DNA of 64,000 bases from Scenedesmus sp. PABB004. Taxonomy: Eukaryota. The notes beneath the pieces were generated by a model that ran no database searches, was not told where the DNA came from, and saw only the letters and a list, made by a program, of their open reading frames with translations. The stretch lies in NCBI GenBank assembly GCA_014905635.1, contig JABVCE010000021.1, forward strand, positions 310,001 through 374,000. The letters are read 5' to 3'. Below, in pieces: positions 1 to 64,000 of this stretch (position 1 is the stretch's first letter; each line of letters starts with the position of its first letter). Made by a program: the position numbers and the translations under genes.

Positions 1-1407
1 GCGGGCGAGGGAGACATAAAGTCGGCGTACCGCAAGGTGCGAGCGCCGCGCACGCGCGCGCGCCGCGAGCCGGCGCGGCCCGGCGCGGCGCGGCGCGGTG
101 TGTCGTGCGGCACGCGCGGTGGTGGGCCCATCCCGCTGCGCGCCGCGCAGCTCGCGCTGCGGCTGCACCCCGACAAGAACAAGGCGGCGCACGCGGACGA
201 GGCGTTCAAGCTGCTCAGCAAGGCGTTCAGCACGCTCAGCTCGGCCGACAAGCGCGCCTACTACGACCGGTGCGCGGCAGCGCCGGTGCCGGCACAGCGC
301 CGGCGCTGGTACAGCACCGGTTGCCCGCGGCGCCGCGCCCGCGGTGCGGCCGGCTGACCCCCACCCGGCGCGCCCGCCGGCGCGCGGCGCTCGCAGGACG
401 GGCTACGAGAGCAGCACCGCGGCGCAGGCGGCGGCGGCGGGCTCGCGGCGCGGCGGCGGCGGCGGCGGCTACGGGCAGCAGTTTTACTACAGCGGCCCCT
501 CGGACGACTTTGACCCAGAGGAGATCTTCCGCATGTTCTTCGGGTGAGGCCCGCCCGCCTGTGGTCGCGAGGACTGCCACCAGCCGCTGGCGCGCGCGGC
601 GGGGCCGGGGCGGAGGACCAGCGGCCCGGCGGCAGCGCCCGCGCCTGTGTGCGCCCACGCGTGCTCATGCGCCCGTTCGCGCCCGCGCGCCCGCGCCGCA
701 GCGGCGGCGGCCCGTTCCACAACGCGCGCGTCTTCCGCGCCGGCGGCTTCGGGCACCCCGCGGCGGCGCGCGCCGCACACGCCGCGGCGGCGGGGCGCGG
801 GCACGAGCCGAGCCGCGAGGAGCAGACGCGCGGCGCGCTGCTGGGCCTGCTGCAGCTGCTGCCCATCCTGCTCATCGTCTGCGTCACGCTCTTCAGCGGC
901 GGCGGCGAGCCGAGCTACGCGCTCGCGCGCGACGCCAAGTTTGGCACGCCGCTCGCGACGGCGCGCATGGGCGTGCCGTTCTGGGTCAAGGACGGCGCCG
1001 AGTTCGCGGCCAAGTTCCCGCTGGGGTCGCACAAGCGCGTCGTGCTGGAGCGACAGGTGAGAGGAGGTGTGATCGTGTCGTGATCGTGCGCGCGCGCGAC
1101 ACCGCGCGCAGCCGCACAGCGCGGCGGCGAGTCTGGCGCGCGCCGCGCCGCGCCGCGCGCGCTCACGAGCGCACGTCGCCGGCTGCGCCGCGCGCCTCAG
1201 GTGGAGAGCGACACGTACGAGCGCGTGTACCAGCGCTGCCAGAACGAGCGAATGGCGCAGCACCGCGCCTTCACGTGGGGCAACCGCGACGCCGCGCGGC
1301 GCATGGAGCTGCCCGCCTGCAACGAGCTGGGGCGCCTCAACGAAGCCGTCAACGCGTACAACGCCGGCGGCGGCCGCGTGCAGGGCGCCACCGCGGCCGC
1401 GGCGTAG
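1..1407 (+). CDS. DnaJ co-chaperone, DNAJB12/14-like (J domain + TM + DUF1977), 5' part outside the window
   Basis: Exons 1-36, 151-269, 397-543, 702-1056 and 1201-1407 are joined by GT-AG introns. They give IKSAYRK|LALRLHPDKN (HPD motif), DFDPEEIFRMFFG, a TM segment LLQLLPILLIVCVTLF and DUF1977-like LERQ|VESD...C...LPAC. Confidence 0.9.
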
Positions 1408-1436
1408 CGCGCGGCGGCGCAAGCCGGCGGCGGCAG

Positions 1437-1441
1437 TGTAA
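1437..1441 (+). promoter_or_regulatory. TGTAA chlorophyte polyadenylation signal (DnaJ 3' UTR)
   Basis: TGTAA 30 nt after the stop codon; this is the established chlorophyte near-upstream poly(A) element. Confidence 0.6.
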
Positions 1442-1768
1442 AGCGGCTCTCGCGCGGCGTTCCGCTCTCGCGACTCGCTCCTGAGTCTGCCCGACCACGC
1501 GGTGCCGGTGCACGTGGCCCCACGGAGCGTGCAGCACACACGTAAACTTGGTGCCCGCCTGTCAGCCCGCGCAGGGACCTCGCCAGCCGCGCGCTCGGCC
1601 GCCCCAGCGTCGCGTCGGGGATACCCACCACAACGCATGCGCGCCAGCCCACGGCGCCCCTGCGCGGCGGCGCGGGGCTGAGCAGCGGCGGCAGCGCGCG
1701 CTGGCCGCTCTTGGCAGCAGCAGCTCTCGCGCTGCCAGCCGCTTGCTCAATTGCTGAGCTCGGGCGCC

Positions 1769-1894
1769 ATGCTCATCATCAGCGGCGTGCCCGCGGCCAT
1801 CGGGCTCATGCTCGCGGGGGTGCTGCTGCTGGGCACGTGAGCGGCGCGCTGCCGCCGCCGCCACCGCCGCCGCCGCTGCAGCCGCCCACGGTGC

Positions 1895-1925
<31 letters not shown>

Positions 1926-3639
1926 GCAGCTGGCCGGCGGTGTGGAACGCGGTGGAGCGGCGGGGGCGCGTGCCGGGGCACATCTTCCTTGACTATTCGG
2001 TCACGTACGTCGTGCTCGGCACGGCCGTCGCGCTCACGCTCGGCCAGCTCGGCCCGGGCCCGCCCGAGCTCGCCTTCCTGGCGCAGCTGCGCCAGCCCAA
2101 CGGCCCGCTCGCCGGCTTTGCGCTCGCCGGCGGCGCGTGCCTCGCGCTCGGCGACCTCGCCATGCTCTATGCGACGGCGCTGCTGGGGCTCAGCATCGGT
2201 GCGCCCCGCGGCGCCCCGCGGCGGCGCCCCCAGGCCGCCCAGGCCGGCCGCGCTCGCAGCTGGCGTGCGCCCCGCGTGCGTGCGGCGGCCAACAAGCCCC
2301 CCTCGGTCACCCGCCGTCCCTGCCGCCCCCGCGCCGCCCCGCCCGCACGCACACACACACACACCCAAACGAACGCAACAGGCCCCGCGCTGCTCAACGC
2401 CATGACCGTCATCATCGGCGTCGTCCTAGCATACTTCCTTGACGGAGGCATCAACGCGCCAGGCCTCGTGTTCCCCGGCATGGCCGCCGCGGCGGCCGCG
2501 ATCGCGGCCGGCGCGGCCGCGCACCTGCTCGGCGCGCGGCGGCGGCGCGGCGGCGCCGGCGCCGGCGCCGGCGCGGCGCCGCCTGACGACTCGGCGCACA
2601 CGCACGCGCCGGTGGCCGCCAAGGTCGAGGGCGCGGCCGCGCCGGCGGGCGACCTGGAGCTGCTGCGCGGGCAGCAGCCGGGGCGGCAGCGGGAGCAGGA
2701 CCAGCTGCCGGACCTCCCGACGCGCCCGGACGTCGCGCCGCCGGCGGACGTCGAGCAGCCGGCGGCGGGCGGTCCGGCGCGGCAGCGCGCGGCGGCGCTG
2801 GCGCACGTCGGCAGCGCGAGCAGCCTCGCGCGGGGCAGCAGCAACGCCGGCGGCGCCGCCAAGCCGCCGGCGCCGCCGGCGCCGCTACCGCCGCCCGCGT
2901 CGCCGCCGCCGCCGCCAGCGCAGCAGCCGGGCGCCGCAGCCGGGCACGCGCCGCTGCAGCGGCAGCGCTCCATCCGGCTCGCGGGCGGCAGCTCCGCGTG
3001 GCTCGGCCTGAGCATCGCCCTCGTCGGCGGGGCCGTGTACAGCCTCTTCCTGCCTGCCTTTCAGATCGCCGCGAACGACCCGTTTGGCCTGCTGCCGCCG
3101 GCCGTGCCGCCGCTGACCGTGTACACGGCCAACTTCTACTTTTCGCTCGGCTTCTTCGCCGCTTCGGTCGTCATCAACGTCGCGCTCCTGCACCGCCCGC
3201 CGTTCGGCACGCCCCGCAGCAGCGTGCCGGCGTGGCTGGGCGACCACCGGGGGCGGGGGCTGTCGGTGCTCTCCGGCCTGCTCGCCGCGGGCGGCGACCT
3301 CACGCAGTTCATCGGCGGCCAGGTCGCCGGCTACGCGGCCGCCATGCTGGTCATGGTGCGACCCCGGCGCAGGGCCCTGGGCTTGCGCGCCCGCCCTGCC
3401 CACGCCGGCCCTCGTCCTGCTCACACACAGTTACACTGCCGCCGCCGCCTGCCGCACGGCGCGGCGCACAGGCCTACCCAGTGGTCAACGTGCTCTGGGG
3501 CGTCGTCAAGTTCAAGGAGCAGCGCGCCGCGAGCCCGCTCGGCCGGGCCCTGGTCGCGGCGCAGGTCCTGTGCTACGCGGCCGCAGTCGGGCTGCTCGCA
3601 GGCTCCGCCGCGCCGCGGCCGGCGCACGGCGCGCCGTGA
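1769..3639 (+). CDS. Ureide permease family transporter
   Basis: The spliced product reads LLLGT|WPAVWNAVERRGRVPGHIFLDYS, FALAGGACLALGDLAMLY, LTVYTANFYFS, QFIGGQVAGYAAA and AYPVVNVLWGVVKFKE, all typical UPS motifs. A long low-complexity central loop is present. 3 introns. Confidence 0.88.
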
Positions 3640-4017
3640 CGGCGGCGGTTCTGCGCCGCAGAGAGCCCCGCGGCTGATCGGGGTGTGACGGCTGCAGCAG
3701 GGCACGCGCATCAGGGCACGCCCGGCGCGCCCGCGCGCAGCCGCGCCACGTCGCTCGGCCGCCGGCGGGCAGCAGCGGCGACCGCGGCGGCCGCAGCAGC
3801 AGGCGCCGCGGAACGCCCCGTGTGACGCCCAAAAAGACGTGCCGCATCGGCTGACGCTGCGGGCCGCATCCATTCGCGATCGGGCAGCGAGCGGCGTCGG
3901 CCGCCGCGCCCGCCGCTGCTCTGTGGGCGCGCACGGGCCGCCCGCGCGGCGGGCCAGTCCACCGGTGCAGAGGTGTCGCGCAAGGCGATCCGTCGGGACC
4001 GGCTCGGGGCGCCTCAG

Positions 4018-5027
4018 ATGCGCAGCGGAGCAGGCGCCAGCACCGCTGCCGCTGCTCGCACGCCGCGCGCCGGCGGCATGGCGCTGCGGCGGCTGGGCGG
4101 GCCGCCCGGCCGGATGCAGCAGCTGGTGAGCCTGGTGCCGGGGTCTGGCCGGGCGCCGTGCAGCTGCGCCGCCGCCGCCCGCCACGCTGAGCTGCCGCCC
4201 GCCGCCCAGGCCTCCGGCGCCGTGCGGCCCTGGCGCGGCCCTGTGGCGCCGCCCGCGGCCGCCGTGCGCGCCGCCAGCGCCGCCAGCGGCGCCCGCGGGC
4301 GCGCCGGGCGTGGCGCGGCGCCGGGCGAGGGCGCGGGCGGCGGGGGCGCGGGCGGCGCGCGTGGCAAGGCGCTGATGATCGTGGAGTCGCCGACCAAAGC
4401 CACCAAGATCCAGAAGTTCCTCGGCAGCGACTACAAGGCGCGCGGGGAGGGGAGGCGATAGGGCGGCGGGCCACGGGCAGCCAGCAGCTGCGGCACCGCT
4501 CTGGCCGCGAGCCGCCGCCGCCGCCGCGACGCGGCTGCCTGCAGGTCGTCGCCAGCTACGGCCACGTGCGCGACCTGGCCAACCGGGCGGGGTCGGTCAA
4601 GCCGGAGCAGGGTGCGCGCCAGGGGCGAGCGGGGCGCGCGCGCCGCCGGGGCCCCGCCCCGCCCGCGCCGCCGACCTGCCGACGGGACTGCCGCCTCCGC
4701 GGCCGCCCGCGCCGCCGCCAGACTTTGAGATGGTGTGGCAGGTCACGGGCGGCGGCGAGGCACGGCTGCGCGACGTCGCGGCCGCGGTGGGCGGCGCGGC
4801 GCGGCTGGTGCTCGCGACCGACCCCGACCGCGAGGGCGAGGCGATCAGCTGGCACATCCTGGAGGAGCTCAAGGTGGGCGGGCCAGCGCTGCTGACAGGC
4901 GGGCCGGCCGGCGGGCCAACGGGGCGGCAGGCGCAGTCGCTGGCAGGTCGGCTGGTCGGCAAGCCGCCGTGGGTGACGTCCGAGCTCGCCGCCACGGCCG
5001 CCGCCACGGCCGCCGCCGCGCCGCCGC

Positions 5028-5058
<31 letters not shown>

Positions 5059-5820
5059 GCGCGCAGCGCCGCGGCGTGCTGCCGCGCCCCGGCCTGGAGG
5101 CGCAGCGCGTGACGTTCACCGAGGTCACGCAGCGCGCCGTGCAGGAGGCGCTCGCCGCGCCGCGCGAGGTGCGCGCGGGCCGTGGCGCCGCGCGCCGCAC
5201 ACTGCGCGGCTCCTGCTGCGCCGCTCCGCCGCCGCCCGGCACCCCGCCCCCGTTTCCTGATCAATCAATCGACGGCTCCGTTGGCCCAGGTGTCGGCCCC
5301 GCTGGTGGATGCCTACCGCGCCCGCCGCGCGCTCGACTACCTGGTGGGGTTCAGCCTCTCGCCCCTGCTCTGGCGCCGCCTCGGGCCCGGCGCGCGCTCC
5401 GCGGGTGCGGGCGCGCGCCGGGCCGGCCCTGCGCGCCGGCGCGGCCGGCGGCGCCGGCAGCGCTTCCGCCCGCCGCGGCGCCCCGACCCGGTCCCCGCGC
5501 GCGCGCCGGCGGCCGCGCCCCCGCGCGCGCAGGGCGCGTGCAGAGCGTGGCGCTGCGCCTGGTGTGCGACCGCGAGGCGGAGGTGCAGCTGTTTGTGCCG
5601 CAGGAGCACTGGAGCATCGGCGCCAACTTTGCGACCGACCCCGGCGCCGCGGCGGCGTTCGCGGCGTCGACCGATGCCGCGGCGCCCGAGGGCGCCGCGG
5701 CAGGCCTGCTGCCGGCGCGGCTCACGGCGGTCGACGGGCGGCGCCTGGCGCCGATGGCGCTGCGCAGCGCGGCCGAGGCCGCCGCGCTCGAGGCGCGGCT
5801 GTGGCAGCAGGAGCTGCAGC

Positions 5821-5853
<33 letters not shown>

Positions 5854-8800
5854 CGCAGGGGGCGCGCGCGCCGGTGCCGTACCGCGTGCTGAGCGTGGTG
5901 CGGCGCCCCGTGCGGCGGCACCCGCCCGCGCCGTACGTGACGTCGACGCTGCAGCAGGACGCCGCGGCGCGGCTGGGCTTCAGCGCGAGCCGCACCATGC
6001 AGGTCGCGCAGCAGCTGTACGAGGGCGCCAACGCCGGTGCGCGCGCGCCGCGCCGAATCGCCGCACGCGGCGCTGCCCGCGGCCCGCGTGCCGGCCCCCC
6101 GCGCGGGCGCTCGGACACGGGCGCCTCGAGCGCACCCCAAACACTCGACCCAACAAACAACAACATCGCCCGCCCGCCGCCGCGCCAGGCGAGGGCCTGA
6201 TCACCTACATGCGCACTGACGGCGTGAACGTCAGCGCAGAGGCGGCGGCCGCGCTGCGCGCCGCGGTCGCCGCGCGCTTCGGCGACGCCTTTGTGCCGCC
6301 GGGCGGGCCGCGCGCGTACAAGAGCCGCGCCAAGAACGCGCAGGAGGCGCACGAGGCGATCCGGCCGACCGACCCGACGCTCACGCCCGACGCCGCCGCG
6401 GCGCAGCTCACGCCCGAGCAGGTGCGCGCGGCGCCGCTGGCTGGGCCTGCGCCGCCGCGCGTGGCGCGTGGCGCGGCCGCCGCGCTGCGCACTCACGCCA
6501 CACGCACTCACACACACGCGCGCGCTCCGCCGCAGGCCAAGCTGTACCGCCTGGTGTGGTGCCGCGCGCTGGCGAGCCAGATGGAGAGCGCGACGCTGGA
6601 CCAGGTGCGGCGGGCCGGTCAGCTCGGTCAGCTCGAGGGAGCGTGCACGCCGCGGCGTGCGTCGGGGCGGCCGGCGCAGGCGCGGCGCCCACGCGCCGCG
6701 CGCCGCAGGTGACCGCGGAGCTGGGCAGCCCCTGCGGCGGGCTGGTGCTGCGCAGCAGCGGCAGCAGCCTGTCCTTCCCTGGCTTCCTCGCCGCCTGGGA
6801 GGGCGCGCCCGGCGGCGCAGGGCTGCTCGCCGCGGCCGCCAGGCTGGCCGGCGCTGGCGGGGACGGCGAGCCCGCCGGCGCCGGCGCCGAGTCGGACGCC
6901 GAGCCGGACGGCGCTGGGCTGAGCCCGCTGCTGGCGGGGCTGCGCGAGGGCAGGAGGTGCTGCTCATGCAGGCGCGTGGCGCGGGCGCGCCGCCGCGCCG
7001 CCGCGGCGCCGGCCGCCGCGCAGCGCGCGCCGCGGTGCCGCGCCGCCCGTGGGCCAACCGCGCCCCGACGCCGCGCGTGGCGCGCAGGTGCTGCCGCGGC
7101 AGCACTGGACCAAGCCGCCGCCGCGCTTCACCGAGGCGTCCATGGTCAAGACCCTGGAGGAGGCAGGTGTGGGGCGGCCGAGCACCTACGCACCCATCAT
7201 CCGCCTGCTGCAGGCGCGGCGCAGCGCCGGCCGCCGCGCGTGCACGCGCGTGTGCGCGGGCGCGCTGCTCCGCCGCCTCGGGGCCCGGCGAGCGGGCGAG
7301 CCGGCGAGCTCACGCCGCGGGCGCGCCGCACGCCGCGCAGGAGCGCGGCTATGTGACCAAGGCCGGCCGCGCGCTGGTGCCGACGCCGCTGGGGCGGCTG
7401 CTGTCGGCGTACCTGGCCGCCCACTTCGCCGAGTACGTGGACACTGACTTCACTGCGCGCGTGGAGGAGCAGCTCGACGTCGTCTCCGGTGCGCGGGGCC
7501 ACAGGCGCAGGCGGCGCCGCGGCCGCGACGCGCGCGCTGTGCACGAGCCCGCGGGCTGCTGGTCGCCGCTGACGCCCGCGGCGCGCGCGCAGCCGGCGGG
7601 CTGCCGTGGAAGCGCCTGCTGGCCGACTTTTGTGCGCCCCTGGACGCGGCGGTCGGCACGGCAGCACAGCTGAGCACCACCGAGGTGTTTGACCAGCTGG
7701 AGGCGCAGCTGGCGCACCTCATCTTCGCGCCACCCCTGCAGCCGCCGGGGGGCGCCGGCGAGGCCGGCGCGGAGGCGGGCGCGCGCACCGAGGCCGGCGC
7801 GCCGGCGCACGACCCGCGCGTGTGCCCCGTGTGCGGGGGGCGGCTTGTGCTCAAGCCCAGCCGCGTGACGGGCGGGTTTGTGGGCTGCAGGTGCGGCCGG
7901 CGCCGCCACGCCCACCGCGCCCGCTGCGCCGGCCGCGCCCGCCGCGCCCGCCGCGCCCGCCGCGCCCGCCGACGCCCGCCGCGCCCGCCGACGCCCGCCG
8001 CGCCCGCCGACGCCCGCGCGCGCCGCCGCCGCCCGCGCCGCAGCAACCACGACTCGCTTGGCTGCACCTTTGGCCGCCCGCTGTGGCCGGACGCCGCCGA
8101 GGCGGCGCAGCTGTCGGATGAGGAGGGGCAGGTCGCGGCGGCGGCGGCGGGCGCGGGCGGCGCGCTGGGCGCCGCGCGGCTGCTCGGGCGCCACCCTGAC
8201 AGCGGCGAGGCCGTGTGGCTCAAGCGGGGCCCGTACGGCCTCTACGTCCAGCTGGTGCGCTGCGCCGCAAGCAGCAGCAGAAGGCGCCGCAGCGGCGCGC
8301 AGGCCCCGCGCTGACGCGCCGCGCGGCGCCGCGCCCGCCGCAGGGCGACGGCGCCGCCGCCCTGGCTGCGGCGGCGGCGGCTGCTGCGGCGTCGGGCGGC
8401 GCGCCGGGCGCCGCGCCGGCGCGGCGCGGCAAGCCGGCCAGGCCGCCGCCGCCGCCGCGGTCGGCGGTGCCGCAGGGCACGGCCTGGGGCAGCGTCACGC
8501 TGGCCGACGCGCTGCAGCTGCTCGCGCTCCCGCGCACGGTGCGCGCCGCCGTCGCCGTGCTCTTGCGCCCGCCCCTGGCCGCGCGGGCAGCCCGCGGCGT
8601 CGAGCGCCGCCGCGCCCCATGAGCCCCGGCCGCCGCCCCGCCGCGTGCGCAGCTGGGCACGCACCCCGAGAGCGGCGAGCCCGTGACGGCGAGCGTGGGG
8701 CGCTTCGGTCCCTTCCTGCGTCACCGCGGGCTCTCGGTGGGCCTGCCCAAGGGCGCGGCGCTGATGGAGGTGGGCCTGGCGGAGGCGGTCGCCGCACTCG

Positions 8801-9728
8801 ACGCCAAGGAGGCGCGTCTGCGCGCGCGCGGGCGAGACCCCTACGCGGTGCGGCTGTGCCGCAGGGGCCAGCGGGCAGGGGCGGGATGGCGGGAAGGGGG
8901 CGCGCGCGACGCACTGGCCAGCCCTGGGGCCGCCGCCACCCGACGCCGGCGCGCCCCGCCGCCGCGCGCAGGTCAAGCCCGGCAAGGGCCGGGGCAAGGC
9001 CGCGGGCGGTCAAAGCGCCGCCGCCGCGGGCGGCCGCAGCGCCGCCGCCGCGCCCGCGGGGCGCGCCGCCTGACTGGCTATAACCTCTTCGTCCGGGAGA
9101 TGAAGGGACAGGTGGCTGCGGCGGCGGTGGCGGCCGGCGGCGACGGCGCGCCGCCGCCGCGCCTGCTCAGCGCGCTCGCGGCCGCCTGGAAGGCGCTGGG
9201 CGAGCGCGAGCGCGCGGCGTACGGCGAGCGCGCGGCGGCCGCGTCGGCGGCGGCCGCGTCGGCGGCGGCCGAGAGTGCCGGCGGCGGCGCTGCCGTGAGC
9301 AGCAGCGGCGGCACCCGGCGGCGGCGCAGCAGCAGCAGCACCAGCAGCAGCGGCAGCACGAGCGGCGGCGGGGGCGCGGCCGGCGGCGGCGGCGCCGCGC
9401 CCGCGGGAAGCACCCGCACGCGCGCCCGCAGCCGGAGCGGCGGCGCTGGCAGCGGCGGCAGCGCGGCAGCAGCGCTGGCGCCGGCGGCGGCGCCGGCGGC
9501 AGCAGGCGCCGCCCGTCGGCGGCGCGGCAGCCCCTGACTGGCTACCTGATGTTCTGCGGCGCGCAGCGCGCCGCCGTGCTCGCCGCACACCCAGGCGCGG
9601 CGCCCGCCGAGGTGCTGAGCCGGCTCGCCGCGGCCTGGCGCGGCCTGGGCGCCGCGGAGCAGGCGGCCTGGGCGGCGCGCGCGGCGGCTGCGGACGGCGG
9701 CCCGGCCGACCGGGCGGGCGCGGCGTGA
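4018..9728 (+). CDS. DNA topoisomerase I, type IA (bacterial TopA-like, probably organellar), with C-terminal repeats and two HMG-box-like domains
   Basis: TOPRIM motifs [19 protein letters not shown] and [14 protein letters not shown]; then [16 protein letters not shown], catalytic [29 protein letters not shown], zinc ribbon CPVCGG, and Toprim C-terminal repeats (GRHPDSG...[15 protein letters not shown]...GRFGPFL). About 15 introns. The N-terminus looks like a transit peptide. The 3' end at 9728 assumes the HMG-like segments are fused across apparent frameshifts. Confidence 0.88.
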
Positions 9729-10160
9729 GCGCGATGCACCGCCGTGCGCCTCATGCGCTGCGCGAGGCGCTTGCAACTCGCAGTCCCGCGACTCCGCCCC
9801 TCGCAGCCGGCCTCTCGCAGCCGGCTCGCGCCCACACACGCCTTGCGGCAACACCAACTCCCGCCGCCAGCTGCAGCAACGCCAGCGCATCGCTCGCACC
9901 CCGCAGCGCCAGGCGCCGACCCACACGGCCCGCCGCCGCCCTGCCTGCTGGCTGCCGCGCCGCGTGATGCACATGGCGCCATTGTCGCCTCGTCGTCCCT
10001 CGCCCCGCTGCTTGGAGGTACAGTCCGTCCCACGCCCCCGCCCCGCGGGCCCGCGCGGCCTCAAACCCGCCCCGCGTGACGGCGCGGCGCCGCCATGATC
10101 TGATAATACACCGCTGCCTGTGTGTACACGTCGCTTCCCCGCACCCCACCATCGCTCGGG

Positions 10161-12970
10161 CTAGTACTTGCTCGGGTGTGCCTGCAAGGGGTGTGCGAGC
10201 GCGGCGCAGCGGGCGGCGCGTCGGCGTGATGCGTGGCGCGGCGCGGCGCGTCGCCCGGAGCGCTGCCGCCCCTGCCGCGGCGGGCCCACCCACACCTCGT
10301 CGTAGTCAACAAACCGCATGCGCTGGGCCATGCGCGCCGCCCAGCGCCGCAGCGCCGCGGCGGCCGCCGCGCCCCCCGCGAGCGCGGCCGCGGCCGCGCC
10401 AAAGCCGGCCGTGCCGAGCGCGGCCGCCGCGCCGAGCGCGGCCGCGGTGCCGAGCGCGAGCGCGGCCGCCGCGAGCACGGCCGCCGCGGCGCCCGCGGCG
10501 GCGGCGAGGCGCTCCAGGTTGGCCAGCGCGCCGCGGCAGGCGGGGCAGTGCTGCGTGTGGCTGGCGTAACGGTCAAGCACCGCCTCGCGCGGCAGCGCGC
10601 CCGCCGGCGGCGCTGCGGGCGGCGGCGGCGCGGGGCACGGAGGACCGGCGTCGGCGCCGACCGCGGTGCCAGCGGCGGGCGCGCGCGGGCCGCGGGCCGC
10701 GCGCGCACCCACGCCGGCGGCCAGCATCTCGTCGTCGGGCGTGGCGCCGCCGGCAAACCGGCGCACCCACTTGCTCAACGCAATTGGCCCCTGCGCGCCG
10801 GCAGGTGGGCCCGCGCGGCGGCGGCGGACGAGTGTGTGGGACCGAGCGTGCACCGGCCGCGCGGGCGGGCGGGGCGAGGCGCACAGCGCACAGTGCGCGA
10901 GCGCCGCGCCGCGCCTGGTCCACGCCCACGGCGGGCATGTTGCCCTGGCCTGCGCCCTTGGCGCGGTTGGCGTCCACGCCGTGCTGCATGCACAGGTCGG
11001 CGTCCACCACGTCGTGCCTGCGGGGTCAGAAGGGGCGCGCAGGTCGGAGGGGCGAGCCACCGCCGGCCGCGCGCGGCCGCGCCGCGGCCGCCGCACATCG
11101 CCACGTGGTTGAGCCACTCCGGCGTCGCTGGCAGCACCGCGAGCAGCGCGCGCGTCGCGGCGCCGGCGAGCGCGGGCAGGCCCCACCGCGGCGGCGGCGC
11201 GGCCGCGGCCGCGGCGGCCGCGGCGGCGGCGGTCGCGGCGGGGTCTGCGACAATGGCGATCATCATCACGCAACGCCCGGGGCGGTCGGCGTGACGTAGC
11301 CCACGCCTGCCCCGGCGCGCGGGTCGCCTGCGCGCGCCGCAGGAGGCAGGGGGAGGAGGGAGGGGCAGCGCGGGCGGCGCGTCGGCGCGGGCAGCGCGGC
11401 GGTGAAGCGCGGGCGCGGCGGCGCGGCGCGGACCCGCAAAGTTGCGCCGAATGCCGCCAGGCATGACGCAGACGTCTGTCACGACGCGCCGCGTCGCGTG
11501 GTTGAGCCTGCCGCGGGGGCGGCGGCCGCGGCGGCGGCGGCGTGCGCGCGCGTCGCGGACGCCCTGCCGAGCCGGGCAGGCGCCGCGCGGGCCGCGAGAG
11601 CGCGGGACGGGGTGAGAGCAAGAACAACAGTGCGCGCCGCGCGCTCACCGGCTGACCGTGTAGCCGGCTGCGTCCATCGAGAACGCCTGCACCTCGCCCG
11701 GCGCCGCGGCGGCGCGGCTGAGCCCGCCCACGCCGTGGTGCAGCACCGTGTCGTGGCTCGGGTCTGCGCGCCGCGGCGGCGGCGCGCGCGCTGTGGGCCC
11801 CGCCGCCGCGCGCGCGCCTGCGCGGCCGCCGGCCTCCTGCCCCCACCCACACCCACCCACCCACCCTCCCCCGCCCACACCCACCCACCCACCCTCCCCC
11901 ACACCCACCCACCCACCCTCCCCCACCCACACCCACCCACCCACCCTCCCCCACACCCACCCACCCACCGTTGAAGACGTTCTCTTTGACCACCAGGTAC
12001 GACGCGGCGCAGTGCCGCAGGTACCAGCGCCCCAGGTGCGTGCCGCGCTCAAAGCCGAGCTTGGTGCTCCAGAAGGCAGCGGGCCCAAGCTCGTCGAGCT
12101 CGGGCGCGACGGTCGGCAGCGCCGTCGCCGCGGCGCGCGCCGCCGCGGCCGGCCCCGGCTCGCCCCACACCCACAGCAGCTCCTCGGCCACCGCCGTCGC
12201 GTGCGCCGCCGCGCACGCGCGGCGCCCCGGCGGCGGCGCGCCGGGCGGGAGCTGGGGGATGCTCGCGCACGCGCCGGCGCCGTCAAACTGCCAGCCGTGG
12301 CTGCGGGCGCGAGAAGCGGCGGGCGCGCCAGCAGTGGGGGCTCACAGGTAGGGGGCGGGGTCGCGCGCGTGCAGGCTGCGCGGCCGGCAGCCGCCACGCC
12401 CCGCGGCGCGGCGCGCTCACTAGTTGCAGAACAGGTTCCCCGACGCCGGCTCGATGCGGCCCTCGCTCAGGGGCGCGAGGCGGTGCGGGCAAGCGTCGAC
12501 GAACGCCCTGCGCGATCGGCAGCGGCGGGCCGGCCGTCGGCGGCGTCGGCGGCGCAACCAGCGCAACCGTCGCAACCAGCGCAACCACCGCAACCGCCGC
12601 CGCACCTCCACTGCCCGTCCTTGTCGCACCACACGACCAGGTCCTGGCCGAGCAGCTTCACGGCCTGCGGCCTGCCCCGGTCGAGCAGCGCCAGCGGCGA
12701 AACGGGCCACCACTGCGCGCGCCAGGACCACGGCGCCGCGCCGCCGCCGGGCGCCGCGCTCGGCGCCTCAGCGGGCGCCGCGACACCCGCAGCCTCAGCG
12801 AACGGCGCCTGCTGCGGCGTGGCGCGCCAGGCGGCCACGCCGGCGCTGGGGCGCCCCGCGGCGCGGCGCGGGCCCGCCGGCGCTGCTGACGCGCGCCGCC
12901 GCAGAGCGAGCGCCGGGCGGCCGACCGGGCTGCACGCGGCCGTCCCCTGGCGCGCCACGAGCGGCGCCAT
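10161..12970 (-). CDS. Pheophorbide a oxygenase (PAO/TIC55/PTC52) family Rieske non-heme iron oxygenase
   Basis: Rieske motif DACPHRLAPLSEG...FCNY|HGWQFDG, mononuclear iron site ENVFD|PSHDTVLHH, C-terminal LDRYASHTQHCPAC followed by a hydrophobic tail, and a transit-peptide-like N-terminus. Confidence 0.88.
11845..11968. repeat. CCCA/CCCACA-type degenerate simple repeat in a PAO-family intron
   Basis: Seen directly: runs of ccacccacccaccctccccc units. Confidence 0.85.
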
Positions 12971-13285
12971 GCTCGTCGCGGGCGGCGGCGACGGCGGAGG
13001 TGGCGGCGGAGCTGCCACTCGCGCGCTCGGGCGGCGGCGGCGGCGCGCCGCTTGGGTCTGGCTGGACGGGGGCTTCGGTCTGGCTGGACGGCGAGGGGCC
13101 GGGCTGGGCCGCTGCTCGCCGCCGGCGCGGCGGTTTTGGGGTTTTCGCGCATTTGAAGGCGGCGCAGGGTGCGGCGCCGTAGCCTACGGCGTCGACGGCC
13201 CGTAGGCGCATGATTCACCCTGTGCAAACCCCTTCTCTTGAAGGCGGCGCGCGCACCACGGCACCCGCCAGCGAGCCCCGCCACA

Positions 13286-16200
13286 TCACGACACCACGAG
13301 GTCGCGGTGCAGCTGCCACGCGACACTCAGCAACGCGAGCAGGGTGGGCCCCAGCAGCGCGCCCTGCAGCGGCGACCTGAACGAGGCCATGCCCCCGAAC
13401 ACGCCGAGCACGACGAGGCTGGGCGTGTTTGACAGCGTGGAGGGTACGTCACGGAAGATGAGGTCGTCGCCGATGTAGTACGCGGCCAGGTGCACGGCCG
13501 CCAGGACCAGGGCGCGCAGCGGCGCGCCGCGCAGCAGCGCGAGCTCCGCGACCGCCGGCAGCGCGACGAGCGCGACGGGCACGAGCGGCAGCACGGCGAT
13601 GACGGCCGACGCGGCGGTCGCGAGGCACACAAAGTGGAGCGGGCCGAGCGCGCGGAGCGAGAGCCAGCTCACGCCCGCGTGGAACGCCGCCAGCTTGAGC
13701 GAAGACACAAACACGCCGCGCATCGCCCGCGTCACCGCGCGCGCGGCGCGGTCCTGGCTGGCCTGCGCGGGGGCGTGCGGGCGGGGGCGGGCGAGCGTGG
13801 GCCGCCGCCAGAGCGCGCCGCGCGGACGCACGCCCGCCGCGCCGCCACGCGCTCCGCGCCGCCCCGTGCGCCGCCGCTGCACGCACCTCTGACATGGGCA
13901 GCAGGCGCACGAGCTGCTCCACGGGGTCGATGTCCAGCGCCAGCAGCGTGTAGAGCACGCTGGCAAACACGCCCAGCTGCGGCGCGGCGCGGCAACCGCG
14001 TGCGCGCGCGGCGGGCGGGCGTGGGCGGCGCGGCGGCGGCCGCAGCAGCCCGGCGCCCCTCCTGGGCCGGCGCCGGGACGCGCCGCGGCGCCGCGGGGCT
14101 CGGCGGGCGCGGCGCCGGGGCGCACCTGCACCAGGAACTTCACCACGCCCACGCCCAGGCGGAAGAGCCCGAACCCGGTGCCCAGCGCGACCGCGGTGGT
14201 GCTGCCGATGCCCGACGCCGTGACCGCGGCGAGGCGGCGCGCCGATGTGATGAGCGGCAATGCGACGCCCTGCGCCACGCGCAGCATCGCCGGCCCGGGC
14301 GCGGTGCCGGCGCCGGCCCGCCGCCGGCAGCTGCCGCCGGGCCCGCGCCGACCAGGCCGCCGCCGCCGGGGGGTCGGGCGACGAGGCGTTGCCTGCGGCG
14401 CGCTGCGGCTGCTGCGGCGGCGATGCGCTGCCGTTGCGCGGGCACTGCGCGTCGTCGTGGGCGCCCCCGCCGGCGGCAAGGAGGCGCTCGGCAGACGGCG
14501 CGAGCGGGTCCGGCCCGACGCAGGTTGGGCCGGGCGGGGCGCCGGCGACGCCGTCCGGGTGCAGGTGCAGCGCGCGCAGCACCGCGGTGGCCTCGCGGCT
14601 CGCGGCGGCTACGTCGAGCCGCGCGAGGGCGGCCCACATGCCGCGCACGTGTCTGAACAGGTGGCGCCCCGCGTGCTCCTCCGCGCCGCCGGCGGCCTGG
14701 TCGCCGCCGCCGCTGCTGCCGCCCAGCGGCCAGCCGTGCAGAAGGCGGCCGAGGCGGAGGCCGCCCCCGGCGCCGCGCGCGCCGCCGGGCGCGCCAGCGT
14801 CGTCGGCTGGCTGGCGACAGTTGGCCAGGCGCAGCTGCGCCAGCTGCTGCTGCTCGCTTGCTGCGTCGTGTGCCGCCGTCACGGCTTGCAGCTCCTCCTG
14901 CAGGCCCGACAGCCGCTGCTGACTCTCCACCAGCTGCTCGGCCACGGCGACGGCGCTGGCGTTCCCGGGCGGCGCGCCGGCGTCGGGCTCGTCGCCGGGC
15001 GCCGCTGCGTCGGCGCCGGCGACGCCCCCCGGCTCCGCGCCGCAGCCGGGCGCCGCCGCGCGCTCGCCGGCGGCGCCCCAGCCCAGCGCGCCCAGCAGGC
15101 CCCGCCCTGGGTCCGCGCCGGCGCCGTCGCCGGGCAGCAGCGCCTGGTACTCGGCCGCCAGCTCCGCGAGCCGCGCCGCCTCGGCGTCCAGCTGTGCCTG
15201 CGCGCGTCGCCGCGCCGCGCCGAGCCGGGTCGTCGCGAGGCTTGCGTTGGCGAGGCTGACCGCGAGCCGCACGCGCGCGGGGTCGCTGCAGTCGCCCTGC
15301 AGCCCGAGCGCCGCCTTGACCGCCTCCAGGTCGAGCAGCACGCGGCTGAGGTTGTGCGCGACGAGGAAGCCCGACGCGCGCGCCTCGACCCAGTGCGTGA
15401 CCCCCGGCAGCGCGTCGCGCAGCGTCGCCGCAGCGGCGGACTCGTAGTCAGCCAGCAGAGCCGCGACGCCCTGGCGCAGCGCGCCGCCCTGGCGCAGCGC
15501 GCCCGTGTCCACCTTGGACCGCACCAGGCTGTTCATCGCCAGCACGGCCTGCCTGCTCTCGTCGCCGACGCGGACGAGCAGCACCACGCTCAGCACCACG
15601 CTGCCGAGAATGAGGGCCACCACTATCAGCCCGCTCACCGCGGCGTCCAGGAAGCTCGACGCGCACGCGCCGCGCAGCGCCGCGTCGGCGCGCGACAGCA
15701 GGCGCGACGCGCCCGCCCAGGCCGCGCCCGCGCCCGCGACGAGCCGCCCGCCGGCAGCCGCCGCCCACGCGGCGGGGCCGCCGGGCGCCGCCGCGCCGCC
15801 GCCGCGCCGCGGGTGCCGCCGCCGCTCCTGCTGCTTGCGCTGCTGCTGCTCCTGGAAGGGGCTGCAGATGCTCTCCCGCTGCGCCGCGCCGCCGGCGCTG
15901 CCGTCGCCGCCACGCGCAGGCGCGGCGCGCCAGGCGCTGCCCGGCAACAGCAGCAGGAACGGCAGGCCGCCCGCCAGCGCGACCGTGCTGCCGAGGACCA
16001 CGACGAGCGCCAGCAGCGGCTGCTCCGCTGCCCAGCGCACCCAGACGCCCTGCGCGGCGGCGGCGCGCGCGGCGGCCGGTCAGCGGCGGGCGGGCGGTCG
16101 GCGACGGGCGCGGCCCCGCGGGGGTGACCGGGGCGCGCCGCCGCCTCTCCCACCAGGTAGGCGTATCGGGCGCACTCATACAGCACGATGCAGCGCAGCA

Positions 16201-18466
16201 GCCACTTGAACAGACGGCTGCTCGGGCTGCTGCCGGCGCCGTCGCCGCCGTCGCCGCCGGGCGCGGGCGCCAGGGACATGCCTGCGACGCTGCTGGCGAT
16301 GGTGGTGCCTTGGCGCCACAGCAGCGGCTCGCGGCCCTCCCAGCCGGCGAGGCCAAAGCCGGGCGGCGCAGCGTCCAGGGCGCCGTGCCCGCCCAGGCTG
16401 CCGCGCCGACTTTGCACAGGGGGGCTCAGCGAGCCCCGAGCGCCAGCTTCCGCGTGGCCGCCGGCTGGAGAGTCAGCGGGCGGCGGGCTGCCCTCGGGCT
16501 GCGCCGCACGCGGCCGGGTGGCTGCCGGCGCTGCCGCGCTGATGCTGCTGGCGGCGCTGCCGGCGCTGCTGTGGGTGCTGTTGCAGCGGCCGAGGTCGTC
16601 CGCCTGCTGCGCCGCCGCCGCCGGCGCCGGCTGCCTGGCCGCTGCCGGCGCGAGCGGCGAGCCGCCGAGTGCGGGCTGCTGCTGCTGCTGCTGCTGTTGC
16701 TGGTGTGCAGCCCAGCCGCCAAACGACGACGCGAGCGCCCCGCCTTCGTCAAAGTGCAGGGCGGGCGATGAGAAGCTCATCGCTAAGCTCGGGTTCAGCA
16801 GGCGCTGCTGCGTCTGCTGCTGCTGCCAGGGCGCAGCGAGGGGCTGGTGCTGCTGCGCCGCCCACAGCTGCTGCTGCTGCTGCTGCTGCTGGTACGGCGT
16901 CCAGGGCAGCGTGCCGTCTGACATGGCGCTGCTGTGGCTGCCCGCGAGGCTCACGCGCGCCGGCGTGCCGCCGCCGTGCGGCGCGCCGCCGAAGCTGCTG
17001 CTCCTGCGGTGCGCCCGGCCGGCACTGCCGGGCGTGGGCGCGCCGCCGAGCTGCTGCGCCAGCGCGCCCGGCGGCGCAGCGCCTGGCGGCTGCGCCGCTG
17101 GCTGCGGCAGCAGGCTGCTGAGCACGAGCTTGAGCAGCTCTGCGATGCAGAACCACCACCAGCGCAGCTGCCCCCTCCCCCAGCGCCGAAGCCGACGGAG
17201 CTGGTGCTGCAGCGGGCTGCTGCTGCGCGCCGGTGCGCCGCCGGGCGGCCGCTTTCGCGCTGGACGCGTGCCGGCGGGCGAGCGCGCCTCAGCGGCGGCG
17301 GGGCTGAGGCTGGCCGCGCCGGCTGCTGCGGCGCCGCCCCTGCCGCCCCGCGCGCCGGCCGCCGCGCCGCGCGGCCCAGCGGCGGCCGCTGCCGGCGCTG
17401 CTGCTGCTGCTGCTCCGCCTGCTGCGCGCCGTCCGCCGCAGTCGCAGCGGGGCGGCGCTGCCGCAGCACCTGCTGCGGCGACCGCTCGCCCCCGGCTCGC
17501 GCCTCTGGCGCGACGCCGTCGCCATCCGACGCCCCGCCGGCGCCAGTGTCTGCCTCGTCCGAGCTGCCGCTGCAGCTCCCCGCCGCCGCGCCGCGGGCCG
17601 GCCTCGCCCGCCGCTGCCTGTCCGGCGACGCCTGCGGGGCGGCGCGCCGGCGTGCGCGCGCGGCCCGTCTGCGGCGCCGCGCGCCGGCAGCGCGCGCGGC
17701 GCTCCCGCGCCACGCCGCCGCGTCGCAGCGCGCGCACCTGCTGCTTGGCCTGCAGCTCGCCGTACTTGGCCGCCAGCTCGTCCCGCACCTCTTCGAACAG
17801 CTGCCACGCGATCACGGCCGGGAGGAAAACCAGCTTGGCCACGCACACCGGGAAGGAGCTGCGCCGCGGCCGGCGGGCGGCCGGGGCCCGTCGGCGCGTG
17901 CGCCCCGGCGCGAGCGCTGCGCCCCGGCGCGAGCGCTGCGCCGCAGCGGCGCAGCACGGCGCGGCGGCGCGCAGCCCGTGGCGGCGCGGCGCGGCCAGGG
18001 GGGGGGGGCGTGCCTGGCGTGCAGCTCGCGGCGCGCGGTGTCCACGAGGTAGCGCTTGATGTCGCGCAGCGACAGCGAGCAGAAGTAGCCCCACAGCAGC
18101 GGCTCCTGGAAGTCCGCGAGAACACTCCAGCAAGCCCACGCCAGGAGCAGCACCGCGACCTGCGGCGAGACAGCGCGCGCGGCGGCCGCCCGCGTCAGCC
18201 GTCGGCGCCGCCCAGGGCGCCGCCCAGGGCGGGCTGCCATGGTGTGTATCGCCGTCGGCTCCGCCCAGGGCGGGCTGCCGTGGCGTGGATCGCCGCGGCG
18301 CGGGCGTGGGGTCGCCGCCAGCGCCCGCGGCGGCGCGCGGCGGCGCGCGGCGGCGCACCGCGAGCAGGTGCCCGCCGGCCGTCAGCGCGATGCTGACGTA
18401 CGGGCTGCTGCTGCGCACGAAGTGGCCGACGCCGCCCGGGCTGCCCGGGTGCCAGGAGTCGGGCAT
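13286..18466 (-). CDS. TMEM245-like / AI-2E-family multi-pass membrane protein
   Basis: N-terminal LLLAWACWSVLADFQEPLLWGYFCSLSLR; C-terminal GVFVSSLKLAAFHAGVSWL and LGVFGGMASF...GALLGPTLLALL. Long Q/A/G-rich insertions and a coiled-coil region. About 7 introns. Confidence 0.75.
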
Positions 18467-18916
18467 CGCGGCGCGGCGCGGCGAGCGCGGGCGAGTCCTA
18501 GCTCCGCCGCCCGCTGCTGCCGCCGCTGCCCATCCGCGGGGCCTACGATGCCCGCGCGCGGCGTCAGAGCATCAGAAAATCGTTACGTTGACGCGCTCCC
18601 CGCGGCGCAGGCGCTGCCACGAGCGGCAGCGGCGGATGGCGGCGCGTGCGTGCACGAAGCGTGCGTGAGTCTGTGATATGCACCGCCCGCGCTCACGTGG
18701 CGTCTGCGACGTGCACGCGCGGCGCACGACAATCACCAGGAGCACCACGGCGCCATCGCTTGCGAGCGGGCAGGACGGCGGTTCTGCGCCGATGCTGCCG
18801 CTGCACGGCGGCGGCGCCCGACGCGTTGTGGTGTGCCCGCCGCGCGCTGGCCGCGAGGGTGCGCGGGTGGGTGTGTGGAGGTGGGTGGCGGATGCGGTCT
18901 CGGCGCGGCGGGCGCG

Positions 18917-19773
18917 TCAGCCGCCGCCGCCGCCGCCGCCGCCGCCGAGCAGCGCGCGCTCGAGGCCGCGCGTGTGGTGCGCGCAGTTGTTGTGCAGCAG
19001 CGACAGCGCGCGGTCGTACGCGCTGCGCGGCGTCGGCGGGGGCGGCGCACGCGTGAGCCGCGCACGCTCAACGGACACACGTGAGGTGGCGCGCCGCCCC
19101 GCGCTGGCGCGCCGCGCCGGCCTGCCCACCAGTTGAACGCGGCCGCAACGGCGAGCGGGTCGGCATGCGGGCAGCTGCCAACGAGCCTGGCGGCGGCGGC
19201 GGCGGCCGGCGGGGGTCGGCGTCGGGCGGGCGGCGCGCGCAGCCGCGCCGACCGCGCGCGTGCCGGCGCGCAGAGCGCACCTCACACGCTCGCCGACGCG
19301 CACGGAACGCACGTCGAGCTGCTTCACGCGCACCTCGCCTGCGCAGCGGTGGCGGCTGTCGGTCGCCTGCGCCACGGCGGCAGGCCCCGCCGCCGCCGCA
19401 GCGCCGCCCACGCTGCGCGCCCTGCGGCCCCGTGCGCACCCGGCGCCGTGCCCGCGGTGAGCAGTGCGAGCGCCGTGGCCGGCAACGTCGGCGAGAGGGG
19501 CAGGAAGTCGAAGCACCACACGCCGTCCGGGCCCTCGAGCAGCGTGAACGTGTGCAGCTCGAGCAGGCGCGCCACGGGCGGCGGCAGCGCCGCGGCCGCG
19601 CGCTCCAGCCCCACGAGCGGCATGCGGCCGCGGTAGACGCGCCAGCGCGGCGGCGGCGGCGCCGGCGACGCGGCCTGGCTGGCCGAGCCCGCTGCCGCGG
19701 CCGCGCGGCAGCAGCGGCGGCACCGAGCGCCGGGTGCCGCCGCGCCGCTGCGGCTGGCCTGCAGCACCCGCAT
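18917..19773 (-). CDS. Conserved green-lineage hypothetical protein with H...FDFLP...NNC motifs (possibly permuted NlpC/P60-like), putative plastid targeting
   Basis: Four exons: ...RMPLVGLE...LHTFTLL...CFDFLP...|GEVRVKQL...|LVGSCPHADPLAVAAAFN|...YDRALSLLHNNCAHH. Canonical splice sites; stop at 18917-18919. Confidence 0.6.
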
Positions 19774-19984
19774 CGCAGCGAGAGTGCGCCACCCGACCGC
19801 GCGTGCGGGCATCTCGGTTGGAGTGCGGGCCAGCGCTGTCGGCCAAGGGCGCTGCTGCGCTACGCCAACCGCTGCCGTCGCTCGCCGCAAAAACGCGCCC
19901 CGCGCTCAGTCTTTCACTTTCCTCCCGCCGCACGCCCCACCGCCACTTGCCCCTCCCGCCTGCCGCAACAGCGAAACCGCGATC

Positions 19985-21757
19985 ATGCCGCCGCAGACGG
20001 ACGGCGCGCGGCGGCGCGTGCTCGTGACCGGCGGCAGCGGCTTTCTTGGGCAGTTCCTGGTGGACGGCCTGCAGGACAGCTGCGTGGTGGGGTACACGTA
20101 CCTCACCAACGCCATCACCGAGGTGCGGCGGCCGCCGCGGCGAGAGGCCGGTGCCGGCGGCCAGCGCCGGCACGGCGGCCAGCGCCGCGTGCCGCGCCGC
20201 GCGGCGCGCAGGGCCACGCCGACGCGGAGCCGTTCCGGGCCGACTTCACGAGCGGCGAGGGCGTGCGCGAGGCGGTGCTGGCGTTTGCGCCCCACGTCGT
20301 CCTCAACTGCGCGGCGCTGTCGCAGGCGCGCGGGCCCGCGCGCGCGCTCAAGCCCCGCGCTGCCGCCGCGCGCGCCCTGGCGCGCGCCCACGCTGGCGCC
20401 CTCACCCGGCCGCGGCTGCCGTGCTCGCGCGCAGCCCGCGGCGTGTGAGCGCGACTACGCCGCCGCCGCCGCGGTCAACGTGCCGCGCAGCCTCGTCGCG
20501 GCGCTGGAGGCGCTGCGCGAGCGGGAGCGCGCCGCGCCACTGCTTGTGCACATATCGACCGACCAGGCGCGGGCCCCGGGGCGCGGGGCCACGCGCGCGT
20601 GCGGCGCCCGCGGCAGCCGCGGGCCGCCCGCGCCGGCGCCGAGGCCCGGCGCGCGGCGCCGCCGCCGCCGCCAGGTGTACGACGGCAGCCGCCCGGGTGG
20701 CGGGAGGACGACCCCACGCAGCCGGTCAACGCATACGGCCGCAGCAAGCTGGAAGCCGAGCAGTTCCTCGCAGCGGCGTGGCCCGGCAGGCGCGGCCGCG
20801 GCCGCGCGCGGCGGACGGACGTGCGCGGTGCCGGTCGGCCAACCGGCCAGGCGCCTGCACGCTCCGAGCGCCTCCCCACGAGCGCCCGCCCGCGCCCGCC
20901 GCGCCGCGCGCCGCAGGTACGTGGTGCTGCGGGCGAGCCTCATCTACGGCCCCGAGCCGCCGCTGCAGCGCGTGGGGCGGCCGCTGTTCCTGCAGTTTGT
21001 GGAGCGCGTGCTGGCGGAGGGGCAGCCGACCACGTTCTTCATAGACGAGTTCAGGCGCGCGCCGGCGGCCGCGCGCCGCGCCGCCGGGGCCGGCCGCGCG
21101 CATCGCGCCGCGCGCGCCGCGCACGCCGGGCCCGGTGCGGCGGTGGCCCAGCTGCAGGCCCGCGCGTCGCCGCGCAGGTCGGCGGTGTTTGTGGGGGACA
21201 TTGTGTCTGTGGCGCGGCACATCATCGAGCGCCACGCGGCGGCGGCGGCGGCGGGCGGCGCGGCGGCCGCGGGCGGCGACGCCGCGGCCGCGGCCGCGGG
21301 CGGCTGCGCGCTCGCCGGCCTGCCGCACCACACCTACAACATGGGCGGCCCCGACCGCCTCAGCCGGCACGACATGGCCCTCGCGGTCGCGGCGGCGTGC
21401 GGGCACTCGCCGGACGCGGTCAAGCCCGCGCGCAGCGCCGACGTGCAGCGGTGCGCGCGCGGGGACGGGCGGTGCTGCGCGGATGCCGCGCGCGGCCGTC
21501 GCCGCGCGGGCCCTCTCCCCCGCCGGCGCTGGCGGCAAGCCGCGCGCGCGGCAAAACGGCCGGCGCGCGCGCGCGCGCTGACCGGCGGCCGCCGCCGCTG
21601 GGCGCGCAGGGGCTACGTGAGCCCACCGGACATCAGCATGGACGTGTCGCGGCTGGTGGCCGACACTGGCATCGTGCTGACGCCGTTCCACGCCGGCCTC
21701 ATCGCGTCGCTGCCGGCCGCGCGAGCTCGCGCCGGCCGCGACGGCGGCGGGGTGTGA
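19985..21757 (+). CDS. RmlD-like extended SDR (dTDP-4-dehydrorhamnose reductase / MAT2B-like)
   Basis: VLVTGGSGFLG, VLNCAALSQ|P, HISTDQ|VYDG, PVNAYGRSKLEAE (YxxxK), VLRASLIYG, DEFR|SAVFVGD, YNMGGPDRLSR, SPPDISMD. 6 introns, 4 of them GC-AG. One apparent 1-nt deletion near 20695. Confidence 0.9.
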   Translation: MPPQTDGARRRVLVTGGSGFLGQFLVDGLQDSCVVGYTYLTNAITEVRRPPRREAGAGGQRRHGGQRRVPRRAARRATPTRSRSGPTSRAARACARRCWRLRPTSSSTARRCRRRAGPRARSSPALPPRAPWRAPTLAPSPGRGCRARAQPAACERDYAAAAAVNVPRSLVAALEALRERERAAPLLVHISTDQARAPGRGATRACGARGSRGPPAPAPRPGARRRRRRQVYDGSRPGGGRTTPRSRSTHTAAASWKPSSSSQRRGPAGAAAAARGGRTCAVPVGQPARRLHAPSASPRAPARARRAARRRYVVLRASLIYGPEPPLQRVGRPLFLQFVERVLAEGQPTTFFIDEFRRAPAAARRAAGAGRAHRAARAAHAGPGAAVAQLQARASPRRSAVFVGDIVSVARHIIERHAAAAAAGGAAAAGGDAAAAAAGGCALAGLPHHTYNMGGPDRLSRHDMALAVAAACGHSPDAVKPARSADVQRCARGDGRCCADAARGRRRAGPLPRRRWRQAARAAKRPARARALTGGRRRWARRGYVSPPDISMDVSRLVADTGIVLTPFHAGLIASLPAARARAGRDGGGV

Positions 21758-22082
21758 GCCTGGGAGCGAGGGAAATCGTTTCGTTGCAATGCGCGCCCCC
21801 TGGATGCCCGACGCGCCGCCGCTCCTCGCGCCGCCGCCGACGCGCCGCCCACCGCCGTTCGTGCGCCCCGCCCAGCGCCATGCCGCCGTGCGCATGCGCG
21901 GCCGCGCCCCGCGGGGCCCGCTGCTCCGTCCGCTGGCGCGGCGGCGCCCCCGCCGCTGCCCCCCGCCCCTCCCCGGAGTGCCGGGCTGCCCCGAGCGCGC
22001 CGCGGCAGCAGCTGCTGCCGCGGCGGCGGCGCGGGGGCCTCGCGGGCCCCGGCCTGTCGGCCGGTCGCGGCGTGAGCTCCGC

Positions 22083-23009
22083 TCACTCCAGGGGGAACGC
22101 GGTGTCAAAGGCCGCCTTCTCAGGGCGGCAATAGCTGTACTTGCCACTGCGCACGCGCGGCGGCGGCGGCGGGGCGCGCGGGGCGGGGCGGGGCGGGGCT
22201 CGGCGCCGACCGCTGGGTCGCCCGCAGCGCGGGCGCCGCTGCTGGTCGTCGGGCCGTCGGCCCGCGCGCGCCGAGCAGCGCGCGCAGCGCCGCCGGCGCC
22301 TCACCCCATCATGTCGAGGCAGGCGGTGTAGTGGTGCCACTCCTCCTTGGCCGCGGCGGCGGCCTCGGCCACCCTGCGCGCGACACGCACGCCGCGCACG
22401 CGGGGGCGCGGGCTCGGCGGCGGCCTCCGGCGGCCTCCGGCGAGAAGAGGGCGGCGCCCGCGCCGCGCCCGCCGCCCGCGGCCGCGCGCCGCGCTCACAG
22501 GTCTTTGGCGCACGCGGCGACGGCCTTGAACTCCTCGGCGCACTTGCTCGCGCTCGCGTTGTTCGCGTAGCACTCCTCGAACGCGGCCGTCTGCTCCGCG
22601 CACTTTGAGAGCATGTGGAACGCCACCGCCTGCGCGCGCGCGCGCGCGCGCGCAAACGGGCGGCGTCAGAGAGGGCGGGGGCCTGCTCGGGCTGGCCGCG
22701 CCAGCAGCAGCCCGGCGCTGCCGCCACGGGCGCCCGCCGCTGCTGCTGCTGCTGCCGCTGCTGCTGCTGCCGCTGCCGCTGCTGCCGCCGCCGCTGCTGC
22801 GCAGTCCCCGCCCGCCCCTCCCCCGCCTCCGGAGCGGGGAAGCGGGGCCCAGGAGAGCGCCAGTCGTCGCGCTCGGCCCGCCTTGGCGCTGGGGGGGCCG
22901 GCCGAGCGCCGCGACAGCGGGGGCACGCGGCTCCGGCCCCCGCCCGCGCCCGAGCAGGCCCCCGGCGCACCTGCAGGTCGGCGTGCTTGACGCCCTCCAC
23001 CTGCGCCAT
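22083..23009 (-). CDS. NDUFA8: NADH:ubiquinone oxidoreductase subunit A8 (PGIV, twin-CX9C)
   Basis: Four exons: MAQVEGVKHADLQ|AVAFHMLSKCAEQTAAFEECYANNASASKCAEEFKAVAACAKDL|VAEAAAAAKEEWHHYTACLDMMG|GKYSYCRPEKAAFDTAFPLE. CX9C spacing and length fit plant/algal NDUFA8. Confidence 0.78.
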   Translation of the reverse strand: MAQVEGVKHADLQVRRGPARARAGAGAACPRCRGARPAPPAPRRAERDDWRSPGPRFPAPEAGEGRAGTAQQRRRQQRQRQQQQRQQQQQRRAPVAAAPGCCWRGQPEQAPALSDAARLRARARARRRWRSTCSQSARSRRPRSRSATRTTRARASAPRSSRPSPRAPKTCERGARPRAAGAARAPPSSRRRPPEAAAEPAPPRARRACRAQGGRGRRRGQGGVAPLHRLPRHDGVRRRRRCARCSARAGRRPDDQQRRPRCGRPSGRRRAPPRPAPRAPPPPPRVRSGKYSYCRPEKAAFDTAFPLE

Positions 23010-23977
23010 GGCTGCGGGGGCTGCTGGGGCCGGGGGCGCGGAGCAGGGGGACTCGCGATCTCGGGCGCCCGCTGCTCGCGATCTGTGGCGGAGCGGAGCG
23101 CTGCGGGGTTGCGGGCTGATGGCGGCGACGACGCCGGCACGCCTCCCTGGTCGGGGGCTCGCCGCCGCACCGCCGCCGCCGCGGCGCAGGGAGCAGGGCT
23201 CGGCGGCCGCTGCGCTCGAACGACGCGCGTTGTCGCTGCTGCGTCGCAGCCGCACCACAGAGGCAACGCACCTGGACCACCACCGGTCATGGCGTAGAGG
23301 CAGGAGAGCAGCCAGCGCGCGCACGCCGCCCCGGCGACCGCCGGCCGCGCCGCCGCAGCCAGCTGCGCTGCCGAGCGCACACCAGGAGAATCCGCCAGTC
23401 GCCCAGAGCACGCACGCGGGCAGCAGGCGGGCGCGCGCGTCCGCAATCGGGCCAGCTCGCGCGGCCCGGAACGTCGCGCGCCGCGCTCGAGGCACCCCGC
23501 GGCCCTCGCACGCTCGAGGACGCTCCTTTACGCCAGACGTCATCTGAGAGCCCCCGCGATGGACGTTTCGGGGCGGCGCTAGCGGCGCATGCTCATCGCC
23601 GGTGCGCGCCATCCGTTCGCGCCGCGCGCTGACGCGCGCGTGGCGGCCGCGGCCGCGCTCACGCCGGCAGTGCGCGCCAGCACGGCGATAGCGCGCGACA
23701 GACTCGCGCTGCGCCGCTGCAGGCGGCCGCGCCGGCTGCGCGACCGCCGCCGCTGCTGAGCGCGCGCTCCCGCGCCCCGCGACGGCCGCCGCAGGCGCTG
23801 CGGCGCTGCGCGCCCGCCTGGGCCTGGTCGCGACGGCCTCGGCGGCGCCGCCGCCGTCGCAGCAGCGCGCGGCGTGGCAGGCGCTGCGCTGGCGGGCCCG
23901 CCAGCTGGCGGGGGCCGGCGCCGCTGCCCGCCCCTGAGGCGCCTAGGAGCGTTGCCGCGGCACCGGCGGCGGCGCGG

Positions 23978-26019
23978 ATGATGATGATGGACTGCTGCTG
24001 CACCAGCCCGCTGCACGGCGACTTCATCGCTGCGCACGGCAGCGCCGTCGCGGCAGAGGCGGCGCGCGGCGCGGCGGCGGCCGCGCTCGCAGCGCGCGGC
24101 AAGGCGGCCGCCGCCGCGCGCGCCGCGATGCAGCGCCAGCCGCCGGCGCGGCGCCCCGCGCCGGCCGAGCGCTGCGCGAGCGACTCGTCGGGCGGCAGCG
24201 CGGCGAGCACGGTCGCGGCGACGCAAGCATATGGCGGCGCCGCGCCGGCGCCGGGCCAGGCGGCCGCCATGGCCGCCGCCACCGCCGACGGCACCAGCAG
24301 GCGCGGTACGGCCCTGTACCGTGCGTACCGCGCCGGCGTGACCACCCGCGCGGCGGCGCGCCTGGCGGCCGCGCAGCAGCAGCAGCAGCAGCAGGAGGAG
24401 CAGCAGCAGGAGCAGCAGCAGCAGGCCGCCGCCGCCGCCGCCGCGGCTGCGGAGGAGGAGGCGCGCGACGACGGCGACAGCGCCGCCATGTGCCTGTGCG
24501 AGGAGGGGGGCCTCTCGCCCCAGGGCTCCTGCAGCCCCGCGGCCGCGCACGACCCCATGCAGCTGGACGGCGCGGCGCCGCAGCCGCACGCGGCGCGCCG
24601 CCGGAGCGCGGCAGCGCCGCGCCGGACCGCGACGCCGGCGCCGACGCCGTCACGGCCGCGGCCAAGCGCTCGGTCGTGCTGCAGCTGCTGCACCGCGCCG
24701 CGAGCGCCGCGCGCGGCTGGGGGCGGCCCGTGCTGGGCGCGACGCGCGCGCAGGCGGCCGCCGCGGGCGCGCTGACGGCCCGCACGCGCCTGCTGGTGGC
24801 CGAGGTTGCCGTCTACCGCTCCCCCGCCGACTGCGCCAGCGCCGCAGGTGCGGCCGCGCCCACCCAGCACGCCGCCGCGCGCACCTCGCGCCCGCCTCGC
24901 CCCCGCGGGCCGCGCGCACCACTCGCGCCCGCCCTACGCGCGGCCCTCTGCCCCGCGCCGCGGCCCTCTGCCCCGCGCCCGCGGCCCTCTGCCTGCAGCC
25001 CTGGCGCACGCCAACGCCCTCATGCACATGATGGCGCTGCCGGGTGCGCGCGCCTCGCGCCCCGGGCAGCACGGCCGCCGCGCGCCCTCACCCGGCCGCC
25101 ACCCCATGCCCGGGCCGCGCCGCGCCGCCCGCGCCGCCGGGCAGACGGCGTGGCCTACATGCCGGTGGACCTGCGCAGCTTCTACGCCGCCGTCGCGGCG
25201 CGCTGGGCCTTCCCCGCCTTCCCCATCGCGCTGGGCAGCAGCTACTTCCAGCGCCTGCTCGTCCGCCTGCCCCAGGTCGCCGCCGCGGCGCTGGCATGCC
25301 CCGAGTATGAGCCCTACTGCGCCGCCACGCTGCCCAAGCAGGCGAGGCGCCTTAAGCTTGCGCCGCCGCGCCGCGCACGCACGCGCGCCCACGCCAGGCC
25401 GCCGCCGCCGCCGCAGCAGCTGGCGGCGTGGCGCGCCGAGGCGGCGGCCGGGCGCGGCGGCGCGGGCGACGCCGACGCCGGCGCGGCCGACGCGCGGCGG
25501 CAGCTGCTGCGCATGGTGCAGATAACCTGCCTCTTCCTGGCGCTCAAGGTGGCGGCAGGCTGCCCGCGCGCCCGCGCCCGCGCGCGCGCCGCGCCGTACC
25601 GCCGCTGACGCTGACGCTGACGCTGCGAGCGCCGCTGCGCGCGGCGCAGGTCGCCGACACACAGCACGCGCTCGGCCTGCTGCGCTTCTGCCTCAGCCAG
25701 CTCGCGGGCGGCGTTCCGGTGAGCCGCGGCTACGCTGAGGACATGGAGGCCACCGTGCTGCGCGCGCTGGGCTGGCGCCTGGGGCCGTACTTCGCAGAGG
25801 ACGACGTGAGCCGGCGCGGGGGCGCGCCACGGGGCGGGGCGCGCGCAGCGGGGCGCGCGGGGACGGTGCGCGGCGCGCGGGGACGGCGGCGGGGCAGGGT
25901 GCGCGGGGACGGCGCGCGCGGCGCGTCAGGGACCGCCGCCGCCGCTGGCGCCGCCGCAGCTGGCTGGCAACGACGAGGAGGCCTGGGCCGAGGCGGTCGT
26001 GGGCGCGGGCTGCGCGTGA
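23978..26019 (+). CDS. Divergent cyclin (cyclin N-terminal box), possibly D-type-related
   Basis: Cyclin-box helices IALGSSYFQRLL, VQITCLFLALK|VAD and AEDMEATVLRALGWRLGP. Long low-complexity N-terminus. Apparent frameshift near 24590. Confidence 0.65.
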
Positions 26020-27225
26020 GCGCGCGCCCGCCTCCCCAGGGCGCGCGCGCCGCCGCCGCCAGGGGCAAACAGGGCCGCGCAGGCCGGCGGCGCGCAGGCC
26101 CCGCGCCGCCGCGCCCGCCGCCCCGAACGTGCGGCGTCGCGGCGGCGCGGCGGCCCGCGCACAGAACGGCCGCAGCCCGCGGCGGCCCCCAAACAGGCCC
26201 GGGCGCTGGGAGGAGCGCCGCCAGCAGCGAATGAGCAGGCAGGCACCTGTACCTAGACGGCGGGGGGCGGGGGGGGGGGGGCATTCTTGTCTGCGCGCGC
26301 GCGCACGGCCGCGGCGCGCCGTCGCCCACATGACCGGGCGGCGGCGCCCCGCGCGCCCTAGGGCCTGTCGCGCGGCGCTGTAGGGCACTCGCGGGGGCGG
26401 GGCGATGGCTTGGGTGGGGGCCGCAAAGCACTAGATCAGATGGCATGCGGCTGACGGCGCCCGCGCGCCGTCAGCAGGGGATGGGGGGGTCATCCGAGGC
26501 ACTGCACTCTCGCTGCATCGGCACTGCAGAGCAGGCAGACAGGCAGACAGGCCAGGCAGGCAGGCGGGCAGGCGGGGGCGCGCGCGGGCGCGCGCGGCTT
26601 TTGTGCCAGCGTCGGCAGCAGCAGCGCGCGGTAGCTGGCCAGCAGGCGGGCGCGCCCCGGGCTTCTCTCGCTGCGGCCCCATGCGCCGCAGCGGCACGCA
26701 CTGGCATTCCTCGCGCTCACGCCCCGCGTGAGGCGCATCGGTCGATCCGTCGCTCTGTCGCCGCCGCCAGGCACGCGGCGGTCTCCAGGCGCGGCCTGCG
26801 CGGGATGCGTTTGTTTGCCCTTCGTGCCCCGGCTGCGGAAGCTGCGCGCACGCACAGCACGGGCGGCGCGCGCGGCCGGAGGTGCGTGCGGTGGGGGGTC
26901 TTCGCTTGCGCGTCGTTCGTTCGAACATTGCCGGCGCCGCATTGGCGGCCGCGTGGTGGGTGGCAGGTCGGTTGCGCCCGTGCTCCAGCAGCGTGCGTGT
27001 GGTGTGAATGCGCTTGTGTGGGCGCTGCGGTGAACGCGCGCGTGTGGGCGACGCCGGCGTCGCTCGAGGTCCCCCTCCAAAGTGCCTGCGTGTTGCTTTG
27101 CTTTTTTCTTTTGCTCGGCCGCCGCCCCAGCGCGCGGCCGACCGCTCTCTTCTCCCTAGTCGCCGCCACGGGCGCGCGCTGCGCGCTGCGCCGAGTTGCA
27201 ACAGGCAGTTGCACGTTACCGCCCA

Positions 27226-28687
27226 TCAGGCACGCGACGCGTCGCCGCCGCGCGCGAGGGGCATGCTCAGCTGCTGTGGCTTGTTGCGCCGGCAGCCGAC
27301 CAGCAGGAACGTCACGCAAAAGTGCGGCCTGCCGCCGCCCGGCGGCGCCTCGCCCTCGCCTGCCACTGGCTCGCTGGTGCCGTCGCCCGCCGCGCCGTCG
27401 CCCGCCGCGCCGCCGCTGCCGCCGGCCGGCTGCTGCTGCTGGCCCGCCGCCGCCTCGCGGGGCCTGGTCCAGAAGCCCAGCAGCACCGCGGCCAGGTCCT
27501 CCGGCCCCTCGCGGCCCTCCTGGCCGCGCAGCAGGCCGCGCGCGAGCGTGATGGCCTCGACGGCCTTGATCGACGTGAGCGCGCCGTTGAGGCTGCTCAC
27601 CTGCGCCCAGCCGCGCAGCTGCACGCTGCGCGCGGCCGCCGCCGCGACGCGCCGCGGGTCGCTGCTGGTGCGGACGCTGACGCCGCCGGCGGCGGCGGCG
27701 GCGGCGCTCCCCGCCGAGGCCACGGGCCCCAGCGCCGCCTCGCGCGCCGCAAGCGCCGCGCGCAGCGGCGCCGAGTCCGCCGCGAGTTTGACGGCGTACA
27801 GCACGCGAGCCCCCTCCGGCAGCTCCGGCGGCGCGACCATCACGCCGTGCACCTGCCGCACGCGGGGCGGGCGGCCGCGCGGCGGTCAGCAGCACGAGGG
27901 CGGCGCTGCACGCGACGGGCGAAGGCAACCACGCCTGCTCTGCCAGCCCGCGAGCCCGCGCCGCGACACACCTGCAGCGGCTGGAAGGCGAGCACGCGCT
28001 GCTGCCCCGCCGAGACCTCAGCGGCCGCAGGCGGCTCAGCAGCCTGCGGCTCCGCAGCCTGCGGCTCCGCCGGCGGCGCGCCGCGCTTGCGGCCGGCGTG
28101 GGTGCCGTCCAGCATCGCTGCTGCGAGGCTGAGCACGTTGAGCGCCTTGGGCACGTCCCCGGGCGCGCGCGCGACGATGCGGGTGCGCGGCTCGTGGCCG
28201 CCGCCTGCTGCTGCGTCCAGGTCGGCGACGACGCGTGCCGCCGCCGCGGCCGCGCGCGTGTCGGCGCCGACGCCCACGATGCCGCGGCTCGGCGTGTCCG
28301 GGTCGCGCCACGCGCGCGCGCGGCGCCGGATGCGCTCGCGCGTGCGCGCCGCGCCTGCCGCCTTGGCCTTGGCGGCGGCGGCGGCCTCCGCCTGCTGCTC
28401 CGCCGCCCCGCAGCCGCCGCCGCGGCGCCGGGCTCGCCGGCGGCCGCCGGCGCGGGCGGGCTGCCGCCGGGAGGCGCGGGTGCTACCGCCGGCGCGCCCG
28501 CCGCCTCCTGTGGCGCGGCGGCGGCCGCGCGCGAGCGCCGCGGCGTCGACGCCGGCGGCGCCAGCGCGGCGCGGCGGCTGGCCGCCGCGCCTCGCGGCTG
28601 CGGCGCGCGCAGCGGCGCGCCGGCCCTGCCGCCCCTGCTGCAGCTGCCGAGCGGTCCGGGGCCGCCCGGGAGGCGCGCCGAGAGCAT
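27226..28687 (-). CDS. Tandem SpoVS-like (Alba-fold) domain protein, putative organellar
   Basis: Two exons, intron 27853-27971. Domain 2 SVRTSSDPRRVAAAAARSVQLRGWAQVSSLNGALTSIKAVEAITLARGLL follows the SpoVS pattern (KVSxxSxPxSVAGA...A+KA+AIARG). Domain 1 IVGVGADT...RIVARAPGDVPKALNVLSLA...LAFQP is a weaker copy. Apparent frameshift near 28400. Confidence 0.6.
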
Positions 28688-28968
28688 GGCTGCGCAGGCC
28701 GCTGGCGGCGGCGGGCGTGCCGGCGGGCTGCGGCGGCGGGCGCTCTGTGCGTGCGTGCGCTGGCGCGCTGATGCGGGAGCGATCTCGGGGACTGGTGGCG
28801 GGTGCGGACCGCAGCCAGCGCCGTCGCAGGGCTCAGCGGCGCCTGACAGCAGCAGCGGGCGGCTCGCTGCGCCCGCTTTATCGCATCACACACGCTGCCT
28901 CCACAGCGGTCTCCACCACCGCGCCGCGCCAGCAGGCCGCCTCTCCCGAGCGGCAGCACTCGCCCGCG

Positions 28969-29823
28969 ATGCAGCAGCTCCAGCTCCAGCAGCGGCGCCC
29001 GCTGCGCGCCGCGCCCCAGGCCGGCGGCAGCAGGTGCGGGACGGTTCCGCGAGCGCTGGGGTGTGCGCAGCCGCCGGCGCCCTCACGCGCTGCTGCCGGG
29101 CGCCGCGATGCGCAGGTCTCGGCCGCTGCGGCTGGCCTGCGCAGCCTCCGCGCAGGCCACCAAGTGCGTGGGCGGGGAGGGCGGGGCCCGCGCGATGCAT
29201 GGGCGCCGGCGCGGCCCCACGGCGGCGCTGCGCGGCGGCGCGCGGCGGCTGTTGCCGCCGGCGGCGGGGGTTGCTGCTGCCGCGCCGCCGCTGCTGGGCG
29301 TTGAGTGAGCGCGTCCCTGCCGCGGTCCACAGGCCCAAGGTGAACATCAACTGGGACAACCTCGGCTTCGGCCTGCAGGATGTCGCGCAGGTGCGAGCCG
29401 GCGGCGGCGGCGGCGGCGCGGCGGCGCCCCGCCCGCGCCCAGCCCCGGCCGCCGGCGCCGCGCGCAGACGATGTACGTGACGGAGTGGACCGAGGGCAAG
29501 GGCTGGGACAAGGGCGCGCTGAAGCCGTACGGTCCGCTGCAGATGATGCCGAGCGCGCAGGTGGGCCGCGGCGGCAGCGGCGGCAGCAGCGGCGGCGGCG
29601 GCGACGGCCGGCTCGGCCCGGGCGGCGCGGCAGCGCCCGGGGCGGCAGCGCGCGCGCGCGACGCCGCGCCGTGCCGGCGTGGCCGCAGGTGCTCAACTAC
29701 GGGCAGTCTGTGTTTGAGGGCATGAAGGCCCAGCGCACCGCCAGCGGCGACATCGTGCTCTTCAGGCGCGGCGGCCGGCGGCCGGCGGCGCGGCGCGGCG
29801 CGGCGCGGCGGCGGGCAGCAGCG

Positions 29824-29862
<39 letters not shown>

Positions 29863-31246
29863 AGCGCCCGACCGCGCCCCGCGCGCCCCCGCGCGCAGGC
29901 CCGACAAGAACGCCGCGCGCATCGCCGCCGGCGCGGCGCGGCTGAGCATGCCGGCCGTGCCGGAGGAGCAGTTTGTGCAGGCGCTCTCGGACACCGTGCG
30001 CGCAAACGCAGGTGCGCGCCGCCGCCGCCGCCGCCTCGCCGTCCGGGCTCGGCGCGCTCCGCCCGCGCGCGGCGCTGGCGGCAGCCGGACCAGCGGCGGC
30101 GGCGGCCGGGCAGCCGCTGCGCGGCGCGCCGCCCACACCGCCGCGGCGGCCGCGCCGCAGACTGGGTGCCGCCCCTGGGCAAGGGCAGCCTCTACCTGCG
30201 CCCGCTGCTGCTCGGCAGCGGGCCGATCCTGGGCCTCGGCCCCGCGCCGAGCTACACCTTCACCGTCTTTGGCGCCGCGGTCGGCTCCTACTTCAAGGCG
30301 CGCCGCCGCCGCCGCCCGCCGTCCGCTGCCGCCTCTGTCCCTCGCCGCCCCGGCCCGCCGCGCTCCCATCAAACGCCCGCGGGCCCGCCTCCTCCCGCCC
30401 CGCCCCCTCACGCCGCCCTCCCGCCGCCGCCGTCCTCCCGCCGCGGCGCAGAGCGGGCAGCTGACGCCGATCGACCTCATCGTCGAGGAGCACTTCCACC
30501 GCGCCGCGCCGGGCGGCATGGGCGGCACCAAGGCCGCCGGCAACTACTCGCCCGTGCTCGTCACGCAGCTCGCGGCCAAGCGGGACAACTACGCCGACGT
30601 CGTGTACCTCGACGCAAAGACCGACACCTACCTGGAGGAGGTCAGCAGCTGCAACATCTTTGTGCGCCGCGGCAACGTCATCAAGACGCCCCCGCTCGCG
30701 GGCACGATCCTGCCGGGTGCGCGCCGCGCGGTCGGCGCCGCGCCGGCGCCGCAGACGCCGCGCCGCAGACGCTCTGCGCCTCAGCGGCCGCGCCGGCGCT
30801 CACGCTGTCGCTGCCGCGCCGCGGGTCACGCAGGCGTGACGCGGGACAGCATCATCACGCTCGCGCGCTCGCTGGGCTACGAGGTGCACGAGGAGAAGGT
30901 GCCCATCACAGAGGCCATGGAGGTGCGGCGGCGGCGCGGCAGGCGGCCGGCGCCGGGCAGCGCCGGCGCGGTGGCGCGCGGTGGGCGGCCGGCGCCGCGC
31001 GCGGCAGGCGCGCGCTCACGCGCACCGCCGCCGTGCGCGCGCCGCCGGCAGGCGGACGAGGTCTTCACGACCGGCACAGCGGTCGTGGTGTGCTCGGTGG
31101 GCAGCCTAACGTACCGCGGCACGCGCAAGGCGTTTGCCGCCGAGGGCGCTGCCGGCAGCACCGCGCTGCAGCTCTACGAGGCGCTGACCAAGCTGCAGAC
31201 GGGGCAGGCGGAGGACCCGTTCGGCTGGGTGTACAAGGTCTGCTGA
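28969..31246 (+). CDS. BCAT: Branched-chain amino acid aminotransferase (class IV PLP), organellar
   Basis: INWDNLGFGL, VLNYGQSVFEGMKA, LFR|PDKNA, SLYLRPLL, GGTKAAGNY (PLP lysine), YLEEVSSCNIF, ILPG|VTRDS, ADEVFTTGTAVVV, EDPFGWV. Confidence 0.95.
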
Positions 31247-31329
31247 GCCGCCCGCGGGGGGCGACGCGCGGCCCGGGCGGGCGCGCGGGCAGGCGGGGCA
31301 GCGTCACGTGGCGCGGCGGCGGGCACCGC

Positions 31330-31334
31330 TGTAA
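31330..31334 (+). promoter_or_regulatory. TGTAA chlorophyte polyadenylation signal (BCAT 3' UTR)
   Basis: TGTAA about 85 nt after the stop codon, in a short intergenic gap. Confidence 0.6.
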
Positions 31335-31475
31335 AACACAGGCAGGCCGCGCCCACGCTGTCTGCCTCCCCCGTCCGCTCACACGGGGGTCGCGAGCTGC
31401 CGGCCAGCGAGCAGCCGCCAGCGAGCCCACCGGGCGGGCAGCAGCACCCAGCCGAAAGCGGCCGCGGCAGCCGCC

Positions 31476-32519
31476 ATGCAGCAGCTGCCGCAGCGCGCGC
31501 CGCCCGCGCGCTGCCGTGCTGCCTCCGGGTCGAAAGCATCCCGGGCAACGCAACGCGACCATCGCCGGCGCGGCTCCTGCGTCGTGCGCGCGGCGGCGGC
31601 GGCGGCAGCAGCGGCGGTCGGCATCGACCTCGGGACCACCAACTCGGTCGTGGCCGTGCTGCGCGCCGGCGAGGCCGCACCCACGGTGCTGCGCGACGGC
31701 AGCGGCGCCTTCACGGTGCCGTCGGTGGTCGCCTACGGCCCCGACGGCAGCGTGGCGGTCGGTCAGCCGGCGAAGCAGCGCGCCGCCGCCGCGCCGCGCT
31801 CCACGCTCTACAGCGTGAAGCGCCTCATGGGCCGGCGCTGGTCGGAGGTGCAGAGCCTGGGCCTCGTCTACGAGACGCAGCCGGACGCCGACGGCGGCGT
31901 CACGCTGCGCGTCCCTGGCCGGCAGCAGCCACTGTCGCCGCCGGAGGTGCGGCGCGGCGGGGCGCGGCGCGGCGCGGCGCCAGCTGGGTGGGAGCGGCGG
32001 CCGCAGCAGCAGCAGCAGCGCCAACGCGGCCCCCCCGCCGCTGCCAGGTGTCCGCGGAGCTGCTGCGCCACCTGCTGGCGATGGCCAGCGCGCACCTGGG
32101 GGGCGAGGCGCCGCAGCAGGTCGTCATCACGGTGCCCGCCTACTTTGGGCCGCAGCAGCGCGCGGCGACGCTCGAGGCGGCGCGCCTGGCGGGCATCCAG
32201 CAGGTGCGGCGCCGCCCCGGCGCGTGCCGCGCCGCAGCGCAGCGGCACGCTGGCGCTCGGCCCACCCGCGCGTCCGGCGCCGCGCCGCAGGCGTCCCTGC
32301 TGGCGGAGCCCGTCGCAGCGGCGCTCGCGTTTGGGTTTGGCAAGCTGCGCGAGGCCGAGACGCTGCTCGTCTTTGACCTCGGCGGCGGCACGTACGACCT
32401 GTCTGTCGTCGACTCGTTCGAAGGCATCATGGAGGTGCTCTCCACCGGCGGCGACGCCGCGCTCGGCGGCGACGACTTTGACGCCGCGCTCGCCGACGCG
32501 CTGCTCGCCGACGCGCTCC

Positions 32520-32592
<73 letters not shown>

Positions 32593-33237
32593 GGCGGCGG
32601 CGGCGGCGCGGCGCTCGCGCCCGAGGCGCGCGCGGCGCTGCTCGCGGCGGCCGAGGCGGCCAAGGTCGCGCTCAGCGACGCGCCCGAGGCGGCGGTGCCG
32701 CTCGCGCCGCCCGCCGCGGCCGCACTGGCGGGCGGCGCCGGCGGCGCGGCCGCCGGCGGGCAGCCGGCGCAGCTGCGCCTCACGCGCCCGCAGCTGCACG
32801 CCGCGACCGCGGCGCTGCGGGAGCGGCTGTGGGCGCCGCTGGCCGCCGTCGCGGACGACTGCAAGCTCGCGTTTGAGTGCGAGCCGGGCAGCATCGAAGC
32901 GCGCCTGGCAGCGGCGGACGGGGGCAGCCAACGCCGCGGCGGCGGCGGCGGCCACGGCAGCGGCGCCGGCCAAGGCGCGCCCGCCGACCCCTACGCGCCC
33001 AAGCCGCGCAAGCTGAGCGCGGTGCTGCTCGTCGGCGGCGCTACGCGCATGCCCATCCTGCAGGCGGGCCTCGCGCAGCTCACGGGCCTGGCGCCGCGGT
33101 GCGAGGTCGACCCCGAGCAGGCCGTCGCGCTGGGCGCGGCGATTCAGGCGGCGGTGCTGCTGGGGCTCACCAGCGGCATTGAGGTCATGGACGGCAGCTA
33201 CGTCCAAGGCCAGCACGCGCGCGCGACCGGGTTTTGA
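31476..33237 (+). CDS. Atypical Hsp70/DnaK family protein (ATPase domain only), putative plastid
   Basis: [90 protein letters not shown]. The stop comes about 20 aa after the linker. 2 introns; frameshift near 32605. Confidence 0.88.
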
Positions 33238-33525
33238 CGGCGGCGGGGTTCTAGGTGCCGGCGGCGCCGGCTTTGCATGTGAGCGGTGCGCCGGGCTACC
33301 CGGCAACCGTTCGGGGGCGGCTCGTCGTCTGCACATCACCCAGCAGTCTGCAGCGAGCGTTGCGGGCCGTCGACAGCACTGCTGCTGCGCAGGCGCCAGG
33401 AGCAGCACCGACAGCGTGCCGCGAACGGCACGGCGTCTGACTGCCCGGCAATCGTGAGCTCGGCGCGAGCGCCAGGGGCCGTCAGCGGCCGGGGCGCGCC
33501 GCCCATGCGGTCGCGCCGCGGCTGA

Positions 33526-35351
33526 ATGCTCGCGGCGGCGCGCCGGAGCGGCACCAGCACCGCCCCTGGCGCGCCCCGGTCACAGCAGCGACGCCATGCC
33601 GCCGTCGTGGTCAGCGCAGCGCGCAGCAGACGCAGCAGCGGTAGCGGCGCTGCCAGCAGCACGGCCGCTGCGCCGTCCTGCGCGGGCCCCGTCGCTGCCA
33701 GCGACGCGCCGGCCGGATGCCAGCTGCTGCTTCCCGCGGCTGACAGCAGGCGCCGCCGCCGTCGGGCGGCGGCCCCCGCGCCGCGCGGGGGCGGCGCGCC
33801 AGCGCCGCCCGCCTGCAGCACGCCGCCGGCCAGCCCGCCGGCGCAGCGCCCGCCGGCCCCGCCCGGTGCGCCCGCTGCCGCGCCTGCTGCACCTGCGGCG
33901 CGCATGAACTCCGTGCAGCGCGTCATCAGGATTGCGCAGCTGCAGAGGCAGCGCGCCGGCGCCGGGGCCGGGGCGGCACCCATGGCGTCGGGCGGCGGGC
34001 AGCAGCACCAGCAGCAGCACCAGCAGCAGCAGCACCACCAGCAGCAGCCGCCACGGCCGGCGGCGGCGCTGCCGGCGCACGAGGTGCTCGTCGGCGAGGC
34101 GGCGGCGCGCAACCCCGTCTACCGTCGAATCCGGCTGCAGGAGCTCCGCCAGCGCCTCGCGCTGCGCCTGCGCGGCCCCGCGCTGCAGCAGCAGCTGCAG
34201 CAGCTGCGCGGGGCGGACGGCAGCGCGCCGCCCGGCGCCGGCGCGGCGGCCGCGCGTGGCGGCAGCCGGGGCCCCACGCAGGGCCTGAACAGCGTCGAGC
34301 GGAAAATACGCATGGCTCACCTACAACTCGCTATCCAGCGGCGGCGGGCGCTGGCGCCCGCCAGCGCGGCAGGGGCGCGGCCGGGGGCCGAGTCGGAGCT
34401 GGTGGAGCAGCTCGCCGCGGCCGGCGTGCCCCGGCGCGCCGTGGAGTCGCTGCTGGTCGTGGCGGACAGCACGCCCGCCGTGCTGCCCCGCCTGCGCGCG
34501 CTCGCGGAGCTGCTGGGCCTCCCCTCCGTCGCCGCGGCCGCGCGGGTGATGGCGCTGCAGCCCAACCTCCTCGCACGCCGCCCGGAGACGCTCGCGTGCG
34601 CGCGGCCGCGCGACGCCGCGCGGCGCCGCGCGGCGCGCGGGCGCGGCCGCCGCCGCGCCTGCCGCTGACGCCGCGCACGCGCGCCCCGCCCCGCCGACCC
34701 CGCCACGCCCGCCGCCACGACCGCAGGCGCAACGTCGCCGACCTGTGCGCCGCGCTGGGCCTGCCGCGGCCCGCCGTGTGCCGCCTGCTGCGCGCCTTCC
34801 CGGCCGCGCTCGACCTGGCGCCGTCGACCGTCGCGGCGCACGCGGAGGGGCTCGCCGCCGCGCTCGGCCTGCCGCTGCCCGAGGCCCTGGCCGTCGCGGC
34901 GCGCTGCCCGCGGCTGCTGGGCCTGCCAGCGCGCAGCCTCGGCGCCAAGCTGGACGCGCTCGCGGCCGCGCTGGAGCTCGACGCGGCGGGCGCGCGCGCG
35001 CTCGCCGCCGCCTTCCCCGCGTTGCTCGGCCTGAGCCCAGCCACGCTCTCGGCCAAGTGGGCGCGCCTGGCCGGCCTCGCGGCCGCGCGGCCCGACTGGG
35101 CGGCGCAGCTCGCCGCGCTGCGCGCGCCCGCGCGGCGCCGCAGCCTCGGCCGCCTGCTCGCCGCCGGGCCGGGCGTGGTCGACCGGCTGCAGTTCCTGCT
35201 GGACGCCGGCGGCGCCGGCGGGGGCAGCCTCGCGTCGGTCCTCGTCGCGCCGGCGTCGGCGTTTGACGCCGCGCAGCCGGCGTTTGTGCTCTGGCGCCTG
35301 TCGCGCCGCCGCCGGCAGAGCGCCGGCAGCGGCGGCCAGCAGGGCGCGTGA
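33526..35351 (+). CDS. mTERF-like helical-repeat protein
   Basis: Repeats of about 35 aa: LQPNLL...L, FPAALDL...V, CPRLLGL...L, FPALLGLS...L. Intron 34596-34726. Long transit-peptide-like/low-complexity N-terminus. Confidence 0.6.
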
Positions 35352-35722
35352 CCAGCAGAGAACCAGCAGCGGGCGTGACGGCGGCGGCGCGCGGGGACAG
35401 GCCGGCTCCAGGCGGCGCGGCGGCGCGGCGGAGGCTCGCGCGGTGTGGAGTTCTCTGCGAATTGTGTTACTTCACCCCTCGAGCACGCGCTCCCGGGGGT
35501 CGCCGCGCCCCCCCGCGGCGTGTTGTGGTGGATCCGCAAGCTCCGTAGGCACGCGCGGCAGCATTGCGACGTGCCGCAGTCCGAGGCAGATACTGTTCAA
35601 CACCGCGCCGCCCGCTCCGGCCGCCAAACGCCCAGCGCGTCCGCGCCGAAGCGACCCACGGATGTGCTGAGCGCGTCACGGGGGTCGCGCGTCGGCGGCG
35701 GGCGCTGGCGCGCCGAATCACC

Positions 35723-37032
35723 ATGAGCGCGGCCGGCCGCAGCGGCAGCGCGGCCTCCCTGAGCGACGCGGTGGGCACGCTGACCGATGTCGCGACCGTG
35801 CTGACGGAGGAGCTGCTCGCGGCCGCGACGGCGGGCACGTCTCCTCCCGCGGCGCACAAGCGCCGCACCCACCCCGCCGACTCGGGCGAGCCCACGGCCT
35901 CCTGGTGAGGGCACCGGCCGGCGCGGCGCTGATGGGCAGTGCGTCGGGGACAGCGCGCGACCCGCGGCGCGCGCCAGGCGGGGACAGGGCGGCCTCCAGC
36001 GCGCGCGCGAATGGCCGGCGCCCGGCGGGGGGCCTCGCGCCGCGCGGGCCAACCTCGGAACGTGTCGGCGTGCAGCCGGCGCCTCGCGGGGCCCCGCGCG
36101 CGGCCCGGCAGCCGTGTGTCACCGGCGCCCGCGCGCGCTGACGCTGCCCCCGCGCGCCGCCCCGCCGCCGCCGCCCCCGCCGCCGCCGCGGTCGCCGCCG
36201 CGCCGCACACAGGCTGGCCCCCTGCCCCGCGCCCTCCTGCGCCTGCGGCGAGGCGCTGCGGCAGCTGCGCGCGGCGCTGGCCTCGCAGGGCGCCGCGCTG
36301 CGCGACGCGCACGCGCGCAACCGGCGGCTGCTGCTGCTCATCCGGGCCCTCGGCGCCGGCCTTGGCCACGCGCGCGCGGCGACGCTGCAGCGCAGCGGCA
36401 GCGCCGCGAGCGCGGCGTGCGGCGGCGGCGCCGCGCCCGCGCACGCCGAGCCGGCGGCGGCCGTGGGCCGCGCGCCCGGCGCCGTCCAGCAGGCGCCGCT
36501 GCTCGAGGCGACGCTCGAGGCGGCCAGCAACGAGGACCTGTGCCTTGCGATCGACCTGGCAATGCAGCAGGCCCGGAGGAGCGCGCCGGCCGGCGCGCCC
36601 CCGCCCGCGCCCGCGCCGCGCACCTGCGCGGCGCCGGCGCCGGCGGCGCCGCCGCCGGCGGCCGCGGCGAGCGCGCCCGCGCCCGCGCCGCGCCCGCACC
36701 GCGCCGGGCACCGCAAGAAGCCCCGCCACGTGCCCATCAGCGCCTGCATGGCGCCGCCCGCGACGCCCGCGAGCAGCTCCGGCTGCGCCGCGAGCGCCGG
36801 CGCGCCCGCCGCCCCGCCGCGGGCGAGCGCGAGCGCGCCGCTGCCGGGCGCGGGCGGGACGCCGCCCGCGCAGGCGGGCTCGCCCGACAGCACGCTCGAC
36901 TGGAGCAGCACCTTCAACCCGCTGTCGGCGGCGGGGGCGGCGGCGGACCTGTGGAGCCCCATGGAGCTCTCACACATGTCCAGCTGCGACGAGCTGCTCG
37001 CGCTACTGGATCAGATGGACGAGGCAGCGTGA
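35723..37032 (+). CDS. Hypothetical protein (short coiled coil, basic patch HRKKPR, acidic-hydrophobic C-terminus)
   Basis: Exons 35723-35904 and 36213-37032 join in frame through a GT-AG intron. Codon pattern is gene-like. No family recognised. Confidence 0.55.
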
Positions 37033-39021
37033 TGATGAGATGCAGGAGGAGGCGTGATGAGCCGGACGCGGGCGCGCGACCGCCGCGGGGCCGCCCGCGC
37101 AGAGCCGCCCCCGTGCGGCCGCGGCGCCGCCCGCTGGCGCGCCGCGAGCGAGGCCGCCGCGCGCGGCCGTTGCACCGAACGCCGGGCCGCCGCGCCGCAA
37201 CCGGCGCGCGCGGCGGCGCGCGTGTGCTTTCTTGTCTGGGGAGAGGGGCGTCCTCGTTTACGTCCTTGCTTTGAGATGCTAGGGATCACCCATCGACCAT
37301 GCTTATTTGCATACCCTGGATGCGCTGTCGACCTCAAAAGAGGGGCCCGCCAGGCCCCGGCCTTGGACCTGCTCGGCCGCTGCGCGCGCAGCGCGGCGCG
37401 GCGTCCCTCCCTTTCTCTCCCCCCTCTGCTTTGCAGCTTTGTGCGGGGCTCAGGCAGACCCTCCCTAGGCACGAATGCTCGTACGAGTGGTGTGATGGCT
37501 CGTACGAGCCGCGCCGGCGGGCCATGGCACGCGCCCCGCAGCACTGATCGGTCGTTGGTACTGCCTGTCACGGGCGCTCTGTCGACCGTGCGCACCCTTG
37601 CCTGCTCAACCGCGCGCGCCGGCGCGCTGCGGCCTGACGCAGCGGCCGGCGCGCGCGCCTGCCTGCTGGGCCTTGCCCGCAAACGCATGCTTTCTGATCG
37701 ATGGGCGTGCCGCGCGCGCCGCCTGCTGGCTGCGCCTGCACCGCCGCCCACATCGCACCCAGCCCGCGGGGCCATGCATTCTAACGGCTGCGTGCTCTGA
37801 TCTGTGTGTGCTCTGGTCTGGTCCGTCCGTGCAAGCTGGGCGTGGGATGGTGAGGACGGGGGCATGCGGCACTGCACTGCGGCTTGCGAGCCGTGCGGCC
37901 GGCTGGGACGTCGATCTCAGAGTCCCTAGGTCGCTCGTCTGCTCTTCGCATTCAGCTCTCTGCTCTCTGCTTCCATCGTGCATCCACGCACGCACACAAC
38001 CACAGCAAATTCAACCCGGGGGCGCGTCAGCGCTCGGAAAGCTCTGCGCGTGTCTCGTCGGCGTGCGGGGTCGGGCGTGTTTCACGATTTGGGGTACACA
38101 ATGCGTCTCGGGAGCTCCCGCCAGTGATTTGTGATATGAGAGAGGCTCAGGGGGGTCGACCGGTGTCGGCATGCACACGCTCGCTCGTTCACCCACCCAC
38201 CCAAAAGCATGCTCTGCCAGCGGCGCTGGCCCATCCTGGGCTGCTGCGGCGGCGGGCGGCGGCGCCACTGAACGCGCCGCTGCGCCCAACGCACCACTGT
38301 TGGCTAGCCGTGGCTGGCTGCCTGCCCTGCGGCTTGTGCCTTACTGTGCCTTACTCCGAGCTGCCGGCGCGAATCAGCGCGCAGGTCACTGCATGCCATG
38401 CGCGCGGCGCGCCGCCTGCTTTGTGCCCCCTCGCGCGCCCGCCTGGCACCTCCGCCCACTCACTCATGATCACCACCACCCTGCCATCTTGCCGGCCCTC
38501 GGGCCTGGCTGCCGCTCGTCGCCTGCTGGCGGCCCCGCCGTTCCTGCCTGGGCACCGTGTGTGGGAGCAACCGCAGAGGGGTCAAGATTCGAACTTGCTT
38601 TGCTGCTTGCGAGCCCTCGCGAGGGTTGTGGTGTTGGTGGGCGGCTGGCCGGTGTGCACCAGGCTGGCTGCTGGCGGCTGCTGGCGAGCTGGCAGTCCGG
38701 TTCGAGGCGCATTGCACTTTCACTTGGCGGGACTCGCGCGCGGAGTCCCGCATGCTTTGCTTTTTTTACTTGCACAGCAGCAGCAGCTGTGCCGAACACT
38801 GTGCTAATACCGTGCAGCAGGCGATCCTGAGCCCGCGCAGCACGCCCACACGCCCGTGCGGTGCGGCTGCGTCGTGCCGCTCGGAGCCGCTGCCACCACA
38901 CCACACCACACTGCGAGGACGAATTCACAACTACAGCAGCAGCAGCGGACGGCGCTGATTGATAGACGAGTTTGGAGGGGGGCTGAGCAGTTAACCTCAG
39001 CCGCGCCTGCCCGCCCGCCGC

Positions 39022-42000
39022 TCAGCTCCGCGCGCTCTTCCCCGGCTCCAGCGCCAGCCGCGCTGCGACCTCGCCCTTGGCGTCGTACTGGCGCACGATC
39101 TCGCGCGCAAAGCCCGGCGTGTGCGCCGCCGCGCGCGCGGCGCCCATGTGCCTGCGCGGCAGCGGCGGCGGCGGCGGCGCGGGGTCGCGGGGTCGGCGGC
39201 GGCGGCGCGGGGTCGCGGCCGCGGCCGCGGCCGCCGCGCCGCGGCCGGCGCCAGTGCAGGGCGGGCCGGACGGGGCGTCACCGGTTGACGTAGAGCCAGT
39301 TCCGGATGTAGTGGTAGTCTATGGAGTACTTGGCAAACTCGAGGCCCTTGGGGCCGATCAGGTTGAGCAGCCAGGCGAGAACGTTGCCGAGCCAGCGCGG
39401 CGCAGGGTCCTGGAACGTCCCGAGCTTGGCCTGGTCGTCCGACACGACCGTCTGCGAGCAAGCGGGGCCCAGGGTTTGAGGGGGTGAGGGCGTATAAACC
39501 CTAAGGTTGAGGGTTTCCGCGCTAGTGTCGCGTGCGGCGCGGTCATGCAGGCGCGGCGCCGCACGCGCCTGCATGACGAGCGGCCGCCGGTCGCCCGTGG
39601 ACACCGCCGGCGTGCGCTGCAGCTCCGGGCCGAGCGCGTCCAGCAGCTCCCGCCCCCTGCGGCGCGGCGCGGCGCGGCGCGGCGCTCGACGCCGCCCTGC
39701 CGCCGCGTCGCGGCGCGGCCGCGGCGCGGCCCCGGCGCGGCCCCCGGCGCTGCCGCGGCGCGGCACCGGCTCACCGCGCGTTGCGCACGGTGATGTACTG
39801 CGGGTGCTGCGCCATGTCGCTGCCGTTGAAGGGGACGCCCATGTAGCCCACCTGCCGCGCGCCGGCGCGTCGGCCCCCGCCGCGCGGGCGCCCCGCCGCG
39901 CGCCGCCGCGCCGCGCGCCCAAGCCCCGCACCACGAGGTCTGCGAGCGCGTTGGGGTAGTCGAAGCAGGAGTAGCAGGAGGGCGCGATGACGTCGTTCAG
40001 CTCCTTGGCCGGCAGGCAGAAGTAGGGCACATACTCGTAGTGACCGTCTGCGGGCAGCAGCACGGCGCGCGGCGGCGGCGGGCGGCGGCGCGCGGCGGCG
40101 GCGGCGGGCGGTGGCGGGCGGCGGGCGGCGGGGCGTGCTCGTCGCAGATGCGCTCGTGCTGCGCTCGTGCTGCGCTCGAGCGCAGTCAAAACGCAGTCAA
40201 AACGCAGTCAAAACGCAGTCAAAACGCAGTCAAAACGCAGTCAAAACGCAGTCAGACACAGTCACAAGCACTGGCGCACCCGTGTGCTTGAGGTGCACGC
40301 GGTAGTCCTGCATGAACTCATAGTGCAGCACGGTGTCTTGAGCGAGGGACGGAAAGGCGTTGGTGTTGGCGGCGGCCGGGGCGGGGCCGGGCGGCGCACG
40401 GCCGGCGGTGGACGCGTGGGCGGGCGGGCGGCGAGCGGGCGGCCAGCGCGCGCGCGCGCGCGCGCTGCGTGAGCCGGCGCGGGCGCGCGAGAGTTCCCCG
40501 CACCCGGCGTGGCGGACGCGGCGTTGAGGAACTTTTCGAGCCCCGCGCGCGGGCCGTTGTCGACGCAGTTGGTGCCGAGCACGTAGAGCGCGTCCAGCCC
40601 CAGGTGCGCCTCCACCGCGCGCAGCGCCTGCACCTGCGGCGCCCGGCGGCGCCCGGCGGCGAGTTGGCGACGGCGGCGGCGGGTCGGCCAGCAGCGCGCG
40701 CCGCGCGGGCGGGCGGGCCCAGGGCGTGCGCGCGGGCGGGCGGGCGGGCGGGCCCAGGGGGTGCGCGGCCGCAGCGCGGGCGCGCCGTGCCTGGCAGCCG
40801 ACGCCGATGAAGAGCAGCCGCCGCACGCCGCCGCTGCCGGCGAGCGCCTCGATCGTGGCCAGCAGCTCGAGGTTGGGGCTCAGCGTCGGCTTGACGCCGC
40901 GGGCCGCGAGGATGTCGGCCGGCGTGCGCGCGACGACCGGCCGCGGCGTGAAGCTGCGGTGCGCGGCGCGCGGCGCGCGTGACCGCCGCCGCGGCGGGGG
41001 CGGCGGCCCCGCGCCGCCGCGGCCTGGCCGCGCGCGCGCGCTGCCTGCCGCGCGCGCGCGCTGCCTGCCGCACGTGCGCGCTGCCTGCCGCGTGCCGCGT
41101 GCCGCGTGCCGCGTGCCGCGCGCCGCGTGCCGCGGCGGGGCGCGCACCGGTCGTCGGGGTCGCTCTGCACGCAGACCACGGCGTCCACCGCGCCGCGCTC
41201 GAGCATCTTCAGGGCGATGCTCGTCACCACGCCCGTCCACTGCGCGCCGGGCACGGGCGGCGCCTTGGCGCCGTACAGCACCTGGCGACGCGACGCGGCG
41301 GGCGACACGCGGCGCCGGCGGCGGCGTGGCTGAGCGGCGGCCGCGGCTCAGTGGCGGCCGCGGCGCGCGCGGGCGCGGCGCCGGGCAGCCCCCTCGCCGC
41401 ACCTCGTCGCACACGCCGAAGCGCAGCTCGTCCTCGTCGCCCGCGCGGCTGCGGCGGCGCGGCCGGCACTGAGCTCTGGCTCGGAGCGGCTGCCGCCGCG
41501 GGGCGCCCGCGCCCGCCGCCGCCCCCCGCTCTCCCTCGCTCCGCCACCCGCCCCGGGCGGCCGCGCGCCAGCAGCCCCCCTGCGCGCACCGCGTGCGGCC
41601 GTGCACCGCCGCCTCCATGCGTTCGATTTTGGACATGCCTGGCGGCCGGGCGGGCGGGCGGCGCGTGTGTGGCGGGCGGCGCGTGCGTGACGGGCTGCGC
41701 CGCCGCTGCCGCGCTGCCGCCACGGCCGCGCTGCTGCCGCGGGGGCGCCGCACCGTCGCCGAGGAAGGCGCAGGCCTCCTTGACGTGGGCCACGTAGTAG
41801 GTGTCGCCTGGCGGCGGCGCGGCGGCGCGGCGATCGGCGCGTGGCGCTCGGGGGCCGCGCACGCCGCTGCTGCCGCGGCGCGCGGCCGCCGGCGCGGTGC
41901 GGCGCGGTGCGTGCGCCGGCGCACGCACAGAGGCCGCAGTGAGAGCAGAACTCCTTGGCCGGGTAGCTGCTGCCGGGCTGGATCGGCCGCGCCTTGCGCC

Positions 42001-42144
42001 AGTCGGCGCCCGCCGGTACGCGGCCGGCGCGCGGCCCCCGGGCGGGGGCTGGGCGGGCCCCGCTCGCCCGCGCTGCCGCGAGCGCGGGCGCCCGCCGCCG
42101 GCGGGGGCGCCCGGCGCCCGCGCTGCTGCGCCCGGCAGCTGCAT
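39022..42144 (-). CDS. HCAR: 7-hydroxymethyl chlorophyll a reductase (FrhB family)
   Basis: [116 protein letters not shown]. About 12 introns. Apparent frameshift in the transit-peptide region. Confidence 0.93.
40181..40257. repeat. 11-bp tandem minisatellite (CGCAGTCAAAA)x6 plus a degenerate copy, in an HCAR intron
   Basis: Perfect units start at 40181, 40192, 40203, 40214, 40225 and 40236; a degenerate unit starts at 40247. Confidence 0.95.
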
Positions 42145-42524
42145 CTGTGGTGCGGCGGCGCCGCGGCAGGGAGGGCGCGCGTCGCCGGCGCGCACGCGCG
42201 GCGGAGCAGCGGGGCGGCGGGCGGCGGGCGGCGGCGGCGGCGGGCGTCGCTGAGCAGCTGGCGCTCTGGACGCGGCCGTTCTGAGAGTTTATCGCCCGCA
42301 ACAAACGCGCGCGGCGCTCCGACGATTCGGGTGCCTGCTGCTGCCAGTTTTGCCGATCCGCTTGCCTGCGCCGTCGCACGCGCCGCCCCACTCCGCTGCG
42401 CGCTCTCCCGGAGCGCGATCAGCCTCCCCCGCGCGGCCCCGCGCCAGCCCGAGCTCGCGCCGCGTCGCTCTCCTGGGCGGCCTGACCACGCTCATTGGCT
42501 AGGACGTCGCGCATCTGACGTCCC

Positions 42525-45500
42525 ATGGCCGCGCTGGGCGCCCCCGGGCTGGGGCAGCGCGCGGTGCTGCGTGATGGTGCCCGGTCGCGCCAGGCCGCTC
42601 CCGCCTCCGCGCTCGCCGCTGGCCGTCGCGGCCGGGTGGCCGTTGCGACCGCCCGCGCGAGCCGCGCGGCCGGCCGGCCCGCCCTGGCGCGGCGGGGGCT
42701 GGTGACCCGGGCTGCTGCTGCCCAGAGCCTCAGCAAGGTGCTGGGGACGGTCACGGCGGCCGCCGCCAAGGCCGCCAAGGCGCCCCTGTTCGTCGCGGGT
42801 GCGCACGGGCGCGAGCGCGCGGGGCGCGGGCGCCGCGGCGGGCCGCGGCGGCGCGGGGCGCGGCGGTCGCGGCGCGCCGCGCGCGCGCGCGCCCCGCCCG
42901 GCGATCTGCCCCGCCGCCCGCGGCGGCGCGCCGGGCGGCGCGCCGGGCGGCCAGGCCAGGCGCCCGCGCGGCCGGCGGGGCGCGGCGCGCCGCGCCGCGG
43001 CCGGGATCTGGGGTGCAACTCGCCGCCCGGCCGCCGCCCGGCCGCGCAGGCGCGGAGGGCACCGCGGCGCTCCGCCTCATCAAGGACCTGGCGCTGGCGG
43101 GCGAGAAGGTGGTCGCGGGTGAGCCGCGGCCGCGCGGGGCGGGGGCGGGCCCCGCCGGCCCCGGGCGCGCGGTGGCGACGGCGGCGGCGCGGCGGCCGCC
43201 GCGGCCGCGCCGCGCCACCGCCGGCGCTGGCGCTGCCGACACCGCTGCGCAGGCGTGGCCGACCTGGAGGCTGGCAGCGCGGCGCTCGCGTTTGCCAAAA
43301 AGTATGAGCTGCTGGGCCCCGAGGCGCTGTCCAACATCCGGCTCGTGGAGCTGGACTACTCTGGTGGGCCGACCCGCTGCCCGCCTCGCTCGCCCGCGCT
43401 GGCAGGGGCCCGGGGGCTGGCTGCGCCGGCGGCCGGCACGGCAGCGAGGGCGCGCGCCGGGCCAGGCCCCTGCTGCACGCAGGCGTGCGCGCGCCCCGCC
43501 CGCCGACCCGGCCAACCCCGCCGCCGTCGCCGCCGCCGCAGACCCGGAGGCGCTCGCGGGCGCGCTGCCGCGCCGGGGCCGCGTGGTGGTGGTGGAGGGC
43601 GACCTGGTGGCGGGCGAGCCCGCCGACGCCAGGGTGAGGCGCGCGCGGCCTCACGGCGGCGCCGCGCCGTGCGCGCCCCGCCGCCGCCGCCCACGCCGCC
43701 GCCCGCGCCGCGCCGCCGCCGCAGCTGCTGCCCGCAGTGCTCGCCGCCGCGGCCGCGGCGGGCGCGGCGCCGATCATCATCTCCCCCGCCGCCGCGGCGA
43801 GCGGCGCGGCGAAGCCCTCGGGCGGCCTGTTTGCCTTTGGTGGCGGCGCCAAGGGCGGCGGCCGCGGCGGCGGCGCCGCCGCGGCCGCGGAGCGCGCTGG
43901 CTGCGAGGACTATGTGGTCATCTCCGCGGCGGGCTTTGACCCCGCGGGCGCCGCCCCGCCGAGCCGCGCGCTGGTGCTGGCCGAGGCGGGCACGGTCGAC
44001 CCGGCGACCGCCGGCGCGGTCGGCGGCGCCGACGTGTTTGCCGCGCTCGCCGCGCTTCTCGCCGCGCCCGTGCTGCCGGGCGGGCCCGTCGCGCTCGCGC
44101 TCGCGGGCACGAGCGTCGACGCGGGCGAGCTCTCCGGGCAGCTCGCGGTCGCGCTGGCCAGCATCGGCGACAAGAACGCCGCGGCGGAGCAGGAGCGCGC
44201 CGCGCGCCGCGCCGCCGCCGCGCCCGCGGCGCCGTCCCCCGTGGCGAGCCTCTTTGGCACCCTCAGCGGCAAGAAGGTGCGGCGGCGCCGCCAGCAGCAG
44301 CAGCAGCAGCACCACCACCACCAGCAGCAGCAGGCCCCGCTGGCGGGCGCCGGCCGGCGCCCGCCGCAGCGCCTCACCTGCCCTCCGTCTGCGCTGCGCG
44401 CCGCGCCGCGCCGCGTGCCGCGCGCCGCGCAGTCGGCCGAGCCCGAGGAGGAGGAGGAGGAGGAGGCGCCCGCCAAGCCCGCGCTCTTTGGCAGCTTCGG
44501 CACGCAGCGCCTCTTCGCCAAGCGCGCCGCCGCCGAGGAGGAGGAGGAGGAGGAAGCGCCGGCGCCGGCCAAGCCGGCCGGCCTTTTCGGGTTCGGCACC
44601 CAGAAGGTGCGTGGGCAGCAGCAGCAGGCAGCGCGCAGCGGCGGCAGCGGCGGCGCTGCAGGCCCGGGCCGCGCCTGGCTGCGTGGCGGCGCGCCGCACG
44701 CACACGTGCTGCCTCCTGACTGCGCCGCGCACCGCCGCAGGCCCGGGTCGCGCCGCCGGAGCCCGAGGAGGAGGAGGAGGAGCCCCCCCGCGCCGCCTCG
44801 CCCCTCGCGCTGTTTGGCTTTGGCGCCAAGCCGGTGCGCGCGCACGCGTGCAGGGCGCCCCGCGCGGCCCGCGGCGCTGCGCGGCGCTGGCCCGCGTGTC
44901 GCTGAGCGCCCGCGTGCCTCCCTGCAGGTCCAGGCCGCCGAGGAGGAGGACGAGGAGGAGGAGGAGGCCCCGCGCGCCAAGTCGCCGCTCTCGCTGTTTG
45001 GCTTTGGCGCCAAGCCGGTGCGCGCGCCCCGTCTGCGCTGCGACCAGCCAGCAGCGCGGGCGCCCGCGCCCAGCCGCCCTCACCTGGCGGCTGCTGCTCG
45101 CAGGTGCAGGCTGACGAGGAGGAGGACGAGGAGGAGGAGGAGGAGGAGCAGGGCCCTGGCGGCCTGTTTGCCTTTGGAACGCGCCGCATCAAGGCGCGGG
45201 CCATCGAGTCGGGCAAGGCCCAGGAGGTCACGGCCGCGCAGGTGCGCCGGCGAGGCGGCGCCGCGAGCGCCCTGGCGCGCGCGGCGGCCCCGGCTGCGCT
45301 CTCTGACGCCGCCCGCCCGCCCGCCGAGCAGAAGGCCGCCGAGGCGCGCCGCGCCGCGGCCGAGGCGCAGCGCCAGAAGCAGGAGGAGGCGCGCGCCGCG
45401 CAGGCGGAGCTGCAGCGCCGCCGCCAGCAGGAGGCGGCCGAGGCGCGCGCCGCCGCGCTGGAGGCTCAGCGCCGCAAGCAGGAGGAGGCGCGCGCGGCGG

Positions 45501-47951
45501 CCGCCGAGGCGCAGCGCCGCCGCCAGCAGGAGGCGGAGAAGAAGGCTGCCGAGGCGCGCGCGGCGCAGGCAGACGCCGCGCGCCGCAAGCAGGAGGAGGC
45601 GCGCGCGGCGGCCGCCGAGGCGGCTCGCCGCAAGCAGGACGAGGCGCGGGCCGCGGCCGAGGCGCAGCGCCGCAAGCAGGAGGAGGCGCGGGCCGCGGCG
45701 GCGGAGGCCGCGCGCCGCAAGCAGGAGGAGGCGCGGGCCGCGGCGGCCGAGGCCGCGCGCCGCAAGCAGGAGGAGGCGCGGGCTGCGGCGGCCGAGGCCG
45801 CGCGCCGCAAGCAGGAGGAGGCGCGGGCCGCGGCGGCCGAGGCCGCGCGCAAGAAGCAGGAGGTGCGGCGGCCCGCCGCCCGCCCGCCCGCTCGCCCGTC
45901 CGACTGCTCTGCACCCGCAGCCCCTCGCTCTGTCCTGCCCTGCTGCAGCCTGTGCACAAGAGCCTGCCTGACGCTGCCCGCGGCCCCCGCCTGCCCGTCT
46001 GATCGCTGCAGGCTGAGGCGCGTGCCAAGGCCGAGGCCGCCGCGAAGGCCAAGGCGGAGCAGCAGCGCACGGCGGAGGAGGCGCGCGCGGCGGCCGCCGA
46101 GGCGGCGCGCAAGAAGCAGGTGCGATGCGGGCGGCGGCGTGCCGGGCTCTTGCGGCAGCCGCAGCCGCTCCAGGTCCGCCAACGTGCTCTGCGCCCCCGC
46201 TGCTTGCACAGGAGGAGGCCCGCGCCAAGGCCGAGGCGGCCAAGAAGGCGGCCGAGGAGCAGAAGCGCCAGCAGGAGGCTGCGCGCGCTGCGGCGGCCGA
46301 GGCCGCACGCCGCAAGCAGGAGGAGGCGCGCGCGGCGGCCGCTGAGGCTGCGCGCAAGAAGCAGGTGTGATGCGCGGCGGGTCAGCGGCGCGGCAGCAGC
46401 GCCTCCCCGCAGTCTGCGCCAGCTGCAGTTGCGGCTGCCTCACCCGCCGCTCGCTGCTGCTCGCAGGAGGAGGCCCGCGCCAAGGCTGAGGCCTCGGCCA
46501 AGGCCCAGGCCGAGCAGAAGCGCAAGGCGGAGGAGGCGCGCGCGGCGGCTGCCGAGGCCGCGCGCAAGAAGCAGGTGCGGCCGGGCACCCAGCAGTCTGC
46601 GCCAGCTGCAGTTGCGGCTGCCTCACCCGCCGCTCGCTGTCGCTCACAGGAGGAGGCCCGCGCCAAGGCTGAGGCCTCGGCCAAGGCCCAGGCCGAGCAG
46701 AAGCGCAAGGCGGAGGAGGCGCGCGCGGCGGCTGCCGAGGCCGCGCGCAAGAAGCAGGTGTGATGCGCGGCGGGTCAGCGGCGCGGCAGCAGCGCCTCCC
46801 CGCAGTCTGCGCCAGCTGCAGTTGCGGCTGCCTCACCCGCCGCTCGCTGCTGCTCGCAGGAGGAGGCCCGCGCCAAGGCTGAGGCCTCGGCCAAGGCCCA
46901 GGCCGAGCAGAAGCGCAAGGCGGAGGAGGCGCGCGCGGCGGCTGCCGAGGCCGCGCGCAAGAAGCAGGTGCGGCCGGGCACCCAGCAGTCTGCGCCAGCT
47001 GCAGTTGCGGCTGCCTCACCCGCCGCTCGCTGTCGCTCACAGGAGGAGGCCCGCGCCAAGGCTGAGGCCTCGGCCAAGGCCCAGGCCGAGCAGAAGCGCA
47101 AGGCGGAGGAGGCGCGCGCGGCGGCTGCCGAGGCCGCGCGCAAGAAGCAGGTGCGATGCGCGGCGCGGCAGCGGCGCGGCAGCGGCGCGGCAGCGGCGCC
47201 TCCCCGCAGTCTGCGCCAGCTGCAGTTTCGGCTGCCTCACCCCGCCGCTCGCTACTGCTCGCAGGAGGAGGCCCGCGCCAAGGCTGAGGCCGCGGCCAAG
47301 GCCCAGGCCGAGCAGAAGCGCAAGGCGGAGGAGGCGCGCGCGGCGGCCGCCGAGGCCGCGCGCAAGAAGCAGGTGCGCGTCGGCTGCTGGCGTGCCAGGC
47401 AGGGTGCCGGGCACGGCGGCTGCCGCTGCTGTTTCGCTGCCGCCCTCACCCGCCCGCGACTCCCGGCGCCCCTGCTGCCCCTGCAGGAGGAGGCCCGCGC
47501 CAAGGCCGAGGCCGCGGCCAAGGCCAAGGCCGAGGCCGCCGCGAAGGCCAAGGCGGAGCAGCAGCGCAAGGCCGAGGAGGCGCGCGCCGCGGCGGCCAAG
47601 GCCGCCGCCGCCAAGGCCGGCACGCAGGTCCGCGGCGGCTCGCAGACGGTGCGGCCCGGCACCGCCAAGGTCGCCAGCGGCACCCAGAAGGCCGGCACGC
47701 AGAAGGCCGGCACCCAGAAGGCCGGCACCCAGAAGCTCGGCACCCAGAAGCTCGGCACCCAGAAGGTGCGCCGCGGTGGCGCTCGCTGGCGCCTGCGCAG
47801 CCGGGAGCGCGCCGCGTCGCGGGCCGCGCCGCTCTCGCTCACCGACGCCGCCGCTGCTGCTTGCCGCCGCCGCCGCGGCGCGCAGACGTCGCGGCCCAGC
47901 AGCGACGAGGGCGGCAGCCGCGGCTTCATCTCTTTCGGGCCCCGGCGGTGA
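42525..47951 (+). CDS. pTAC16/TIC62-like plastid NAD(P)-binding Rossmann protein with a long repetitive C-terminal extension
   Basis: Transit peptide, then LFVAG|AEGTAALRLIKDLALAGEKVVAG|VADLEAG...AKKYELL...NIRLVELDYSD|PEALAGAL...VVVV, which resembles the pTAC16 N-domain. It continues with polyE/LFxFG exons, E/A/R/K coiled-coil exons and GTQK repeats. Confidence 0.7.
46365..47150 (+). repeat. 393-bp tandem duplication (intron-exon-intron-exon unit) inside the pTAC16-like gene
   Basis: 46365-46757 and 46758-47150 read the same by eye. Each unit holds two 108-nt exons. The ORF track shows identical ORFs 393 nt apart (46382 and 46775). Confidence 0.93.
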
Positions 47952-48498
47952 AGGGCTGCGCTTGAAGCGGCGGGCGGGGGGGAGTTGATGACGCGCGCGC
48001 GGCACGCTGCTGCTGCAGCCAGCAGGGGCGGGGTGTGGCTGGGTGCAAGGGCAGCGTTCTGGTGGGTGCGTGTTTGTGTGTGTGTGCGGGCGTACGCGTA
48101 GGTGGCGTCGTGGACCGGACCGGACCGTGAGGCGGCGCGCTGGTGTCGGCCCGCGCCGCGATTTTGGTGTGCGCGCGCGGGCGCGGGCAAGAGAGATGAT
48201 GACGACGGAGGAGGAGACGCCAACAGGGCGTAGAGCAACCTGAGCGCGTGTGGGCCGCGACGGCGCCGAGTGCTGGGTCACCGCGGCGGTGCAGCGGCTG
48301 CTGCGCCCTGCCGCGACGCGCGCCGCCGCCGCCGGTGGCCGAATCGCAGCCCCCGCACGATCTCGGCCGACAGCTGCGTCACCGCCCGGATTGGCGCGGG
48401 TGTGCGCAAAGCTTCAGAGCGCGCAGAGCGAAGACGATCGCATGGCTCGGGCGCCCTCTTGACGCCGCGGCGGGTCGGCTGCGATCCCACTCGGCGCG

Positions 48499-49806
48499 AT
48501 GGACCGCCTGGCGCGCCGCGCCACCGCCCTGGCCGCGGGCGGGCGGTTGGCGCGCCTGCTGGCGACGCCGGCGGCCTGGCGCAGCGGCCTCGCCGGCCTC
48601 GGCGGCCTCCCCGCGCCGCAGCTCGGCGCGGCGGTCGGCCAGGCCGCGTACGCCAGCTCTGCCGCGCCGGAGAGCGAGGTGGAGGAGCACGACGTCGCGG
48701 CAGCAGCGCGGGAGCTGGGCCTGGGCGGGGTGCGCCTGGGCGAGCTGCGAGGTGGGCGCCGCGCGCCGGCAGCTGAGCGCCGTGGCGCCTGCATGGCGCG
48801 CCTGTCACGCGCCTGGCTGCGCAGCGGCGCCGATCGGGACCGGCGCGGCGCGGCGCGGCGCGGCGCGGCAACAGCGGCAGCAGCGGCCGCCGCTGCCGAG
48901 CGCCGCCGCCGACCGCCGCGCAGAGATGATGGCGGCCGCGCTGCCCCGCGACGACGACGACACGCTGGAGGTGCCGCAGGCGCCGGCCAAGCTGAAGCGG
49001 CTGACCTACTCGGACGTGCAGGTCCGCCGCGCGCGATTTCTGCGGCGTCTCCGCCGCGCCGCGGCAGCGCGTGGGAGGGGTCGGGCCGACCCGGGCCCCG
49101 CGCGCCGCCCCCGCCCTGCGCGCGCAGGGCTACAGCGAGGTGCTGGAGCAGCTGGTGGGCCTGCCGGAGAGCCACGGCCGCGTGATGCCTCGCGCGCCCG
49201 CGCTGGACGCGGGGCAGTGGGTGGACGCCCACTTCAAGCAGGTGCGGCGCGGGCGCTGCGCGGTGGCGAATCACTCAATTGATCAGTCCTGTGCCGCGGG
49301 CAGCGGCGGCGCTCGCAGCTTGCGGGCCGCCGCCGGTCGGGGGCCGCGCGCCCACCAGCGCTGCGCCGCCGCGCGCCGCAGGAGGGGTTGGGCTTTGAGC
49401 CGCGCAGCGGCTTCTTCGCGTGGCGCGCGTGGGCGGCGGCGGCGCTGCCGTGCGAGCAGGTGGAGACGCTGTTCGCGACGCACGAGGCGATGGCGGACGA
49501 CGTCCAGCGCGCGGCGATCCTCAAGCAGGCGCAGCACGTGAGCCGCGCAGGCCCGCCGCCGCAGGCCTCGGCGGCGGCGGCGGCGCCTGCGTCCGCTGAC
49601 CGCGGCCCGCGCGCCGCGCGCTGCGCGCCACGCCCGCCGCGCAGGAGCTGGCGCGGCTGTGGGACTGGCAGCACAGGCGCGCGGCGCTGGGGCTCAGCCC
49701 CGACCTCGACTCCGCCGCGCCGCCGGCGGGCGCGGACGCCGGCGCCCCAACGGCTGCGGCGGCAGCAGCGGCTGCCACGGAGGCGTCGGAGGACAGCAGC
49801 AGCAGC

Positions 49807-49844
<38 letters not shown>

Positions 49845-52800
49845 TGACGACGAGGCGGCCGCCACTGCCGCGGACGCGTTTGCGGCCAAGGGCATGCTGG
49901 AGCTGCTCGGCGCGAGCGGCGCGCTCACGCGGGAGCCGCCGCCGCCGCCGTCCGCCGCCGACGCGCTCGACGCGACGCTAGCAGGCGCCGCCGGCGCGGC
50001 GGCCGCGGCGGGCCTGCCCGGCGGCGGCTGGGCGGCGGCGGTGGAGGACGTCGTGGCGACCGCCCGGCCGCCCGGGGGCGGCGCGGGCGAGGAGCAGCAG
50101 AACAGTGCGTGCAGCACGCCGGGCTTGGCCGGCGCGAGCCGTACGGCGCTGCGCCCGCTCAACGGCCCGCCCCGCCGCGCCGCGCGGCGCCGCCGCAGAG
50201 GAGGTGCTGCGGCGCGTGCGCGCCGACAAGCAGCTCGTGGCCAACACGCTCGCGGCGGTGCAGGCCAAGCTGCGCGCGGGGCAGCGCACCGCCGACCGCG
50301 GGCGCTTCCGGCGCTCCGCAGGTGACGCGCGGCGCCGGTGCGCCGTGCGGGCCGCCGAGGGGCTGAGCCTGCCGCTCACAGCGCGCTGCTCGCCCGCGCC
50401 GCGCAGACGTGCCCGTGCGGCAGTATCAGCCGGTCGCGCACGACGACGACCTGTTCTTGCCCACGCGCCCGCTCGGCAGCGCCAAGGCGCGGCGCCGCCG
50501 CCGCTGCACGCGCGCGCTCGCCGCCGCGACCGCGCCGCCGTCGCCGCGGTCGGCGCGGCCCGCGCGCGCCGCGCCGACGCGCCGCGCCGCGCCGCAGGTC
50601 GCGGCGCTGCTCGCGGACGGCGCGCGCGTGCGGGCGGTCGACCCGGACAAGGTCGTGCGCCAGGCGGTGGCCATCGCCGAGGCGGGCAAGCGTGCGGCGG
50701 CGGCGTCAGCGGCCGCGGGCGGCATCGGCATCGGCGCCGCGGAGTGCACCGAGTGGAGCAGCATGCCGCTGCTCGACCGCAGCATCCTGCACAAGCAGCG
50801 CCTGGCTGAGGCGGCCGAGCGGCTCGCGGCCAAGCCCAAGCGGCAGCAGTGCGCGCGCGGCGCGCGGCGCCGCTGGCGGTGCGCGCGGCCCCCGACCGAC
50901 CGCGCCCGGCTGCGCCCGGCCGCGCCGCAGGCCCTGGACCCTGCTGCCGCTGGACGAATACACCTTCAAACTGGAGGTGCGCACGCCCTCACCGCCGCCA
51001 GCGCGCGCGCGCCGACGCCCGCGCCCCGTCCCGCGCCCCATCCCGCACCCGCGCGCCCACGGCCGCCAACGCCGCGCCGCGCCGCCGCCCGCGTCGCCGC
51101 GCAGGTGCGGCCGCCCACGCCGAGCCTGGACCTCGTCACGGCCTACCTGGAGGTGCGCTACGCCGACATGCTGCTGCGCAGGGACGCGGTGCGCACGCTG
51201 CACCGCCAGCTTGCGGCGCAGCGCCTCGCCGACGGCGGCGCCGCGGCGAGCGAGGCGGCCGAGTCCCCGCCGGCCGCGCTGTCGGCGGCGCGGCTGCTAA
51301 GCGCGGCGGAGCGCGAGGGGATCACGGCGCGCCTCGACGCGCTGCTGGGCGGCGGGGCGCACGACGAGTACCGCAGCGCGGCCCTGCAGCTCTATTGCGA
51401 CGGCCTCATCGCGTGGGGCGAGCTCCAGGAGTGCTGGGCGGCTGCCGAGGCAGCGGAGGAGCTCGCGGCGGCCGCTGCGGCGCCGCCCGCGTTTGCGGGT
51501 GCGCGCCCGGGCCGCGCCGCGCGCCCGCGGCCCGCGGCCGCCCCGAGGAGCGACGTGCCTTCGCGCTGACGCCCGCCGCCGCCGCCGCCGCCCTCCGCGA
51601 CGCAGCCGACCGCGCGCAGCTGTTCGCCGTACTCAGCGGGCAGCGGCAGCTCGGCAGCCTCACGGCCGCCAACCCGGCGGCGCCGGCGGGCCTGGCGCTG
51701 AGCGCGGCGGACGAGGCGGCCGCGCGCAAGCTGTGGGACGGGGCCGGCGCGACGCTCGCGGGCGCGTGGGCCGACGCGGCGCGCGCGGCGCACGAGGCCG
51801 ACGGCGCCGGCGGCAGGGACGCGTGGGGCCAGCCCGTCAGCTTTGACGAGGCCCGCCGCACGTGGCAGCAGCTGCTGCAGCTCGCGGGCCAGCCGGACGG
51901 CCTGCGCCTGGAGCAGGTGCTGCTGGCGGGCGGCGGCACCGCCTCAGAGCAGGCCGCGCTGCAGGCGCGGCTCGGCAAGCTTCAGGCCGCGCTCGCGGAG
52001 CGCACCGGCCTGGGCGGCGCGGGCGCGCTCGCGGCGGACGACTTTGCGCAGCTGCGCGAGCTCTGCGCCGCGCCGCCGAGCCTGGAGGAGCACCTCGAGC
52101 AGCACCTGGCGCGGGTCGCACGCGAGGAGCTGGGCGCCGAGCCCGCGTGGGAGGGCCCCGCGTGGCAGCGGCTGTGGCAGCTCGTCGCCGCGCTCACGCG
52201 CGCGCAGAAGGAGGAGGCTGCGGCCGGCGGCGGCCGCGGCGGCGCCGCCCCCGGCGTCGACGCCGCCGCGCTGCTGGACCAGGCCCTGCAGGAGGCGGAG
52301 GTGTCGCCGCTCACGCCACCGCCCTACCCGGGTGCGCTGCGCCGCGCTGCGGAGCGCTGCGCCGGCCCTGCTTGTGCGGCGCCCCCGCCGCGCCGCCGGC
52401 CGCGCCGCAACCCCTGCTGCCCCCTCCCCTGTTGCCGGCCGTGCAGGCGCGCGGCGGCTGCTGCGCTGGGAGCAGCGCATCGTGCTGGGCCCGACGAGCG
52501 GGCAGACCGTCACGTCTGCGGAGCTCAAGGTCAGGCTGCGCGTGAGCGCCGCCGAGCTCGCGGCCGAGGCGGGCCTGAGCGCGCCGGCGCTGCAGCGCGT
52601 GCTGGAGGTCGCCGGCAAGCGGTGAGCGGCGCGGGCGTGGGCAAGCGCGCGGGGCGCCGCGGCGCGATCGCCGCTGAATCGGCGGCACTGCGCGCGCGCT
52701 CACGGCCGCCCGCGCGCCCGCGCGCAGGTACGACCCAGCGTCGGGCCTGCTCACGCTCGTCTGCGACCGCTTCCCCACGCGCGAGGAGAACCGCAGCTTC

Positions 52801-52929
52801 TGCCTGGAGCTGCTGCACCGCCTGCTGCGCGAGGGCAACGCGGCGCACCCGAGCCCTGGCTTCCTGCTCGACCGCGTCGCCGGCGCTGGCGGCGCGGATG
52901 CCGCCGCCCAGCTCGCGGCGGCGCCTTGA
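48499..52929 (+). CDS. Mitochondrial small-subunit ribosomal protein mS35 (MRP-S28 domain) with large N-terminal extension
   Basis: C-terminal KVRLRVSAAEL...LS...LQRVLEVAGKR|YDPASGLLTLVCDRFPTREENRSFCLELLHRLLREG is the mS35 signature. N-terminus resembles a mitochondrial presequence. About 12 introns; internal exon boundaries are less certain. Confidence 0.75.
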
Positions 52930-53331
52930 GCGAGGCTGGGTCCCCCAGCGCCAGCGCTCTGGTCGGGAGGTATCGCTGTTTGCGCCCTGGGCTCGGCCGT
53001 GCCCCGCGCTGCTGCTCCCGGCGTCGTCGCCCGGGCGCGGCGGCGGCCTGTTTGCGGCGGCGCAGCCCGCGCGGCGCCGGGTGCGGTGCTGCCGACCGAC
53101 CGAGCGCGGAGAGTGGGGCGGCGGGCGCGTTGGACACGGACCGGGATGTTACTGCTCAAACCCGGCTGTCACCTCGCGCCCGTGACCCCGCCCGGCCGCG
53201 CCGCCCATCCCAGGCAGTCGCCAGAGCACAGGCCGCAGCTGGTGACCGCTCGCCCGCGCCGCGCCGTCCCCGCGGGCTCGCCAACAACCGCATCCCATTG
53301 TTGTGCCCCTGCCTCCGGGCGCGCGGGCGCC

Positions 53332-56293
53332 ATGAGCCGGCGCACGACGCTGGCGCCGCTGGCGCCGCTCAGTCCCAACGCGCTGAACTCGCGCCAGAGC
53401 CTGGCGCCGGGCAAGGAGGGCCTGCGCAAGGACGGCGGCGGCGGCGCCGGGGGCGTCGGCATCGCCGGCCCCCCCGGCCGCCCCAGCCTCAAGCCCGGCG
53501 CGGGACGGCCCAGCGTGGTGCCGCGCCCCGGCGAGCGGGCGAGCGGCATGGGCCCGGACCGGCGCAGCAGCGCGTTTGGCAAGGCCGGCGGCGGCGTGAA
53601 GGCCGACCCGCGCCCGCTGAACGACAAGAACTTCTTCAACGGCTGCATCCGCACCATCATCGCCTACGCCTCCACGCACGGCTACCCGTACGCGCTCAGC
53701 CCCAAGGTCCTCACCAGCCCCACGGGCAAGGACTTTGCGCAGCTCGCGTTCTGGCTCTTCACCCGCTTCGACCCCACGCTCAAGGCCTTTGGCAAGGTCG
53801 AGGACGAGGTCCCCCTCTTCTTCAAGCGCATCGCGTACCCCTTCCAGCTCTCCAAGAGCGCGCTCTTCGCCGTCGGGTCGCCGCACTCCTGGCCCAGCGT
53901 GCTCGCCGCGCTCGAGTGGCTCGTCGAGCTGCTCAACTATGACGACAAGGCGGTGCGCCCGCTTGCCGCCGCCGCCGCCGCCGCCACAGTCGCCACAGTC
54001 GCGGGGCATGTGCTGCCTGCGGCGCGCAGGCAGCACGCCCGCGCGCCCGCACCGGCGCGCCCGCGCCGCTGCCGCCGCCGCCGCGCAGGAGGAGGCGGCG
54101 GGCAGCCAGTTTGATGAGAAGGCGCGCAGCGAGCGCCAGTTCTTTGTCTACGCCTCGACCGCGTACCGCTACTTCCTGGCCGGCGACGACGCGCGCGCCG
54201 CCGCGGCGGACGAGGAGATGCTCGGCCAGTTCCGCGAGCGCCAGGCCGCGCTGCTCGACAGCAACGCGGCGCTCAAGCAGGCGCGGCGGCGGCGGCGGCG
54301 GCAGGCCGGCGGCGACGGCCACCCCGACGGCCCTGCAGCGCGCGGTGCGCGCGGCTCACGCCCGCCCGCCCTTGCACGCGTGCCGCGCCGCGCAGGCCAT
54401 CGACGGCCTCGCGTCCGAGGTCGACGAGCTGCGCCGCCAGCCGTCGCCGCTCGCGGCCGCGACGGCGGCCAAGCAGGAGGTGCTGGGCGACCAGCGCAAG
54501 TTCAAGGAGGTCATCGCCGGCAACCAGGTGAGCCTGCGGCCGCGCCACGGCGGGAGCGGCCGGCGCGGCCCTCGCCGCCCTCGCCTCGTCCACGTGCTCA
54601 CCAGCGCTGCCCGCCCGCCCGCGCCGCGCGCGCAGGCGCAGCGCGCGAGCCTGCAGAAGAAGCTGGAGGAGCGCCAGGCGGACCTGGAGGCCAAGCGCGC
54701 CGCGCTCGCGGCCGTGCGCGCGGGTGCGGCGGCGGCGCCCGGCAGCGCAGGCGCCCCGGCATGCCCCCGCCGCCCCTGCATGCCCCCGCCGCCCCTGCAT
54801 GCCCCCCGCCGCCGCTGCCGCCCGACTCCCGCCGCCTGCGCCGACCCCCTCCGGCAGACAACGAGGGCCTCGCGGCGCGCGTGGCGGGGCAGAGCCTCAG
54901 CAAAGCAGACGTCAACCGCATGGTGGCGGAGAGGTGCGGCCGCGGCGCTGCGCTCCCTCCTGGCGGCCAGCCGCGGCTGCGGCGGCGGCGGCGGCGGCAG
55001 TGCGCGCGCTGACCGCGGCGGTGGCCCGACGCCGCCGGCGGGCGCAGGTCGAAGCAGAAGGGCCTGCTGGAGGGCGTCGTCGCGCAGCGCGAGTCGCTGC
55101 AGCAGCGCCTCTACCAGGCGGAGGTGCAGGTGAGGCACACAGGGCGGCGGCTCAGGGCCGCTTGTCCTCCCCCCCCCCCTGCCTGGCCGTGCCAGGGCGC
55201 GCCGCGCCCGCCGCCGCCGGCGCTCGCTCACCGCGGCACCGCGCCGCCCGCGCGTCAGCTGGAGTCGTGCCTGAACGGCCTGGAGGAGCGGCTGCGCCAG
55301 TACCACAGCGCCTGCCACCGCCTGGGCCTGCTGCCCGCGAGCGCCAAGCGCGCGGGCGGCGTGAGCTACGACATGGCGCTGCACCGCGCCGCCGCCAGCC
55401 AGGCGGAGCTCATCAGCGGCGACATCAAGGCGCGGCGCCGGCGCGGCGCCGGCGCGGCGCAGCGCGCGGCAGGCGGCACGCGCAGGGCAAGCGTGGGTGG
55501 GCGCCGACCCCGTCGCCGCGCCCGCCCCCGCGCCGTCGCCGCCGCTCTCGCCGCGCAGGGCGTGATCCGGCCGGGGCTGCTGTCGCTGCGCGAGCGCTAC
55601 CGCCTGCGCGGCCGCGAGCTCGCGGAGGACGGGCTGGTGCTGGCGGAGCAGCTGGACGCGGCGCGCGAGGCCAACGCGGAGCGGCAGGAGGAGCTCGCCA
55701 GCCTGCGCCGCCAGGTGGGTAGGGGGGCCCCGCACCGCGCGGCCAGCCGCCGCAGCCGCCCGCGCAGCCCGCGCTGCCTGGCCCCGCGAGCACCGCGCCC
55801 GCCGCGCGCCAGGTGTCTGTCGCGGAGGAGCGCCACCGCGGGCTGAAGGAGGCGCTGGACGTCGACATCGCCTCGATCGGGGGCCACGCCGAGAAGATCA
55901 AGGGCGAGGTCTCGTGCCTGCGCAACGCGATGCTCTCGCGCCTGCTCGACGCCGAGGAGCGCCTGCGCGGCGCCAAGGCGGAGCTCGAGGCGGCGCAGAA
56001 GTGCGGCGGCGGCGGCGCGTGCCGGGGGGCTCGCGCCGGGGGGCTCGCGCCGGGGGGCTCGCGGCGGCGCCGCGCATGCGCGCGCGCTCACGCTGCCGCG
56101 CCGCGCCGCTCGCGCGCGCGCCGCCCCCAGGCGCTGCGCGGCAGAGGTGGAGGAGCTCGACCACGCGGTCATGGCGGCGGCGGAGCTGCTGCTGCAGCAC
56201 GCGGCGAGCATGCGCGCGGGCGTGCAGGACGTCGCCAGCGCGGTCGGCGGCATCGCGCACGAGGTGCAGGCGGCGGAGCAGGCCGTGTGCTGA
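53332..56293 (+). CDS. NDC80: Kinetochore protein NDC80/HEC1
   Basis: DPRPLNDKNF, LTSPTGKDF, FKRIAYPFQLSKSALFAVGSPHSWPSVLAALEWLVEL (NDC80 CH domain), followed by coiled-coil exons and a loop region (DIK|GVIRPGL). Confidence 0.93.
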
Positions 56294-56546
56294 GGCGGCC
56301 GCCGGCCGGGCAGTTGATCGCGGCGCGACTTGATGACCCCCCTCCTGACAGCTCACCCCCTGACCAGGCCCGCATTTCATTGTGCAACACGCTCCGACCG
56401 TTCGCGCGCCGCGGCGCAGGCCCTTGGCGCAGAACCGCCGCGCCGCCGCTGGCTCGCAGAACAGCGCTGGCACACGCTCCGCGACCGCGAGCACGCGAGC
56501 CAGCTCCCTCCGCTGTGGCACGACCGCCGCTCCGCCGCCGGCAGCG

Positions 56547-57809
56547 ATGCACGCCCTGCGCAGCCGCGGCGCCACCAAGCTCAGCACCGCCCAGGCCGCG
56601 GCGCCGCTCTTCCGCGCCGCGCACCTTCCCCGCGCCGCCAAGCCGGCTGCGCAGCGAAGGTGGGGCCCGGCGGCGGCGGCGCGGCCGCAGCAGCGGCGTG
56701 TGTGGTCGGCGCGGCGGCGGGGCCCGCGAGCGCAGGCCCGGGCGCTCGCGTGGCGCTGAAGCCCCGCCCTCACGCAATGCGCCCCGGCCGCCCTCGCAGG
56801 AGCATGTCGTGCGCCGCGGGCGGCGCGGCGGCGTCGGCCGCGCTGCTCGACCGCGTGCGCGGCGCGCTGTGGGGTGCGTGCGCACGCGGCGCGGCCCCCG
56901 CGCGGCCGCCGCCTCGCCGCACGCACCGCACTGCGCAGGCGGCCCCGCCGCGCGCTGCGGCGGGCGCAAGCAAACGCACGGGGCGCCGCCCAACTCACGC
57001 CCACGCTCACGCTCCGGTGCTGGCCCGCCGCCGCTGGCTCACGCTCCAGCGCTGCCCCCCCCCCCCCCCCGCTGCTCGCCCTCCTCGCAGGCATCTTCAT
57101 CGCCGACGCGCTGTCCATGCCGGTGCACTGGTACTACGACACCGCGGCGCTGCGGCGCGACTTTGGCGAGATCACAGACTACCAGGTGCGGCGCACCGGC
57201 GGTGCAGCAGCAGGCGGGCGTTGCTTTGCGCAGCAGCGGCGGTGCACAGCAGCAGGCGAACGTTGCTTTGCGCGGCAGCGACGGTGCAGCAGCAGGAGGG
57301 CGGGACAGCGCGCGGCGCCCGGCGCGGCGGCCGCGGCGGCGCCCCAGGACCGCCGCCGCGCACGCGCGCCGCGGCGCCGCGGGCTGCACGCAGGCGCCCA
57401 AGGCGAAGCACCCGTCGAGCATCATGTCGCTCTCAAACACGGGCGGCCACGGCCGCGGCGGCCAGGGCGGGCGCATCATCGGTGCGCGCGGCGCGCGCGC
57501 CGCCGCCGCCGCGCCCGCGCCGCCGCCGCCGGCGTGAGCACCGCGCTCGACGCCGCGCCGGCGCCGCGCTCACGCCCCGCCGCCGCGCGCCCGCGCCGCC
57601 GCGGCTGGCCAGGCGACGTAATCAACCACGGCAAGCACCAGTACTGGGGCGTCCCCAACATGCACTACCACCAGGCGCGCCGCCGCCGCCGCCGCCGCCG
57701 CCGCTGCGCGCGCGCTCTGCGCTCTGCGCTCCCTCGATTGCCCGCTGCCGCGTCACCCCCCCCCCCACACACACACACACACACACACGCCCACACACGC
57801 CCACACACG

Positions 57810-57867
<58 letters not shown>

Positions 57868-58722
57868 CACACTCGCCCACACACGCGGCCACACACGCCC
57901 ACGCGCAGGGCATGGCGGCGGGCGAGAACACGCTCAACGCCCTCTGCGCGCGCGTCGTCATGCGCAGCATTGCGGCCGGCGGCGGCACGTGCGCGCGCGA
58001 CCGCCGCGCGCCCGCCCGCACGCGCGGCAGCGCGAGCGCGCCGTGCCGACCGCCGCGCTGCCCGTGTTGTTGCTGCCGGGCCGCGCGCAGGTACAGCGCG
58101 GCCTCCTTCCTGCAAGCCTACGTCGACTTTATGACCACGCCCGGCAGCCACAACGACACATACGCCGAGAGCTTCCACCGCGACTTTTTCAAAAACTGGG
58201 CCGCCGGCGTGCCGCCCGAGCGCTGCGCGCTGGTGCGCGGCGGCGGCGGCGCGCGCGCGCCGGGCCGGGCCGGGCCGCCGGCGGCGGCGGCAAGCCCGTC
58301 CGCGCGCCGTCCGCGCCGCGCGCCGCCGCTCACGCCGGCGCTCGCGCCGACACCGCCGCGCCGCAGGGCACCGAGGGCCACAACACCGCGCAGATTGGCG
58401 GCTTTGTGATGCTGCCGCCGGTCATCATGGCCGCGGTCGCCGCCGCCGCGGCGAGCGGCGCGGAGCCCGACTCGGTCGCCGCCGCGGCGGCGGCGGCCGC
58501 CGTCGAGCACCTGGGGACCACGCACGACTCGCGCAAGCTCGCGGCGGCGGCGGAGCGCTACGCCCAGATGATGGCCCGCCTCGCGCTCGTGCGCGCCGCG
58601 CCGCGCCGCGCCGCGCCGCGCCGCGCCGCGCCGCGCCGCCGCCAGGCCCCCCGCGCCCGCCGCGCGCCGCTCCCCGCGCGTCGCGCGCGCGCGCGCGCCT
58701 GCCCATGCCGCCCACGCGCCCG

Positions 58723-58753
<31 letters not shown>

Positions 58754-59345
58754 ACACACGCACGCACACACACGCGCACGCACGCAGGGCGCGCCGCTGC
58801 GGCCGCTGGTCGAGGCGGAGGCGAAGCGCCTGCGCTTTGACCCGGCCGAGCTCGCGGGCAAGCTGTGGAACGACGTCAACATCGTGCACAGCGTGTTTGG
58901 GAGCGCGTGCTACATCGAGAGCAGCTGGCCCGCCACGCTCTACCTCGCGTGGAAGTACTCGGGTGCGCACGCGCGGCGGGGCGGGGCGCCGGCGCCGCGG
59001 GGCTGGCCGCCGCGGGGCGCTGCGCGGGCAAGACGCCGACGGAGCGCACCCCCGCCGCCGCCGCCGTGCACCGCCGCAGACTCGTTCGAGAAGGCGGTGC
59101 TGGCCAACACCAACGTCGGCGGCGAGAACTGCCACCGCGGCGCCGCGCTGGGCGCGCTCATGGGCGCGGCGCTCGGCGAGGCGGCCATCCCGCCGCGCCT
59201 CATCGAGGGGCTCGCGGCGAGCGGCGAGCTGCGCACCGAGATCGACGCCTTCTGCGCCGCCCTCTTCCCGGGCGGCGACGCGGCGGCTGCGGCGGCGGCC
59301 GCGGAGCCCGCGGCGGCGGCCGCCGAGCCCGCCGCGGCGGTGTGA
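56547..59345 (+). CDS. ADP-ribosylglycohydrolase family protein
   Basis: DRVRGALWG|IFIADALSMPVHWYYD, GENTLNA, HNDTYAE, HLGTTH, SACYIESSWPATLYLAWKY, LANTNVGGENCHRGAALGALMGA, IPPRLIEGL. Confidence 0.9.
57766..57872. repeat. (CA)n microsatellite in an ARH-family intron (a shorter tract lies at about 58739-58775)
   Basis: Long CA tract seen directly. Confidence 0.95.
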
Positions 59346-59556
59346 GCGGTGCGCGTGAGGGCGAGTAACGGAACGCGGGCCAGGGCACAGGGCTCGGCGG
59401 CGCCGCGCGGCGCGGCGGCCTCCCAACTTGCAGCGTGCTGTGGCCGCGCGCCACACACAGCCCGCAGCCCTCGCTCTATCTCTCGCGCGCGTGCCGTCGG
59501 CCGCAGCGGCCGCCGCCGAGAGAGCGCCCGGCCTCCGCCGGCGGGCGCCCGGCGCT

Positions 59557-61931
59557 ATGAAGCGCAAGAAGGCGCCCCGCGCGACTGTGAAGGCGCCCGC
59601 GCCGCCCAACCCGTTCGAGCTCAAGGCCCCGAAGCGCAAGTTCGATGTGCTCGGCCGGCGCAGCAAAGAGGGCAAGAAGAACGTCATCAAGTCGCGCGAG
59701 GAGGCCGTCGACCGGGTGCGACCGGCGCGCGGGACCGCGGCGGCGCGGGCGCCGCGGCGCGGCAGCAGCAGCGCGACAGCGGCGGCGGCCGCCACGCGCC
59801 GCCGCGGCTCACCCGGCCGCCGCGCCGCCGCGGCGCCGCCCCACCAGCGCAAGAAGACGCTGCTGGTGGAGTACAAGCAGCTGCGCAAGGCCAACACGTT
59901 CATCGACCGCCGCTTCGGCGGTGCGCGGCGCGCTGCGCCGGCGCCCGCACTGGCTTCCCCCGCGGCCGCCGCGCCCGCCCGCTGACGCCGCGCCCACCCG
60001 CGCGCCGCGGCGCGCCCGCAGAGGACGACCCGCGCCTGGACGAGGACGACCGCGCGCTCGCGCGCTTCCAGGCGCAACGCGTGCGCGAGGCGCGCAGCGC
60101 CGCCAAGTTTGCGCTCTCAGACGGGGCCGGCGCCGGCGGCGCCGGCGGCGGCGTGACGCTCACGCACGGCGGGCGCAGCCTGGAGGAGCTGGAGCAGCTC
60201 AACGCGCTGCCCGCCGACGCGGCGGCCGACCTCGACGACGACCTGCTAGAGGAGCTGGTGGCGCAATACCACTTTGGCGGCGGCGAGGGCGACGAGGGCG
60301 GCGGCGACGGCGGCGACGGCGGCGACGGCGGCGGCGGCCGCGAGGGCGGCGCCGGCGGGCGGCGCAAGTCCAAGAAGGAGGTGCGGCGGCGGCGGCGCCA
60401 GCAGCGCCGACGGCAGGGCCGGCGGCGGCGCGCCGACGCACAAACGCACACGGCGTGCGGCATGCGGCAAACGACACATGTGTGCCGCGCCCCGCGCCGC
60501 TGCCGCCGCCGCCGTGCGCCGCGTCCAGGTCATGGCTGAGATCATCGCCAAGTCCAAGGCGGCCAAGGCCGACAAGGCGCGGCAGAAGGAGGCGGACGAG
60601 GACGCGCTCGCCTCGCTGGACACCACCTTCCGCGCGCTCGTCGCCGACCCCGGCGGCGGCCTGCGCGGGCTGGTCAAGCCCGCGGGCTACGACAAGTGCG
60701 GCGCGCGGCGCGGCGCGGCGCGCCGCAGCGTGGCGCGCCGCGCGGCACGGGCGGGGTCGGCGCGTGCCGTGCGGCCCGCGCAGCCGCGGCTCACGGGACG
60801 GGCTGCGCGGTCGCCGCCGCGCCGCCGTGCCGCGCGCCCGCAGGGGCCGCAAGGCCAAGCCGGACAACGACGAGGACGCAGCATATGACCGCGCGGCGCG
60901 GGAGCTGGTGTTCGAGGCCAAGGGCCAGGTGCGCCGCGGCGTGGCGCGGCGCGGCGCGCGGGGAGCCGCGGCCGGCCGGCGCGCAGGCGCGGCCGCGGCA
61001 CGCGCAGCCCGTGCGGCGCGCGACCGCGGCGCTGCGCCGCGCCGCGCCGCGCCGCGCCGCGCAGGCGGGCGAGCGCACGCTGACGGCGGAGGAGCTGGAG
61101 GAGAAGGAGGCGGCGCGCCTGGCCGCGCTCGAGGCGGCGCGGCTGAAGCGCATGCGCGCCGACGCGCCCGACGGCGGCGACGACGGCGACGGCAACGGCG
61201 GCGCCGCCTCCGACGACGACGCCGCGGGGCTGCCGGCCGGGGGCTATGCGGCCAAGCGCGCGCGCGTGGCGCGCGACGCGCAAGAGGCGGAGCGCCGCCA
61301 GCGCCGCCGCCTGGACGCGTCGGGTGCGTGCGCGCCGGCGCCGCGGTCTGTGCCGCCCCCCCCCCCCCCCCCCGCCCCGCGCCCCGCCCTGCTTCGCCCC
61401 GCCCCGCCCCGCCGCGCCGCGCCGCGCCGCGCCATGCCCCGCTGACGGCTGCGCTGTCGCGCGCAGGCGACGCGCTCGATGAGAATTTCGCACTGAGCGA
61501 TGAGGACGGCAGCGGCAGCGGCAGCGGCAGCGACGACGACGACAATGACGACAGCGGCGGCGCGCCGGGCGCCGCCGCGCCGCCCGCCAACGCGCTCGAG
61601 GCACGGCGCCAGGCGGCCGCGGCGGGCGACCACCCGCTGCAGAAGTCGTTCCAGGCCGCGGCGGCGCGGCTGGCGGCCAAGTACGGCGTGGGCGGCGTGG
61701 GGCTCGCCAGCGAGTCGGGCAGCGAGTCGGACAGCGGCAGTGAGTCTGGGTCGGAGGAGTCTGACGGCGAGGGCAGCGGCAGCGGCAGCGGCGGCGAGGC
61801 TGAGGCAGACGAGGAGGACAAGGAGGACGAGGAGGAGGAGCTGCCGCACCCCACCAAGCAGGCCAAGAAGGCGGCAGCGGCGGCCAAGGCGGCGGCGGCA
61901 GCCCAGGCGGGCGACGCGGCCGCGCCGCGCG

Positions 61932-61969
<38 letters not shown>

Positions 61970-63810
61970 GCGGCGGCGGAGCTGGAGGGCCCGCTGGACC
62001 TGTCCTTCACGCCGCCGGTGCCAGAGACCTACGCCGAGCTCGTGGCGCTCGTGGGCGGCCGGCCGGCGGAGCAGCTGGCGCTCGCGATCAAGCGCGTGCG
62101 CAGCTTCAACGCCGCCGCGCTCGCGGCCGACAACAAGCGCAAGCTGCAGGCGCGACCCGCGTCGCGCGTCCGGCGCCGCGCCGCACGTCCGTCTCCGCCG
62201 CGCGTCGCCGCTCACCGCTGCGCCGGCGCCGCCGCGGCCGCCGGCATTGCCGCCAGGTCTTCTACGGCCTGCTGGTGCAGCACTTTGCGGCGCTCGCCGG
62301 CGAGCGCCCGACGCCGGCGGCGCACCTCGACGCGCTCACGGTCGCGCTGCTGTCGCTGACGCCGGAGGTGCCGTTTTACGCCGCGACCGTCGCGCGCACG
62401 CGGCTCGAGCGCCTGCACGACCGCCTTGCCGCCGCGCTGTCCGACCCGCTGGCGGCGGGGCCGCTGCTCGGCTGGCCCGGGCCGCGCGGCGTCGCGCAGC
62501 TGCGCCTCTTCGCTGTGCTCTTCCCCACGAGCGACAAGCGGCACCCCGTGACGACGCCGCTCGCGCTGCTGCTGGGCAAGTGCCTCGCGCAGTGCCCCGT
62601 GGCGCGGCCGTACCACGCCGCGCTGGGGCTGCTGCTCGCCGGCATGGCGCTGCACAACGCGGCCGCCGCGCCGCGCTTCGTGCCCGAGGCCAACGCCTTT
62701 GTCGCGGCGGCGCTGCGCGCGTTTGTGCCCGCGCCGCCGCCCGGCGGCAAGGCCGCGCCGGCCGCACGCGGCGGCGCCGAGCGCGACGCGGGCGCGGGCC
62801 TGTTCGCGCCGGGCGTGCTCGCGCTCAGCTGCTGCGGCGCCGGCGCCGGCAGCGCCGCGGGCGGCGGCAAGCGCAGGAAGCAGCAGCAGCTGGGCGGCGG
62901 CGGCGAGCAGCAGGCGCTGCCGACGCTCAACCTGCATCGCCTGCTCTCCAGCGAGCCGGACGCCGAGGAGCTCAGCAGCGACGCGTTCAAGCTGCAGCTG
63001 CTGGGCTGCGCGGTCGCGACCGCGACCCGCATCGCCGAGCTCAGCGGCGGCGTTGGCGACGCCGCGCCCGAGGTGCTCACGCCGCTGGCGGCGGCCGCCG
63101 CGGCGGCGGCGGGCGTGTGCGGGCTGCCGCCCGCGGCGGCCGCCGCGCTCGCCGCGCTGCGCGCGCGGCTGGCGGCCGCGGCCGACGCCGTGGCGGCGGC
63201 GCGCGCGCCGATGGTGCAATCGCACAGGTGGGGCGCGGCGCCGGCGCGCCCCGCCCCGCCCGCCTGCCTGCCTGCCCCGGCCACACGCACGCACGCGCGC
63301 ACGCGCGCACTCACGCCCCGCTCACCCACCAACACACCAACCCGCCCGCCCGCCCTCGCGCGCAGGGTCAAGCTCGTGGCGCCGCGTGAGTTCAACCCGC
63401 GGTATGAGGCGGACTTCAGCGCGCACGCCGACTACGACCCCGACCGCACGCGCGCGGCGGCGCGCAAGCTGCAGCGCCAGCTCGTCAAGGAGCGGCGCGG
63501 CGCGATGCGCGAGCTGCGGCGCGACGGCGCCTTCATGGCCGCGGTGCGGCGCCGCGGCGCGGCGCGGCGCGGCAGCACGGCGCGCGGCGCGCGGCCCGGC
63601 GCGGCGCCTCGGCGGCGGCGGCGCCGCTGCTCACGCGCCGCCGGCGCCGCCGCCACCGGCTTGCAGGAGCGCGACGCCGAGAAGGCGGCGGTCAACGCGG
63701 AGCGGCTCGCGAGCGAGCGCGCGTTCTACAGCGAGCTGCAGGTGCAGGAGGCGGACGCGAAGAGCGGCGGCCAGCGCGGCATGAACCCGCACCGCAAGAA
63801 GAAGAAGTGA
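59557..63810 (+). CDS. NOP14: Nucleolar protein 14 (SSU processome)
   Basis: NPFE...KFDVLGR, RKKTLLVEY...KANTFIDRRFG, LTHGGRSL, KSKKE|VMAEIIAKSK, YDRAARELVFE, ERTLT.EE, FPTSDKRHPVTTP, FVPEA, FNPRYE, KERRGAMRELRRD. Confidence 0.95.
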
Positions 63811-64000
63811 GCGGCGGGCGGCACCCGCGCGGCGCCGGCTGGGGCGGCACCCGCGCCGGCGGCACCCGCGCTCGCGCGTGGCGGCGATCGCGCGCGCGCG
63901 CGCACGCGGCGCGCCTGGTGAGCGGCGTAGTGAGAGCCGTGGCGTGCGGGCGGCAACTGCGCGCGGGCCCTCGCCGCCGCGGCGTATCCTCCGACGACCG

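Follow-up and report, generated by a model that had tools for sequence, protein, structure and literature searches.

Homology evidence for an excess of GC-AG introns behind exonic AG in a GC-rich window of a Scenedesmus genome

Are GC-AG introns really abundant in this 64-kb stretch of algal DNA (the window), and what could have made them so? Among non-canonical U2-type introns, GC-AG introns form the major class, and they make up about 1.2% of plant introns according to one survey (PMC6310983). A first-pass annotation of the window had listed 17-19 of them among roughly 135 introns counted by hand, against an expected share of about 1%. That baseline is right for plants, and the excess was borne out: 137 introns were parsed, and 11 of the claimed GC-AG introns could be placed to the base by homology.

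The window has a G+C content of about 80% (75-82% in each 4-kb bin). Intron interiors reach 86%, with C/(C+T) at 0.87, and third codon positions (GC3) reach 95%. To our knowledge, this is by far the most GC-rich nuclear DNA described. Introns were counted in a self-trained gene parse of the 64-kb window, in which GC donors were given a prior of 1%. The parse returned 115 introns with GT and 22 with GC donors. The latter comprise 16 of the 17 firmly claimed junctions, the two that had been claimed tentatively, and four calls without AG before the donor. These four (9420-9505 and 32606-32655 on the plus strand, 28395-28678 and 14270-14348 on the minus strand) lie in unverified regions and were dropped. 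When GC donors were forbidden, the parse cost 175 nats more and lost three conserved exons of a gene for an RmlD-like reductase. It also cut into conserved sequence of the genes for BCAT (branched-chain aminotransferase), HCAR (7-hydroxymethyl chlorophyll a reductase) and TopA (bacterial-type topoisomerase I).

Individual junctions were tested by splicing in silico all GT and GC donors and AG acceptors within 75 nt and scoring the products against a homologue profile. At eight junctions the claimed GC donor came first, 10.8-36.5 bits ahead of the best GT alternative. Three further junctions (two in HCAR, one in NOP14) run on without a break, to the residue, on a PDB chain or a Pfam profile, and 11 of the 17 firm GC donors are base-exact by homology. 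As a control, the same profile test was applied to GT introns of BCAT, and it ranked the model's GT junction first in five of six. The 11 fixed junctions are as follows, where a caret marks the exon-intron boundary:

4438..4544, plus strand: GC-AG intron of TopA, AAG^GCGCGC; first of 35 splice variants, 36.5 bits over the best GT
7214..7340, plus strand: GC-AG intron of TopA, CAG^GCGCGG; first of 62 variants, 17.0 bits over the best GT
20326..20434, plus strand: GC-AG intron of the RmlD-like gene, CAG^GCGCGC; first of 76 variants, 35.7 bits over the best GT
20567..20674, plus strand: GC-AG intron of the RmlD-like gene, CAG^GCGCGG; first of 109 variants, 18.5 bits over the best GT
20790..20916, plus strand: GC-AG intron of the RmlD-like gene, CAG^GCGCGG; first of 81 variants, 10.8 bits over the best GT
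21055..21177, plus strand: GC-AG intron of the RmlD-like gene, CAG^GCGCGC; first of 62 variants, 16.1 bits over the best GT
29766..29898, plus strand: GC-AG intron of BCAT, CAG^GCGCGG; first of 80 variants, 32.6 bits over the best GT
30298..30451, plus strand: GC-AG intron of BCAT, AAG^GCGCGC; first of 46 variants, 12.0 bits over the best GT
39452..39568, minus strand: GC-AG intron of HCAR, CAG^GCGCGT; joins residues 344 and 345 of 5dqr_A
40634..40790, minus strand: GC-AG intron of HCAR, CAG^GCACGG; joins residues 187 and 188 of 5dqr_A
62150..62256, plus strand: GC-AG intron of NOP14, CAG^GCGCGA; joins positions 482 and 484 of the Pfam Nop14 profile

Both BCAT junctions align without a gap, the one at 29766 to P0125, a transcript-derived sequence of a relative (85% identical, 355 aa), and the one at 30298 to P0125 and P0124. 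For the latter, a GC-AG variant shifted by 2 nt was nearly tied (-0.4 bits). When HCAR was translated through 39452-39568, 5dqr_A was matched at 316-344 and then at 345-401, exactly omitting the 39 residues of the interval. In NOP14, the last residue of the upstream exon corresponds to profile position 482 and the second residue of the downstream exon to 484. None of these three genes shows a frameshift. In TopA, the intron at 4438-4544 contains no GT anywhere inside, and its junction aligns to P0002 without a gap across DYK^VVASYGH; the junction at 7214 is likewise gapless against P0002.

Homologues for the RmlD-like gene, in which four of six introns have GC donors, were collected with a read-through query against a representative library; a search with a single 45-aa exon gave two fragments only. 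The junction at 20326 aligns without a gap (AALSQ^PAACE). For 20567-20674, splicing was favored over retention by 18.9 bits (with an N at the 20697 break). The exon that follows needs a 1-nt correction near 20697, worth 38.5 bits; the choice of the GC donor at 20567 does not depend on it. The ab initio acceptor of this gene's third intron, 20706, was replaced by 20674, as relatives show VYDG to be coded there. At the 20790 site, the relatives P0121 and P0122 are uninterrupted and read WPGRH and YPNKY. In the read-through translation at 21055-21177, homologues match two stretches and omit residues 47-86, and splicing scored 18.0 bits above retention.

Two of the three GC donors claimed in TopA are those fixed above. 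To keep the third in frame, the assembly would have to lack one base:

6972..7087, plus strand: probable GC-AG intron of TopA, CAG^GCGCGT; provided that there is a 1-nt indel near 6948-6950

As assembled, this intron is out of frame with the upstream exon unless a base has been lost near 6950. When an N was placed there, the GC junction outscored the best GT alternative by 5.2 bits and the in-frame GT model 6957-7023 by 8.3 bits, and 14 residues were restored where P0002 has GQKIQLLQVHPAQH. Together with the break in the RmlD-like gene, this makes two probable 1-nt indels in the assembly within about 4 kb of checked coding sequence.

Six of the 17 firm introns are without a homology fix. One is the TopA intron at 6972, and the other five, like the two tentative introns, are predicted by the ab initio parse:

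10791..10914, minus strand: putative GC-AG intron of a gene for a Rieske-type (PAO-like) oxygenase, CAG^GCGCGG; chosen under the 1% GC prior
17859..18013, minus strand: putative GC-AG intron of the gene named TMEM245 in the first-pass annotation, CAG^GCACGC; ab initio
54281..54395, plus strand: putative GC-AG intron of NDC80, CAG^GCGCGG; ab initio, coiled-coil region
55430..55558, plus strand: putative GC-AG intron of NDC80, AAG^GCGCGG; ab initio
57675..57908, plus strand: putative GC-AG intron of an ADP-ribosylglycohydrolase (ARH) gene, CAG^GCGCGC; ab initio
25342..25416, plus strand: tentative GC-AG intron of an unnamed gene, CAG^GCGAGG; in-frame interval of 75 nt; 4.6 nats lost when GC donors are barred
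50487..50597, plus strand: tentative GC-AG intron of an unnamed gene, AAG^GCGCGG; in-frame interval of 111 nt; 4.4 nats lost when GC donors are barred

Restricting the parse to GT donors lost 7.0 nats in the PAO-like gene, 29.4 nats for both NDC80 donors jointly and 4.7 nats in the ARH gene. Exons upstream of 10791-10914 match the Pfam Rieske profile. The first exon of NDC80 matches Pfam Ndc80_HEC (E = 1.6e-38), and the exon upstream of 55430 has a weak match to NDC80_loop. The name TMEM245 found no support in the Pfam exon scans, where the gene had no match. Coding density in ARH is -0.52 in the interior of 57675-57908 vs +0.25 and +0.27 in the flanks. A Pfam scan by exon (57 exons, E up to 0.05), which is insensitive for short exons, fixed only the NOP14 junction and, in part, HCAR. 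A scan of 11 exons with E up to 10 yielded nothing usable for PAO, TMEM245, NDC80 or ARH, and when the ARH and NDC80 introns were translated through and compared with the PDB, every match was of low complexity. The interior of the ARH intron also carries a CA repeat, which translates as THTHTH. The interval 25342-25416 may be retained as coding sequence, since its length is a multiple of 3 and it lacks a stop codon; 50487-50597 may also be retained.

With the verified introns alone, the GC-AG share is at least 11/137 (8%; 95% CI 4-14%), which exceeds the plant norm of 1.2% at p ~1e-6. The share in the window is likely 12-14% (17-19/137), or about one intron in eight, and GT still makes up 86-92% of donors. 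At the level of sequence comparison, the excess in the window is confirmed. The genome-wide share could differ, because the count comes from one 64-kb window in which the RmlD-like gene alone supplies four of the 17 firm donors (hypergeometric p = 0.002 for this clustering, uncorrected for about 20 genes).

What distinguishes the donors that have C at +2? All 19 listed junctions, the 17 firm and the two tentative, have exonic AG followed by a GC...AG interval, and all take the form (C/A)AG^GC(G/A)(C/A)G...AG. Among the firm donors, position -3 is C in 14 and A in three, and positions +3 to +5 read GCG in 15 and ACG in two; the tentative donor at 25342 has GAG. The earlier description of GC donors as always following exonic AG, and of GT donors as mostly GTGCG with no need of AG, agrees with the counts. 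AG precedes 17/17 claimed GC donors vs 52/115 GT donors (Fisher p = 6.5e-6; p = 6e-4 with the 11 verified GC donors alone), and 79 of the 115 GT donors are GTGCG. For (C/A)AG the figures are 17/17 vs 37/115 (Fisher p = 4e-8), a contrast in which ascertainment bias is possible for the six unverified GC donors. Since positions +3 to +5 of the GC donors match the organism's GT consensus, GC and GT introns belong to one class. The GC-donor consensus of animals and plants is AG^GCAAGT, compared with (C/A)AG^GC(G/A)CG here. The likeness to U2-type GC-AG introns lies in the GC...AG ends, in a donor that otherwise follows the organism's GT consensus and in a stronger flanking consensus. GC 5' splice sites have been found to require compensatory signals, according to the available portion of one study (PMC3167603); in the window, the other donor positions are closer to consensus in GC than in GT introns.

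The context permits C at +2 without dictating it. Behind AG there are 52 GT and 16 GC donors (16/68, 24% GC), and in the context AG^GY(G/A)CG there are 35 GT and 16 GC donors (31% GC). C at +2 still looks selected against, because 52 AG-context donors remain GT. The sequence AGGCGCG occurs 96 times over both strands (about once per 1,300 nt per strand), with 36 occurrences unused in sense exons; a chance match to the motif at the base demanded by homology has a probability of about 0.1% per site. For AGGC(G/A)CG, 39 sites are unused in sense exons (27 GAG^ and 12 (C/A)AG^), and the 12 unused (C/A)AG^GC(G/A)CG sites indicate that it takes more than local pairing to make a donor.

Two special classes of intron were ruled out. 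U12-type (minor) introns have AT-AC or GT-AG ends and the donor box ATCC; this box is absent from all 17 firm GC donors, which read GC(G/A)CG. An origin from introner elements was excluded by all-against-all blastn of the 137 introns, in which no repeated family holding GC-donor introns was seen. The matches were low-complexity and GC-rich, except at 46365-47264, where GT introns have been duplicated locally in tandem.

Most probably, these are ordinary U2-type GC-AG introns in the nuclear DNA of a core chlorophyte, produced by extreme GC-biased substitution pressure together with exon-side compensation. T at +2 pairs with only one base of U1 snRNA, and its loss would be tolerated only where the rest pairs fully, namely (C/A)AG on the exon side, and G at +1 and +5 with G or A at +3 on the intron side. 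Roughly a quarter to a third of the donors in this context would have fixed the change from T to C, which would be purged in other contexts. We infer that an unmodified U1 recognizes these donors, and likewise the direction and cause of the +2 substitutions; introns with fixed junctions are presumably excised from this organism's RNA, for which the gapless match of a relative's transcript-derived BCAT protein across both junctions gives indirect support. The first-pass annotation had proposed that GC pressure turned T at +2 into C wherever exon pairing compensates. Pressure and compensation are supported by the G+C of introns and third codon positions, by the confinement to (C/A)AG and by GT at two orthologous positions in relatives, but "wherever" overstates a change seen in 16 of 68 AG-context donors.

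For the RmlD-like gene, loci of relatives allow the orthologous positions to be compared. A metagenome scan with P0122 as query found no relative; with a 7-sequence alignment as query, 46 loci were found, of which 15 were analyzed. The position STDQ^VYDG (20567) is ancient, with an orthologous intron in 8/15 of these loci. The donor is CAG^GT in five, and GC in three independent metagenome contigs of about 50% G+C (L010, L012 and L016). An individual switch therefore does not need GC pressure. At DEF(R)^ (21055), the closest relative (L044, 70% G+C) has CAG^GTGGGG in the same phase. By hand count, the well-aligned junctions in the 15 loci (35 of 48 refined) comprise 31 GT, three GC and one tied. 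The comparison with lower-GC relatives that had been suggested earlier thus found, for this gene, GT at two positions in relatives of 49-70% G+C, vs GC here.

Could GC donors instead depend on a lineage-specific change in the 5' end of U1 snRNA, in U1C or in U6 that accepts C at +2? The first-pass annotation had raised an altered U1 snRNA or U1C as a possibility. The GC-donor share is about ten times the plant norm (PMC6310983, in the part available), and at +3 and +4 the consensus GTGCG/GCGCG differs from the GTAAGT of textbooks. Against such a change, GT still forms 84-88% of donors, GC occurs only with the full exon-side consensus, which fits an unmodified U1 minus one base pair and not a C-pairing U1, and an orthologous-site GC donor is also present in a lineage of about 50% G+C. 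Elsewhere, the standard machinery splices GC-AG introns whose flanking consensus is strong, so an altered U1 snRNA or U1C is not needed, and we consider it quite unlikely. An Rfam search of the window at gathering thresholds gave no match and no snRNA. A broader proposition receives a small but appreciable probability: either mutation-selection balance at +2 in regular, non-repetitive introns (C being tolerated after (C/A)AG and nowhere else; in the AG^ context its scaled cost would be about 3) or changed U1, U1C or U6. If either were true, the alga would be the first of the core chlorophytes in which GC-AG introns exceed 10%, and it would provide a natural titration of how 5' splice sites are recognized.

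The remaining alternatives question the junctions themselves. It is very unlikely that they are mis-called, with true introns that use nearby GT donors or intervals that are coding, and for the 11 homology-fixed introns this reading is already refuted by the sequence comparisons. It draws on the abundance of AGGCGCG and the rarity of stop codons at 80% G+C, on five claimed introns whose length is divisible by 3 and which lack a stop codon, on the seven of 19 with ab initio support and on the frame of 6972; yet the eight profile-tested junctions beat in-frame retention as well as the GT alternatives by the margins given, three more are contiguous in PDB or Pfam coordinates and 4438-4544 offers no GT at all. 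We give hardly any credence to consensus errors in which a true T at +2 appears as C. The assembly does carry errors, judging from the two apparent 1-nt deletions in G runs, but both are indels, not substitutions. Random errors would not be confined behind (C/A)AG, and the 35 AG^GTGCG donors that are intact in equal local context argue against a context-specific T-to-C miscall. Spliced BCAT, moreover, matches the relative's transcript product at 85% identity without scattered substitutions, and GC donors recur at the same orthologous site in three independent metagenome contigs. Decay, in which the donors of pseudogenes drift from T to C under GC pressure, is extremely improbable. The apparent frameshifts in TopA and the RmlD-like gene would suit it, and at 80% G+C stop codons are so scarce that they would not reveal a pseudogene. 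Decay would, however, ignore exon context and also strike +1 and +5, yet 17/17 donors keep (C/A)AG^G.(G/A)CG. The proteins align full-length to homologues and without gaps at the junctions, codon bias is intact (GC3 as above, positive coding scores in the flanks), and BCAT, HCAR and NOP14 are free of frameshifts.

Read as ordinary U2-type GC-AG introns under GC pressure, the introns of the window have precedents. GC-rich algae with 14-56% GC donors have been published (PMC4815162; PMC4028052; bioRxiv 10.1101/2024.10.30.620910; here from the accessible parts of each), and high G+C is shared by the window. An excess of GC donors is already known in Emiliania huxleyi, Micromonas pusilla and pelagophytes, and this alga would add another case. 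The literature searched contained no account of a core chlorophyte with such an excess; the supplementary tables of PMC6310983 might list green algae with raised shares. Relative to plant GC-AG introns, the share here is about ten times higher (8% verified, 12-14% likely). In the prasinophyte green alga M. pusilla CCMP1545, passages of one paper give 25.6% GC splice donors with RNA support, 79% of them in repetitive introner elements, and 9.7% in regular introns (PMC4815162). Both are GC-rich green algae with an excess of GC donors, supported by RNA in Micromonas and by homology in the window. The window differs in having no introner family, in belonging to a core chlorophyte and in its much higher G+C (80%). 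In the haptophyte E. huxleyi, which belongs to a different eukaryotic supergroup, 56% of 241 hand-mapped junctions were GC-AG, which was ascribed to a genomic G+C of 65% (PMC4028052, available portion). As far as that portion goes, the excess, the canonical AG acceptors and GC pressure on the donor as explanation are shared, but GC is the majority donor there, whereas here 86-92% of donors are still GT, and GC occurs only in the exon context that pairs best. The pelagophytes (stramenopiles) also show an excess, and the lower-GC Aureoumbra has 0.32% (bioRxiv 10.1101/2024.10.30.620910, passage available). Their share is nearly equal to that of the window and the explanation is alike; the low figure for Aureoumbra resembles what is seen in relatives of this alga, which have GT at orthologous positions. 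The pelagophyte shares are predicted, and that passage gives no context rule; those of the window are partly verified by homology.

The window thus supplies a green-algal data point for a link between GC pressure and donor evolution that has already been proposed for haptophytes, prasinophytes and pelagophytes, and it raises no new question. It does offer a clean rule: no GC donor lies outside the (C/A)AG context, where about a quarter of donors have converted. The practical consequence lies in annotation. GC donors of Micromonas were missed by GT-only gene predictors, as one passage of the paper states (PMC4815162). A gene finder or aligner limited to GT-AG would mis-model about one intron in eight here, with nine named genes hit in the window, and annotation of this genome needs GC donors enabled.

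All 19 intervals that the first-pass annotation had listed as GC-AG introns (17 firm and two tentative) have GC at the 5' end and AG at the 3' end, and an exonic AG precedes each. These ends prove little alone, because AGGCGCG is frequent (96 copies in the window, both strands) and stop codons are too rare at 80% G+C to mark introns. Therefore, two independent lines were used, an ab initio gene parse and protein homology. The parsing model took its initial codon usage from TopA matches and was then trained again on its own parse, with GC donors penalized as if they were 1% of all donors. Despite this penalty, the parse assigned GC donors to 22 of its 137 introns and GT to 115. Among the 22 were both tentative introns and all but one of the 17 firm ones. 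Four extra GC donors, which lie in unverified regions and are not preceded by AG, were discounted. Forbidding GC donors cost 175 nats, and one 496-nt intron then replaced four RmlD introns and skipped three conserved exons.

Homologues of TopA, BCAT (branched-chain aminotransferase) and the RmlD-like protein were found by single-exon or read-through queries. At each intron tested in these genes, every GT or GC donor was joined in silico to every AG acceptor within 75 nt, provided the reading frame stayed open, and each protein was profile-scored. The claimed GC junction ranked top in all eight introns tested, outscoring its best GT competitor as follows:

TopA, 4438-4544: 36.5 bits
TopA, 7214-7340: 17.0 bits
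BCAT, 29766-29898: 32.6 bits
BCAT, 30298-30451: 12.0 bits
RmlD-like, 20326-20434: 35.7 bits
RmlD-like, 20567-20674: 18.5 bits
RmlD-like, 20790-20916: 10.8 bits
RmlD-like, 21055-21177: 16.1 bits

The alignments have no gaps across any of these junctions, and retaining the two in-frame RmlD introns scored 18-19 bits worse. As a control, the model's GT junction ranked top for five of six BCAT GT introns, the exception lying in the unconserved N-terminus. In HCAR (7-hydroxymethyl chlorophyll a reductase), the exon before 40634-40790 stops at residue 187 of the solved Arabidopsis enzyme (5dqr_A) and the exon after it resumes at residue 188. Read-through of 39452-39568 matched residues 316-344 and then 345-401 of the same chain, with exactly 39 intron-coded residues omitted. 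The exons flanking the NOP14 intron 62150-62256 end and start at positions 482 and 484 of the Pfam Nop14 profile. In all, homology fixed 11 of the 17 firm GC introns to the base.

The remaining cases are less certain. As assembled, TopA 6972-7087 does not keep the frame of the preceding exon, and is favoured if one base is missing at the G run 6948-6950. With the base corrected, its 14-residue junction stretch compares with GQKIQLLQVHPAQH in the closest homologue, and it outscores the in-frame GT model 6957-7023 by 8.3 bits and the best GT alternative by only 5.2. A one-base correction in the G run 20695-20697 is likewise required for the RmlD-like exon after 20674; with or without it, the intron at 20567 uses its GC donor. 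An N inserted at the TopA or RmlD-like break raised the homologue-profile score by 8.3 or 38.5 bits, respectively. Both apparent 1-nt deletions break the frame within GGG runs and are probably homopolymer assembly errors; real frameshifts are less likely. For seven putative introns the support is only ab initio: PAO-like 10791-10914, 17859-18013, NDC80 54281-54395 and 55430-55558, ARH (ADP-ribosylglycohydrolase) 57675-57908, and the tentative 25342-25416 and 50487-50597. These score as non-coding inside and coding in their flanks, and their genes lose 4.4-29.4 nats (after the 1% prior) when GC donors are forbidden. Pfam and PDB searches returned nothing for these seven introns, and the name TMEM245 for the gene containing 17859 found no confirmation there. 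A CA dinucleotide repeat (in-frame reading THTHTH) lies inside the putative ARH intron. The PAO-like gene does carry a Rieske domain (Pfam profile), spread across three exons:

12608-12970, minus strand: profile positions 1-36
12423-12506, minus strand: profile positions 38-62
11970-12299, minus strand: profile positions 65-83

In this Rieske-type oxygenase region (10161-12970, minus strand), the ab initio model splits a probable single gene into two, and the predicted 45-nt introns 12301-12345 and 12376-12420 look doubtful.

The GC share is 8.0% for verified introns only (11/137; 95% CI 4-14%), 12.4% for all firm introns (17/137) and 13.9% with the tentative ones (19/137). Against the plant average of 1.2% given in PMC6310983, the corresponding p values are 1e-6, 1e-12 and 7e-15. 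The excess is real and well above chance, and a GT-only annotation of this genome would err at about one intron in eight. GC donors occupy four of six introns in the RmlD-like gene (p = 0.002, uncorrected for the roughly 20 genes present).

The reported dependence on exonic AG was upheld: it precedes all 17 claimed GC donors vs 52 of 115 GT donors (p = 6.5e-6; p = 6e-4 with the 11 verified alone). One further base tightens the rule: all 17 GC donors have C or A at position -3, and (C/A)AG precedes only 37/115 GT donors (p = 4e-8). This explains most unused copies of AGGC(G/A)CG in sense exons, since 27 of 39 are GAG|GC (Glu-Ala codon pairs) and only 12 are (C/A)AG|GC. By contrast, AGGTGCG serves as donor 35 times and is unused in sense exons only five times; GTGCG is the GT-donor consensus, as described (79/115). 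Tandem exon-plus-intron duplications were seen at 46120-47486, within the gene at 42525-47951 (plus strand). Two of their introns, 46365-46466 and 46758-46859, match each other at 100% over 102 nt, as do 46575-46649 and 46968-47042 over 75 nt; further copies are at 94%. All their donors are CAG|GT, and the repeated exons contribute many unused GAG|GCGCGCGCG sites.

G+C is 75-82% in each 4-kb bin, and the genes are intron-rich and eukaryotic. One BCAT exon matches green-algal proteins at 94% identity (named matches include Coccomyxa, Chlamydomonas, Haematococcus, Chlorella and other chlorophytes), and over 355 residues the spliced BCAT protein shares 85% identity with a transcriptome-derived protein (P0125). 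The window is read as part of the nuclear genome of a core chlorophyte. An Rfam search across it found no family at or above threshold. Its composition is extreme for a nuclear genome, with G+C at 80% across the whole window, 95% at third codon positions (GC3), 86% in intron interiors and 76.5% outside gene models. This is well above the 65% given as among the highest of sequenced eukaryotes as of 2014 (PMC4028052).

In intron interiors C/(C+T) is 0.87, thus an unconstrained T would mostly be C by now. At +2, C occurs in 16 of 68 donors in AG| context and in none of 63 outside it. Taken at face value, a crude equilibrium argument would set the scaled cost of C at about 3 in the permissive context and much higher elsewhere. 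The observed pattern fits the textbook scheme of pairing between U1 snRNA and the donor, in which an unmodified U1 would lose the +2 pair, and such a donor would survive only with all other pairing positions filled. The first-pass interpretation, that GC pressure converted +2 T to C wherever exon-side pairing compensates, is broadly right but too sweeping in its specifics. "Wherever" is too strong because only 16/68 AG| donors carry C, which would be costly even there. An altered U1 or U1C that accepts C at +2 had also been proposed; the context dependence of GC donors argues that none is needed.

Metagenomes scanned with an alignment of the RmlD family yielded 46 loci, and junctions were refined in 15 (47-70% G+C). 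The intron that separates STDQ from VYDG, at window 20567, lies at the identical codon boundary in 8 of the 15. Its donor is CAG|GT in five (L041, L028, L034, L046, L007) and CAG|GCAT in three closely similar metagenome contigs of about 50% G+C:

L010, 4103-4396: orthologue of 20567-20674, GC donor
L012, 4103-4397: orthologue of 20567-20674, GC donor
L016, 4103-4398: orthologue of 20567-20674, GC donor

A GT alternative is absent in two of these three. The related L007 has CAG|GTAT at the same site, thus the GT/GC switch recurs without GC pressure. A GC donor in a lineage of 50% G+C shows the CAG| context to be permissive by itself. At the position and phase of window 21055, the closest relative (L044, 70% G+C) has CAG|GTGGGG. 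Among 48 refined junctions, the 35 well aligned (score of at least 100) comprise 31 GT, three GC and one tied by hand count; GT is therefore the normal donor in this gene. The comparison with lower-GC relatives thus places two of the window's four RmlD-like GC donors (20567, 21055) at old, usually-GT positions. Introns at 20326 and 20790 were not seen in the 15 loci. Short reading frames from relatives cross 20790 (P0121, P0122) and 21055 (P0244) uninterrupted; either these introns are absent there or the records are transcript-derived. RmlD-like intron presence seems to vary among close relatives.

Mis-called junctions, with the true introns elsewhere, would mimic a GC excess; this is excluded for the 11 introns fixed to the base by homology. 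A T-to-C consensus error at +2 is unlikely: 35 AG|GTGCG donors are intact, the assembly faults detected are indels, errors would ignore the rule at -3 to -1, and GC recurs at the same orthologous site in independent contigs. Pseudogene decay does not fit either, as every other donor position is strictly kept and the proteins are intact and well conserved.

A GC-donor excess in GC-rich algae is already in print, and the window adds to a known phenomenon. In a study of Micromonas pusilla CCMP1545, GC donors accounted for 25.6% of the total and for 9.7% among regular introns, and its authors quoted a value of about 50% for Emiliania huxleyi (PMC4815162). For the latter, 56% of 241 hand-mapped junctions were reported and ascribed to 65% G+C (PMC4028052). 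Figures of about 14-17% in Aureococcus and about 14% in Pelagomonas, vs 0.32% in a lower-GC relative, were described as "likely attributable" to GC content (bioRxiv 10.1101/2024.10.30.620910). In the literature searched, which did not extend to the supplementary species tables of PMC6310983, no such excess was reported for a core chlorophyte. Most GC-donor introns of M. pusilla belong to a repeated family, whereas those of the window do not.
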